64,000 nucleotides of DNA from Stegostoma tigrinum (GCF_030684315.1 NC_081369.1:2284689-2348688), one strand, 5' to 3'. Shown: positions 1-64,000, counted from the first letter of the stretch. Numbers and translations: made by a program. Notes: generated by a model from the letters alone, not told the origin.

Positions 1-239
1 ATCTCAGATTCTCCAGCATCTGCAGTTCCTACTGTCTCATGTGCAGAGGCTAACTGGCCATTTGACTGCGTGTGTTTATTTATAGCAAGATCTCAGCTTC
101 CCTTGTGACCCCCAGAGAAAGGTGCTTTATCCCTACTGCCCATAGTGTAGACAGCAATGGGAGTAAAACGCAGGAGACAGAGGGAACAGAAAGATTCCAC
201 AGTATTAACAACATGTGAAGCACCACATGGCACTGAGTC

Positions 240-555
240 CAAACCTTTCTCAGAGAGAGGAATGGCAGGCCAGACAGAAACAGAAAGTCCAAGGAGAGAA
301 AGAGAGTGATGGATAGGGATGGGGCGAGAAAGTGACAGGAATCAGGGAGAAAGAGAGATATATATATATATATAGAGAGAGAGAGAAAACAGACAGAGAG
401 CATGAAGGAAAGATCTCAGGGAGACAAGCTGAAGGAAAGAGATAAGAAGACATAGAGAAGTAGAAAACCATCAAGCGAGGAAGGCAAAGATCAGCAGAAT
501 GTGAACCCATGGAAAGGAGAGAAACATCGAGGCAGAGACAACAAAGGACAGGGAA
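240..555. repeat. Purine (GA)-rich low-complexity tract including a (TA)n(GA)n microsatellite
   Basis: Strongly A/G-biased sequence with (TA)n(GA)n at about 358-385. It resumes at 2711-3200 after the CR1 insertion. Confidence 0.8.
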
Positions 556-2710
556 CTTAGGCAAGAACTGGGCAACATAAAATGGGAACAGATGCTGTCA
601 GGGAAGAGCACTATTGAAATGTAGAAATTGTTGAAGGAATGCATGCTGCGTGTGCTCGATATGTTTGTCCCTAGCAGGCAGGGAAGATGCGGTTGAGTAA
701 TGGAGCGTTGGTTCTCAAGAGAGGTCGAAAAACTAGTTAAGAAGAAGAAGGATGCTTATGTAAGGCTTAGGAAACAAGGAACGGAAAAGGCCCTAGAGGG
801 ATATGAGTTATCCTGGAAGGAGCTGAATAAAGGGTTTGGGAGAGCTATAATGTGGCATGAGAAAACCTTGGCAGATAGGATCAAGGAAAACTCCAAGGCT
901 TTTTACACCTATGTGAGGAATAAGAGAATGGCCAGAGAAAGGGTAGGGCCATTCAAGGATTGTAAAGGGAATTTGTGCACAGTGGTAAAAGAGATGGGAG
1001 AGGTCCTTAATAAACACTATTCTTCAGTATTCACAAATGAGAGGGACCTAGTTGTAGAGGAGGACAGTGTGAGAAAGGCTAGTAGGCAAGACGAGATGCA
1101 TGTTAGTCAGGAAGATTTACTAGGAATTTTGAGGAACTTGAAGATAGATAAATCCTCCCGGCCAGATGGGATTTATCCAAGGATTCTATGGGAAGCGAGG
1201 GAAGAGATCACAGGGCTTTTTGGCGATGCTCCTTTCATCCTCACCATCCACGGGTATAGTGAAGGATAAGATTGGAAAGAGGCAAACATCATTCCCTTGT
1301 TCAAAATAAGGGAACAGGGATAAGCCAAGAAATTACAGGCCAGGTCATCCTTCGTCAGTGGTGGGCAGATTATTGAAAAGGGCTCTGAGAGATAGGATTT
1401 ATGATCACTTTAAAAGGTACAGTCTGATTTGTGATAGTCAGCATGGATTTATGAGGGGTAGATCATGCCTCACAAACCTTACTGAATTCTTTGAAGAGGT
1501 GACCAAACAATTGGTGAATGTGGAGCAGTGGATGTGGTATATGTGGATTTAAGTAAGGCATTTGGTAAGGTTCATGTGGGAGGATCATGCAGCAGTTAAG
1601 GAGGCATGGGATAGGGGCAAATGTGGCAGGTTGGATTTGGAATTGGCTGACCCTTAGAAGACAAAGGGTGGTAGTGGGCAGAAGATATTCAATATGGTAC
1701 TTAGTTACGAGTGGGGTGCCACAAGGATCTGTTCTGGGTCTGCTTCTGTTTGTGATTTTTGTAAATCATTTAGATGTAGGAGTGGAAGGATAGATTAGTA
1801 AGCTCACGGGTGGTAGGAAGGTGGGTCGAGTTGTGGATAGTGCAGAGGGCTGTTCTAGGTTTCAAAGGGACATTGATAGGATGCAGAGCTGGGCTGAGAT
1901 GTGGCAGATGGAGTTTAGCCCTGAAAAGTGTGAGGTGATTCATTTTGGAAGGACAAACTTGAAAGTAGAATACAGGGTTAACGGAAATATTCTTGGCAGT
2001 ATGGAGGAGCAGAAGGATCTTGAGGTTCATGTCCACAGTCACCTGAAATCTGCCACCCAGATGGATACAGTTGTTAACAAGGCATGACGAGTGTTTGCTT
2101 TATTAATAAAGGGATTGAGTTCAAGAGCTGTGAAGTTATGCTCCAGCTATACAAAAGTCTAGCACGGCTGCATCTGGAGTATTGTGTCCAGTTCTGGTTG
2201 CCTCATTACAACAAAGATGTAGAAGCATTGGTAAAGATGCAGAGGAGATTTACCAGAATGTTGCCTGGAATGAAGGGAAGGTCTTACGTGGAAACGTTGA
2301 GAGAGCTAGGGCTTTTCTCTTTAGAACGACAAAGGATGAGATGTGACTTGATAGAGGTGTACAAAATGATCAGAGGTATCGAAAGAATGAACAGCCAGAG
2401 AAATTTTCCTCAGGTGGAGGTAGCTACTATGACAGGGTGTAGTTTTAAAGTGAGTAGAGGTAGATTTAGTAGAGACATCAGAGGTAGGTTCTTTACTCAA
2501 AGAGTGGTCGGGGAGTGGAATGCATTGCTGGGGAGGGTAGTGGAGTCAGCCTCATTAGGGGCATTTACATGGCTATTATATAGGCATATGGATGATAGTT
2601 TAAAGTAGAGTGTAGATTTGATAGGCCTTAGGATTAGGGTAAAGATTCAACACAACATCGTGGGCCGAAGGGCCTGTATTGTGCTGTACTGTTCTATGCT
2701 CTATGTTCTA
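555..2710 (+). mobile_element. CR1 LINE, 5'-truncated, with frameshifted ORF2 (RT)
   Basis: ORF fragments 700-2608 carry CR1 motifs (KSSRPDGIYPRIL, SQHGFMRGRSCLTNL, SGVPQGSVLG, HLEYCVQFW, RFFTQRVV). The 3' tail ends in gttctatg repeats. Confidence 0.95.
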
Positions 2711-3200
2711 GAAAGATTCCAGGGAAAGGGAGAGAGGACAGAAAGAAAAAGAGACAGAGAAACATTTGGGGAGAGAAATAAAGGTCAGATGAGTGAAATA
2801 TAACCAAGGAAGAGGGAAAGGACAGATGAGAGAGAGTGTAAAACCGGGCGAGAGGACAAGAAAAAAACAGAGACGGGGGAGCGAGAGAACCCAGAGAGAT
2901 AAATCAAGAACAGAGATAGGGCCAGTGTAAAGCCCCAGAGAGAGAATTTAAAGAAAAACCTAGGCAGAAAGAGACAGAAGGACAGATGAGGAAGAGAGAG
3001 AAGTCACAAGGAGAGAGCGAGAAATCACAGGGAGAGCGAGAAAAGGAGAATCACACAGAGAGAGGCAGAAAGCCTATGGTGGCAGGGAGTTGGACAGACA
3101 TTGAGAGAAATCCCAAAGAGAGACAGAGACAGCCAGAGAGGAAGAGAGACAGCTAGTGATAGAGAGCAAGACAAAGAGACAGGACGAGAGAGGGCTGCGG
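2711..3200. repeat. GA-rich low-complexity tract
   Basis: Purine-rich imperfect (GA/GACA)n sequence. Confidence 0.75.
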
Positions 3201-4144
3201 TGTGGATGGTGATGGTGTTATGCAGATCCTCCGCCAGGAACCCAAGATCCCATAGAGCTAGGGGAAAGACAGAGAAATGTCTGGAGAAGGGTGAACAGGG
3301 AGGTTGGTGGTTGGAAAGATTGAATAGTTAAACAGTTGTGGGAAAGAGTGAGGAGGCAGAGAGTTTACAGAAATGAATATACAGGGGAAAGTGAGCAGCA
3401 CAGAGATATGGCAAGGGATGCGGATTTAATGAAAGATGTGGGAGAGACAGTTGGGAACACAGAAATGAAGCTCAGAGCTGTCATGAAAGATGGAGGCAGT
3501 GAAATCTGTGGGATCAGACTTGGCTCTGTGCAGCAGCCCCTCTTGACCTCTTTGCTCCTTTGCACCCCACCTTCCCCAACAGCCTGGAGTTCACCCCGCT
3601 GTGGTAACAACCCCAGAGATGATCTGAGTGACACAATTCTTTTCCTGTGTTGTGGAAATAAATGACAAATTTTCTATTTTTTTTAAAAGAAGCAAACAGG
3701 GTTGTTTATTATTCTCTTGCTCTGGTTCCAGCTCTTGTCTGAGAATTCCTCACGACAGAGTGATTTAATTCTCTGCCTTTGCATCATCTGAGTTTCAGCT
3801 CACAAGTCAAATCCCCTCAAGGGAAAGACTGAAAGAGAAATGAAGTTTGATTAAAATAAAACATCAAAAGCACAGCAAGATCCCACTGCTGAAGATTTCC
3901 ACAATCTTACACTTTATCCAGCACAGCCCCTGATATTAAACCCAGAGAATGGAAACATAGAGGTGTCAAACTGCCTCAGAACTGTCCCAGTGTTTCTGTT
4001 TGAGGGGAGGTTGAGATAAATTTACTCCAGAGGCTGGGACACGCAACCCCAGCTCCACTCCCAGAGCCTGCCTGTCTCCCTCTGACTTTGTCCAAGCTCC
4101 AGTCTCACACGAATCCCCCAAAGGAAGGAGAGAGAGATGATCAC

Positions 4145-4470
4145 CTAGTAGCATTATCGTTTGACTGTTAATCCGGAAACCCAGATTATGTTCTGGGGAT
4201 CTGTGTTTGAGTCCCATCACGGTAGATGGTGGAATTTGAATTCAATAAATATCTGGAATTAAGAATCTGTTGTCAATTGTTGGCAAAAATCCATCTGATT
4301 CACTATGTTCTTTAGGGAAGAAAACTGTCATCCTTACCTGGTCTGGCCTACATGTGACTCCAGACCCACAGCAATGTGGTTCAGTCTTAAAGGACCTCTG
4401 GGCAATTAGTGATGGGCAATAAATGTTGCCTAGCCAGTGGCACCCTCATCCCGTGAATGAATAAACAAAA
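4145..4470 (+). mobile_element. tRNA-derived SINE, SacSINE1/DeuSINE-like
   Basis: tRNA-like head, a core ccttacctggtctggcctacatgtgactccagacccacagcaatgtgg, and an L2-type tail gatgggcaataaatg. Family assigned from recall. Confidence 0.7.
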
Positions 4471-5111
4471 GTAAAAGATAGGCGAAGAGGGAGATAGAGA
4501 GAAAACCAAAATCCATTGAAATATAAATAGTCAAACAAACAAGATCCCATCACTGACTGACTTCCAAAATCTTCCCCTTTGATCAGCACTTCCCTGGGAA
4601 TTTAAACTCAGACAATTGGAACAAATTTCAATTGAGGTCAAGGGGCAAATGCTTTCTGACTGCCCCCAATGTCTATTTTCTGAGAGACTGGGCAGTGACA
4701 CAATGGTACGGAGTTACTCCCAGAACTTTCGTGTTTAACCTACCACTCCAGCTGATTCTCTGATGTATCAGGAGTAAAAAGTATAAAAACTGAGATGGAT
4801 ACCTCCTCTGTCCCACTTCCTTTCATCACCCACAGTCCCTTGAATACTCTGTCTGGGCTTGGTGGTGCACCAACATGAAATATTGATAATGAAACTTCCA
4901 CGTGTACAGCCATTTCTCTCTCTCACTTTCACTGCTCCTACTCTCTCCACTCAGCTTTTTCCTGCTCTCGAGACTTGTTTGATGCTCCTCTCTCTCTTCA
5001 TTGGTCGGGCAGGGTTGTGGGCTGCGCTGGGAAAAGGAGGGATCATGAAATCCATCCACTATCAGACCATCAGCAAACTGAGTATGGACCCAGTAGACAG
5101 GCTTGTGTGAT

Positions 5112-6412
5112 GTTTGATTAGGAATAGTCAGCATGGCTTTGTGCATGGGCGATCATGCCTCGTTAATATGTTAGACTTCTTTGATGAAATGACCAGGAAG
5201 GCTGATGAGTGCAGGGCGGCAGACATAATCTAAATGGATTTTATAAGGCCTTTGATCAGATTGAATATGGTAGGCCGCTCTGGAAGGTTAAATTGCATAG
5301 AATCCAGGGAGAGCTGGCAAATTGAATACACAATTGGCTTGATGATAAGATGCAGAAAGTAATTGTGGAAGCATGTTTGTTGGACAGGAGGCCTGTGACT
5401 AGTGCTGTGCCTCAAGGATCGGTGCTGGGCCCGTTGTTGTGTGTTATCTATATCAATGGTTTAGATGAGAATGTACAAGGAATAATTAGTAAGCTTGCAG
5501 ATGACACTAAAATAGGTAGCATTGTGGACAGTCAGGAAAGTTATCAGAAATTGCAGCAGGATCTTGATCAGCTGGGGAAGTGGGCCGAAAAATGGCAGAT
5601 GGATTTTAATGTAGACAATTGTCAGTGTTGCATTTTGGAAAATCAAATCAAGTTTGGAGTTTCATGGTAAATGGTGGGGCCTTAAGGAGTGTATTGGAAC
5701 AGAACGACCTTGAAGTTCAGATGCACAGTTCTCTGAAAATAGGGTCACAAGTAGGCAGGGCAATGCAGAAGGCATTTGGCACACTGGCCTTCAACAGTCA
5801 GGTCATTGAGTATAGAAGTTGGGAAGTTGTGTTGCAGTTGTACAGGACATTGGTGGGGCTGCACTTGAAATATTGCGCTTAGTTTCAGTCACCTTGCTAT
5901 TGGAAGGATATCATTAAACAGGAAAGAGTGCAAAAGAAATTCACAAGCATGTTGCCAGAGTTCAAGCAACTGAGTTATAGAGAGAGATTGAACAAGCTAG
6001 GACTGTTTTCTTTCAAGCAAAGAAAAATGCGGGGGCATCTTATTGAAGTGGATAAGGTCATGAGAGGCACGGATAGGGTGAGAGCACTCAGTCTTTTTCC
6101 CAAGGTTGGGGAATCGAGGACTGGAAGGCAGCAGTTTAAGGTATGAAGGAAGAGAATACATGGGAACCTGAGGGGCAACTTTTTACACCGAGGGTCCTAA
6201 GCATATGGAATAAGCTACCAGCAGAAGTGGTTGAGGCTGGTGCATTAACAACATTTAAAAGGCATGTGGATGAATACCTGGAAAAGAAAGTTTTAGAAGG
6301 ATATGGGCCAGGTGCAGAGAAATGGGATTAGCGTGGATGGGCTTTTTCGTCACTATGGACCCTGTTTGGGCTGAACAGCCTGTCTCTGTGCTTTAGGACA
6401 CTATGATTCTTA
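5112..6412 (+). mobile_element. CR1 LINE fragment (RT C-terminal half and 3' UTR)
   Basis: ORFs with AVPQGSVLGP, KLADDTKI, LGLFSFKQRKMRG and WNKLPAEVVEA. Confidence 0.92.
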
Positions 6413-6555
6413 TCTTCAACACAAAAACCATCCTTCTCCTAGATACCATGAATTCTGAAGAAGGATCACTGGATCCAAAACGTTAACTCTGATTTCTCTC
6501 GCAGATGTTGCCCTTCTGCTGAGATTTTCCAGCAATTTCTGTTTTTGTTTCAGAA
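6413..6555 (+). mobile_element. Penelope-like pLTR fragment (ctgaagaaggatcactggatcc family)
   Basis: Degenerate hammerhead-like core ctgaagaa...aaaacgtt, then cagatgttg...ttttccagca. The same family occurs at about 21215-21290, 29030-29130, 33690-33770, 43195-43290 and 60950-61135. Confidence 0.6.
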
Positions 6556-7230
6556 CTTGGGGTGCAATTCCATAGTTCCCCAAACATGACTGCACAAGTG
6601 GATAGGGTGGTATGCTTGCCTTCACTTGTCAGGGAATTGAGTACAAGAGTCATGATGTCATGTTTTATTTTTTAATAGGCTTTGATCAGGCCACACTTAC
6701 AGCATTGCCTTTGGATCTGGTCACCTCATTACAGGAAGGATGTAAAGGCTTTGGAGAGGGTGCAGAAGAGGTTTACCAAAGTGCTGCCTGGATTAGATAG
6801 TATGAGCTATAAGAATAGCCTGGAAAAACTCAAGTTGCTTTCTGTGGAGTGGTGGAGACTGGGGGGAGACTTGATAGAAGTTTATAAAATCATGAGCTGC
6901 ATAGATAGGGTTGACAGTCAGAATCTTTTTCCCACAGTGCAAATGTCTAAAACAAGGCGGGTGTTTAAGGTGAAGGGGGCTGTTCAAAGGAAATGTGAGG
7001 TGGCACATTTTTACATGGAGAGTGGTAGTAGTCTGGAATGTGTTGCTGGGGTGCTGGTGATAAAGGCTTTTAAGCAACTTTTAGATAAACATATGAATAT
7101 GCAAGGAATGGAGAGATACAGACTGAGGGCAGACAGAAAGGATTAGTTTAATTTGTCTTCTTGTTTGGTGTAACATCGTAGGCTGAAGCAGCAATTCCTG
7201 TGCTGAGCCATTAAATGTTCCATGTTCTAT
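6556..7230 (+). mobile_element. CR1 LINE 3' fragment
   Basis: ORF 6682-7146 with WSPHYRKDVKALERVQKRFTK and GDLIEVYKIM. Confidence 0.9.
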
Positions 7231-7925
7231 CCAATTTGTTTTCCTGATTACCTGCTGCAACTATGTCCTAGCTTTCTATGTTTCATTCACAAGTGCCACC
7301 AAGTCCCTTTGTGTTGTAGATTTATGCAGTTTTTTTCTATTTAAATTACACTCCATTCTTTCGTTTTTCCTTTCAAAATTAAATAACTCCACATGTTCCC
7401 ACATTTTAGTCCATTTGCCAATATTTGACTACATGCTTAACAAATCAATATATCTCTGTAAACTGTTTATTCCATTTGCAATTTGCCTTTCCATTTATTT
7501 TTGTGTCATGTACAAATTTGGATATGGTGTATTCATTCCCTTCCCCACAGTCATTAAACAGTGTAAAACATTAAACATTGTGAACAGCTGCACCCTCAGC
7601 ACTGATCTCTGTGGAAATCCACTGGTCACTAACCAGAAAAAGAATCTCTTATCCCCACTCACTGTCTCCTGCCCATTAGCCAATTCTCTATCCATACCAA
7701 TATAGTCCCACTTTCTAATATTATAATTTAACCTTTGTAAAATACCTTGTGAATGCCATCTGAAGTCTGAATACAACACGTCTAGTGATTCCCTTATCCA
7801 GTCTGACTGAAAATTTCTGGTAAACTCAAATACATAAGTCAGGCACAGATCCACTTTCATGAAGCCATGCTAACTCTGCTTGCTCAGCTTATGATTTTCC
7901 AAATCTGCTGTTATTATTTCCCTAA
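7231..7925 (-). mobile_element. Old degraded CR1 fragment
   Basis: Minus-strand ORF containing VTSGFPQRSVL. Confidence 0.7.
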
Positions 7926-8289
7926 TATTTGAGGACCACTGACTCATTGAACTATTGGAGGCACAAAGGGAAAGAAGATCTCCTCTGCTGTAACAATTCT
8001 GCAATTCTGTCACCCTGTTCACATTTCTAATGCTTGTGTGCGTATCTTTGCATTGGTCACAGCACCTTTATGCTGTGCCACAATTACCCACAACGTTTCT
8101 TGATCATGCTCATGATGCAGGCTGCTCACAATTTTACAGAGGCTGAGATGGTTGCAAGAGATGTGAATTCATTCCATCGCCTTTCCTGTTCAAAATGCAT
8201 CACTGCAGTTGTAATTATCTCAAAGTAGTAAAATTTAAAACAAAAATGGCAAAATAATCATTTCACTCTGATTTCCTTTCTTCAATTGT

Positions 8290-9042
8290 TGTAGACGAGA
8301 CCAGAGCCATCCCAATCCCCCAAAAGTATATCATGAAGATTGCCTAGGCCCTAACTTTCATGTTTTTTAAAGGAAAATGTAAGACATTTATTTTCAGATT
8401 GATTCAATTGGTCCACCACAAACTTTTAATCAAAGCACATTTTATTCTTACGGCAGTTAAAATACAACAAAAAGAATTGGCATGATTTTATTGAAACACT
8501 GAAGAAGGTAATACAATATTAACCTGTATCATCAATTGTTCCAACATAAGCAGCATCCCATAAACATACTCTTGGTAAAGGCAATTCAGCAACACGGTTA
8601 TTATTCTCACAGACTCTCCCTCTGCCCAGTCCAGCAGAAAGAAACACCCAAAGAAGACAACGGCCGCTTTAGATTTTTAAGAGACAGCCTAAGCAAGATT
8701 TCACTCCAGCAGTAAAGGACGCAAGCTTTAAGCTCTAGCAGCCCCCAAAAAACCCACTCCACTAACAACAAGTAAAACTAAAGTCTTATGGGTCTGCATA
8801 AGCCCACCTCTCATGATTCTTTTGTCATACTTTTAAAGACACCATCGAGGGAGAACTCCAAAGCTGTTTACCAACTGCCTGCCTGAAGGAGATATTTTGG
8901 CACCATCCCTCTGCAAGAGAAAAAGGACAGAACATATCTCTGAAAGGCAGAGTATTATTGAAAAATTCAGAAAGGGCAATGCAATTTATAAGAACAGTGT
9001 CAAAAATATAAATTAAACTCAAATGTCTCTGTTCTCTGTGTC
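8290..9042. mobile_element. Probable solo LTR (Gypsy-type)
   Basis: Non-coding block of about 750 bp starting TGT and ending CA, resembling shark LTRs from recall. No clean TSD. Confidence 0.4.
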
Positions 9043-9126
9043 ATGTTTGGTGTTCTTCTAAAAAAGACAGCTTATAATGATTTGATTATCGTACCCAGGC
9101 ATTATATCACATAAGGAACTATTTAG

Positions 9127-9440
9127 GGCAGCACGGTGGCTCAGTGGGTAGCACTGCAGCCTCACAGCGCCAGGGATCTGCGTTCGATTCCAGTCGCCGG
9201 CTACTGTCTGTGTGGAGCTTGCACATTCTCCCCATGTCTGCGTGGGTTTCCTTCGGGTGCTCCAGTTTCCTCCCACAGTCCAAAGATGTACAGGCTAGGT
9301 GGATCAGCCATGCTAAATTGCCCATAGTGTTCAGGGCTGTGTGGGTTATAGGGGTATGGGTCTGGGTGGGATGCTTCAAGGAGCAGTGTGGACTTGTTGG
9401 GCCGAAGTGTCTATTTCCACACTGTAGGGAATCTAATCTA
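9127..9440 (+). mobile_element. HE1-like V-SINE (tRNA-derived)
   Basis: A/B boxes (tggctcagtgg; gttcgattcc), V-domain gtgtggagcttgcacattctccccatgtctgcgtgggtttcc, and a CR1-type tail. Confidence 0.9.
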
Positions 9441-10024
9441 TTTAAAGCTTCGGAATAGGTTAATGTGGGAGGAATGATATGTGAGCTACTCATCCAAATT
9501 TGTCATTCAATGAACATATCATTTTATGAGTTCAATGTGTGTTTTTATGCATGGATCCATTTCTCGTGAAACCGTGGAAGTTACAACAAGGGTCACGAAC
9601 AACCATGTACGCAACCAAGTTAAATTCACGCGGCTAAGTTTGTCGAGTGCATTTTGTAACCTTTTATAATTTAAAGGTATGAAACTTCACGTTACACAGA
9701 TTTTTTTGGACATGGTTTAGCAGAAATTTTCAATGTTTTTCGCGGACATCACGGCTGTTAAAAATAATGTCTAGTCTGTCCCATGTGCATTGCTCATACT
9801 CCATAAGAGCATTAACTTCCTGCCTTGAATGCAGGAACAGTCGATGCAGAGTAGGCACCAAAGATTGTACAACTCCTAATTCTGATGAATATGCTCTGTG
9901 AAGAAGGTATACTCTAAAAATATCCGTGACCAAATATTCAGAATTAAGCAGCCAGTAGCGCGGGCCCTGTCAGACTGCTTCTGCCTGTTGGAATATGGAG
10001 GGGGTTAATTAGACAAACTACTGA

Positions 10025-10225
10025 GGATAACAAAGTGTGGAGCTGGATGAGCACAGCAGGCCAAGCAGCATCTTAGGAGCACAAAAGCTGACGTTTCGGA
10101 TCTAGACCCTTTGGGCCCGAAACGTCAGTTTTTGTGCTCCTAAGATGCTGCTTGGCCTGCTGTGTTCATCCAGCTCCACACTTTGTTATCTTGGATTCTC
10201 CAGCATCTGCAGTTCCCATTATCTC
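10025..10225. mobile_element. Fold-back Penelope pLTR element with 11-bp TSD
   Basis: Inverted arms centred near 10108. Direct repeat caaactactga at 10014-10024 and 10226-10236. Confidence 0.85.
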
Positions 10226-10416
10226 CAAACTACTGACGATAATCAGGTACGTGGAAGAAATTAATATCAAAGCATATTTTGCAATGTTCTGTTGGTTCAG
10301 CTGTTTGTCGTACAAACTGTCCCTTCCCTCGAGTTTGTGGCTAAATGGCAAGAGTGAAAAGTACTATCATATATAATTTTGAATTCTAGAATGATTAGTT
10401 GGCTCAAAAACTGAGA

Positions 10417-10631
10417 TGCAGATGGTAGGAACTGCCGATGCTGAAGTCTGAGGTAACAAGGTGGGGAGCTGGATGAACACAGCAGGCCAGGCAGCATCAA
10501 AGGAGCAGGAGACCTGACATTTCGGGTCTGGACTCTTCTTAAGAAATGGTCCAAACCCGAAACGTCAACTTTCCTGCTCCTCTGATGCTGCCTGGCCTGC
10601 TGTGTTCATCTAGCTCTACACCTTGTTTTCT
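10417..10631. mobile_element. Fold-back Penelope pLTR element (diverged)
   Basis: gagctggatgaacacagcaggccaggcagcatc and its reverse complement flank a centre near 10540. Confidence 0.8.
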
Positions 10632-10664
10632 ATGAACAACTAAGATTGCGTGTCAGTAAGTGCA

Positions 10665-10792
10665 CATTATATGGTGGTGCCTCTGTTGGACTGGGGTGAA
10701 CAAGGCCAGAAGTCACACGATGCCAGGTTTCAGCCCACTAGATTTATTTGAAATGACAAGCTTTCGCAGCGCTGCTCCTTCGTCAGGTGAAG
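10665..10792 (-). mobile_element. Penelope pLTR fragment of a second family
   Basis: Similar to the termini at 27660-27740 and 28530-28660, and contains a hammerhead core. Confidence 0.65.
10758..10786 (-). ncRNA. Minimal hammerhead ribozyme core (AGCU helix-III variant)
   Basis: Minus strand reads CUGACGA-AGGAGCAGCGCUGC-GAAA-GC-UU. Confidence 0.55.
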
Positions 10793-13061
10793 TAAGTACA
10801 GTGATGCACCAATTTATCAAAATGACTGCCTGTACTTTATCGTTTCATGTAATAAACCAATTTCTAACCAAGAGGAAATCCAAGACACCCCATCCAGAGC
10901 AATTTTATAAGATCAATTTCAATAAAAGAGACGCTGGGGGAGCATCAGGAAGGGGCTACGCCTTATATATTTTTGCTTGCATCTCATATCTATCTCTAAA
11001 AAGCCGTTACATTTTCATGAAAGTAAGTGCACACGGGCTGGGTCTCTGAATTTCGTCCTGTGACATACTGGAGCTGCTACGTCTAATTCGTTTTGGTACC
11101 ATATTAGATAGAAAAAATGGAACAAATCTGACTTAGTCAGGAAATGAGCCATTATGTAATTGAAGAAAGAGTGAACATTTTGTTAAAACGCTAAACTTTC
11201 CACGAATTTACAGTTGGTTATCTCGGCTAGCCCGTGTCTGTTACGTTAAGTAATCAACAACCGCGCTGATCAGTCTCAAATGTTTGATCAATGGAATAAA
11301 TTGATACTATCTTGTGGTTTATGTACAAATGTCAAAGTTGCGTCATCCAGTAGAAACAATGAAATGACGGAAAATCAAGCTATTGAAACAACACCTACCA
11401 TGTAAGGAAAGAATTCACGCGTGATGAGAATGTGTTAAGATTGGCATGCTTTTTCGAATGACTTGAGAGGAAATAACTGTTATTCATTTAAATTGTTTGC
11501 AATTAAATATAATAAGTGGATATCATCAGATGCAATTTATTGAAAGACGCAAAATATATCCTAGACCTTGAGAGCAAGCAACGAAAAGTTTGAGTGAACT
11601 GACGGCGCTGATCATTGTCTAACCTGCTATGAGGCAGAAATCCAGATCAGATATGTCAATCAGTTCGAAGTTGCATTTTCTATCATTCTGGACAGGATGA
11701 TGATTGTTCACATTGACAATTGTGACTTCCGGCATTTTTGCTGTCTGCTTTATTCGTGAGACATTAACATCGCCACAACATTGTAATAACGCGTCTATTT
11801 TTTCAAAAAATAAAATGTATATTAAGCACTTAACCTTTAATTGACATAACTGGGTTGTTTGCTAAAATGTTATTTATTTCGTCATGCCAGCGATGCAAAG
11901 TTAGTTGAAACAGCCATTTGAATTTGTTCAGTACCAGATGTGACAAGTCGTTATTTCTCAATCAAATATCGATTTGGGTATTCTCGATGTGAGAAAGGCA
12001 ACAATTCCCTTGACAACAAAGACTAAATACTTAATATGCAGATTAATACAAAACTGGAAAATCAGTAAGCCATATTTCGACCGCAGGTATTTGGAATGTT
12101 TAGATCTACTTGCATTTGAAGACCCGAACAATGAATGCTACAATAAAGGAATAGCATTTTTGTATACAGTTCTCAAAGTTCATCACAAAATGTTGCATTT
12201 ATCCATGTTTAAAAACAGATAGTTTTTTTGTAAATTCTGTATTTTGCTATCATATTTTTTTTAACCGAACACCAGTAAAATAAGTTTTGACAGGACTACA
12301 GGCTGATTTTAGTAGACTTATGCCTCGCGCTAATGGTTCTGCTGACTAGTTTAGTTCAGACCAGAATGAACTCAGAATACAATCAATTACTACAGTGAAA
12401 TAATGCAGGATGTAAAGAACGACTAGCACAGCGAATTGCATGATGATTGCCATTTGTTCATGTCACTTATACCACAACTAACAATTTTCCTACAACTACT
12501 CCTCAAAATGAATGTTTCAATTTACAAAAGCTCAATGCAATTCTTTGCAAGAGAATGCAATAAAAAAACTCATCGGCTTCAGGATGTTGGACATTATTAC
12601 TACCTCATAACCATTAGCAGTTCAATCAGAAAATAAAACTAACAGAATAGACACTCGATTTGAAATCCCAGAACAAGAGATAGTCGGAGACACTGCAAAA
12701 GTGAAACGGAGACATTGTAGTGGGTAAAAACAGAACGTTGGTTGGCTTAGATAAGGAAAAACGATCTGAAATACATTTTTCTTGTTAAATCAGTATTCAT
12801 CTTCATTTTCATTGAACAGAAGCACAGAGAAAATTATCCTTCCATAGAATTGAGCAACAGTATTGTTTTTTTGTTGATAAACATTTCCACAAACCGAAGG
12901 GCATCCTCATTTGTGACTAAACATGAACAACTGGTCTGCAGTTCCTTCTGAACTGACAGGGAAAAGACATCACTGCAGATGCTAACTTCTTAATACCTGG
13001 ACGCATCATACTTGAGAAAGAAATGAAATCGATGTACAACACTAAAATGTTACCTCTGAGA

Positions 13062-13307
13062 TTAGCAATATGATGCGACGCTGGTTTCAGCACGATCGAC
13101 TTCAGTTGATCCGGTTTGCATTGCTGCTTTTAGCTGAGCATACTCTGTGTCCTCATCGTTTAGTTTCAGATTTCTTACTTTGCTGGTGCCATTCAGATCG
13201 AGAGTAGCATACGTCAACCCATCTTCAGCATTCGATTGTTCCATCAATGAAATCAAGTTAGTTAGTTCAATGTTTTTGCCCGTGCGTTGTGTAGTTTTAG
13301 GGGCCAT
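13062..13307 (-). CDS. Gene A last exon: cytoplasmic tail with ITIM (LTYATL) and ITSM-like motif (TEYAQL)
   Basis: 81-aa ORF with LTYATL at 13200-13217 and TEYAQL at 13131-13148. Preceded by a long polypyrimidine tract ending in AA rather than AG. Confidence 0.8.
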   Translation of the reverse strand: MAPKTTQRTGKNIELTNLISLMEQSNAEDGLTYATLDLNGTSKVRNLKLNDEDTEYAQLKAAMQTGSTEVDRAETSVASYC

Positions 13308-14071
13308 TTTGAAAAAGAAAGGAAAACAAAAATAACTAATTTAAAATGCCACCGGCGAGAACATCAGAAAAAGAACATTTGCCTCAAGATGCCCCACTAT
13401 TGAAATAATGATTGCTATTCTTCACTGCATCTTCGCCTGCGCCCTTTTGTCCCAGATTTATTTGTTCTTTTTTAACCAGAAAACACTCGGATTCACCAGT
13501 TGCTGCTTTGCACATTCAAAAAGCCTGACAAAACCTTTCGAAGTTCTGCTGCTCATAACCGTGCTTGCTGCATTGAAAATTTAGTGTCGTAAAACTCCGT
13601 AGAACTTTTAGCATGGTCTAACCCGCTGATAGAAAGTCCTCGAGACAATGAAGTGAACATTAGAAACCATGGTAACTGCTACTTATTGGCTGAAAATTAC
13701 AGGATGTCTCACTTTTTTGAATAGTGACATTGGATTAATTAGTCTGCAATTAGCTTAACGGAGCACTTGCGCCAAATATTGAATTTAGAGAGAGTTCGAA
13801 CAGCACTTTGTTATGTTTCCCAGCACACTTTAGCATAAATCTCTTTTCATCATCTGTATAACGCGTAGGTGTTTGGAAGCCCTTCGTATTTAAAACAGCA
13901 TACAGCATCCTGACATCAACTATGACCCGAAAAGTCTATGGATTTTTCATTGTCGAAATTATATAAAAGATGAATGAGAAAATGCAGAAGGGAACTTTCT
14001 ACGGGATTAATGCAAAATATATTGGGCCTAGTCAGAGCTGCTCAAATTTATTACACACTATTTATTACACA

Positions 14072-14578
14072 CTGGGCGCCCTATTATAGGAAAGATGTGG
14101 ATGCTTTGGAGAGGGTTCAGAGGAGGTTTACCAGGATGCTGCCTGGACTGGAGGGCTTATCTTATGAAGAGAGGTTGACTGAGCTCGGTCTCTTTTCATT
14201 GGAGAAAAGGAGGAGGAGAGGGGACCTAATTGAGGTATACAAGATAATGAGAGGCATAGATAGAGTCGATAGCCAGAGACTATTTCCCAGGGCAGAAATG
14301 GCTAGCACGAGGGGTCATAGTTTTAAGCTGGTTGGTGGAAAGTATAGAGGGGATGTCAGAGGCAGGTTCTTTACGCAGAGAGTTGTGAGAGCATGGAATG
14401 CGTTGCCAGCAGCAGTTGTGGAAGCAAGGTCATTGGGGTCATTTAAGAGACTGCTGGACATGCATATGGTCACAGAAATTTGAGGGTGCATCCATGAGGA
14501 TCAATGGTCGGCACAACATTGTGGGCTGAAGGGCCTGTTCTGTGCTGTACTGTTCTATGTTCTATGTTCTATGTTCTA
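14072..14578 (+). mobile_element. Young 5'-truncated CR1 in a gene A intron (antisense to the gene)
   Basis: Open ORF2 C-terminus (WAPYYRKDVDALERVQRRF...HMVTEI) and a (gttctat)n tail. Nearly identical to 62304-62798. Confidence 0.95.
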
Positions 14579-15103
14579 CTCCAGTATTTATGTACACTTG
14601 CACAGTTCTTTCCAGGTTGACTGATTGTCAGGGTTCAGTAAAATTAGTGAGATACGACTCTTGGCCAGCATTGATATATCAAATAGTGGCTATTTCTCAG
14701 GTGAGATCATATTCAATTTAATTTCAAGCGGGAAAATTTAGCCCATTGAGTTTGAACACATGGTCATAAAAAAAGCCCATTCATATTCACAAAACTCATA
14801 GCAAGATCAGTTGGGCAACATTCTAACAATATTGCTGAATTCTAACATATGCACACTCATCTCTCCAGTGCAGGTTTTTATTTAGAAAGGAAATGAAACG
14901 AAATTTCTTCTTTTCTTCACAATGCCTACAATTCCCCTGTCGTCAAGATGGCAGATCCATGTGAGTATTCAGGGGATGACATACAAAAGTGAAATATGTG
15001 TAACCAAAGTGGAGTTAAAACGAAATGATTTAATTATGCATTTTCAGTGTTGTCTTTTTTTAGACTATTACAGTATGTGCCAAAGTGAATGACATTAACT
15101 TAC

Positions 15104-15147
15104 CATCTCTTCACTATTCACGGAATTTTCCACGTTTTTCTGCATTC
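15104..15147 (-). CDS. Gene A 44-nt cytoplasmic exon
   Basis: tttctag|GA ATG CAG AAA AAC GTG GAA AAT TCC GTG AAT AGT GAA GAG ATG|gtaagt. Phase 1 to phase 0, matching its neighbours. Confidence 0.7.
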
Positions 15148-15598
15148 CTAGAAATAAATGATATTATTATTCCTCCATGTATGTTATATTAAGCTTTCTT
15201 TTTAAAAAAATTAGCAGTAAAATCGCAGATGCTGCAATCTCAAAACTGCTAAACATTACTGCAGATTCCAACAGTACATATTTATTGCTTCAACGAATGG
15301 TTTCCAGTGCGCAACGCCAATTTTAGGCCAACGTGGCTCATGAGAGAAGAACTACCCGCTCAAAGTTTAGGGTACAGAATTGTGGGTAATTATGTTAGTC
15401 AAACTGTGAAAATGACTGGCGTTTAAGAACAGTACAGCAAATTAAACATACAGGCCAATTAAATTATTCTCCTATTCGAAAAGCAAACAAAGGTCAGAAG
15501 GGAAACTTATTATTTCAACAAAACTGATGCTATAATTGTGCTACTTTTTGCTTAGTTATTCTACTCCTTCAGAACCATCTTGTTTCGGCTCTTCTCAC

Positions 15599-15691
15599 TT
15601 TTATCTTTGGGTTTCTTTCGCTGACAGCGGCTCCCAATGATTATGATCAGCAGCATACATATTGAATGGTTGAACGCACTGTCCCTACCAG
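15599..15691 (-). CDS. Gene A transmembrane-like exon
   Basis: ttttccag| ... A|gtgaga, phase 1-1. Encodes AGRDSAFNHSICMLLIIIIGSRCQRKKPKDK, a short hydrophobic run followed by a basic stop-transfer cluster. Confidence 0.55.
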
Positions 15692-16846
15692 CTGGAAAAC
15701 AGATAATGGTGACAAAATCTATTATGTAAGTGTGGCGTGCTAACTCAGATATTTTATGATGAAAATGACAGTGTAAAGCGGAAATATAATGGTTTGAGTT
15801 TTTAGAAGACATAGACTATATGCATGTTCCCAGCGGCTAACATTATATCCGGGAAAAACAATGGTAAATCAAAACAAAATGCTGGGCAAAAAAAACTGTC
15901 AGAAAAAAAACAAAGGTTTAATAAAATTACTACAGATAATACTTTCAGCGAGAGGTGATCACTGAAATATAGCCTGAGGAAGACATGCTTCGAACTAAAT
16001 ACATCATGGTAAATGGCTTCGATAAGAGGTGGGAGAACGGAAAACAGAAGATTGAGAAGCCACATATGATAAAACTTTACATGAGCATAGCAAGATGAAT
16101 GTTTACTAGCGCAGAAAAAATGAGAATGTATACTCAGTGTGAATCGAGCAAAGAGATTGGCAGAAATTTTAATCTTGTGTTACTTTAGGTATAACTACGA
16201 AAGTGGAATACAGCAGGTAATTTTAAAAGGGTATAACACACTGAACGTAACAAAACCGGGAGTTAGGAGTGTTTATCTAAACAGAGACTTGACAAAATAA
16301 ATCTCTAAAAGCTAGTTTGCAAACAGAGATCAATTAATTCATTTGAAAAATAAACTTCCACAATAATCTATGAATGAAGCATATTGGAAACAGTCAATTT
16401 TAGATTTTGCACTGTGTAATGAACTAAAATTATGCCCCTTGGGAAATAAGTGATCATCAATGATAACATCAAAATCTTTAAGATTGACAGAGTTGCTCAT
16501 AAGTTCAAAATGTGGCTGTGAAATATAAAGAAATCCACCATCTGAAGTTGAGTGAGTGAGTCGGCCAAAGCAGATTTCAAAATAGATTTAATAATACAAA
16601 GTTAGGGAATCAAGAGCAATCATTAATTTCAACAAATCCACTTCATTAATGAAAATATTGTTCGCTGGAATATGATAAAACTATAGCCAAAGGGATGAGT
16701 TAAGAAATAGGATGTCAGCACTCTATTTTAGTGCAAATTTGGAATAATACATGCCACATTAGCTGTGTTTAAATGAAGAAATTGACACTATTGCTAATAA
16801 GAAGCAGTAAGCCTAAAGACTGGGGTTGCTTTAAAATCAGTAAAGA

Positions 16847-17150
16847 AATGGTGGCTCAGCAGTTAGCAGCTGCCTCACAGCATCAGGGACCGAGGCACGA
16901 TTCCAGCCTTGGGCAACTGTGTGTGTGGAAAATGCATATTCTCCCCATGTCTATGTGGGTTTCCTCTGAGTGCTCCAGTTTCTTCCCACAGTCCAAAAGA
17001 TGTGCAGGTTAGGTGGATTGGCCATGCTAAATTACCCCATAGAGCTCAGGGATGTGTGGGTTATAGGGGAATGGGTTTGGGTGGGATTCTCTGATGGTTG
17101 GTGTGGACTTGTTGGGCCAAAGGGCCTGTGTCCATGTTGTAGGGATTCTA
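16847..17150 (+). mobile_element. HE1-like V-SINE
   Basis: Diverged copy of 9127-9440. Confidence 0.85.
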
Positions 17151-17570
17151 TTATATACTTTGATCTTCTAAAATACACCAGGACGCAGATTCAGTCTTGC
17201 GCATAGACAAGTAGCAGATATTAGACTGCTTCTCAACAAAGAAAACATAAACAAAATGTGAGCTAGATGCAAGTTCATCTATAAAATGGCAAGGGAATGC
17301 TAAAATCTATTACTAGCAGCAACAGAATAAGACATTTATAAAATGTAATTTTGATGTGCATTAATAAGTAAGCTTTGTTATAGAATAACCTATTTGACAA
17401 ATGTGTTTGAGCATTTTGTTAGTTAAAAACAGATGAATTGACATTTGGAAATTACCAGTATCTTTGTCGAAGATATTTTGAAGGTAATTTTGAATGTTTC
17501 TGAAGCCCAGAGACATCGATAGTGGTCTCGGTGCTGAAAAGCCACATCAATGACTCAGAATCATGAATAG

Positions 17571-17822
17571 GCAGCTCTTGTGATACAATGGGAGTGTCCC
17601 TACCTCTGAACCAAGAGGCCTGGTGTCAAGTCCCACCTGCTCCAAAGGTGTGAAATGACATTTCTGGACAGGTCGTTTACAAAATATCTTTGTGTATGGA
17701 TAAAGGCCTCTTGTGGCACTGTGGTCATGTCCCTATCTCTAGGCTAGAAAATCTGGATTCACATCCCATCTGGTCCAAAGGTGAAGTTATTACATGTCTG
17801 AAACTTGTAAGTCAAAGTATTA
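17571..17822 (+). mobile_element. Tandem dimer of a short tRNA-like SINE unit
   Basis: Two related units of about 120 bp (17571-17690 and 17705-17822) sharing tcttgtg..tgtcccta.ctct..tccca.ctg.tccaaaggtg. Confidence 0.6.
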
Positions 17823-18327
17823 GCAAAGTACTGGGCTTGGAGAGAGAGTGAAAATGCTCAGAACACCAAGGTGGCTTGACAGAATCCAAGATATGTTAGC
17901 AAGTAAAATGAAAAGTTTAAAATCTTTCAAATCTAGCTATCAAACGGATTTCCCTTTTCATTACCACTGAATGGTTGATAATATTTTCACAGATATTGAT
18001 AATTATTTTGGGAGTAACTATCTCATAAAATTGTGCAAATTTTCTGCACTGAAAATATAATTGCACTTTACCAAGGGTTGAATGACAAAGCATCTTTCCA
18101 AAAAGATGCACAACATGTTATGCTCCATAAAGAGTGAAAGAGTGGCAGTGAGCATTGAATTGAGCTTCACTTCACATCTTTCAGGATTGTGTACTGACTC
18201 TGCATCCACTTCTACATATTTATTCTTCTTCTCATTCAAACAATGTTCAACCGAAGAGTGAAATAAAATGTAAATGCACACTGATATAACACAGCTCATT
18301 AGTTTGGAAAGGATGTCAGCAATCTAC

Positions 18328-18627
18328 CTTGCTGTAAATTTGGAACAATAAATGTCATATTAGCTGGAAATGGCAGGGTGATGTGTGATACTTGACACGT
18401 ATAAACAATTCCACTCTGGACAGATTTCAAAAGGCTGGAAACTTTGTAAAGCCCATCTATGTTCAATTCTTTTGTTGTCTCTGGGTGAATTGTAATTTCA
18501 ATTCCATCCTTGTACCATTTCAGAATGAACGCCTCTGAATAAAAATCATTTGTTTCACATGTGAGTTCCAAACGAGTGGAATTCAAGAAAGGCACTTTGG
18601 ACAAAATTCTCAGTGGTGTTGGTGGAA
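18328..18627 (-). CDS. Gene A Ig C1-set domain exon
   Basis: ttttgcag| ... G|gtagat, 300 nt, open. Motifs LTCETNDFYS, KWYKDG, GLYKVSSLL and YTCQVSH. Confidence 0.9.
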
Positions 18628-19317
18628 CTGCAAAAGGGGTAAAAGGCATACTGATTACATTCATTTTATAAGGAATGATTAAATAAACTGTCAATAATCA
18701 ACGGACTTTTGAATAATTGTAACTGAGTTGTATCTAGTGCATAAGGATAATCAGTAAGACTATCTCTTACTCTAATCTAAGTGATATTCAACCCAACATT
18801 GAAATATAATGTAAATACAATTTAGTGTTTTGAGTAAAGTGCAGAAATTTAAGAATAATGGACATGGCTTTGAAAGGTCAACATAAGAATATGTTGGCTT
18901 GAATGCAAAACTGTGTTGTTAGGATGATTTGAAAACGAACAATCAATTCGAACATTTTAATAAATCAGATCAGCATTTATTAGGGCAGAACACCAGGGTC
19001 AGTCCATCATTGTTCCTGAATTGTAATTCAGCCCCAAAAAGAAAGCACCATTTCATTTCAATAACTGTAAAATTCTATTGATATTAAGCACTGAGGTGGA
19101 AACACTTTTTTTGTTTCTTTCAAGGACGTGTTTATTAGTTAACATACCAAATTTCATAACATTGAAGTTGAAGCAGGTAAGAATAGAAGACAGGCATATT
19201 TGAACATAACTAATAAAAGGAACTACATATATTCTGATTTGATAAATTTCTGTAAATGACAACCATGCACCTTGGATAGTGGAGGAGTGTTTAGGGGTTG
19301 CCAAATCCCAAAAAAAT

Positions 19318-20085
19318 ACAAACAGGAAAAGGCTATTCAGCCGCACTATACTGCTCTGCCATTCAACCAGATCACAGCAGATCTTTGGCCCAACTTCATT
19401 TGCCTGACTTGGGCCCATACTGCATGATAACCTTGCTTAATAATAAAAAGAAACCTTATCTCAGATTTAAATTTGACAATTGAGTTGGCATCAACCACAG
19501 TTTGAGAAAGAGTGTTCCAATGCTCCACTACTCTCTACATGTAGAAGCAATTTCTACTATGCCTCCTGAATTGCCTGGTCCTAATTCTTAGACTGTGTCC
19601 CAGTGGAAATAATTTATAATAATAATGTATAATGAACCCAGTTTCTCCCTGGCAATTTCCTGCAAACCTCAATTAGATCCCATTCCTCCCTTAACCTTCT
19701 AAGTTCTAGAGAATAAAGGTCTAACTTGTGGAGTGTCTCTTCAGAACTTAGCCCCCCCCAAGCACAGGTATCATCTTTGTAAGCCTGTGATGAACTCTTT
19801 CCAGGGCCAAAACATCTTTCCTTAAGTGTGGTGCCCAGACCTGCTCACAACACTCCATGGTGATTCTGACTAAGTTTTTGCATAACTGCAGTATAACGTC
19901 TGCATCCCTATACCCCAGCGCTTTAGATATGAAGGCCATGTAGCATTTTAAACTATTTTCTGCACCTGTTCATGACATTTCAAAGAGCTACGCACCTAAA
20001 CCCCAGATCTGGTTGGACACCCATTGCACATAATATTGCGCTTTCTTAAAAATATGTTGATGTATCCTTTTTCAGTCTGAAACAT
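19318..20085 (-). mobile_element. CR1 3' fragment in the gene A V-C1 intron
   Basis: WAPHLRKDVLALERV and WNTLSQTVVDA. Confidence 0.85.
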
Positions 20086-20677
20086 AGCGGGCTCTTCAAA
20101 ATCACACCAAAGCACCCTTACATACAGTGTTCTACATAGATTCAAAGTTTATTTGCACACAGGCCTCATAGAATATTAAAGAAATATGCGTGACAGTGAT
20201 ACATTCCAAACTCTGTCTCAGGATTTATTCACAATTAAGATAAAGTCTCAAATATTTGAGGAAAAATACACAACATCATTTGATTTCTGACACTAACCTA
20301 GAAATATGTAGAGAAAAGCATTGAAGTTAAAGGAACACTTCAAGGTTCTGCTGAGGGTCATTTAAATTAATTTAGGGATACTAATGTTGGAACAAGCGTG
20401 CTATTTCAAATAAGCATAGAATAAACGTCGAACAAACTTCTTCATATGTTGGCTTCACTGACTTTTATACAAATAAACAATTAAACAATGTTGAATTGGT
20501 ATATGGATAGCGGAGTGAGAAGGTGAGATGTCTCCCCCAAAAGTACGGTTCAATTCGACTGTGCCCTACGTTCAGACGAATGGATTGAGTCTGCACTTTG
20601 AGAAGAGAATTTTACTTTTGCATCAGACCAAAGTTTCTTTACCTTTACTACCCGCCCCGAACCACATCTTCACTTAC

Positions 20678-20998
20678 CGAATACTTTCACGGTTGAGCCA
20701 GTTCCATTTACAATGCTGTTTCCCAGGGTTTTCACGCCCCACACATACATCCCGAAATCCTGTGCACTGATGTTCAGGAGATGAAAGGAGCCGCCTCCTT
20801 GTTTAAAAAAGCGAAATACGTTCCTGTTGCCTGAGGTTCTTTGCAGAAATTTACTTTCGCCAAGTTTCCACCAATAAATCTCGACACTGGGATTATCTTG
20901 AAAAATGGGAAATGTGCAGTAGAAGGTAACGTTTGAACCTACTCGAGCGTTCGTGCTTTCAGGCACCTGGAGGACTTGGAAATGAGCCCGAACTGCAG
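20678..20998 (-). CDS. Gene A Ig V domain exon with germline J-like motif; F-strand Cys replaced by Trp
   Basis: ttctggtag| ... G|gtaagt, 321 nt, open. HFQVLQVP..NVTFYCTF..IYWWK..DFGMYVWGV..NGTGSTVKVF. Confidence 0.9.
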
Positions 20999-21132
20999 CT
21001 ACCAGAAAATAGAGGAGTAACTATGAGTTAGATGTAAAACAGGGGCAATGAAGAGACAGTTAACAGGTCGTTAAAGAAGCAAATTTTGGTTTGATTGTAA
21101 ACATGGAAGCAAAACAAAGGTATAGAAAATAC

Positions 21133-21186
21133 CTTAGTAACGAATGACCAGAATCACAGCAAAAGATGGACGTCGTGCAGAGACAT
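21133..21186 (-). pseudogene. Gene A leader-like exon with disrupted frame
   Basis: Donor G|gtattttct is identical to the gene B leader donor and intron sizes are similar (134 vs 144 nt). The ATG frame hits TGA and the phase-1 frame ends in TAA. Confidence 0.55.
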
Positions 21187-21454
21187 GCTGAATAATAAGT
21201 CTTCATAAATAATTCTGAAGAAGGGTCAGCGGACTCCAAGCTCTTGTTTTGTCTCTACAGATGCTGTTAGAACTTCACAGATCCTCCAGCAGTTTTTAAA
21301 ATTTTCTATCTTAAATATTCATCTCTTTCCTGCCGATTAACGTTCTTATTTAAATGGAAACCTATTCACATCACCTGACGTGAGCAAGAGGAAATGGCAT
21401 TCATTGTCGATGAGCAGAATTGGAATTATGAAAAGACGTGCCTAGCATCAGTGA

Positions 21455-21975
21455 TATAGAATCATAGATTCATACAACACGGGAACGAAGACTTCGGTCC
21501 AAATGGTTCACGCTGACTAGATATTTGCCAGCACTTAACCAACATCGCTCCAATCCCTTCTTATTCATGTACTCATCCGGATGCCTCATAAGTGGTGCAA
21601 TTGTATCCAGCTCCACCACTTCCTCTGGCAGTTCGTTTCCATGTACGCACCAATCTCTGCGTGAAAGAGTTAACCCTCAGGTCCTTTTAAATTGTTCTCC
21701 TCTCACTTTACATGTATGCACTCTAGTTTTGAATTTCCCCATCATAGGAAACAGATATTGGCTTATTCACGACAGCAAAGTGTGGAGTTGGATGAACACA
21801 GCAGGCCAAGCAGCATCTCAGGAGCACAAAAGCTGACGCTTCGGGCCTAGACCCTTCATCAGAAAATGGGGATGGGGAGAGGGTTCTGAAATAAATAGGG
21901 AGAGGGGGGGAAGCGGACTGAAGATGGATATTCACCCTATCCGTGCCTCTCATGATTTTATACACCTCTATAACA
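21455..21975 (-). mobile_element. CR1 3' fragment interrupted by a Penelope pLTR (about 21771-21929)
   Basis: YKIMRGTDRV at 21930-21965, with pLTR sequence gagttggatgaacacagcagg...cccttcatcag inserted. Confidence 0.8.
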
Positions 21976-22878
21976 GCTTTTTTGTTCCCTCCGAAGACTC
22001 CGGAAGGCTCAGTTCACACACCTGAAGTTTGTTTTAGGTTGTCTGATAACTCTCCTTATCACCCCAGTGAATTACTTATCTGTTGAGCTTTAGTTTTCCT
22101 TTGGCAACCCTTCAGCAACACAGTATTACCACGCTGATCGTGACACGGCAGCAAGGCTCAAACAACAGCACCAAAAGTAAGTAGATGTAGTACTGAAATC
22201 ATCGTAGGTGCCATTATCAACTAAACATCCGCAAAATATTGAACAGTGCTCGGATTGCAAACTCTCTGGCAGACATAATGAAGACGCGATGGTAGTGTGG
22301 GTAAGTCATTTTAATTTCATGATTTAAAAAATCGTTATCAGTAATCTGCTTTCTGTCGATTTGCTTATCATGGAATCATTTTACTGCTACCTTGATAATT
22401 ACACATCCCTCAATTGCGCTGGCAAGTGACGAAAAAAACGTCTTTGAATGCCGATCAAAGTAAATCCAATTTTCAAATATATCAGGCAAACATATCAAAC
22501 ACGATTTGGTATTGAAATATTCAGGTTTACTGTTGTAACTGTGGCATGATATTTTTCCAATTCAAAATATGTTTTGATCCAGATTATGTTTGAAGCCAGC
22601 GGCCAGTCTACTGTTTTGTGGTTCCACACTCGATCGTCTGGCCATACGTGAACAAGAGCGTAGCCTCGGCAATCCTCTAGGCCCCGGGTCCCCCCCCAAC
22701 CCTGCCCCGTATGCAATGAGAATTACAAGATTCTGGTCAGAGTTTGCAGCAGGATTCAGCTTTAGTTCCTTCTGTTGGTTTTCAACTCTGGGCACTCTTA
22801 ATAGTTCACAACCCTGTATATATATCTTTTCTTGTCTAAAATTCTTCACCAACCTTCCTGGCTTCGGGAAGGTTTGGG

Positions 22879-23120
22879 ATGTCATGACTTCTGCCAGAGA
22901 GTGGTGGGCTTGTGGAATTCATTGCCACGGAGTGCAGTGGAGACCAGGACGTTAGATGCCTTCAAGGCAGAGATCAACAAATTCTTGATCTCACAAGGAA
23001 TCAAGGGCTACAGGGAGAGTGCAGGGAAGTGGAGTTGAAATGCCCATCAGCCATGATTTAATTGGCAGAGTGGACTTGATGGGCTGAATGGCCTTACTTC
23101 CACTCCTAGGTCTTATGGTC
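22879..23120 (+). mobile_element. CR1 3' end
   Basis: FCQRVVGLWNSLPRSAVE followed by the 3' UTR. Confidence 0.85.
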
Positions 23121-23124
23121 TTTT

Positions 23125-24600
23125 CCTCCAATGAGGAAGGGGATTTTTATGGAGCCTCCTCCTCTGGTGAGTTTCAAATTGTCCACCACCATTCACAACC
23201 AGATGTGGCAGAACCGCACAGCTTAGATTTGATCTGTTGGTTGTGGACTCTCTTAGCTCTGTCTATCACTCACTGCTTATTCTGTTTGACACACACATTT
23301 CATTAACAGTTCATTTATGGCTATGCCTGGTGCTGTTCTTGTCATGGTTTCCTACATTTTCCTTTGTATCAGGTTGATTGCCTGGCTTGGTGGTAGTGGT
23401 TGAATGGGGAATATGTCAGGCTATGGAGATTACAGATTGCACTGGAGTACAATTCTGCTGCAGTTGATGGCTCACAGCACATCATGGATGTCCAGAATTG
23501 AGTTTGAAGTCTGTCAAATTTAGCCCAGCGAGAGTGCCACAAAACACATTGGATAGTATTCTCAACATGAACATAGAACATAGAACAATACAGCACAGTA
23601 CAGGCCCTTCAACCCTCGATGTTGTGCCGACCTGTTATACCAATCTGAAGCCCATCTAACCTACACTATTCCATGTACGTCCATATGCTTGTCCAATGAT
23701 GACTTAAATGTACTTAAAGGCAAAGCTTCATCTCCCCAAGGACTGTGCGGTCATCCATCTCACTGATACTGTCATAACAGATGTATCTACAAACAGCAAA
23801 TTGGGCAGGATCAGTTGAAAGCTTTTTCCCTCTTTTTGGTTCCCTCACAATCAGCCGCAGACCCAGTGGAGCAGTTATGTCCTTTTGGACTCGATCAGCG
23901 TGATCAGTAGTGATGCCGCTGAGCCACACTTGGTAATGGACATTGAACTCCCCCACCCAGAGTACATCTTGTGCCCTTGCCACCCTTTGTGTTTACCCAA
24001 ATATTTCTTTTGTTAACATGGAGTAATACTGATTCTTCGACTGAGGAAGGATGGTAAGTGGTAGTCAGCGCAGATTTCCATGCCCATGTTTGACCTTGTG
24101 CCATGGAATGCCATGGTGTCTGGAGTCAATGTCGAGGAATCTAGGGCAACTCCATGTCAACTGTATACCACTGTGCTATCATCTCTGCTGGGTGCATCTG
24201 ACTAGTTCTGGAACAGTGATGGTGGTGTCGAGGGACATCGTCTGTAGGGTGTGATTACGTGAGTCTGTGCATGTCAGCATGTTGCTGGACCAATCTGTGA
24301 GACAGCTTTCCCAATTTTGGCATTATTCCCCAGCTGTTAGTAAGGAGGGTTTTGCAGAGTCAGCAGTTTGCTGTTGTTGTTTCTGATGCCTAGGTTGATA
24401 TCATGTGGTCCATCTGGTTCCTTTTCCATTTTGAGATTTTATGGCAATTGTTACAACTGAGTGTGGGTTATTTCAGAGGGCACTTAAAGAGCCACTACAT
24501 TGCTGTGCATTTGGAGTCACATATAGGCCAGACCAGGTAAGGATAACAGATTTCTTTCTCTCAACAGCATTAGTTAACTAGATGGGGTTTCAACCCAACA
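23125..24600 (-). mobile_element. Degraded L2-like LINE endonuclease region plus SacSINE-like core, with a nested CR1 tail (23568-23716)
   Basis: VLWVGEFNVHYQVWL (AP-endonuclease GDFN motif). The (catagaa)n CR1 tail lies at 23568-23590. Confidence 0.7.
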
Positions 24601-24616
24601 GTGAACAATGGTTTCA

Positions 24617-24834
24617 GAGATAATGGGAACTGCAGACGCTGGAGACTCCAAGACAACAAAATGTGAGGCTGGATGAACACAGCAGGCCAAGCAGCATCTC
24701 AGGAGCACAAAAGCTGACGTTTCGGGCCTAGACCCTTCATCTCTGATGAAGGGTCTAGGCCCGAAACGTCAGCTTTTGTGCTCCTGAGATGCTGCTTGGC
24801 CTGCTGTGTTCATCCAGCCTCACATTTTGTTGTC
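24617..24834. mobile_element. Young fold-back Penelope pLTR element with perfect 90-bp arms
   Basis: 24652-24741 is the exact reverse complement of 24745-24834, with a tct loop. Flanked by cagtgaacaatggtt repeats. Confidence 0.92.
24743..24770 (+). ncRNA. Minimal hammerhead ribozyme core
   Basis: CUGAUGA-AGGGUCUAGGCCC-GAAA-C-GUC. Confidence 0.7.
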
Positions 24835-24848
24835 AGTGAACAATGGTT

Positions 24849-25034
24849 AATAAGGTGTAGAGCTGGATGAACACAGCAGGCCAAGCAGCATCTTTGGAGC
24901 AGAAAAGCTGACATTTCAGGCCTAGACCCTTCATCAGAAACTAGGCCCAAAACGTCAGTTTTTCTGCTCCTAAGATGTTTGTTATCTTGTTATCTCAGAT
25001 TCTCCATCATCTGCAGTTCCTATTATCTCTGATA
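24849..25034. mobile_element. Older fold-back Penelope pLTR element
   Basis: Diverged inverted pLTR arms followed by cagtcaacaatggtttca. Confidence 0.8.
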
Positions 25035-25174
25035 CAGTCAACAATGGTTTCATAGTTATTATTAAATTCTTAATATTGAGTTAAAATCCATCATTTGCCA
25101 TGGCAGGATTCAAACCTGGATCCTGGAAAATTCCCTGAGTTTCTGCTTCAATAGTTTGACAATAATACTACTTG

Positions 25175-25510
25175 CCCAGCCAATATAGTCAAAGATCCCT
25201 CCCACCCCAGTTATATCCTCTTCCATTCTCTTCCATCAGGCAGATCATACAAAAGTTTGGAAACACATGCCAACAGATTCAAGAGCAGCTTCTACCTTGC
25301 TGTTTTCAGACTTCTGAATGAACCTCTTATACATTAAAGTTAATCCCTCTCTCTGGCTTTTCTGTAGCTGTAATACTATATTCTGCATTCTGTTCTATTA
25401 CCTTGATATATTAATGTAATGCACAATTTGCCTGGGTAACACACAAAGTAATGTTTGTTTATTGTATTTCGGTACATGTGACAACAGTAGAACAGTAAAA
25501 TAAATCAAAT
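25175..25510 (+). mobile_element. Rex1/Babar-type LINE 3' end
   Basis: aaagatccctcccaccccag...ccatcaggcaga...acagattcaagagcagcttc. Assigned from recall of Rex/Babar tails. Confidence 0.6.
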
Positions 25511-26185
25511 TACTCTTTCTCTCTCTCTCTCTTTTCTCTCTCACTCAGTTCTTTCTCTCCCCTTCTCTCTCTGCTTTGGCCTCACTTCTCTCCATTTCTC
25601 ACACATTTGTTGCAATGCCATCAGTCTATTTCTGGTGCATGCTCCTGCTCTGAGGAATTCAGTCTAATGTTGGGATTTGATGTGAGGGTTGGAAAACAAC
25701 TTGCCTTTCAGCCTTGGATTTTCCCCTCTCTTTGCTTGCTTTGTGCATTGTGCTATAAGGATAAGTGGAATGGAATGTGTCTTTCCAGCTCAGTTAGCAT
25801 CACTCACATTCTCTCTCCAGCAATCTCTCTGTCCCTCTTTTCCTCATGTGTATACATACACCCTCTCCTTCCTACATATTTTTCTTCATCGTATGACACA
25901 ATCTCACTCTTTTCAGTTCCTCATGGCTTTCCTCCAGCCTCGTACCCAAAAACTAAATGCTTGTGTTGAAGACTTCATGGTGCTTTGATCCCACCAGCTC
26001 TCACTTCAGATTCCATAGGATACTTGGGGTGGTGGGATAATGAGGAATGTAGATTTGCCCAGAATGCTGTCTTGCTGCCTTTACTTTGCCTATTGGAATT
26101 CCTGGACCACACAGGCTATCATCACAGTCATAGAGGATGGAATCAGACCCTCAGTCCAACTAATCATGCTGACCATATTCCCAAA

Positions 26186-26605
26186 CTAAACTTGCTGCAG
26201 TTGCCTGCATTTGGTCACACGTATAAATTTTAAACTGAATGGCTGTAACACTAAACATTTAAACAGTCTGGTATTTTTATCTTTACATTTTTCCAAAAAC
26301 ATTAAGTGATCATGATCAGCATATACAACAGTCTCAGACACATTACTGACAACATAAATGTTGAAATGTTGCAATGCCAACACCAAATTCAATGTCTCCT
26401 TCTCAATTGTGGAATATTTCTGTTGATTAATATTCACCTTTCTGGAAAAATACCCAATAGGCCCGCCTATCTTCTTGTTATCTTTATGCAAGAGTATAGC
26501 ACTGACAGCCACATAGCTCACATCAAAAGACACCTTGAATAGCTTTCCATAATTAAGTATATCTAACAATGGGGCAGTGGTTAACAGAGCTTTCAGCCTC
26601 TTTTA
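26186..26605 (-). mobile_element. Gypsy LTR retrotransposon RNase H fragment
   Basis: DVSYVAVSAILLH..PIGYFSRK..QQKYSTIEKETLNLVLAL..VYADHDHL. Confidence 0.88.
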
Positions 26606-26712
26606 TTCATTCAGGAACTGCATCCTATTTAATGTACCTGGTTGAAACAAAAGGTAAGTCACTCATCTGCACAGTTTGTCGCCAGTCTAAACAAGAGCAT
26701 GTTTATCTGACA

Positions 26713-27042
26713 TAACACAATGTGAAGCTGGAGGCACACAGCAGGACAGGCAGCGACAGAGCGTCAGGAAAGCTGATGTTTCGGGTCAAGACTTTTATAC
26801 TGCCTGGCCTGCTGTGTACCTCCAGCTCCACACTATGTTATGTATGTCCATAAGCAACAATTGGGTCAGATAAACATGGAGATAATAAGAACTGCTGATG
26901 CTGGAGCCTGAGACGACACAGTGTGGAACTGAAGGTACACGGGAGGCCAGGCAACACCAGAGGAATAGGAAAGCTGACGTTATCTCTGACATTATCACAC
27001 TGTGTTATCTCAGACTCCAGCATCGGCAGTTCTTACTATCTC
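26713..27042. mobile_element. Compound Penelope pLTR fold-back containing an inverted copy of its own flank
   Basis: Several pLTR arms. catgttta(t/c)tgac occurs at about 26698 (+), about 26866 (-) and about 27043 (+). Confidence 0.7.
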
Positions 27043-27657
27043 CATGTTTATTTGACACACTTGTTGTTTATAGGCTCTCTGCTGTGCCTACCAGAAGAAA
27101 ATGTTAGGAGGAAACAGTCTGCGATTGGCTGAGGAGTTGTACAACAATTTTCAAATTTACATCCTTTTTTGTTCATCTGTGTGTCTTTGGCAGGAGCTCA
27201 CATGCTACATCCCCAGCCTAGACAGGCTGCATTGTAGCACTTGGGTTTCATGTTCTGAGTGACTTCCTTTTGGTACAAGTCACTACTTGCATGAATCGTT
27301 CTTCACCAAACTGGAGCAAAGTTGTCAATAGCCTTAATTTTCATATACTCAGTTTGGTTCCCTTCATTTCAGTTACAGAGAAGTGAGCTAGGACTGTTTG
27401 ATACTGTTGAAATTAACAATGCTCAACCTTGTTTTAATTCACTCATATCACAATAACGAATAGACCGACAGAAATTTCATGGAGAGACATGAGGTAGCTA
27501 TTCCAAACTCAGTTATGTTCAATTTGTCATTCATTTGGAAAGGAAGATGAGAGAAAAAGAATGAAAGGTGATGTAATGCCCTCTCCTTTCTTTACCTGTG
27601 CTGAGCACCAGGTATTTTCACTCATTGCATCTGTTCTCTATTGTTCTTAAATTCAAA

Positions 27658-28029
27658 ATCAGAAAACACATGATATCAGGGTATAGTCCAACAGGTTTAT
27701 TGGAAAACACAAGTTTTTGGAGCCTCACTCCTTCTTCAGGTATATATTGGTGAAACCATGCAGACGCTATGACGATGGATGAATGGACACCCCACAACAA
27801 TCGCTGGACAGAAATGTTCCCTCCCAGTGAGGGAAAACTTCTGCAGTCAAGGCTTCGGGTCTTTGGGTAAATGTCGTTGAAGGTGGACTCCGAGATACAC
27901 AACTGTGCAGAGTCACCAAGCAGAGGCTGATAGCCAAGTTCGGTACCCATAAAGACAGCCTCAACCAGGATCTTGGGTTCATGTCACATTACAGGTGACC
28001 CACTACACTATACACTATCACATACACAT

Positions 28030-28100
<71 letters not shown>

Positions 28101-28660
28101 CTCTGCTTCACACACATACACATGTAAATCTGCAGGGTGAATTTGTATTTGTAGATATATTCTACTTTGTTTAAAAAGCACACAATCTACAGACACAGTC
28201 AGTCAATGCGGCATTTTATAAATTCCTACTTCAGAGATAAAACCAGTGTGACTCCAAACCAAAACACAGACAGATATTAAACAAGGCCTCGCACCTAACA
28301 TGCAATGCCTGATCTAAAATGTCACCTCTTCATTACACCGATAAGGCTTTTTGCTTTCTCAGGGCAGTGCCTTGAAAGGCACCCCGGGATTTACATATAC
28401 AAATTAATCAAATAAAACATTCTAACTGATTAATGATTTAACAGCATCTGGGGTTTGTCTAATACATCCTCATCAGTGGTGTGGCCTAATGATCTTTTAC
28501 CTATAAATTCTGTGCCTGATACAACCTCTCTCACTAACATCCTAAGGAGGAGTGAGGCTCCAAAAGCTTGTGTTTTCAACTAAATCTGTTGGACTATAAC
28601 CTGTTGTCATCTGATTTGTGACCTCGTCCATCACAGTGCAACGTCGGCACCTCCACATCA
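27658..28660 (+). mobile_element. Truncated Penelope-like element (GIY-YIG remnant) with inverted 5' pLTR
   Basis: YIGETMQTL*RWMNGH...RLIAKFGTHKDSLNQDLGFMSHY at about 27743-27992. Termini 27660-27740 and 28540-28620 are inverted. (CT)n(CA)n at 28010-28097. Confidence 0.8.
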
Positions 28661-29864
28661 TTCTTTATTTCCGATCAAATATTATAAACTAATAGAAATT
28701 ATCAATGCGAAGTGACCTATTAACTTGTGAGAAAATATTTTTATCAATCCATAGTGGGGCTCTGGTTGTACAAGTTGCTCAATGTGAGATATTTGCATGA
28801 AATACTTCTAAATAGTGCACTAATTTCCATGAAAAACTGGTACAGTTATATCACATGTGTAAGAAAAGCAAAAAATGCTCCTGATCGAATGAGACATATT
28901 CTGCAGGTAGATTGTATGTGTGACCTGTTTCACAGAATAGATAATTTAATATTAATGCTTCCAATGAAATCCAGTTTATTAACCTTTTAGTTTTTCAAAT
29001 GTCAACCTGAAAAATAATTATTTATAAGGTTCTGAGGAAGAATCACCAGAAACAAAACATTAACTCTGATTTCTCGCCACAGATGCTGCCAGACCTACTG
29101 AGCTTTTCCAGCAATTTTTGTTTTTGTTTGTGCTTTTAAGAAATAATATTTCCATCCATTTATCACTCAGCTTTAAGAATTAGATACAAAATATAGGCAG
29201 AACTCTAACTTTCATTGAAGTGTGTGAAGTTCCATCAAAACAAATTCTGCACATTTTTCACTTAAAGCAAGTGACTGCAAAAAAAAGCAAATATGCATTT
29301 TTTTGAAAAATAAGGAACTGTTTGATCAAATTACATGAAACAACATAACAATTAACCTTTATCACTATTTTTGAAAGTTTGCTTTAAATTTATGCTGAAA
29401 AACATTTGTTACTGATTGAAATCTCATGCAATGGTCATAACAGAATTTACATTATTTTATATAGCAGTGCTCAAAAGAAACAGAAAAAATTATCAAAAGG
29501 TCCATGAATTTTCAGCAGTGCCATAATCTTTGCACAGCAGGCCATAGCTTCAAGGAACAAAAGGAACCTGACAGCATAGCAAGACTTACACCAGATCTGG
29601 TGTAATTACATGTGTTATCAATTTGAAATGCTGCAGTATGGAAACTGCTTGCATTACAGGCAGCACCTTGAAAAGATTGAGTCTTAACATATACATGACA
29701 AGTTGTTAAGATCAGTGAAGATATTCTCAGAAGAGTTGAACATGGCAGCTGCATCAAAAGTAATTGTAAGCACTTTGCTATCTAATTTGTAACTTCCAAA
29801 ATGGTGTGATTATTTTGGGAAATTGAAACTAATAAGACAAGTCTCATCATATGAATCTTTTTCT

Positions 29865-30480
29865 TTAAATTTTCTCCTGGAGCATGGGCATTGCTGTTTG
29901 TCGACCATTTGTCGCACCCCAGTTGACCTCGAGAGGATGGTATTGATCTGCCTTCTGGGCCTACTGCAGGTCTACCCTCAATACTATTTGGGAGGAAATT
30001 CCAGGATTTCGACCCTGTGACAGCAAAGGAATGGTAATATGCATCCAAGACAGAACAGTGCATGCTTTGGAGGGGTGGGGCTTTCCCATGTATCTGCAGA
30101 TGGAAATGATGGGGGTTTGGAAGCCACTGTCTGAACAACTTTGGTGAATGTCAGCACTGCATCTGGCAAATGGTACACTCTATTGACATTGATGTTGGGA
30201 GTTTCAGTAATGGTAATGCCACTGAATGTCAACGGCAAGTGATTAGATTATCTCTTCTTGGAGATGTTCACAGCCTGCGTCATTTGTGCAGCACAAATGT
30301 TACTTGCCACTTTTCAGCGCGAGACTGGAAATTATCCAGGCCTTGTTGCATTTGGACATAGACTGCTTCAGTATCTGAGGAGTTGTAAATGGTGCTGAAC
30401 ATTGTGCAATTACTGGCAAATATCCCCACTTCTGAACTTATGATGGAAGGAAAGTCATTAGGTGAAGCAACTGAAGATTT
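29865..30480 (-). mobile_element. L2-like LINE 3' fragment
   Basis: VTGSKSWNFLPNSI and PLTFSGITITETPNIN, with a tail shared with the SacSINE-like SINEs. Confidence 0.7.
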
Positions 30481-31396
30481 TTAGACATTACAACTTGGCA
30501 AGCTATTGCTATTCTTTAGTAACCTTTCTTCTCTAAAGGTCTTGAAATGTATTCCCAATTCTTGAAACGGAAACTTTTAAATCCACCCTAATTAACATTC
30601 CTTCCCTTGCTTCTTCCATTGGTTCAAAACAGCTCTTTATCCAAGTTACATATGAAATTACATATGACAGTGGCAAGTTTCATATTCTCAGCAACACACC
30701 TAACAATCTTATTCTCGTTAAGTTCTAATTAGTTGTCCAGTTGGTAATGATATCCATGAAGTTGTTGCACTATTACTTAGAAAATAAAACGCTTATTTTT
30801 ATGCAGGCCTGTGCAAAACAGCACACTTCAGTTAGATTTACAGTTATTGAAGTATTTTGTTAGATCGCCACTTTAGTAACGGATGACATATAATCGTTAT
30901 GTTTTGTTGAACAATTCCTGCAAATCAAGCTGAGGTAACGCCGAGATGTTGTTTCTGTACGCATTGAGGTTCAGGTGTTCTCCAGGCCACTTATGATAAT
31001 GAAACTGCTCTTCTTAGAAAAGAAATTGCGAAGGCAAAGTTTTAAGCCAACCAAGTGGCCCATGGGTCAACAGCTCAACAGACTACACCTCCAATCAGGC
31101 AAGTCACCCTCAGTCATGCACAAATGAAGATAACGAAGAAAAGGGGAATTTAAAGTAATCAGAATTACTACAGAATAAATATTTGGAAAACAAATTTTAA
31201 CCAAGAAGACCAAAACATTGCCTGGGCTGGAAGACCTAATTCAATGTTGCTCAAAGAATTGGTTGCAGTGATAATGATTGCATTGGTTGAAAACTTTCAA
31301 CTTTGACAGAGGAGCAGGCCAGATGGATTAGAAGAATGCAAGGTAACATTGCTTCAGAAAAGGAGAGAGGCAAGTGAAGTAACATAGGTGAAGACG

Positions 31397-31490
31397 TAAT
31401 AAGGTGTAGAACTGGATGAGCACAGCAGGTCAAGTAGCATCAGAGGAGCAGGAAGGCTGACGTTTCGGGCCCAGACCCTTCTTCAGAAAT
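31397..31490 (-). mobile_element. Penelope pLTR fragment with intact hammerhead core (31459-31486)
   Basis: Minus strand reads CUGAAGA-AGGGUCUGGGCCC-GAAA-C-GUC. Confidence 0.75.
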
Positions 31491-31877
31491 GAAGAGGTTA
31501 CCAGGTTACCCATGTGTTACCAGTTTGTCTGAAATGCAAGATTGGTGAAGTCTCAAATTCCGTTGAAATAAGGTCAGAGCAGGACATTTAGAAATTTGTA
31601 TTCAAATCAGGCAGTGTTAACATGTGCCTGATAAACTTATTGGGATTTATATTGAATGTAATGAGTAAGTGGATCAAAGACAATGAATAGATACTGTGTT
31701 TTTGGAAATGCAAAATGGCATCTGCGCGGCATCACAGAAAATATTCAGGCACAAGGTAAGAATTCATAGTAACAGGGATATTGTGTACATGTGCTTTATT
31801 GACTGTCTTATCTGCAGGACTCTATACATCGGAGTGGAGTTATTTTTTTGTTTGACAGTGTCTCCAATTGAATGTAG

Positions 31878-32228
31878 CAGCGGGGTAGCACAATGGCTCA
31901 GTGGTTAGCATTGCTGCCTCACAGCACCAGGGTCCAGGGTTTGATTCCACACTCAGTTGATTGTCTGCATGGAGTTTGCACATTCTCTCCACGCCTGCGT
32001 GGATTTGTTCTGGTTTCATCCCACACTCCAATGATGTGTCGATAAGATGGATTGGTCATGCTAAATTGCTCACAGCGTTCAGGAAAGTACAGGCTACGTT
32101 CGTTAGCCACGAGAAATGCAGGGATAAGGTAGGAGGTTGGGTCTGGGTGGGATGCTTTTCAGAGGCTTGGGCAGTATGGACGAGTTGGGCTGAATGGCCT
32201 TCTTTCACACTACAGGGGTTCTATGATA
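31878..32228 (+). mobile_element. HE1-like V-SINE
   Basis: tggctcagtggttagcattgctgcctcacagcaccaggg...ggagtttgcacattctc. Confidence 0.85.
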
Positions 32229-34594
32229 ACCTGTAACTAGCAGAATACTGGTTTGTTTATGACGCAGGAACACTGGCTTCAATCAAACAGACTTCTGGAT
32301 GCATTAAACAAAATTATGTTCCTTAACCTCTTTGTGGAAACCGTCAAAATGATCTGGTCTTGTCTGTATTCAATTCCAGACCCACAATGTTATTGGCTTT
32401 AAAGTACACTTTAAAATACTCAAGCCTGACGATCAGTTCTACAATCCACTATAGGAAAGCCAAAAAGGTATAAAACTAGATGGGTTCCCTGCAGACACAA
32501 ATGGTTTCAAAGAAAATATCAGCCGTGGAGATCAGAAGTAGTCTGTCAACTATTCACCAACCATATTACTTACCTGTATGTCGTGACCAAATGCATTATA
32601 ACCCAATTTCCCAAGGATATACAGGTGGTTAGACTGTCAGTGGAATATAACAACTGAAGGAAACAGATAAAGTAAGAGAGTTAGCTAACATTTAATGATT
32701 AGTTTCTGAGTATGAAAATGTTCTGGTGCTAGGAAATGGCAACAGAATTTATAAAATGAAGTAAAAAGAAGAATCTGGTGGGACAGCTATTTCCGAATAC
32801 CTTTCTACATTAATCACAGAAAAAGTTTATATTTCTTCCCTTTCAAGAAGTTAGTATGCAATAAACCCTAACTACAAATGCAAAAGGACTGTTGATCTCT
32901 ACTGGATAAGATGGAGTATTAAATATGTAATACTTACCACCATTCTACAAGGCCATGGTATGACCACATCTAATATACAGCGCATAATTTCAATACCCAA
33001 ATTATTTGGATTTCAAAGGATTGTGTGGCCATTGATTCAGCTGATAAATTAGGTGAAGAAGTTGTCTCATTATCATTTATTGTTTCAGTTGGACATGGAC
33101 TGCTTCAGCATTTCAGGAGTCATGAATGGTGCTGACCATTGTGCAATCACTGGCAAACAACCCCACTTCAAAGGTCAGTGATAAAAAGACCCTAGCATGG
33201 TAACAGATGGAGGAAGACTAAAGTTTGAAAACCGCGAAGCTAGTGATTTTCAATTCTGGCCTTATAGAATGGACTCTGCCATCATAGCTCCACTCTTCAA
33301 GAATTTGGTGCATGCCACTTGATATCAAGAAATCACTGAAGTTACTGGCTGCTGTGAGTCATAATAGCACTGGAGATCAGTCCAGCTGTAGGAGTGTAGA
33401 TGCTTGCTCCAGAACTCAAAACACTTCAAGTCAAGATATTTTGGCACAACTACAGTAAAACAAGCCTTTCTTTGGCCACAACATTTCCAATGACAAATTA
33501 ACAACTCTCTAACCTCTTCTCAAACATAGCAAAACAAAAAAACTGAGAAAAGGAGTTAATTTATGTAACATAGGCTTCAACAGTCTGCTCAGTGATGCTT
33601 AGTATGAGATTCACAAGTGGCCATCGCAATTTTAACTTCAGTACATACATGGCCCCAGCACAGACAAAATTATAAACAAGAAAACAGGAACAAAAACAAA
33701 GTTGCTGATAAAGCTCAGCAGGAGTAGCAGCATCTGTCTGGTAACCCTTCCTCAGGGCTGAGGAAGAAGGCTTAAGATAAAACTCAGAAATGGCTTAAGA
33801 CTGGCTTCTCTTGACATCAAGGCAACATTTTAGCAATTCATGCATCAAAGAATCCTAGCTGATTTAAGTTCAATGGATAACAGGTAGAACATTCCACTTA
33901 GTCTTTGAATTTATACTTCAGGGCAAAGTCATATAGTTATAGATGTTAAAGGTCAATCATATAGATCCCAAGTTACTACTTCAGAAATATCTCAACAGAA
34001 TATTCAAGACTCAATAAATTTTAGCTGCTTCATGCATGATCTTCAATCCCTCTGAAAGTTAGAAATGGTGATATTCATTAACAGTATCACAGAGGTCAGT
34101 ATCATTCATTGCCCCTGAGATACTGAGGCGTTCTCTGTTCTCAAAGAAATAGCTGGAAATTGTTTGATTTTCGGGTGATAAGGGTCCGGTAACATGACAT
34201 TCAGGAAAGTGCAAGGCAATGGTGAAATACAACAAAAAAAAGCAAACAGTCTCCAATAAATTGTTGAAAATTATTACAATTGTTGAATTCTCAGGTGAGT
34301 GCATTGAGGTTACCAGTGAATGGAAGCTGACCAGTAGTGCACAAAGCTTGGTGAAAAAATAAGTCAGAAAGTAAGAATTTTACAATGGCTGCACTTTTGT
34401 CATAACTTTCCAAGGATTGACCTTTGCTATGTTGGAGAGGCTTGAGTGTTCCACTGATCTTGAGATCGATGCTATCAGTAGCTCTCAACTCATAATGGTA
34501 AGGTTGGAAGTGAGGAACTAGACAATGTGCAATCCGTAATAAGTCCTCAATCGTGAATCAGGTGATAATATTTGTAAGTCAAACCCCTCCCCAA

Positions 34595-34619
34595 ACACAT
34601 GCACACACACTGACCACGT

Positions 34620-34672
<53 letters not shown>

Positions 34673-34684
34673 AACACACACACA
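34595..34684. repeat. Imperfect (CA)n microsatellite
   Basis: Seen directly. Confidence 0.9.
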
Positions 34685-34699
34685 GTCACTCTAAAAATA

Positions 34700-35795
34700 T
34701 TCTGTTACATCAGCACCCTCGCTGGGAAACCACATCCAGCAGGCTCAGCCACCAGTGGTCTGAAAATTAAAGTTCAATTCAATCTCAGAACCTGGAATGT
34801 ATAAACCCTCATGAAGAACAAGTGAATCAGTCAGTCAAGCCTTTCTCTACATCTTTGCAGAAGGATACTGAAGAATTGACTTCAGCCTCAACCCCAAGGA
34901 GACCAATTCATTGACTAACGCATTCTAGGCTCGGTTCTGGTCCATCCCTTCATTAAACTCAATGAAGAAATCCACCAAAATGTGAAACATTTCCCCTACC
35001 TGTGTGGGTCATTCTCACCTAAACCTGACATTGATGCAGAGATCCAACACCACCTTCAGTCTGTAAATACTGCCTTCAGATGCCTAAGGATGGGAATCTT
35101 CAACAATCATCACACTGGTGCCGATACAAAGATCCTTGTGTATAAGGCAGTAATCCATTTCATTCTTTTATTTGGCTCCAAAACTTAAACTACACAGTGG
35201 CACTACCTCAAGACCTTTGAGAAGAGCCATCAATGCTTTTTCGGAAGGATTCACCACATCACCCAGAAGAACAGACACACGACCATCAACATCCTTAAAG
35301 TAGCCAATAGCATTGGTATCAACGGTATAATCATCAGAAACCAGCGCTGCTATGTGCTTAGAATGCCCTGGAATTCCAACTGTGAAAGCAAATCTTTGCC
35401 TAGCTCAAAGAATGTACCTGAGCAAAAGAAGGACAAAAGATGCATTTCAAAGAATCCCTGGAGGCTTCCCTCAAAAAATACAACATAGATGTCAATGTGT
35501 GGGAAACCTTCATTAAGAAAAAAATTGTGATGGAATCTCCTGTATTAAGGGGCACAATACTTCGAAAGGATCTGTCAGCCAGAAGAAATATGGAAAAGGA
35601 ACTGACAAAGGAATGCCAATGATCTCAAGGCAAAGGACCAATTCAACTTCCTGGAATCACCTTCGAACTGTGTGTTTGGAGATGTGGCTTTAGGAATGGG
35701 CTCATTGGCCATGTAAGGACCACGTAACCCATGATCAGGTATATGGAATTGCCTAGGCAGACAATCATACTCATTGAAGAGTGATTACTGATGAC
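34700..35795 (+). mobile_element. Internally deleted RTE-clade LINE
   Basis: The endonuclease start (RTWNV) is followed almost directly by RT C-terminal motifs (HFPYLCGS..DIDAEIQHHL..TKILVYKAV..LLFGSKT; HFKESLEASLKK). Confidence 0.75.
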
Positions 35796-37252
35796 CTTAT
35801 AACTCCCCAAAATCTGCTTCACATCTGACACTCTTGATTTATGTGTGTGACAAAATATTCTCCACGTGTGGATGTTGGCAGCTGCAGCATTTCTCCAAAA
35901 AGTTCAACACCATCCAGGAGAAATATCGTCTAGTTGATGAGTTCCTCTGCCACCACAAAAAAAATTACTGTCTCCTGCAACGATGCACAGAGACAGCAAA
36001 ACATGCCAACTCTATGGTGCATTACGTAAGCTTGCCAACGCTTCATTGAAGGCCCACTAAAGGTTGCTTCATCTGAAGGAAAATAACACAAGGAAATTGA
36101 TAGAAGCTAAATGGAAATATCTTCCTCATATAACCGTGGCTGTGTTGCTGCCATATGGCTTGTATCCATTCAATAAAACAGCTCATCACCACCTTTTCTA
36201 TGCCAATAGGATGGAAAAATATTGTTGGTTTTGACAACAAAATTCACACCCTGAATGGCCATAATTTAATGCTCACCAATCCTTTTATTTTTATTTGTCT
36301 TTCATGAGATGTGAGTGGTGTAAAAGAAGCTCTTACTTTGTCTTCCTTTATCATGCATTCCTTGCTGTGCAACGGGAGTGCATATATGGCCCTCTCTTCC
36401 ATATGGTCAAACAATATTCGTGTTTCAGCCTCCAAAAGTTCCTCTTTGTGCAATTTTCAAATTTCATGTTGCCTTCATGAGTATGAGACTACATGTTTAG
36501 CTGTTTTATGAAGCATCTTCAAATCAGAAGCTTCTATAGAGGGTCTTCTTAATGGCCTAACTGCTCAATTAAAAAGAACAGCAGAAGTGCCAGTGTTTGG
36601 GAAATCAGTGGTAATTATAGTGGTTGTATCCTTTGTCTCAAATACAAAGGAATTTATCAGTTAAGTGTCATGATCAGATAGAGTACAATCAAATGAAATG
36701 TGTTCACTCACTGAATTAACTTAACATGAAATGCTTCATTTGATCATTGAGTGGATTTGGAGATCAACATTAAACTAGGATATACGGTCTCTTGAGAATT
36801 GTCACTGAGAAGTTGATGACCAGTGACTTCCTTAAATACAATTGTGAGGACTACTTGGGAATTTCACAAGCCAGTTTATTCTCTAATATATAAATCTGGC
36901 CTGAAGTAACACAGTAATTCTTGGCTGGAATTACTTTTACTAGCTTTTAAATCCGGACTTGTTTAACTAAATACATTTTCATCCATGGTTTGGTTTAATG
37001 GAAATAATCTCATGTATCTGAATCATGAATACAAATCCTAGATTATTCACCCAGCAACAGAACTACTTCAACTAATTCTGCTGTAACATTTCACTTACAT
37101 AATGCATTTTTATTCTCAAGCGAGACTGTTACTCCTTTATCTCTCATTTTGGTATTTCCCTGCATGACGATATTAACCACTTCATTGTTTAGTGTCTACC
37201 TGGCATTAGAAAACTTAATCCAACATATGATCACTTCTGAAAGTGCTAGTGA

Positions 37253-37815
37253 AACATAGGAATAGGAGTAGGCCATTCAGCCCCTCACGTCTGTTCCATT
37301 CAGTCTGATCATGGCTGATCTGTGATCTAACTCCATATATCTGCCTTTGGCCCATATCCCTCAACATATTTGCTCATCAAAAATTTACCAACTTCAGATT
37401 TAAAATCAACAACTGATTCAGTTTCCACTGCCATTGGTGGAAAAGAATTCCAAACATCTCCCCTTTGTGTGTAAAAGCTTTTCCTATTATCTCTGCTGAA
37501 TGGCCGGGCCTTAATTTTTAGGCTGTGCTCCTAGTTTTATGATCCCTAACCAGTTGAAATAGCTTTTTTTTATCTATTCTGTCTTAGCCTGTTAATATCT
37601 TGAAGAATTTGAACATATCATCTCTTAACCTACTAAATTCTAGAGAAAGCAGGCCCAATTTGTATAATCTCTCCGAGCAACTTAATCCCTGAAGTCCAGA
37701 ATCATTCTTGTACCTATGCGGTATTCCCTCCAAAGCTGATATGTCCTTTCTAAAATGAAATGCCTAGATCTGCTCACAGTGGGGGTTTCAAATGGGATCT
37801 ATACAAAGCTGCAAC
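37253..37815 (-). mobile_element. CR1 3' fragment
   Basis: Reverse-complement tail ataggagtaggccattcagccc and RT C-terminal remnants. Confidence 0.8.
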
Positions 37816-38609
37816 ACAATTAAATATTATGCCACAGGACTTCATTCAATAAGCCCATCATTCTTGACTGCACTGACAAATTGTATAATTAAACTTTATA
37901 TTTCTTTCTCTCTGTCTCCCATATGAACTATACAAGACACAAATTATTTAATTACTGCAATATGACTTATTTTGCATTCAGCAATGCAAATATTCAACTG
38001 TGGGCATATGCAATAATGATGACATTTTCTTTATGTTTTCTTTTCCAGAAAGTTTGAGGTTCTTATTAAGTACTACACAACTTGTACATATATTATGAAG
38101 GAGGAAGTGGTTTTTTTCCACCTCAACTGACTTACCCCATCACTTTAAAAATAGCATTGTGGGTCAATGGAAACTTCTGACATCGCTACTTCACAACATG
38201 TGATGGAACGTTAATAATGACCTACTTGCAAGTATTGTTGTGAACTTACTGCAAATTTGAACACTGTTTCCACCATTTTTCGATCTATGAACAGTTCATT
38301 CAAGGGAACATGTTCACCACACCATATAATCAGACAAATGTTCATCTGCATCTTATTATCTTACTGGCTTGCATTTTATTTTTGAACAATTTATACCCAG
38401 TTTTAAGTAGGCATGTGAATTTTTCTACAATATAATGGAACATCCAGAAATAATATTTCTGCAGATTACTGATCATGTAATTGCTATTGATATCCGTATT
38501 AAATATATAAATTGTTAATAACTGGTGTTGAACTACACTTGAAATAACCAGTAGCTTTGAACAATGGAATTGTGACTCCTCTGGCATTCAATTATCATTT
38601 ATTAGAATA

Positions 38610-39490
38610 ATAGAATCACAAAAAGAAGGAACGGTATTAGCCCATCTGGCAATAGAACCTGCAGACCTTGCAATATGATCACAGTTGATCATCCAAATCA
38701 GTGCCCTATTCCTGCCTTCTCTCCATACTCTTTCATTCCTATAAACAGATAAACTATATTTAACTCCTTCTTGAAAAGATTGAATTGATTGCTTTGAACT
38801 CTTTTCTGAGGCTGAGAATTCCACATGCTCACTACTCTCTGGGTGACAAAATTTCTCTGCAATTCAGGCCTTAACAACCTACTCCATGTCATAACTCTGC
38901 GACCCTTGGTTCTGGAGTCTTGGTCATTGGGAGCATCCTTCCTGCACTTACCCTATCCAGTCCTTATAGCATTTTGGTTTCTATGAGATCACCCTTCATT
39001 CTTCTAAACTTCAGTCAATGTAATCCAACTAATCCAGCCTCCCTTGATACATCAGTCCTATTTTAACAGGAATGAATCTGGTAAACCTTCGCTGCACTTT
39101 CTCAGAATAGGAGACCAAAACTGCACACAATCCCCGAGGGAGTAGTTTCATATAGGACATGTAAAGTGAAGCAAGATCTCTGCAACTGCGCTCTAAACTT
39201 CTCAATATGAAGGCCAACATACCATTTGCCTTCTTCACCACCTGACGAGTGTACAAGAATACAGAGATCTTGTTGCATTTCCCCTTTTCTAACTCTATGG
39301 CCATTCAGATAATAATCCACCTTCCTGTTTTTGCGGCCAAATTGGATAACCTCACAATTTTCCTTGTTACATTTCATCCTCAATGTCTTTGCCCACTCGC
39401 ACAACTTGAGCAAATCATTCCAAAGCATCTATGAATCTTGATCACAATTTACTCTGAGATCCAACTTTGTGCCATCTACAAATTTGGAAA
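38610..39490 (-). mobile_element. CR1 3' fragment
   Basis: ENCEVIQFGRKN, KKANGMLAFI and NFVTQRVVSMWNS. Confidence 0.85.
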
Positions 39491-39713
39491 ATTTATGTTG
39501 TGGTCCCAATTTTCTATCCATGTCAGTACGTTACATCCAATCCCACCCATAATAATTTTACAGGCTAATCCCTTATGTATGCTGCTGGTATAGAGCAAGA
39601 TAGGTGGATCACTACTGATGAGCATGACAAATAGCCTGGCTCTGTGTGTGCTCTAACCAAGGTATACAATGCCATGGGCCGACAGGTGGAAAATGGTATT
39701 AGAGTAATTAGGT

Positions 39714-40095
39714 CAGAGATAATGGGAACTGCAGATGCTGGAGAATCCAAGATAACAAAGTGTGTAGCTGGATGAACACAGCAGGCCAAGCAGCATCTCA
39801 GGAGCACAAAAGCTGACGTTTTGGGCCTAGACCCTTCATCAGCGAGAGGGACGGGGAGAGGGTTCTGAAATAAATAGGGAGAAGAGGGGAAGGCGGACCG
39901 AAGATGGATGGAGATTCCCTGAGGTTGGTCCGGAGGGAGGAGGGTAACTTCTTCAAGTTAGGCATCCCTGGAAGAGGATTCACAGTGAGGTTAAAATTGT
40001 GATCTGTGGGAACTGCAGATGCCAAGATAAGAAACGTCAGATTTTGTGCTCCTGAGATGCTGCTTGGCCTGTTCATCCAGCTACAGACTTTGTTA
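39714..40095. mobile_element. Rearranged Penelope pLTR element with 17-bp TSD
   Basis: pLTR sequence bounded by tattagagtaat(t/g)aggt at 39697-39713 and 40096-40112. Confidence 0.85.
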
Positions 40096-41283
40096 TATTA
40101 GAGTAATGAGGTGCTTGTTTTTAACCAGCACCAACTTGATGGGTCAAAGGGCATTTTATCTGTACTGTCGACCTCTATGACTATGACGAGATCATAAGGC
40201 AGTACAGCAGTACTGTAAGCCTTTAAGATCTGGCTCATGCACCAACATGCTGAAAGGCAAGGCACAGAAAGGCATTTAATGACATGGAAGGGCAAAGATG
40301 CTGAGCTACCAGTCAGTGCAGTCATTCCCAGAAAACGTGGATTGCAATGTGAGGAAAGGCTAAACAAACTAGGCCTATATCTTCTGGAGTTTAGAAGAGT
40401 CAGAGATGGCTGAATTGATTCGACTGGGTGGATATCAAAAGAATATTTTACTTTGTGGAAGAATCTAAAACGAGGGGTCAATCTTTAAAAATAAGGGATC
40501 ATGAATTTAAGGCAGAGCTGAGGAAACATTTCTTTTTCCTTTTTAGAGGGTTGTGAGTAATTCGAATTCCATTCTTCCCTTGGGCAATGCCGGCAGAATC
40601 GTTCAACATTTCTAAGGTAGAGGTAGGTAGATTCTTGATTACTAAGAGAAAGCTTATCATGCATATGCAGGAATGCAGAGATAGGTTGATAGGTAGATAT
40701 GTAGATAGGATAGAACGAAAGAAATGTTGACTTATATTTGTAAAAATACAGTAAAATATGCATGTCACCATAATCCAGCGCTGTTTAATTGCATTAATTA
40801 TCTATAAAAAGAAGAGACAAAGTTAAGACATATTATTTCTTGTTCATTCCATGGCCTGTTGATTTCTAGAACAGGCCATTGCCGAAGACAAGGGCCTGGC
40901 ACACTGCCAAGAACCTGGTCATGTTCAACTATTGAGGGTTGGAGGGCTCTCGAAGCATCCAAGAACCAAAACTCAGATCAGCCATAATGTTGTGAAGCAG
41001 GCTTGAAGGCCTGAGTGGCCTACTCTTATTCCTTGTTTGTATGTTTTTATATGGAATCGTATCAAAACTTTCTGAAAAACACAAGCTAACCACATCTAAT
41101 GGGTCCCCTTTATTAACTCTGCTAGTTACATCCTCGATTTGCAGAACCTGATCTCCCTTTCATAAAACTTTGCTGACTCTGTCTGAGATAATGGGAACTG
41201 CAGATGCTGGAGAATCCAAGACAACAAAATGTGAGTCTGGATGAACACAGCAGGCCAAGCAGCACCTCAGGAGCACAAAAGCT

Positions 41284-41311
41284 GACGTTTCGGGCCTAGA
41301 CCCTTCATCAG
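41284..41311 (-). ncRNA. Minimal hammerhead ribozyme core in the inverted pLTR
   Basis: Minus strand reads CUGAUGA-AGGGUCUAGGCCC-GAAA-C-GUC. Confidence 0.7.
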
Positions 41312-42946
41312 AGAGGGGGATGAGGTGAGGGTTCTGGAATAAATAGGGAGAGAGGGGGAGGCGGACCGAAGATGGAGAGAAAAGACGATAGGTGGAGAGA
41401 GTATAGGTGGGGAGGTAGGGAGGGGATAGGTCAGTCCAGGGAAGACGGACAGGTCAAGGAGGTGGGATGAGGTTAGTAGGTAGGAGATGGGGCTGCGGCT
41501 TGGGGTGGGAGGAAGGGATGGGTGAGAGGAAGAACAGGTTAGGGAGGCGGAGACAGGTTGGACTGGTTTTGGGATGCAGTGGGTGGAGTGGAGGAGCTGG
41601 GCTGGTTGTGTGGTGGTTCATCCACTTCACCAACACCTTCCACCCCAACCTTCAGTTCACCTGGGCCATCTCCAGCACATCCCTCACCTTCCTGGACCTC
41701 TCAGCCTCCATCTCAGGCAGCCAGCTTGTAACTGATGTCCATTTCAAGCCCACCGACTCCCACAGCTACCTAGAATACACCTCCTCCCACCCACCCTCCT
41801 GCAAAAATTCCATCCCCTATTCCCAATTCCTCCGCCTCCGCCACATCTGCTCCCACGACAAGACATTCCACTCCTGCACATCCCAGATGTCCAAATTCTT
41901 CAAGGACCGCAACTTTCCCCCCACAGTGATCGAGAACGCCCTCGACCGTGTCTCCCATATTTCCCGCAACACGTCTCTCACACCCCGACCCCGCCACAAC
42001 CGCCCAAAGAGGATCCCCCTCATTCTCACACACCACCCCACCAACCTCCGGATACAACGCATCATCCTCCGACACTTCCGCCATCTACAATCCGACCCCA
42101 CCACCCAAGACATTTTTCCATCCCCACCCCTGTCTGCTTTCCGGAGAGACCACTCTCTCCGTGACTCCCTTGTTCGCTCCACACTGCCCTCCAACCCCAC
42201 CACACCCGGCACCTTCCCCTGCAACCGCAGGAAATGCTACACTTGCCCCCACACCTCCTCCCTCACCCCTATCCCAGGCCCCAAGATGACATTCCACATT
42301 AAGCAGAGGTTCACCTGCACATCTGCCAATGTGGTATACTGCATCCACTGTACCCGGTGTGGCTTCCTCTACATTGGGGAAACCAAGCGGAGGCTTGGAG
42401 ACGCTTTGCAGAACACCTCCGCTCAGTTCGCAACAAACTACTCCACCTCCCAGTTGCAAACCATTTCCACTCCCCCTCCCATTCTTTAGATGACATGTCC
42501 ATCATGGGCCTCCTGCAGTGCCACAATGATGCCACCCGAAGGTTGCAGGAACAGCAACTCATATTCTGCCTGGGAACCCTGCAGCCTAATGGTATCAATG
42601 TGGACTTCACCAGTTTCAAAATCTCCCCTTCCCCAACTGCACCACACAACCAGCCCAGCTCCTCCACTCCACCCACTGCATCCCAAAACCAGTCCAACCT
42701 GTCTCCGCCTCCCTAACCTGTTCTTCCTCTCACCCATCCCTTCCTCCCACCCCAAGCCGCAGCCCCATCTCCTACCTACTAACCTCATCCCACCTCCTTG
42801 ACCTGTCCGTCTTCCCTGGAATGACCTATCCCCTCCCTACCTCCCCACCTATACTCTCCTCTCCACCTATCTTCTTTTCTCTCCATCTTCGGTCCGCCTC
42901 CCCCTCTCTCCCTATTTATTCCAGAACCCTCACCCCATCCCCCTCT

Positions 42947-42974
42947 CTGATGAAGGGTCTACGCCCGAAACGTC
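42947..42974 (+). ncRNA. Minimal hammerhead ribozyme core in the 3' pLTR
   Basis: CUGAUGA-AGGGUCUACGCCC-GAAA-C-GUC. Confidence 0.7.
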
Positions 42975-43404
42975 AGCTTTTGTGCTCCTGAGATGCTGCT
43001 TGGCCTGCTGTGTTCATCCAGCCTCACATTTTGTTGACTCTGTCTGACTCTTTCACTGTTTTCCAAGTGCTGCAACTGCATAATGGACTCTGGCATTTTT
43101 AATGATAAAAGGCTAACTGGTATATAATTTCACAGTTTATAATTTTCTATAATTTTGCTTCTTAAAACTGACATTTTCTCAGCTGCCATCAATTCTCAGG
43201 AAGTGTCACTGTACCGAAATGTTAACTCTGATTTGCCCTCACAGATGCTACCAGGCCTGCTGAGCTTTTTGAGCAATCTGTTTTTTTTTGTTGCTGTTGT
43301 CATATAATTTCCCCGGTTTCTCTTTACACCCTGTCTTTTTTAATTGTGAATTACATTGCTGTTCGTCAATCCCTGGAAAATTTTCCTGGATACCTAGTCT
43401 TGAA

Positions 43405-44543
43405 GAAATGCGGAGGAATGGAATTTGTACAAAATGCGGAGGAATGAAATTGTGGGAGATATAGGAGTTTGGATCGGAAATTGGCTTGCTGAAAGAAGAC
43501 AGAGGGTGGTCGTTGATGAGAAATGTTCATCCTGGAGAGCAGTTACTAGTGGTGTACCGCAAGGGCCAGTGTTGGGTCCACTGCTGTTTGTCGTTTTTAT
43601 AAATGACCTGGATGAGGGCGTAGAAGGACAGGTTAGTAAATTTGCAGACGACACTAAGGTTGGTGGAGTTGTGGATAGTGACGAAGGATGCTATAGGTTG
43701 CAGAGAGACATAGATAAGCTGCAGAGGTGGGCTGAGAGGTGGCAAATGGAGTTTAATGCAGACAAGTGTGAGGTGATGCACTTTGGTAGAAGTAACCAGA
43801 AGGCATATACAGGGCTAATGGTAAGATTCTTAGTAGTGTAGATGAGCAGCGAGATCTCGGTGTACGTGTACACAGATCCTTGAAAGTTGCCACCCAGGTT
43901 GACAGGGCTGTTAAGAAGGCATACAGTGTTTTAGCTTTTATTAAAAGAGGGATCGAGTTCTGGAACCGAGAGGTTATGGTGAAGCTGTACAAAACTCTGG
44001 TGCGGCCGCACTTGGAGTATTGTGCAAAGTTCTGGTCACCGCATTATAAGAAGGATGTGGAAGCTTTGGAAAAGGTGCAGAGGAGATTTACTAGGATGTT
44101 GTCTTGTATGGAGGGAAGGTCTTACTTGGAAAGGCAGAGGGACTTGAGGCTGTTTTCCTTAGAGAGAAGAACGTTGAGAGGTGACTTAATTGAAACATAT
44201 AAAATAATCAGAGGGTTAGATATGGTGGATAGGGAGAGCCTTTTTCCTAGGATGGTGACGGCGAGCACGAGGGGGCATAGCTTTAAATTGAGGGGTGAAA
44301 GATATAGGACAGATGTCAGAGGTAGTTTCTTCACTCAGAGTGTATGAAGGGAATGGAACGCTTTGCCTGCAACGGTAGTAGATTCGCCAACTTTAGGTAC
44401 ATTTAAGTCGCCACTGGATAAACATATGGACGTACATGGAATAGTGTAGGTTAGATGGGCTTGAGATCGGTATGACAGGTCGGCACAACATCGAGGGCCG
44501 AAGGGCCTGTACTGTGCTGTAATGTTCTATGTTCTATGTTCTA
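43405..44543 (+). mobile_element. Fairly young 5'-truncated CR1
   Basis: SGVPQGPVLGP, KFADDTKV, RPHLEYCAKFWSP and a (gttctat)n tail. Confidence 0.95.
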
Positions 44544-44544
44544 T

Positions 44545-45315
44545 CAATGTATCCACTAATTTTAGGGCCACTTCCTTAAATACTCTGTGATGTAGATTAT
44601 TAGGCCTTGGGGACTTATCATGCTTTAATCTCACAAAACTCCCCAGAACAAGTTCCCTACCGATATTGATTTCTTTCAGTCTCTCCCTCTCACTAGATCT
44701 GTTTTCCCCAACATTTTTGGGATGTGATTTGTGTCCTGCTTTGTGAAGACCAAATTACACAAAATATTGTTGGCATGATCTCATCAAGATCCCATATAAC
44801 TGCAGCAAGGCATCCCTACTCTTGAGCTCAAATTGTCTTCCAATGAAAGCCAGTCTTACCTTTTCCTTCATAATTGTTTGCTGCATCTGCTTCTATTGAC
44901 TGGTTTGCAAGGGCACCCAGACTACTTTTGTTCATATAATATACCTAATATATCACCATTTAAAATAAATTACTTCCTCCCTGTTTTTCCAAATGAATTA
45001 TGCAACTTCACATTTAGCCAAATTGTACTGCATCTGACCTGTGCTTGCCCACACATTCAAATTGTCTAAATTGCTTTGCAATCTCTATGCACCATTCTTA
45101 CAACTCACAACCCCATGCAGTTTTTTTTTGTCATCAGCAAACTTGTTGCATTTGGTTCACTTGTTCAAGTTATTTATATATATCACAAACAGCAGGGGGA
45201 AAGCATTGATTATTCTCTTGCCCCACTAGTCACTGCCTACCACACAGGAAAATATACATTCATTCCCAGTCTTCGTTTAGTGTATTGCAACTAATTTTTG
45301 ATCCATGCCAATATA
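44545..45315 (-). mobile_element. Old CR1 fragments (host of the younger insertions at 41187-44543)
   Basis: Reverse-complement KSPRP/GP and KFADD remnants. Continues at about 43050-43400 and 41090-41186. Confidence 0.6.
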
Positions 45316-45904
45316 TTTAAGATGAAGCACAAATAAAGTAAAATCCATAATAGATTGCCGACTAAAAGTAGCGGAATAAGTTTTTCAATTACAATCTGAA
45401 ATTTTATGGCCAAGTAATTGGCACACCCTACAGACGCATGCAGATACTCTGAATAGTCCTAGTTCATTGTGGACAGATTAGATGATGTCAGGAGTTAAAT
45501 CAGGCACAACTGAAAATGTGCCACTGAAATGGAGAAGTTCTAACACAAACTTGCATGCATCAATTGTCATAGAGAGTACCAGACTTTCACCCAATGAAGG
45601 GATTAAATCATAATCTTCAGTGCAGCATCAGGCAAGAGTTAGTGATGGAGAATGTTTGAAGTGAAATAGGAGACTCGTCAAAATTTCTATTATGAAAGCT
45701 AGTGGAGTTCTCCAAATGGCCCTAAATAAGCATTGGGTACAACTGTCAGTTCAAAAGAAGAGTTATATTGGACTTGAAGTGTTTTTGCTGGTTCTTACTT
45801 TACAGATGCTGACAAACCTGTTCAGTTCCTTAAGAATTTTGGAAGTGTGGATGACTGAGGAAGCTTACAACATTATGCTTAATCAAATGATCATATAAGT
45901 GCAG

Positions 45905-46450
45905 TGATAGCAAAAGATAAGTTGTTCTATGACCAAAGGATTGAGCTAAGAACACGGATACCAGTCTTCAGCTAGTTTGATTGACTTCAGGTGATATCAA
46001 ATAATGACTGAAGACACTGGCTACTGCAAAGTTTTTGCTACCTCACAATATTTTGGAAATTGGTCTGAAGACTTACGCTACACTCTTAGCCAAGTTGTCC
46101 CAGGACAACCATAACATTGACAATATGGAATACTGCCTTGGTATATACTGTACACAAAAAGCAGGAGAAATCTATCTTGGTCAATAACTGCTGTATTAAG
46201 CCATTCTCTATCATCAGTATCGTGATAGAAGGGGTTATCAACAGTGCAATAAAACTGTACCTGCTTAGCAATCATATTCTGTGTTGGTGGGGCAAAAATT
46301 GGAATTCACACCATTACAGTATTGTGGCTATATCTACACCACATGGGCTGCAGCAGTGCAAGTCTGCTCATGCCAACCTCTCAATGGAAATCAGGGGCGA
46401 GTAATAAATGCTGGTTCAGCTAGCAAAACATAGCTCTCCTGAATTACACA
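45905..46450 (+). mobile_element. Degraded L2-like LINE
   Basis: L2-type 3' tail (gggcaaaaattggaattc...aataaatgctgg) and RT remnants. Confidence 0.55.
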
Positions 46451-47239
46451 AAATAAAATCAATATTCCTTGTTTACGTTCAAGATTTTAAAAGGGACAAC
46501 AGATAAGGAAAGGAACATTCTTACCACAGAAGGGTAAGACACCTATGATTTATCATGAAAGAGTACAACAATCTCTGTGTTTAAATTTAGTATCATTACT
46601 GCACAGCCCGAGAATCAATAACTTCTGGAATAATCATCCCATATACACTTTACTTATCATTAACTGGGAAATGAATTAAAGTGATAAGTACAAGCCATGA
46701 GCATGGAACTCTGCTATTATTAAATCACTTTGTGACTCCAAAAAGATGCAATACATATAAACATAAAGTACTTTACCTTTATTCGAACTCTTCTCCAAAT
46801 TCTTGAGATCATCGTCCCTATGCAACAACAAACAGCCTGTATGATTAGAACTACATATATTCACAAAGAACATCCTCTTCCTCCATCATTGTTGCTGCAA
46901 TGCACACCAGAGACACTGGATAATTGTTCTTTCAGAGCATTTTCCAAACCTGCAACCTCTATCAGCAAGGAAAGAATGTATTGAAGGTGTAATTCAGAAT
47001 TAAAAGCAGCAAAGCCCCCTACAGTAAATTGTCCTTCGTAATCTTTCTGTGGTTCTGCCAACATCAGATCAACTGCAAAATTTAACAAGATGACTCACTG
47101 CCACAAAGGAAACACCACACTGATGGGAGACCTCTTGTCAGCAGTCAGACATGGGGAAGAAAAAAAAATCAGGAGATAAGAAAGGCGTGAAAAGGCATGA
47201 AGGGTCCTGTTACATAATTAGAGGGACTTCAGCATATCA

Positions 47240-50200
47240 TGGACTGGCAACATCAAATTGGTAGCAGATCCCAAGGAAATGAATTTGTGGAATATCTAGC
47301 AGATGTTTTTGGGAGCATCCTATGATAAAGCCTAATAGTGAACAAGCAATTCTAGATTTGGTGATGTGTAATGTGGCAGGCTTAATTAGGGAGTTGAAGG
47401 TGAAAGAACCCTTCATGGGGAGAAACCAAAACATGGTTCATGTGTGGAATGAAGTGCCAGGGAAAGTTGCGGATGCAGGTACAGTCACAACATTGTAAAA
47501 ACATTTGGACAAGGTCATGAAAAGCAAAGGTTTGGGGTAATATGGACCAAGTGCATGCAGGTGGGACTAGAATTTACATTGCAGCATGAGAGGGGGAAGC
47601 TGGAATTGAGTAAAAGTAACTACAAAGACATGAGGAGGAGATGGCCAGAGTTGATTGGAAGGGGAGCCTACCAGAGAGGATGGCAGAGCAGCAATGGCAG
47701 GAGATTCTGGAGGTAATTTGGGAGGCACAGCAGAAATTCATCCCAAGGAAGAAGGAGCATACTAAAAGGAGAACGAAGCAACCAAATCTAACAAGAGAAA
47801 TCAGGGACTACATAAAAACAAAAAGAATAATCATACACTGTAGTAAAGAGTATTGGGAAAGCAGAGCATTGGAAGCCTTTATAAACTAGCAGAGAATAAA
47901 TAAGATAGCAATAAGGTGGGAGAAGATGAAATATTACAATAAGCTAGCTAGTAATATAAAAGAAGATTGCAAGAGGTTTATATAGATATGTAAAAAGTTA
48001 GAGAGAGACAAGAGTGGACATTGGACTGCTGAAAAATGAAGCTCGAAAAGCTGGAACTGCTAAGGTACTTTGCATCAGTCTTCAAGGTGGAACACACCAG
48101 CAGCACGCCAGAACTTCAAGAGCGTAGGGGCACAGGTGCGTGCAATGGTTATTATTCAGGAGAAGGTACTGGAGATGTTGAAAGATCTCAAGATGGACAA
48201 ATCACCCAAACTAGATTGACTACACCCCAGAGTTCTGAAGGAGATAGCACAGGAGATTTTGGAGGCATTACTGGTGATCTTTCAGAAATAACAGGAGCCA
48301 GGGGGAGTCTCGGAGGACTGGAAAATGACTAATGTAACAACCCTATTTAAGAAGACAGAGGGGCAGAAGACAGGAAACTATACACCAGTTAGCCTGAACT
48401 CAGGCTTTTATAAGATTTTAGAATCCACTCTTAAGGGTGAGATTGGGGAGTCGATTCATGGACTCATTCAGTACGGAAACAGATCCTTTGGCTCAACAAG
48501 TCCACGCCAACTATGTTCCCAAACTAGTCCCACCTGCCTGCACTTGCCCATATGACTCAAAACCTTTGCTATTCATGAACTTATCCAAATGTTTTTACAA
48601 TGTCATGTTTCACCTGCATTCACAACTTTCTCTGGCATTTCATTCCACACATGAACCACTCTCTGTGTTCAAAATTTGTCCCTCATGCCCTTTTTAAAGC
48701 TTTCTTCTCTCACCTTAAAACTATGCCCCCAAGTTTTGTATTACCCAACCCTAGGAAAAGACATTTGCCATTCACCTTATCTATGCCCCTCATAATTATA
48801 CAAAATGCAATAAGGTCACACCTCAACCTCCTACACTCTAGTGAAAAAAGTCCAAGCCCTTCCAGTCTACTTTTATATTTCAAACCCTCCATTCCCAGCA
48901 ACATCGTGATCAGTTTTTTTTTTCCGAATCCACTCCACTTTAATAATATCCTTCCTTTAGCAGTCCAACTAGAACTGGAGTCTCCAAAAGAGGCCTCACC
49001 AACGTACTATGCAACATCAACATGATGTCTCAACCACAACACTCAAAGGTCTGAGCAATGATAGCAAGGCTGTTAAATGCCTTCTTAACCACCCTGTCTA
49101 CTTGTGATACAAATTTAAAAGAATTATGTATGTGAACCCCTTGGTCTTTCTGTACTACAACACTACCCAGAGCCCTACAATTAATTGCAAATGTCTTGTC
49201 CTTGTTGTAATATCAAAATACAATACCTCACTATTATCCAAATTAGATTTGTCCTACAACTCCACAGCCCATTAACCCAATTGAACAAGAGTTCTTTGTA
49301 ATCTTAGAGTGCTTGGTAATGTAAAATAGGCCTGATCAGCACAGGGGAGGTCATGTCTGATAAATCTGTTAGAATTTTTTCATCAGTTAATGAGAAAGTT
49401 AGACAAAAAAGATGTGGTTTTCTTGGATTTCAGGAAGACCTTTATCACAGAAGGCTGCTAAATACAATAAGAGCCCATGGGCTTAGGAGCAAGACACTGA
49501 TGTGGATGAAGGATTGGCTGACTGGCAGGAGGCAGAGAGAGAAAGGCTAAAATGATCTTTTTGCAAGAGAATGCCCAGTGACTGGTTTAGTTCCATTAAA
49601 GCCAGCATTCGGACCACAACCATTCATGTCCTACAATAATAACCTGGATGAAGGAACTGAGGTCATTGCTGCTAAGTTTGCAGAAAGGTAGTGTTCAGGA
49701 AATGGGAAGGCTGCAGAAGGACTTGGGCAGGCCATGAGAGCAGGCAAAGGAATGGCATTTGGAATACAATGTGGGAAACTGTGAGATTATGTGTTTTGTT
49801 AGGAAGAATAGATTTAAGGACTATTTTCTAAATGGGGAAAGTTTTCAGAATTATGTAGCATAAAGGGATTTAGGAGCCCTCATTCAGGATTCTTTTAAGA
49901 GTCATATGCAGGTTCAGCTGGCAGTTAGGAAGGCAAATGCAATGTTAGCATTCATTTCAAGAGGGTTAGAAAGGTCTGACGAAGGGCCTGGGCCCAAAAT
50001 GCCAGCCTTGCTGCTCCTGTGATGCTGCTTGACCTGCTGTGTTCATCCAGCTCTACACCTTGTTATTGCTACAATACATGTGGGGCGATGTACTGCTGAG
50101 GCTGTGTGCAGTGTTTGGAATATTCGGTGAGCAGCTTTGGGTCCTGTGTCTAAGGACAGATTTGTTCTGGAGGAGGTTTATAAAAATGTTCCTGGAGATG

Positions 50201-50660
50201 AAGGGACTGCCATATGAGAAGTTGAGGATTCTGGATCTATACTCAGTGAAGTTTAGAAGGTGTGTGTGTGTGTGTGGGGGGGGGGGTGGTGGGGGGGTTG
50301 ATCTTAATAGAACTTACAGAATATTGAGGGGCTTGAATAGCATGGACATAGTGAAGAGGGTTCCAGTAGTAGAAGAGACATGCACCAGCCCACAGAACTG
50401 CATAGTGAAAGAATGACCCTTTAGAACTGAGATTAGAAGGGGTTTCTTCAGTCAGGGTTGTTAATCTGTGGAACACATTGCTTCAAAAGGCTGTAGAGGC
50501 CATGCCATTGAGTGCATTTATTACAGAGATAGTTTATTGCTTAATAGGGTGATCAAGAAACATGGGAAGAAAACAGGAGTTTGGGTTTGAGAAATAGATC
50601 AGCCATTATTGCATTGCAGAGCAGACTTGTTGGGCCGAATGACTGAATTCTGGCGCTGTA
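47240..50660 (+). mobile_element. Old long CR1 with a nested antisense CR1 (about 48455-49305) and a pLTR (about 49974-50066)
   Basis: EN/linker/RT remnants (ANVT-like TNVTTLFKK..GNYTPVSL; WMKDWLTGRRQR). Minus-strand LGLFSLECRRLRCDL at 48710-48904. Confidence 0.85.
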
Positions 50661-51717
50661 TTTTATGGCCTTCTGGTCTTTTACGGCTGAATCAGAATTC
50701 AGTTGGCACATTTTCCACATTCCGCCGTTATATCAAGCGCAAAGCAAATGCTGTCGTATCGGCATTAACGGGATTCATTGTTGGACTATAGTCCAAGCAG
50801 TCCATGCCAAACATAATTCCAAACTTAACGAGCCCCACTTGCCTGCTTTGGTCCATATCTCCCCTTTCTTATACATGTACTTATCTTGATCTTGTTTGAA
50901 TGTCGTAACTGTACCGGCATCCACCAGTTTCTCTGGAAGTTCATTCTACACAAAGAACCATTCTCTGTTTAAAAAAAACTCTAAAAAATGCTTATTGTTG
51001 AAATTCCTTCTTCTTACATTAAATATTTTTCTGGTAATTATATTTATATATTTTCGAAACAATAACTTGTTAGGAGACTTCTTTTGTCATATTTTATTTC
51101 ACGGCAACATACCCCTTAATAATTCCAGCTTTCTCGAATTCAGTCTTGTTTTGTTTTTTGTGTTTTTAAAATTATTAGTTTACCGTCTTTATGTTCACCC
51201 TGTGTTGCCGTTTAATTTAAATTGAGAACTTCTAGCTTTCAGCAGCCCCATTCATTCATTCATTATGCACTGTAGAACAATCTCCGGCCGCTTTATTCGG
51301 ATTTCTCGTTATAAAATTGCTTGCATAAACAACTTATACCGGATATAATGCGGTTTGCAAATTTAGATGTTCAAATTCCCCCTGTTTTGATGCGTCAGCA
51401 TGTTATTTTGTCATTTTGATGCTTCCGATAGCCTATGGCAAGAATATTTTAATTTCCACTTCAGTATGTTGACATTATCTTATTAACCTATTAGCGTAAA
51501 TTTACCAGCAGGAGGCGTCAATCTCTCAGGTACTATGTTTATCGTGACCTTGTTCTGCTTAAACACGTTAGGATGGGACAGTCTCATTCGATGGAAAATC
51601 AGTTGAGAAAATGTGAAAACATCACTTCCATATCTTCTCTCCAGATTTGCCTGCAAATGTTACGCATTTAAGTGCAATATTCATGGAGTGTTTCGTAAAT
51701 GACATTTTGGTATCCTG

Positions 51718-51926
51718 GGATAACCGAGTGTGGAGCTGGAGGAATACGGCAGGCCAGGCAGCATCAGAGGAGCAGGAAAGTTGACGTTTGTGGTCGTGAT
51801 CCTGCTTCAGAAATCGTCCCGACCCAAAACGTCAACTTTCCGGTTCTTCTGATGCTGCCTGGCCTACTGTGTGCATCCAGTACACTCTGTTATCACTGAC
51901 TCCACCATGTGCAGCTCTTGTCATCT
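51718..51926. mobile_element. Fold-back Penelope pLTR element
   Basis: Inverted arms with an imperfect TSD, cattttgg..tcctg, at 51703-51717 and 51927-51941. Confidence 0.8.
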
Positions 51927-52679
51927 CATTTTGGGTTCCTGCCCGCTACTCGGCTTCTGGATTCATATATACTTCGCTGAGGATTCCCAACATTCTGCGG
52001 GGTAAGGCAACCCCCAGGAATCACAATTAACTCTCAATAGTTTGGTTCTCTATTTGATTTGACGCCAGTTGAGCCAGAAATCCCACTGTTTACTGATCGT
52101 GGGATAAATATTATTGGTGACTGCCTATTCACCCTTTTAAATTTAATAGAATAGTGACTTCTTTGCTGCGACTTTGGAAAGTCAGTCTGGAGAGCACCAT
52201 CAGGAGTTCCACGAGATTTATAGCCTGTACTTTTGTTAAAGGTTATAAATGTTCACTTAACACGTGAGCAGTTGCAGATATCGCATGGGCCATTGTTGTG
52301 ACAAAATATAGAGGAATTTTCCAAAGAACAGGAATCGGACATGATGGGTTTCAGTGGTCATCCATTATAAACTTCGCTATTTTAATCTGAAATGTGGTTA
52401 AAATCTAATAAAAGTCTTGGGTGCAATTTAATTCGGAATGTAAGCCGCTTTCAAAGCAAGCCTTGATTTCCGTTTTAAACAAGTCGCCGAATTACTTCGG
52501 TTTTGTGCTTCTGGGTGGTAAACATCGCAGCAGCGCTGCGGTTTATAAGATTTCGAGAAATCATACTTTCCTATGTTGGTAATAGCGCAGGGTGTCACAC
52601 GTTAAACTTTTGTGGCGAGGGAACGGGAGATCGCATAAACCGCATTCAAATTCTCAGCTGAATATCTATCATTGAGCAC

Positions 52680-53725
52680 AAGGTACCATCTTTAAAGGAA
52701 GTAATAGCACACTTAGAAAATCCTAATAGAATTAAGCAAGGTTATGCGTTATATTTCTTTTTCAAAGGGATAATAGTATTTTACACAGAATTTAGATTTA
52801 TTTGAGGCCTGGCCAATTAGAGCCAAAGGTACAGCGAAAAACTGATCGAAAAACATCCTACTATCTCTTAAACGGGAATGGACAGTTTAATTGAAAATGA
52901 AGAAATTAAGCAGATGGGTGAATCATCTGAGGAACGATGATGTGGTCAACTTTGGTGGGAATAAGAGAAATCAGAAAGTGATTTAATTAGTTGGAGGCTA
53001 CAACATTCTGTAGAGCACAGGGATCTCCATGTCTTTATCAGAAAACGCGAGTTAGTGCTCAGAAACAGCAAGCATTTGGTGGCAGAATGAGTCTTTATAG
53101 ATTGGGAGATTTAGTGCAAATGGAGGGAAGGGACATTGATGAGTTCGGAGCCAGAGACAACGACAAGTTTGATCCCCTTAACAAGTGATATACTTCCATT
53201 AGAAATATTGCACATGAGGTTGTGTAGCTTGATACTTGGAACAAGTGTGTTGTCTACTAGGAAATCTTCCTACTGTGTGCAAGGGAAATTAGAAGATTGA
53301 GAAGACTTCTTGTTGAACCATTTAGGTTCCCGAGGTTTTGAGTGGTTGCGTAGCGAATGAATAAATGTATGCTAAGTACACGCTTGCTCTTTTGAGAGAC
53401 CCTCCAAGCAGAGGGTAAGTGGTGGGACAATGTTTAAAATAGAGGAAGAATATTTAACACGGAGATTAGGAAGATTTGTTTTCTTGGAAAAGGTGTCTTT
53501 CAGAATTCTCTACCCAGGAGAGCAGTGAACATCTGGTTTTTGAATATATTGAAAGCAGAACGACATAGATTTTTGATTTACAAGTCGATCAGAAGTTGTG
53601 GCGGTGTGTATTAAGAGAAAGTGGGAATCAGTCCAAAATCAGATTCTTGTACTTATTCAGTGGCAAAGTAGGCTCGCGTGTTCAACTTGTCTACTCCTAA
53701 TCCCATTTCCTATGACGTTATGTTC
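52680..53725 (+). mobile_element. Very old degraded CR1
   Basis: Remnants of RT motifs and the 3' UTR (cagaattctctacccaggagagcagtg; ctactcctaatcccatttcctatg). Confidence 0.55.
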
Positions 53726-54143
53726 TTAATGTCCAACCTAAAACAATCTACTGTAGGGTGTAAATACATCACAGTTTCTGCTGATGAAAATCAGAATAAA
53801 GTTACACTGAAATCGAGTACAGATAACAAGAAAACACCACACGTTCGCGCGTATAAAAGACAACCCATTTAAAACTTGCTTACTTTACATCACCTGCAGG
53901 AACAGGGACAGATGTAACAATCAGCTCGTTGCTGTATTTCCAGCACTCTGTAGTTTTAGTTTCAGCATTCGCAGTACTTCACGGTTTCTCTTTCGACTTG
54001 TCATCACTTTATTTGCACTTCACCAGTTCTTTCATGATAGGACATATGCAAACCAGTAAAATCTCACGCCATCTGTGGCCTCTCTGTACACATTCACTGC
54101 AGCATTCGTCTGTTGGCAAGAATTGATTCTTCCTTCACCCAAT

Positions 54144-54189
54144 ATGATTATGCTGCAGCGCATGTTGGTCCTCGAAATGATCTCAATAG
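54144..54189 (+). CDS. Gene B leader (signal peptide) exon
   Basis: ATG at 54144, MIMLQRMLVLEMISI, then G|gtattt (phase 1). Splices in frame to the V exon across a 144-nt intron. Confidence 0.75.
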
Positions 54190-54333
54190 GTATTTTCTGG
54201 GAAAAAGAATTAAAACCGTCTTAATATTTATTCATGTTAGACTTATCAATCTATCTTTTTAGGAGTTTCCAAGTCAGATCTCAATGTTGAATTAATGGAA
54301 TGCATTATTTTTCTTTCTCTTTTTCTTTGAAAG

Positions 54334-54651
54334 CTTTTTGCTATCCCCATTTCCAGGTGTCACAGAAGCCTCAACGCATTATTCGGAATTTCGGTGAAAA
54401 CATAACCATCACTTGTGCTTTCAGTATTCTGTCTGATGATTCAGAGGTGAGAGTCTTCTGGTGGAAACTTGGCGATAAAGCACTTCTGCATCCTATCTCC
54501 GAGGCTAGGAAACAGCATTTTAAGAGAAAGGGCCAGGGCACCTTACAGCTCATTGACATCCGTCTTGAAGATGCTGGAGTTTATTACTGCGGAGTTAGTC
54601 GAAATAGCGGGACGATTATCAACGGGACTGGAACTGCACTTGTTGTCTACC
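54334..54651 (+). CDS. Gene B Ig V domain exon with germline J-like motif
   Basis: Polypyrimidine tract and aag| ... C|gtaagt, 318 nt. HFQVSQKP..NITITCAF..VFWWK..LQLIDIRLEDAGVYYCGV..NGTGTALVVY. Confidence 0.93.
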
Positions 54652-54962
54652 GTAAGTGGCATTGTAGGTGAAGGAATTGTTAGAAATTTCGATACATTGT
54701 TTAGCCGATTAATAATATTGAAGGACATTATGCTGGAAATCATAGCGGGGTCAGGCAGCATCCATGAAGAGAGAGCAAACTATGGTTTCAAGTCTAGATG
54801 ATGCTTCATCAGGGCATTCATTGCAGAATGTTGTCATGTTTACATCATAGCAATGCCAAACAGGGCAGGAAGATTAGTAAAATCTCGAAAAAAAAATTCA
54901 ACAGCAATTATGCATATCCGATCGAGTTAACATGCGTTTAACGCGAAATGATTGAGAAGTTA

Positions 54963-55076
54963 AGATAATAAAATGTGAGGCTGGATGAACACAGCAGGCC
55001 CAGCAACAGCTTTTCCTGCTCCTCTGATGCTGCTTGGCCTGCTGTGTTCATCCAGCTTCACACCGTGTTATCTTGG
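54963..55076. mobile_element. Short fold-back Penelope pLTR element
   Basis: gctggatgaacacagcaggcc ... ggcctgctgtgttcatccagc. Confidence 0.8.
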
Positions 55077-55714
55077 AAACAATGTATTCTTTTTTATCTA
55101 ACGAAACCATTATTGTGGGACATGCTCCGTTCTGTTACATATCCTAATGAATCAAATCATCAAATTCTTTAATATTGACCTCATAACAAAATGAACTGAA
55201 ATGATTTAACCACTTTACAGTGAAGTCGATTAGGCTGCCAACAAATTTATGCATTGTTTTACTGGTGAAAATCCGAGGAAGAGAACTGTTCCAGGGTGCT
55301 CTGAATGACCTCCGATTATGCAGTTAATATATTTCCAAAAGAATATGCTCAAATTGTTATCTTCATCTGAGCTGGTGACACATTTTTCTCCTAATGATTT
55401 AAGCGGGAAGTTCAGGAATAGTAGTTGATAAGGCTAAACAACCAAACATCTGAGGGGACTGAAATAAAATGAAGCAAAAGGGCGTTCATGTTTGTTTGTT
55501 TTTTCTCGTGTTTAGCCCAAAGTGTAAGGAAATATTTTATCAACAAGCACGGAATTTCCCAGAACAATTTATATCCATGATTCATACAACATTCCATTAT
55601 TCTAGAAATTGATGGAGTTGTAAGGTTATTATGGCAGTTGCTGTTAGACTTGTGCATCTGAGGTCAGAGTGTTACCAGTTTGCTTTTCTCTAGTGAATTA
55701 ATCCCATACAATGA

Positions 55715-56100
55715 AGGAATAGATCGCCACAGTGCAGAAAAGCTGATTCGGCCGATCGAGTCGGCACCGACCGTCCGAAATTCATCTCACCCAGACCCAC
55801 TTTATCGCCCACTTTATCTCTGATTCCTGTAGTGTATTAGAAGTTCGATACAGCTTCGCTTTGATCGAGCGTACTTGCATGACTATTCCACTTAAACAGC
55901 ACATCCCTGTGTGCTACGGGGCAATTTAGTATGGTCAATCCGCCTAAACTGCACATCTTTGGACTGTGGGAGGAAGTCGGGGCACCAGAAGGTAACCCAC
56001 GCAGGCATGGAGAGAATGTGCAAGCTCCACACAGACAGAAGCTAGAATCGAACTCCCCACCCCGGCGCTGTGAACCAGCGATACTAACCACCAGCCGCCC
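55715..56100 (-). mobile_element. HE1-like V-SINE
   Basis: Reverse-complement V-domain (tgcacatctttggactgtgggagg...tgcaagctccacacagac) and tRNA head. Confidence 0.85.
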
Positions 56101-56295
56101 CAATTAAATAGCACTACCAGTGAATTGCGCAAAATTTTTGCGTTAATCAAATAATTGGCTCAACATTGAGTGACTGTTGTGAAACTCTTATTTTCCAAAT
56201 TAATAAAGCAGTACTCAGCATTATTCATTGGTTATGAGATATAATGATGTTCTAAATCGACAGCGCTGAACGATGTTATTTTAATCCCATTACAG

Positions 56296-56607
56296 ATCCA
56301 CCATCTACCCCTACCATACTTTCCAAAACACCTGATGGAAATTCAGACGTCTATCTACGTCTCGTATGTGAAACAGTTGACTTTTACCCAGCGACGATTG
56401 CATTCAACTGGTACAAAAATACAAGCAAGATTGTCACCGGGATAAAAACAACACAGAACTTGACCGATGCGGGGCTTTATCGAGCTTTCAGTACTCTACA
56501 GGAATCACAGCCGATCCAGAAAGGCACCCCTTATGTTTGTTTGGTATCTCACAATGCTACCCGGAGTTGGAAATTGTCTGTTTATTTGATGTCAAGTTCG
56601 ACCTCAG
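56296..56607 (+). CDS. Gene B Ig C1-set domain exon
   Basis: tacag| ... G|gtagga, 312 nt, open, phase 1-1. PPSTPTILSK..LRLVCETVDFYPATIAFNWYKN..GLYRAFSTL..YVCLVSH. Confidence 0.92.
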
Positions 56608-56909
56608 GTAGGAAGTCAACGAATGAATTTGTGTATAATTAACAACACTGTTACTGAAACTGCACAGAAATAAAACGATAGCTCAAAACTTCTTTTTACA
56701 TAGAAATTGAATGCTAAATATTGAGACAAGAAAAAATGGAGATGCTGGTATCCAAAGTACACAAACAAGAGGCTGGAAGAACACAGCAAGCCAGGCAACA
56801 TCTGGAGGAAGGTGGAAACTAACGTTTCGGATATTACTCTTCTTGAAGAAGGGTAATACCTGAAAGTTGACTAAATATTGGGGTTCTGAACCTGCACATG
56901 CAAACTGAG

Positions 56910-59900
56910 TATGTAGAAACATAGAACAGTACAACACAAGAATAGGCCAATCAGACGACCATGTCTGTGCAGGTCATGATGTAAATCTAAACTAATCCCA
57001 TCTGCCTCCAAATGGTTTGTATTCTTCTATTCCCTGCCTGTTCATGTATCTGTCTAAATGTATCTTAAACATTGCTATCACACCTGCTTCTACCACCTCC
57101 AGTGGCAGCTTGTTCGAGGTCTAGGCCACCTCTGTAAACTGCATTCCTCAAACATCTCCTTTAAATGTTCCCCTCTCACCTTATACCTGTGGCCCTGAGT
57201 ATATGACATTTTGGCCCTGAGGATATGACATTTCCACCCTGGAGCTAACTAGCCACTGGTTACGCCTCTGCATCCAATGTTCAAATGAAAACAATCCATG
57301 TTTGTCTAACCACTCCATATAACTAATACTGTCCAATTGATACAACATCTTGGTAAACATCTTTTGCAACCACTGAAAAGCCTGCACATCCTTCTTATAG
57401 TATGGCAACAAAAACTTCACACACTTTTCCAAATGTTGCCTGAGTAAAGTTTTATACAGCTACAAAATATCTTACCAACTTTTATACTCAATGCCCTGAT
57501 TAATTAAGGAAAGCATGACATACCACTTCTTGATCAGATTATCCATTTGCGTTGCCACTTCCAGGAAGATATGGACATCACACCCCATGATCCTTCTGTA
57601 TATCAATGCTTCAAAGGCTCCTGCCATTTAGTGTATAATTACTTCTTGCATTTGACCTTTCAAATTGCATTGCCCCATGTTTGTCTCGATTAAGTTTTAT
57701 CTGCCATTTCTCTTGTCAACTTTCCATCTGATCTATGTCCTCCTGTATCCTTTGAAAACTTTCCTCACTATGCACAATTCAACCAATTTTTGTGTCATCT
57801 AAGAACTTTTATATTCAATATACCGACTCACCATGGATCCCATGTGACTTAATCTTCAATGTTTTAGGAAACCCTATGTACACTACAACTACTGTCCTAC
57901 CATCATCAATTATCTTCATCATTTCCCCAAAATAAACTCCATCTAATTTCTGACAAAAGATCTCCCTTGTGCAAACCCACACTTATTGTCCCAAATAAGT
58001 CGTATTTCCCTGATTAATCTCAATATTTTCCAAATGCAAGCAATTCCTGTCCCTAAGAATCTTCTCCAGTAATTTCCCTACTGGTGATGTAAGGTTAACT
58101 GGCCTTTGGTTTTCTGGATTATCTCTGTTGCCATTTTTAAATGAAGGAATAACATTTAAATGAAGGAATAATGTTCTCTGGTACCTCACCTAGGGCTGAA
58201 GATGATACAAAGATTCTGTCAAGCCCAATAATCTCCCCTCTCACCTTCCTCAGTATCCTGGAATAGATCCCATCAGTGACTGAGGACTTATCTGCCTTAA
58301 TGTTTTTCAAGGCATCTAACAGCTCCTTCTTTTTAATATTGACATGCCATAGGATATCAACACACCTCTCCCTAATATTTTCCATGTCCTTCTCCTTGAT
58401 CAATACCAATGCAGAGTACTCATTAAAGACCTTACGAATTTTCTCTGGCTCCATGCATAAATTCCTTCCTTTATCCTTCTGTGCACCTATGCTTTTCCCG
58501 GTTACCCTCCTTATTCTATAATGGATGCAAAATGCCTTGGGATTTTCTTGTCAAAGGCATTTCAAGATCTGCTCTGGCCCTCCTAATTTCTTGTTTTAAT
58601 ACTTGCCTGCGTCCTTAATATTCCTTAAGGGCCTTTTGTGATTTCAGTGTCTAACACCTTACATGTGTTTTCTTTTTTTCTTTGACTAAACTTTCAATAT
58701 CTCTGGCCATCCAGAATTCCCAAACTTTGCCACCCTATCTTTCTTCCTGACAGGATCTTGATGGTCCTGAATTCTGATCAACTGACCTTTAAACGGCTTG
58801 CATAAGTCAGAAATGGATTTACCCTCGAACAGCAGCCTCCAATATAATTTCTCAACTTCCTGCCCAATTGCAATTAACCTCCTCCAATTTAGCACTTTCA
58901 CCTGAGGACCAGCTTCATCTTTATCCATAAAAATCTTAAAACTTATGGAATCATTATCACTGTTCCCAAGTTGCCCCCCACTGAAACTATAAACAAGCTG
59001 GCTTGGCTCTTACCAATACAAGCTCTATTATGGCCCCTTAGCTAGTTGGACTAGAGATATATTGTTTCATGAAGTCCTTACAGATTCACTTAAAAAGTTG
59101 TGCCCAATCTAAGTCCTTGACAGTAAGGGAGTCCCTGCCAATATTAGGGAAGTCAAAATCAGCCACAACAGTTATGCTTTCATCCTAATGACTTTCCACG
59201 ATTTACTCACATATATGTTCCTCTGTCTCTTGCTGGCTGTTGGGAAGCCTACAGTGTGACCCCATCATAGTGATTGCAATGTTTTTATTCCTGATTTCTA
59301 TACATATGGACTGTCTGGGTGAGCCCTTAAAGATGACCCCTCTTCATGTGACATTCTATCTTACGTTAAACATCTAAAACCTGGAGCAGTGAGTTGCTAA
59401 TACTACCATTCTGTCAGCCAAGTTTCTGTAGTGGCTGTAATGGCTATGATATGTAGCCCCATGCAATAATACAGGCTCTAAACTTATTGACCTTACCTGT
59501 TATGCACTTAATCCTGTGAGTCTCACTGACCAACCTGGTCCTGCCTGTTCTTCCTATTCTACTGACTTAACTTACCCCAACCTTCTTCTCAGTCACTCCA
59601 TATGCTGACCTCCTGTTCTACTTTCCATACCTTGCCTCACCAGTTTACCTCTCAGGTGGTATTAGCAAACCAAACAAAGATATTGGCACCCCTCTAATTT
59701 GGGTGCAAGTCATCATTCTTGTACAGGTTCCTCCTTCCCCGGTAGAGATTCTAATGATCCAGACATCTGAAGACATCCCTCCGACACCAGATCTTTAGCC
59801 ATGCATTCAACTGTATTATCTTCCTAATTATGACCTCGCCAGTCTGTGGCACAGGGAGTCACCCTGAGCTTACAATCCAAGAGATCCTCCATTTCGCTTT

Positions 59901-60360
59901 CCTACCTGACTGCTGAAATTCCCTTTACAGGATCTCATCTCTCTTGCTGCCTATGGCATGCATTCCAGTATGGACAATGATTTCTGGCTGTGCACCCTCC
60001 TCTTTCAAAATGTCCTGCACCCACTGAGGGATATCCTTGACCATGGCCTAGGAAGGCAACATGGCAACCTGAAGTCTCACTTGCAGCCACAGAAATATTT
60101 CTGTGTCCCTGACAACAGTTCCATATCATTACTATTTGCTGATACTTTGATCTTCCCTGCATTAGATTCAATTGTGGTGTCACTGGTCCGGTGGTGGCTG
60201 TTACGTTCTCTGAGAGGTCATATCCCAACTCCTAACAATATCAAAAATATTATATTTGTTTGAGTAGGGATTAGCCACAAGGCACTCTTTCATTGCCTGC
60301 TGCCTGCCCTTCTGCAATCATCTGACGGAATGTTTGGTGTCATCACATCCCTGAAACTTC
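56910..60360 (-). mobile_element. Long degraded CR1 (ORF1 esterase, EN, partial RT, 3' UTR) antisense and downstream of the gene B C1 exon
   Basis: 3' tail near 56915. KNGNRDNPENQRPVNLTS, KADKSSVTDGIYSRILR and KVLNWRR. Esterase-like remnants at about 59940-60070. Confidence 0.85.
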
Positions 60361-60362
60361 AG

Positions 60363-60496
60363 TCTATATAAAAGCAGGACATTGCTGCCTGTGGCAGTCT
60401 GTGCCTTCGGGCACTGTATGATAACTATGTTTGCACACTTTGCACGTGGTGACCGTAATCATTGACAGGTACGAAAAACTTCAATAGGAATTTAAG
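60363..60496 (+). pseudogene. Possible degraded transmembrane exon of gene B
   Basis: Hydrophobic stretches TLLPVAVCAFG and VVTVIIDRYEK lie in different frames. The frame that matches the C1 donor phase has stops. The segment abuts the CR1 5' end. Confidence 0.3.
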
Positions 60497-61254
60497 GCAA
60501 AGAGACTTTGCTCATAAACTAAATTCATATGTGAACTTGTTGGCACAGGAAGTGTTTAAGTGAAATAGAGAAGTGTTTAAAACCAAAAGAAAAAAAAAGC
60601 TATATCCTGAGAAGTTGAAGTATGATACTTTAAATAGAGCATGTAACACATTCATCAGCAAGAGCGGATAAGCCAATTCCACTACAGTGAAATGAATTGA
60701 AAGAAAAATTGGGCTTTCCCGTTCCAACATTGTTTTAGGTGTGAATTTCTTCCCAACAAGATTTGAGACTGGAATTTGAATGTTGAAATTTATATTGCTG
60801 AAAACGAAAATAAGCTGTCAAAGCTTTCCACTTTTCACTCATTTAGGAACTTGAAAGAATACCAAATTTCAATATGACCAGAAGAAACAGAACACATGAG
60901 AATTGAATAAGAGAAAAATTGTTTGAAGAGAATTGAATAATTGAAAAATAGAAATTATTGGAAAAGCTCAGCAGGTCCAGCAGCAACTGTGGAGAGAATT
61001 CAGAGCTAACGTTTGGGGCCCAGTGACCCTTCCTCAGAAATGGACCTGAAGTGTTAATTCTGATTTCCCTGAGCTGAGCTTTTCCAGCAATCTTTACTTT
61101 TGTCTCTGATTTACAGCATCTGCTGTTCTTTCCGATTTTACATGAGGATGGATGCTGATTGTTTAACATGTCAATGTTAATTTGACAGTCCTGTATTTCT
61201 ACTGATGAGTTGAACATGAAAAGCTTTGACCGCATTTCTTCCTTTCCCATCTCT

Positions 61255-62995
61255 GACCATTATATGTCAATCTGTCTTTCTCACTGAATATTGGATGGAA
61301 TATTACCCTCTTTTCTGGATGAGCACAGCTGCAACAACACTTAAGAAGCGTAACACCATCCAGAACAAAGCAAACGCTTGACTAATATCACATCCAAAAA
61401 CCTTCAGCCACTCTCCTACCGAAGCTCGGTAGCATCGATGCATATAATCTGCAAGATACATTGCAGAAATTTATTCAATGTCCTTAGACAGCACCTGCCA
61501 AGCCCACACCACTTCCATCTTGAAGGACAAGGGGAGGAAATAAATAGAAGCACCACCACTTTCAAGCTTCTGTCCAAGGCATTTGATAAGGTTCCCCATG
61601 GTAGGCTCATTCAGAAGGTCAGGAGGAATGGGATACAGGGGAACTCAGGGGAACTCAGGTGTAAGGCATTTGATAAGGTTCCCCATGGTAGGCTCATTCA
61701 GAAGGTCAGGAGGAATGGGATACAGGGGAACTTAGCTGCTTGGATACAGAATTGGCTGGCCAAGAGAAGACAGCGAGTGGTAGTAGAAGGAAAATATTCT
61801 GCCTGGAAGTCAGTGGTGAGTGGGGTTCCACAGGGCTCTGTCCTTGGGCCTCTACTGTTTGTAATTTTTATTAATGACTTGGATGAGGGGATTGAAGGAT
61901 GGGTCAGCAAGTTTGCAGACGACACAAAGGTCGGAGGTGTCGTTGACAGTGTAGAGGGCTGTTGTAGGCTGCAGCGGGACATTGACAGGATGCAGAGATG
62001 GGCTGAGAGGTGGCAGATGGAGTTCAACCTGGATAAATGCGAGGTGATGCATTTTGGAAGGTCGAATTTGAAAGCTGAGTACAGGATTAAGGATAGGATT
62101 CTTGGCAGCGTGGAGGAACAGAGGGATCTTGGTGTGCAGATACATAGATCCCTTAAAATGGCCACCCAAGTGGACAGGGTTGTTAAGAAAGCATATGGTG
62201 TTTTGGCTTTCATTAACAGGGGGATTGAGTTTAAGAGTCGTGAGATCTTGTTGCAGCTCTATAAAACTTTGGTTAGACCGCACTTGGAATACTGCGTCCA
62301 GTTCTGGGCGCCCTATTATAGGAAAGATGTGGATGCTTTGGAGAGGGTTCAGAGGAAGTTTACCAGGATGCTGCCTGGACTGGAGGGCTTATCTTATGAA
62401 GAGAGGTTGACTGAGCTCGGTCTCCTTTCATTGGAGAAAAGGAGGAGGAGAGGGGACCTAATTGAGGTACACAAGATAATGAGAGGCATAGATAGAGTTG
62501 ATAGCCAGAGACTATTTCCCAGGGCAGAAATGGCTAGTACGAGGAGTCATAGTTTTAAGCTGGTTGGTGGAAAGTATAGAGGGGATGTCAGAGGCAGGTT
62601 CTTTACGCAGAGAGTTGTGAGAGCATGGAATGCGTTGCCAGCAGCAGTTGTGGAGGCAAGGTCATTGGGGTCATTTAAGAGACTGCTGGACATGTATATG
62701 GTCACAGAAATTTGAGGGTGCATACATGAGGATCAATGGTCGGCACAACATTGTGGGCTGAAGGGCCTGTTCTGTGCTGTACTGTTCTATGTTCTATGTA
62801 AGCCACTCACCATCCAGACTTGGAAATATATCACTGCTTCTTCACTGCTGCTGGGTCAAAATCCTTGAATTCCATCTCTAAGGAATTACTTACAGAACAT
62901 TGACTTCAGCAGTTCAAGAAGGCAGCTCACCACCACCATCTCAACGGCAACTGGAGCCAGGCAATATGATGCCCATATCTCATGCATGAATAAAA
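61255..62995 (+). mobile_element. L2-like LINE 3' end split by the young CR1 at 61576-62798
   Basis: The host reads ...accactttcaagcttctgtccaag | ccactcaccatccagacttgg...gaaggcagctcaccaccac across the insertion. Confidence 0.75.
61576..62798 (+). mobile_element. Young 5'-truncated CR1 with intact RT C-terminal frame and a duplicated 5' end
   Basis: Open frame to 62715 (KAFDKVPH, GVPQGSVLGP, KFADDTK) and a (gttctat)n tail. 70-bp repeat at 61576-61645 and 61663-61732. Confidence 0.96.
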
Positions 62996-64000
62996 TCAAA
63001 TCTTTAATTTACTTTCTTAGCTCCCTGTACATTTTATCCCCCTAGTGGAACTCAATATTCCAACCAATTCTGTCTGATTCCAATTCTACCCTGTTTTCTG
63101 AAGGAACGCCAATTAGCCTGAAATGTTAATTTCCATTTGTTCTCTACGGATGTTACTGGATTTGATGAGTTTTTCCAGCACTTTGTTTTTTTTCTGAACA
63201 ATTCTCCAAACTCTTTGCTTAGGGATTATCAATGTTATTTGCTCTGATATCATCTGTTTTACGTATTTACTAGATGCTCCCTAAATTGGCTTCAAGTGTA
63301 AAAACTCACAGCATGTCTGTGTAAAATATTGAAAAGTGTATTCATTTCTAGTTTAGCACAGAATTGCACATACACACAAACATACACGCAAGCAATAGAA
63401 ACAGTTCTTCAGCGTTATTGGTAGCTTTTGATTTTTTAGTAGGTAAGATTGAGCCCCGTCTACTCTAAATGTTTGAAATAATCGAGTGCAAACTCACTAA
63501 CAGTAATGAGTGTATATGAAACGAGCACCCAAGCGCAATCAGTATCATCTGGAAAAACAGGAAAAAGGAGCACACGGAGACAGTCAGCATTATCTTAACT
63601 GGGAGATGGAGCGGCATCTGGCCTGCAGTGGAACAGCTCTGAGTGGGAAGCTATAACTCCTGGGCAAATCTCCAGACCAAAATTGACCTCAAATTGTTAT
63701 GTCAGGAAATCATACTGCACTTATAGAGGAGCTAAACGTAGCTTTAACGATAAAACAACAGGAAGAAGTGAAAGTCAAGGCCAAATTAATAAAATTAGGT
63801 AAGAACACCAAAGTAATGTAGTTTGATGTAAGGTAAATACTTTTCAGCAATCAAAACTCAGCTCGATCAAGTAGACTGCTTGGCCTGTAATATATGGGAA
63901 ATCAGGCACCATACTCTTGTCCCAGATAATATGTTTTTTTTCCCACAAACATACTTCAGTTACTCTATCTTTTTTTTCAACTTCCGTAACTATTTTCGAT

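Follow-up and report, generated by a model that had tools for sequence, protein, structure and literature searches.

The window analyzed here, a 64,000-nt stretch of the Stegostoma tigrinum genome, contains two members of one gene family arranged head to head about 33 kb apart, gene A on the minus strand and gene B on the plus strand. The four Ig exons of these paralogues (318 and 321 nt for the V exons, 312 and 300 nt for the C1 exons) lie on opposite strands exactly where a preliminary description made from the DNA had placed them, the leader donor gtattttct that it gave as common to both genes is read in both leaders, and each of the six motifs that it quoted was recovered at the place and on the strand claimed. 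The likeness of the two genes is beyond chance, with an identity of 37% between their V exons (tblastn E 8e-22) and of 42% between their C1 exons (E 3e-14). Pfam V-set recognizes both V exons (E 1.3e-8 for gene B and 4.6e-6 for gene A) and Pfam C1-set both C1 exons (E 1.9e-11 and 4e-10, respectively); the CD80-like C2-set_2 reaches only 0.06, and for gene A only. In both genes V and J are encoded together in one open exon terminated by a splice donor, with the J-like strand inside the V exon, and a scan of positions 54000-56700 and 18200-21300 found no RSS-like heptamer/spacer/nonamer near either gene, in agreement with the germline-joined VJ domain proposed at the outset. The 33 kb spacer contains no further family exons. 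A search of sequencing runs returned DNA runs only (with 97-99% of sampled words) and no RNA runs containing the locus.

Gene B begins with a leader exon of 46 nt (54144..54189, plus strand, phase 1) that encodes MIMLQRMLVLEMISI plus 1 nt and is followed by the donor gtattttct at 54190; it is identical (100%) to residues 1-15 of the S. tigrinum RefSeq protein XP_059507768.1, hereafter P0184. The VJ exon (54334..54651, plus strand, 318 nt, phase 1 to 1) encodes a V-set domain that contains WWKLG and YYCGV and has NGTGTALVV as its J-like strand, and the C1-set exon (56296..56607, plus strand, 312 nt, phase 1 to 1) corresponds to residues 123-226 of P0184, with 100% identity at both exons. The sequence of gene B is thus not new, since a RefSeq model identical across leader, V and C1 is already present, under the machine name "NCR3 ligand 1-like". 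Following the C1 domain, P0184 continues into a transmembrane (TM) helix and then LGYAAL...THYAAI. No TM or tail exons of gene B were found in 56608-64000 by tblastn with P0184, P0183 and P0008 or by motif scans; these exons lie beyond 64000, and the TM segment and ITIM/ITSM of gene B are known from the database protein only. In full-length comparisons gene B is represented by P0184, and the window exons were searched singly. The AF2 model of P0184 shows two confident Ig domains and a TM helix; a two-copy complex prediction for residues 20-226 gave a score of 0.01, which is non-discriminating. Gene B is an intact family member.

Gene A is in a different condition. The leader remnant (21133..21186, minus strand, 54 nt, donor gtattttct) starts with ATG at 21186 and is colinear with the leaders of gene A orthologues (MSMHDVCILLW... 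in P0154); at codon 11 it has a TGA stop (21156-21154) where the orthologues have W or R. This leader is in phase 0 and thus clashes with the phase-1 V exon, so that the statement that all exons are in phase 1 holds for the other exons claimed and fails for this one. The VJ exon (20678..20998, minus strand, 321 nt) is open, encodes a V-set domain with the J-like strand NGTGSTVKV and is 70% identical to Heterodontus P0037, yet TGG (Trp) at 20741-20739 stands in place of the second canonical cysteine, which is kept in 56 of 56 family members. The C1-set exon (18328..18627, minus strand, 300 nt) is open, has both cysteines and the Trp, and is 66% identical to P0037. The TM exon (15599..15691, minus strand, 93 nt, phase 1 to 1) encodes AGRDSAFNHSICMLLIIIIGSRCQRKKPKDK with the family stop-transfer motif IIG[SKR]xC, up to which it has 21 residues compared with 31 in the orthologues; it is thus 10 codons short, leaving about 12 hydrophobic residues. 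No second C1 or other Ig exon lies between the C1 and TM exons. The cytoplasmic exon (13062..13306, minus strand), whose alignment to the P0155, P0154 and P0043 tails begins precisely at the exon start, contains an ITIM (LTYATL, 13217-13200) and an ITSM-like motif (TEYAQL, 13148-13131), with their tyrosines 23 residues apart, before the stop TAA at 13064-13062; its acceptor at 13308-13307 reads AA where AG is expected.

Five lesions (leader stop, phase clash, Cys to Trp, short TM segment, AA acceptor) make it most likely that gene A is an unprocessed pseudogene. The lesions are read from one assembly and from amino-acid comparison with the orthologues, and an upstream leader may have escaped detection. 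The divergent pair described at the outset is thus most likely not functional as a pair in the zebra-shark assembly, given the five disabling lesions in gene A. The searched collections contain neither a 100% match to gene A nor a protein model of it, and database searches yielded no A-clade protein from orectolobiform sharks.

Genes A and B represent separate, anciently split orthologue groups that lie side by side in at least three other sharks. The V tree and the C1 tree, each built from family members only, agree in placing gene A in one starred clade (98*) and gene B in a second (99* and 98*); the same species are found in each, so that V and C1 travel together. In S. torazame, Heptranchias and Mustelus, the accessions or locus tags of the A and B orthologues follow one another directly or nearly so.

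The family to which both genes belong comprises some 70 family-level proteins, every one of them from a shark, ray, skate or Callorhinchus; this restriction to Chondrichthyes is to be read within the limited reach of V-domain phmmer and word-indexed searches. A clear gap in score sets the family apart: its V domains exceed 90 bits, and the best outsiders (reptile IgSF3-like and pIgR-like proteins), which have no C1 domain, stay under 58 bits. Profile and C1-region searches of a 5.8-billion-protein collection returned family members only, within the reach that a word index allows. The RefSeq names are inconsistent, with at least eight unrelated machine names: several relatives of gene B are, like gene B itself, named after B7-H6/NCR3LG1, and many other models are called [quoted passage not shown] or "signal-regulatory protein beta-1-like". 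A literature search found no paper describing a chondrichthyan VJ-C1-TM family. These matches and names, together with the literature search, bear out the suggestion that the locus belongs to a poorly described chondrichthyan family.

Members are type I membrane proteins of about 260-400 aa with a signal peptide, a germline VJ V domain, one C1-set domain and one TM segment. Both V exons of the window score as family members and show the V hallmarks (strand C with WW, strand F with YYCG and strand G with N-G-T-G-[ST]-x-L-x-V), apart from the W that replaces the F-strand Cys in gene A; the C1 hallmarks (a start PPxTP..I, followed by C.T..FYP, W[YF]K and C.VSH, in the single next exon) are present in both genes. 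The J-like strand, N-G-T-G-[ST]-x-L-x-V, is usually an N-glycosylation sequon, and among 56 members its positions are conserved in 51 (N), 54 (G), 46 (T), 56 (G), 55 (S/T), 48 (L) and 52 (V). The tail is either long, with an ITIM and then an ITSM-like motif 23 residues on (about half of the members read), or short and without motifs. The long-tail hallmarks, including the TM end IIG[KRS]xC, are seen in gene A (with its short TM segment) and, for gene B, in P0184. The tail motifs on which the earlier proposal of signaling through ITIMs would depend are thus present in about half of the family members read, with the qualification that the only ITIM within the window is that of gene A. The membrane-proximal stretch of the family sequences read has no interchain-disulfide cysteine.

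If gene B acts as its domains suggest, its V domain would bind a ligand, with the C1 domain as a stalk, and LGYAAL and THYAAI, once phosphorylated, would recruit a tandem-SH2 phosphatase (SHP-1/SHP-2). Such recruitment would damp activation as with SIRPα, PECAM-1 and PD-1, inhibitory receptors that recruit SHP-1/2. Inhibitory signaling is most likely by analogy, given the ITIM/ITSM pair, its spacing and what is generally known of SHP-1/2-recruiting receptors. A paired activating/inhibitory arrangement of long- and short-tailed members is unproven, because the TM segment of the short-tailed members has no classic central Lys/Arg. Taken together, the window very probably holds a head-to-head pair from a cartilaginous-fish multigene family, with gene B an intact inhibitory-type receptor and gene A an unprocessed pseudogene.

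The relationship of this family to known receptors is less sharply defined. Sequence profiles put the ectodomain at equal distance from SIRPα domains 1-2 and Ig light chains: the family profile scores 69.8 bits on SIRPα d1-d2, 69.7 on the λ light chain and 70.6 on the κ light chain. A shark SIRP-like family would therefore be an equally good reading of the profile comparison, and a special tie to the ancestor of rearranging receptors, which the preliminary description had drawn, is unsupported because SIRPα scores the same as λ and κ. The description of the family as shaped like a light or TCR chain is supported by the VJ-C1 layout and by a Foldseek search with the predicted gene B protein, in which the best 50 PDB matches were Ig light chains (50/50). 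The VIA structural search gave ties at Z 14-15 for B7, NCAM, IgNAR and antibody chains and is non-discriminating.

The foremost alternative, that the family represents SIRP (SIRPα/β) in cartilaginous fish as its orthologue or co-orthologue, the third domain lost or never gained, and would hence be a known family under poor annotation, is a possibility to be taken seriously, if tentatively. The profile aligns contiguously over residues 3-205 of SIRPα, with a further 48.8 bits for d3, and among all PDB chains SIRPα takes third place (E 2e-33), with SIRPγ also near the top; the SIRP-type machine names of many RefSeq models and the long ITIM and short tails, which parallel SIRPα and SIRPβ, point the same way. 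However, the λ and κ light chains score as high, the family has one V and one C1 domain instead of the three extracellular domains of SIRP (and gene A shows no trace of a second C1 exon), bony-vertebrate SIRPs are absent from the best 150 matches to the V exon, and ITIM and ITSM tandems are common to many unrelated receptors. The equal distance to IgL and SIRPα, the presence of the family in Callorhinchus and the adjacency of A and B across shark orders are also compatible with a separate ancient VJ-C1-TM lineage, neither SIRP nor B7 and retained in cartilaginous fish alone, in which a membrane-bound, ITIM-signaling relative of light or TCR chains predated or paralleled the RAG invasion and the A-B pair would be a relic of a two-chain arrangement; this seems rather unlikely.

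That both genes are functional, gene A with another leader or with tolerated oddities, so that the locus encodes a working receptor pair and possibly a heterodimer, is improbable. The V (106 codons), C1 (100) and tail (~80) frames of gene A are still free of stops, and its identity to its orthologues in V and C1 is as high as that of gene B to its own. Against this, chance can leave short exons open in a slowly evolving shark genome, the five lesions are independent and lie at critical points, among them the loss of an invariant Cys, and gene A has no protein model in the collections searched.

The RefSeq name of gene B and of several relatives would make these genes B7-family ligands (B7-H6/NCR3LG1-like) and not receptors, which we consider very unlikely. 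The VIA search does place B7-H6, B7-H3, PD-L1/L2 and butyrophilins at Z ~14-15, but tied with many two-Ig proteins, so that these scores do not discriminate; B7-H6 is missing from the 60 top-ranked PDB chains of the family-profile search (all E <= 2.7e-25), which include SIRPα, UrIg2 and light chains. Pfam C1-set (E 1e-10 to 1e-11) prevails over C2-set_2, and the GxG J-like strand and the ITIM and ITSM tandem fit a receptor. Membership in the UrIg/UrIg2 lineage of non-rearranging shark 'antibodies' is highly improbable, for although these too are elasmobranch genes with non-rearranging VJ and C1 (PMC12227049) and the family profile ranks UrIg2 (PDB 9dmx) second among PDB chains (E 7e-35), that score comes from three C domains (53, 31 and 35 bits) while the V domain scores -2 bits.

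The inhibitory-receptor reading of the locus has consequences beyond it. [quoted passage not shown] Through a multigene VJ-C1 family that bears inhibitory tails and spans the cartilaginous fish, this small set would gain a branch of membrane receptors, and shark immunology a candidate SIRP-like checkpoint family whose ligands can be tested. At the locus itself the practical gain is a correct name for gene B and recognition of its neighbor as a pseudogene.

Several known systems share parts of this design. Non-rearranging germline-VJ membrane receptors, some with ITIMs, have been described (PMC11599192), and PMC10751288 cites PRARP. PRARP, NKp30 and NITR resemble the shark family in being membrane receptors whose V domain is of the germline VJ type. 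They differ in the rest of the ectodomain: PRARP and NKp30 are not known to have a C1 domain, and NITRs, which are known from bony fish only, have an I-type and not a C1 second domain. B7-H6 and other B7 proteins likewise have a V and C ectodomain and a single TM segment (structural Z 14.7 for B7-H6), but the shark family has a clear Pfam C1-set domain, its profile likeness to B7-H6 is below that to SIRPα or IgL, and B7 V domains, as far as we know, generally have no J-like strand. UrIg and UrIg2 (Flajnik et al. 2023, 2025) differ in having more C domains (three C1 domains in the secreted UrIg, 9-11 C domains in UrIg2; PMC12227049) and no ITIMs, whereas the shark family combines a single C1 domain with a TM segment and ITIMs; the C1 domains are similar (53 bits to the UrIg2 C1), but the V domains show no specific similarity (-2 bits for UrIg2). 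Ig light chains (λ, κ) likewise have a two-domain V-J-C1 layout and a GxG[TS]xLxV J-like strand; the family is distinguished from them by its germline VJ exon without RSS, its membrane anchor and its own signaling tail, and genes A and B have no separate RSS-flanked V and J segments of the IgL/TCR type. SIRPs (SIRPα/β/γ; PDB 2wng, 4i2x) are also type I proteins with a non-rearranging V domain that has a J-like GxGT and is directly followed by C1, and they likewise combine inhibitory members bearing ITIM and TEYA-type ITSM pairs with short-tailed members. Unlike the shark family, which has one C1 domain and one ITIM pair, SIRPs have two C1 domains (V-C1-C1) and SIRPα two ITIM pairs, and in the shark family an N replaces the aromatic residue before GxG, creating an NGT sequon.

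A gene model for gene B, on the plus strand, already exists: the protein handled here as P0184 (RefSeq XP_059507768.1, Stegostoma tigrinum, machine name 'natural cytotoxicity triggering receptor 3 ligand 1-like') is 100% identical to its leader, V and C1 exons. As read in the DNA, the leader exon (54144-54189, 46 nt) has a phase-1 gtattttct donor and is followed by a V exon of 318 nt (54334-54651) and a C1 exon of 312 nt (56296-56607; Pfam C1-set E 1.9e-11). When the V exon was searched with phmmer against 1.84 billion representatives, it matched single-V proteins of 230-420 aa with a common architecture of V, C1, transmembrane (TM) segment and cytoplasmic tail; here and elsewhere each exon served as a separate query. 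In P0184 the C1 domain is followed by the TM helix ILAIGCAVSGLVCLLLVAVIGKRC and by a tail that carries LGYAAL and, 23 residues later, THYAAI. Neither this helix nor the LGYAAL/THYAAI tail sequence is present in the window, and the corresponding exons therefore lie beyond position 64000; the 7 kb 3' of the C1 exon are packed with reverse-transcriptase fragments.

Gene A, on the minus strand, comprises a leader-like exon (21186-21133) with a gtattttct donor identical to that of gene B, a V exon of 321 nt (20998-20678), a C1 exon of 300 nt (18627-18328; Pfam C1-set E 4e-10) and a tail open frame with LTYATL and TEYAQL that ends at 13062, all read in the DNA. Its V and C1 exons are 37% (E 8e-22) and 42% (E 3e-14) identical to those of gene B. 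The preliminary description of two divergent, non-rearranging VJ-C1 receptor genes thus identified a real feature, rightly spotted and for the most part rightly interpreted. A six-frame motif scan recovered every quoted motif on the stated strand, the shared exon lengths and donor were borne out, Pfam assigns V-set or C1-set to all four exons, and the J-like strand was correctly said to lack a recombination signal (RSS), as no RSS-like site occurs near either gene. Two claims held for gene B only: phase 1 throughout is true of the gene B leader and fails for the gene A leader, and of the two receptor genes proposed, gene B is intact and gene A most likely is not, as follows.

When gene A, as represented in a single assembly, was scored against its A-type orthologues, five lesions were found. 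The leader MSLHDVHLLL*FWSFVT is colinear with orthologue leaders (MSMHDVCILLWITSILF), and its codon 11 (21156-21154) is a TGA stop; W or R occupies this place in the orthologues. The leader exon, at 54 nt, ends in phase 0, and the V exon begins in phase 1. Where 56 of 56 family members have the F-strand cysteine of V, gene A encodes Trp (TGG, 20741-20739). The TM exon (15691-15599) encodes 21 residues ahead of the IIGSRC motif versus 31 in orthologues, and retains ~12 hydrophobic residues. Lastly, the tail can be aligned with orthologue tails starting exactly at 13306, and its acceptor site, after a long pyrimidine tract, reads AA (13308-13307) instead of the required AG. Any one of these lesions, all read from one assembly, could be questioned by itself; taken together, the five make gene A most likely an unprocessed pseudogene. 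The V, C1 and tail frames remain open; where a genome evolves slowly, frames this long could persist even if the decay began fairly long ago. In the collections searched, gene A had no identical protein; its closest matches were the A-type orthologues of Heterodontus (P0037) and Heptranchias (P0155), at 70% and 68% in V and at 66% each in C1, and those of Mustelus (P0043) and S. torazame (P0154), at 63% in V and 58% in C1.

Trees built separately for the V and C1 domains group gene A with A-type genes of Heterodontus, Heptranchias, Mustelus and Scyliorhinus (starred clade, 98* in both). They place gene B in a starred clade of ten members (99* and 98*), the branching of which approximates shark phylogeny. 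The concordance of the two trees shows that the V and C1 domains share one history, which supports the two as parts of one gene; the joining of V to C1 in RefSeq models of more than 15 species also points to one gene. A search of sequencing runs yielded no RNA run that contains the locus. A-type and B-type orthologues adjoin in S. torazame (XP_072322905/06; scyTo_0008068/69 on a single 353-kb scaffold), Heptranchias (XP_067853500/02) and Mustelus (XP_078066426/31), adjacency being taken here from accession order, and from this we infer that the pair is old and syntenically conserved. Among orectolobiform sharks, searches of limited reach retrieved no A-type protein, which fits loss of the A-type gene in this order. 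Within the B group V is less conserved than C1 (for example, 52% vs 72% with Chiloscyllium and 51% vs 65% with Mustelus), whereas in the A group V conservation equals or exceeds that of C1, a contrast in the sequences that hints at a faster-evolving ligand face in B. The RefSeq model P0037 (XP_067905015.1, Heterodontus francisci) is probably mis-joined, because its ~125 N-terminal residues match LINE reverse-transcriptase fragments of the window (tblastn, 61759-62040 and 43479-43769) and its TM segment is the short-tail type of another subfamily.

Such retroelement remains, recognized by reverse-transcriptase and RNase H matches, lie at 61354-62712 and 43404-43838 (plus strand) and 26189-26602 (minus strand), and consist of two LINE-type fragments (RVT_1, E 6e-22 and 8e-16) plus one RNase H fragment from an LTR retrotransposon (E 2e-19). 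Further reverse-transcriptase-like open frames are numerous in the 33 kb between the genes, in the intron after the gene B C1 exon and in the gene A TM-to-tail intron (13974-14480). A GC-rich element of ~1.4 kb (41419-42836) encodes the same ~60-residue peptide (GGDRS.QGRRTGQGGGMRLVGRRWGCGLGW...) at both ends on opposite strands, and therefore has long inverted terminal repeats; its internal 356-aa open frame has no Pfam match. Positions 1-4000 look like a stretch rich in simple repeats: they show strong positive GC skew (0.28-0.35) and AT skew, and each strand has long open frames of low complexity, rich in serine and leucine.

When P0043 and family alignments were used as queries, members turned up in ten genera of sharks, in several rays and skates, and in the chimaera Callorhinchus; within the limited reach of these searches, no non-chondrichthyan protein was returned. 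The database entries are uncurated and bear machine names as diverse as SIRPα-like, SIRPβ-like, tapasin-related-like, Ig λ-like, CD276 homolog, NCR3LG1-like, butyrophilin-like and MHC class II β-like. When domain HMMs built from the family were applied to the hit list, members scored >90 bits in V and >88 bits in C1, and the best non-members, reptile IgSF proteins without C1, scored <58 bits. The J-like strand shows high conservation when counted in 56 members (N 51, G 54, T 46, G 56, S/T 55, L 48, V 52) and fits the J consensus core GxGTx(L/V)xV (PMC11599192), with the aromatic residue replaced by N, thus creating an NGT sequon. About half of the members carry an ITIM and ITSM-like pair; the others have tails of 3-50 residues with no motifs. 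In family alignments a short-tailed subgroup (P0028, P0162, P0163, P0165, P0167, P0168, P0135) has a peculiar TM segment, [HP]RF[IV]L.FL.IL.L..II[VA][ED]H, in which an acidic residue lies at the cytoplasmic end and the centre holds no basic residue, an uncommon arrangement for partners presumed to activate. No published description of the family was found in the literature searched, some key subscription papers being beyond its reach.

The locus therefore holds one intact, modelled gene and, most likely, one pseudogene of an uncharacterised SIRP-like or light-chain-like VJ-C1 family, all members of which came from cartilaginous fish in these searches; the family merits proper description, and the locus itself only adds a member. 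The domain architecture and tail motifs of the gene B product are observed, and the product is inferred to be an inhibitory receptor whose V domain would bind a ligand and whose ITIM/ITSM pair, once phosphorylated, would recruit SHP-1/SHP-2. Its tail tyrosines, 23 residues apart, fall within the 18-30 residue spacing of PECAM-1, SIRPα, PD-1 and Siglecs. The short-tailed relatives may serve as activating partners or as decoys, although their TM segments have no basic residue at the usual central position.

A profile from 35 family members was searched against all PDB sequences, and the top matches included a chain with a λ light chain as its first 200 residues, UrIg2 (9dmx, E 7e-35), SIRPα (2wng, E 2e-33) and SIRPγ (4i2x, E 5e-30). 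Contiguous V+C1 alignments to the profile were obtained with λ and κ light chains (69.7 and 70.6 bits) and with SIRPα d1-d2 (69.8 bits). The AlphaFold2 model of P0184 (mean pLDDT 79.5) has two confident Ig domains; Ig light chains make up all of its best 50 Foldseek matches, and a non-redundant structural search did not separate B7-family, NCAM-type, IgNAR and antibody chains, which tied at Z 14-15. Kinship with UrIg, suggested by the UrIg2 score, was rejected, as the profile matches the UrIg2 C domains only and its V domain scores -2 bits. Identity with B7-H6 has no support besides the machine name. The near-identical profile scores place the family, a VJ-C1 receptor, about equidistant from light chains and SIRPα.
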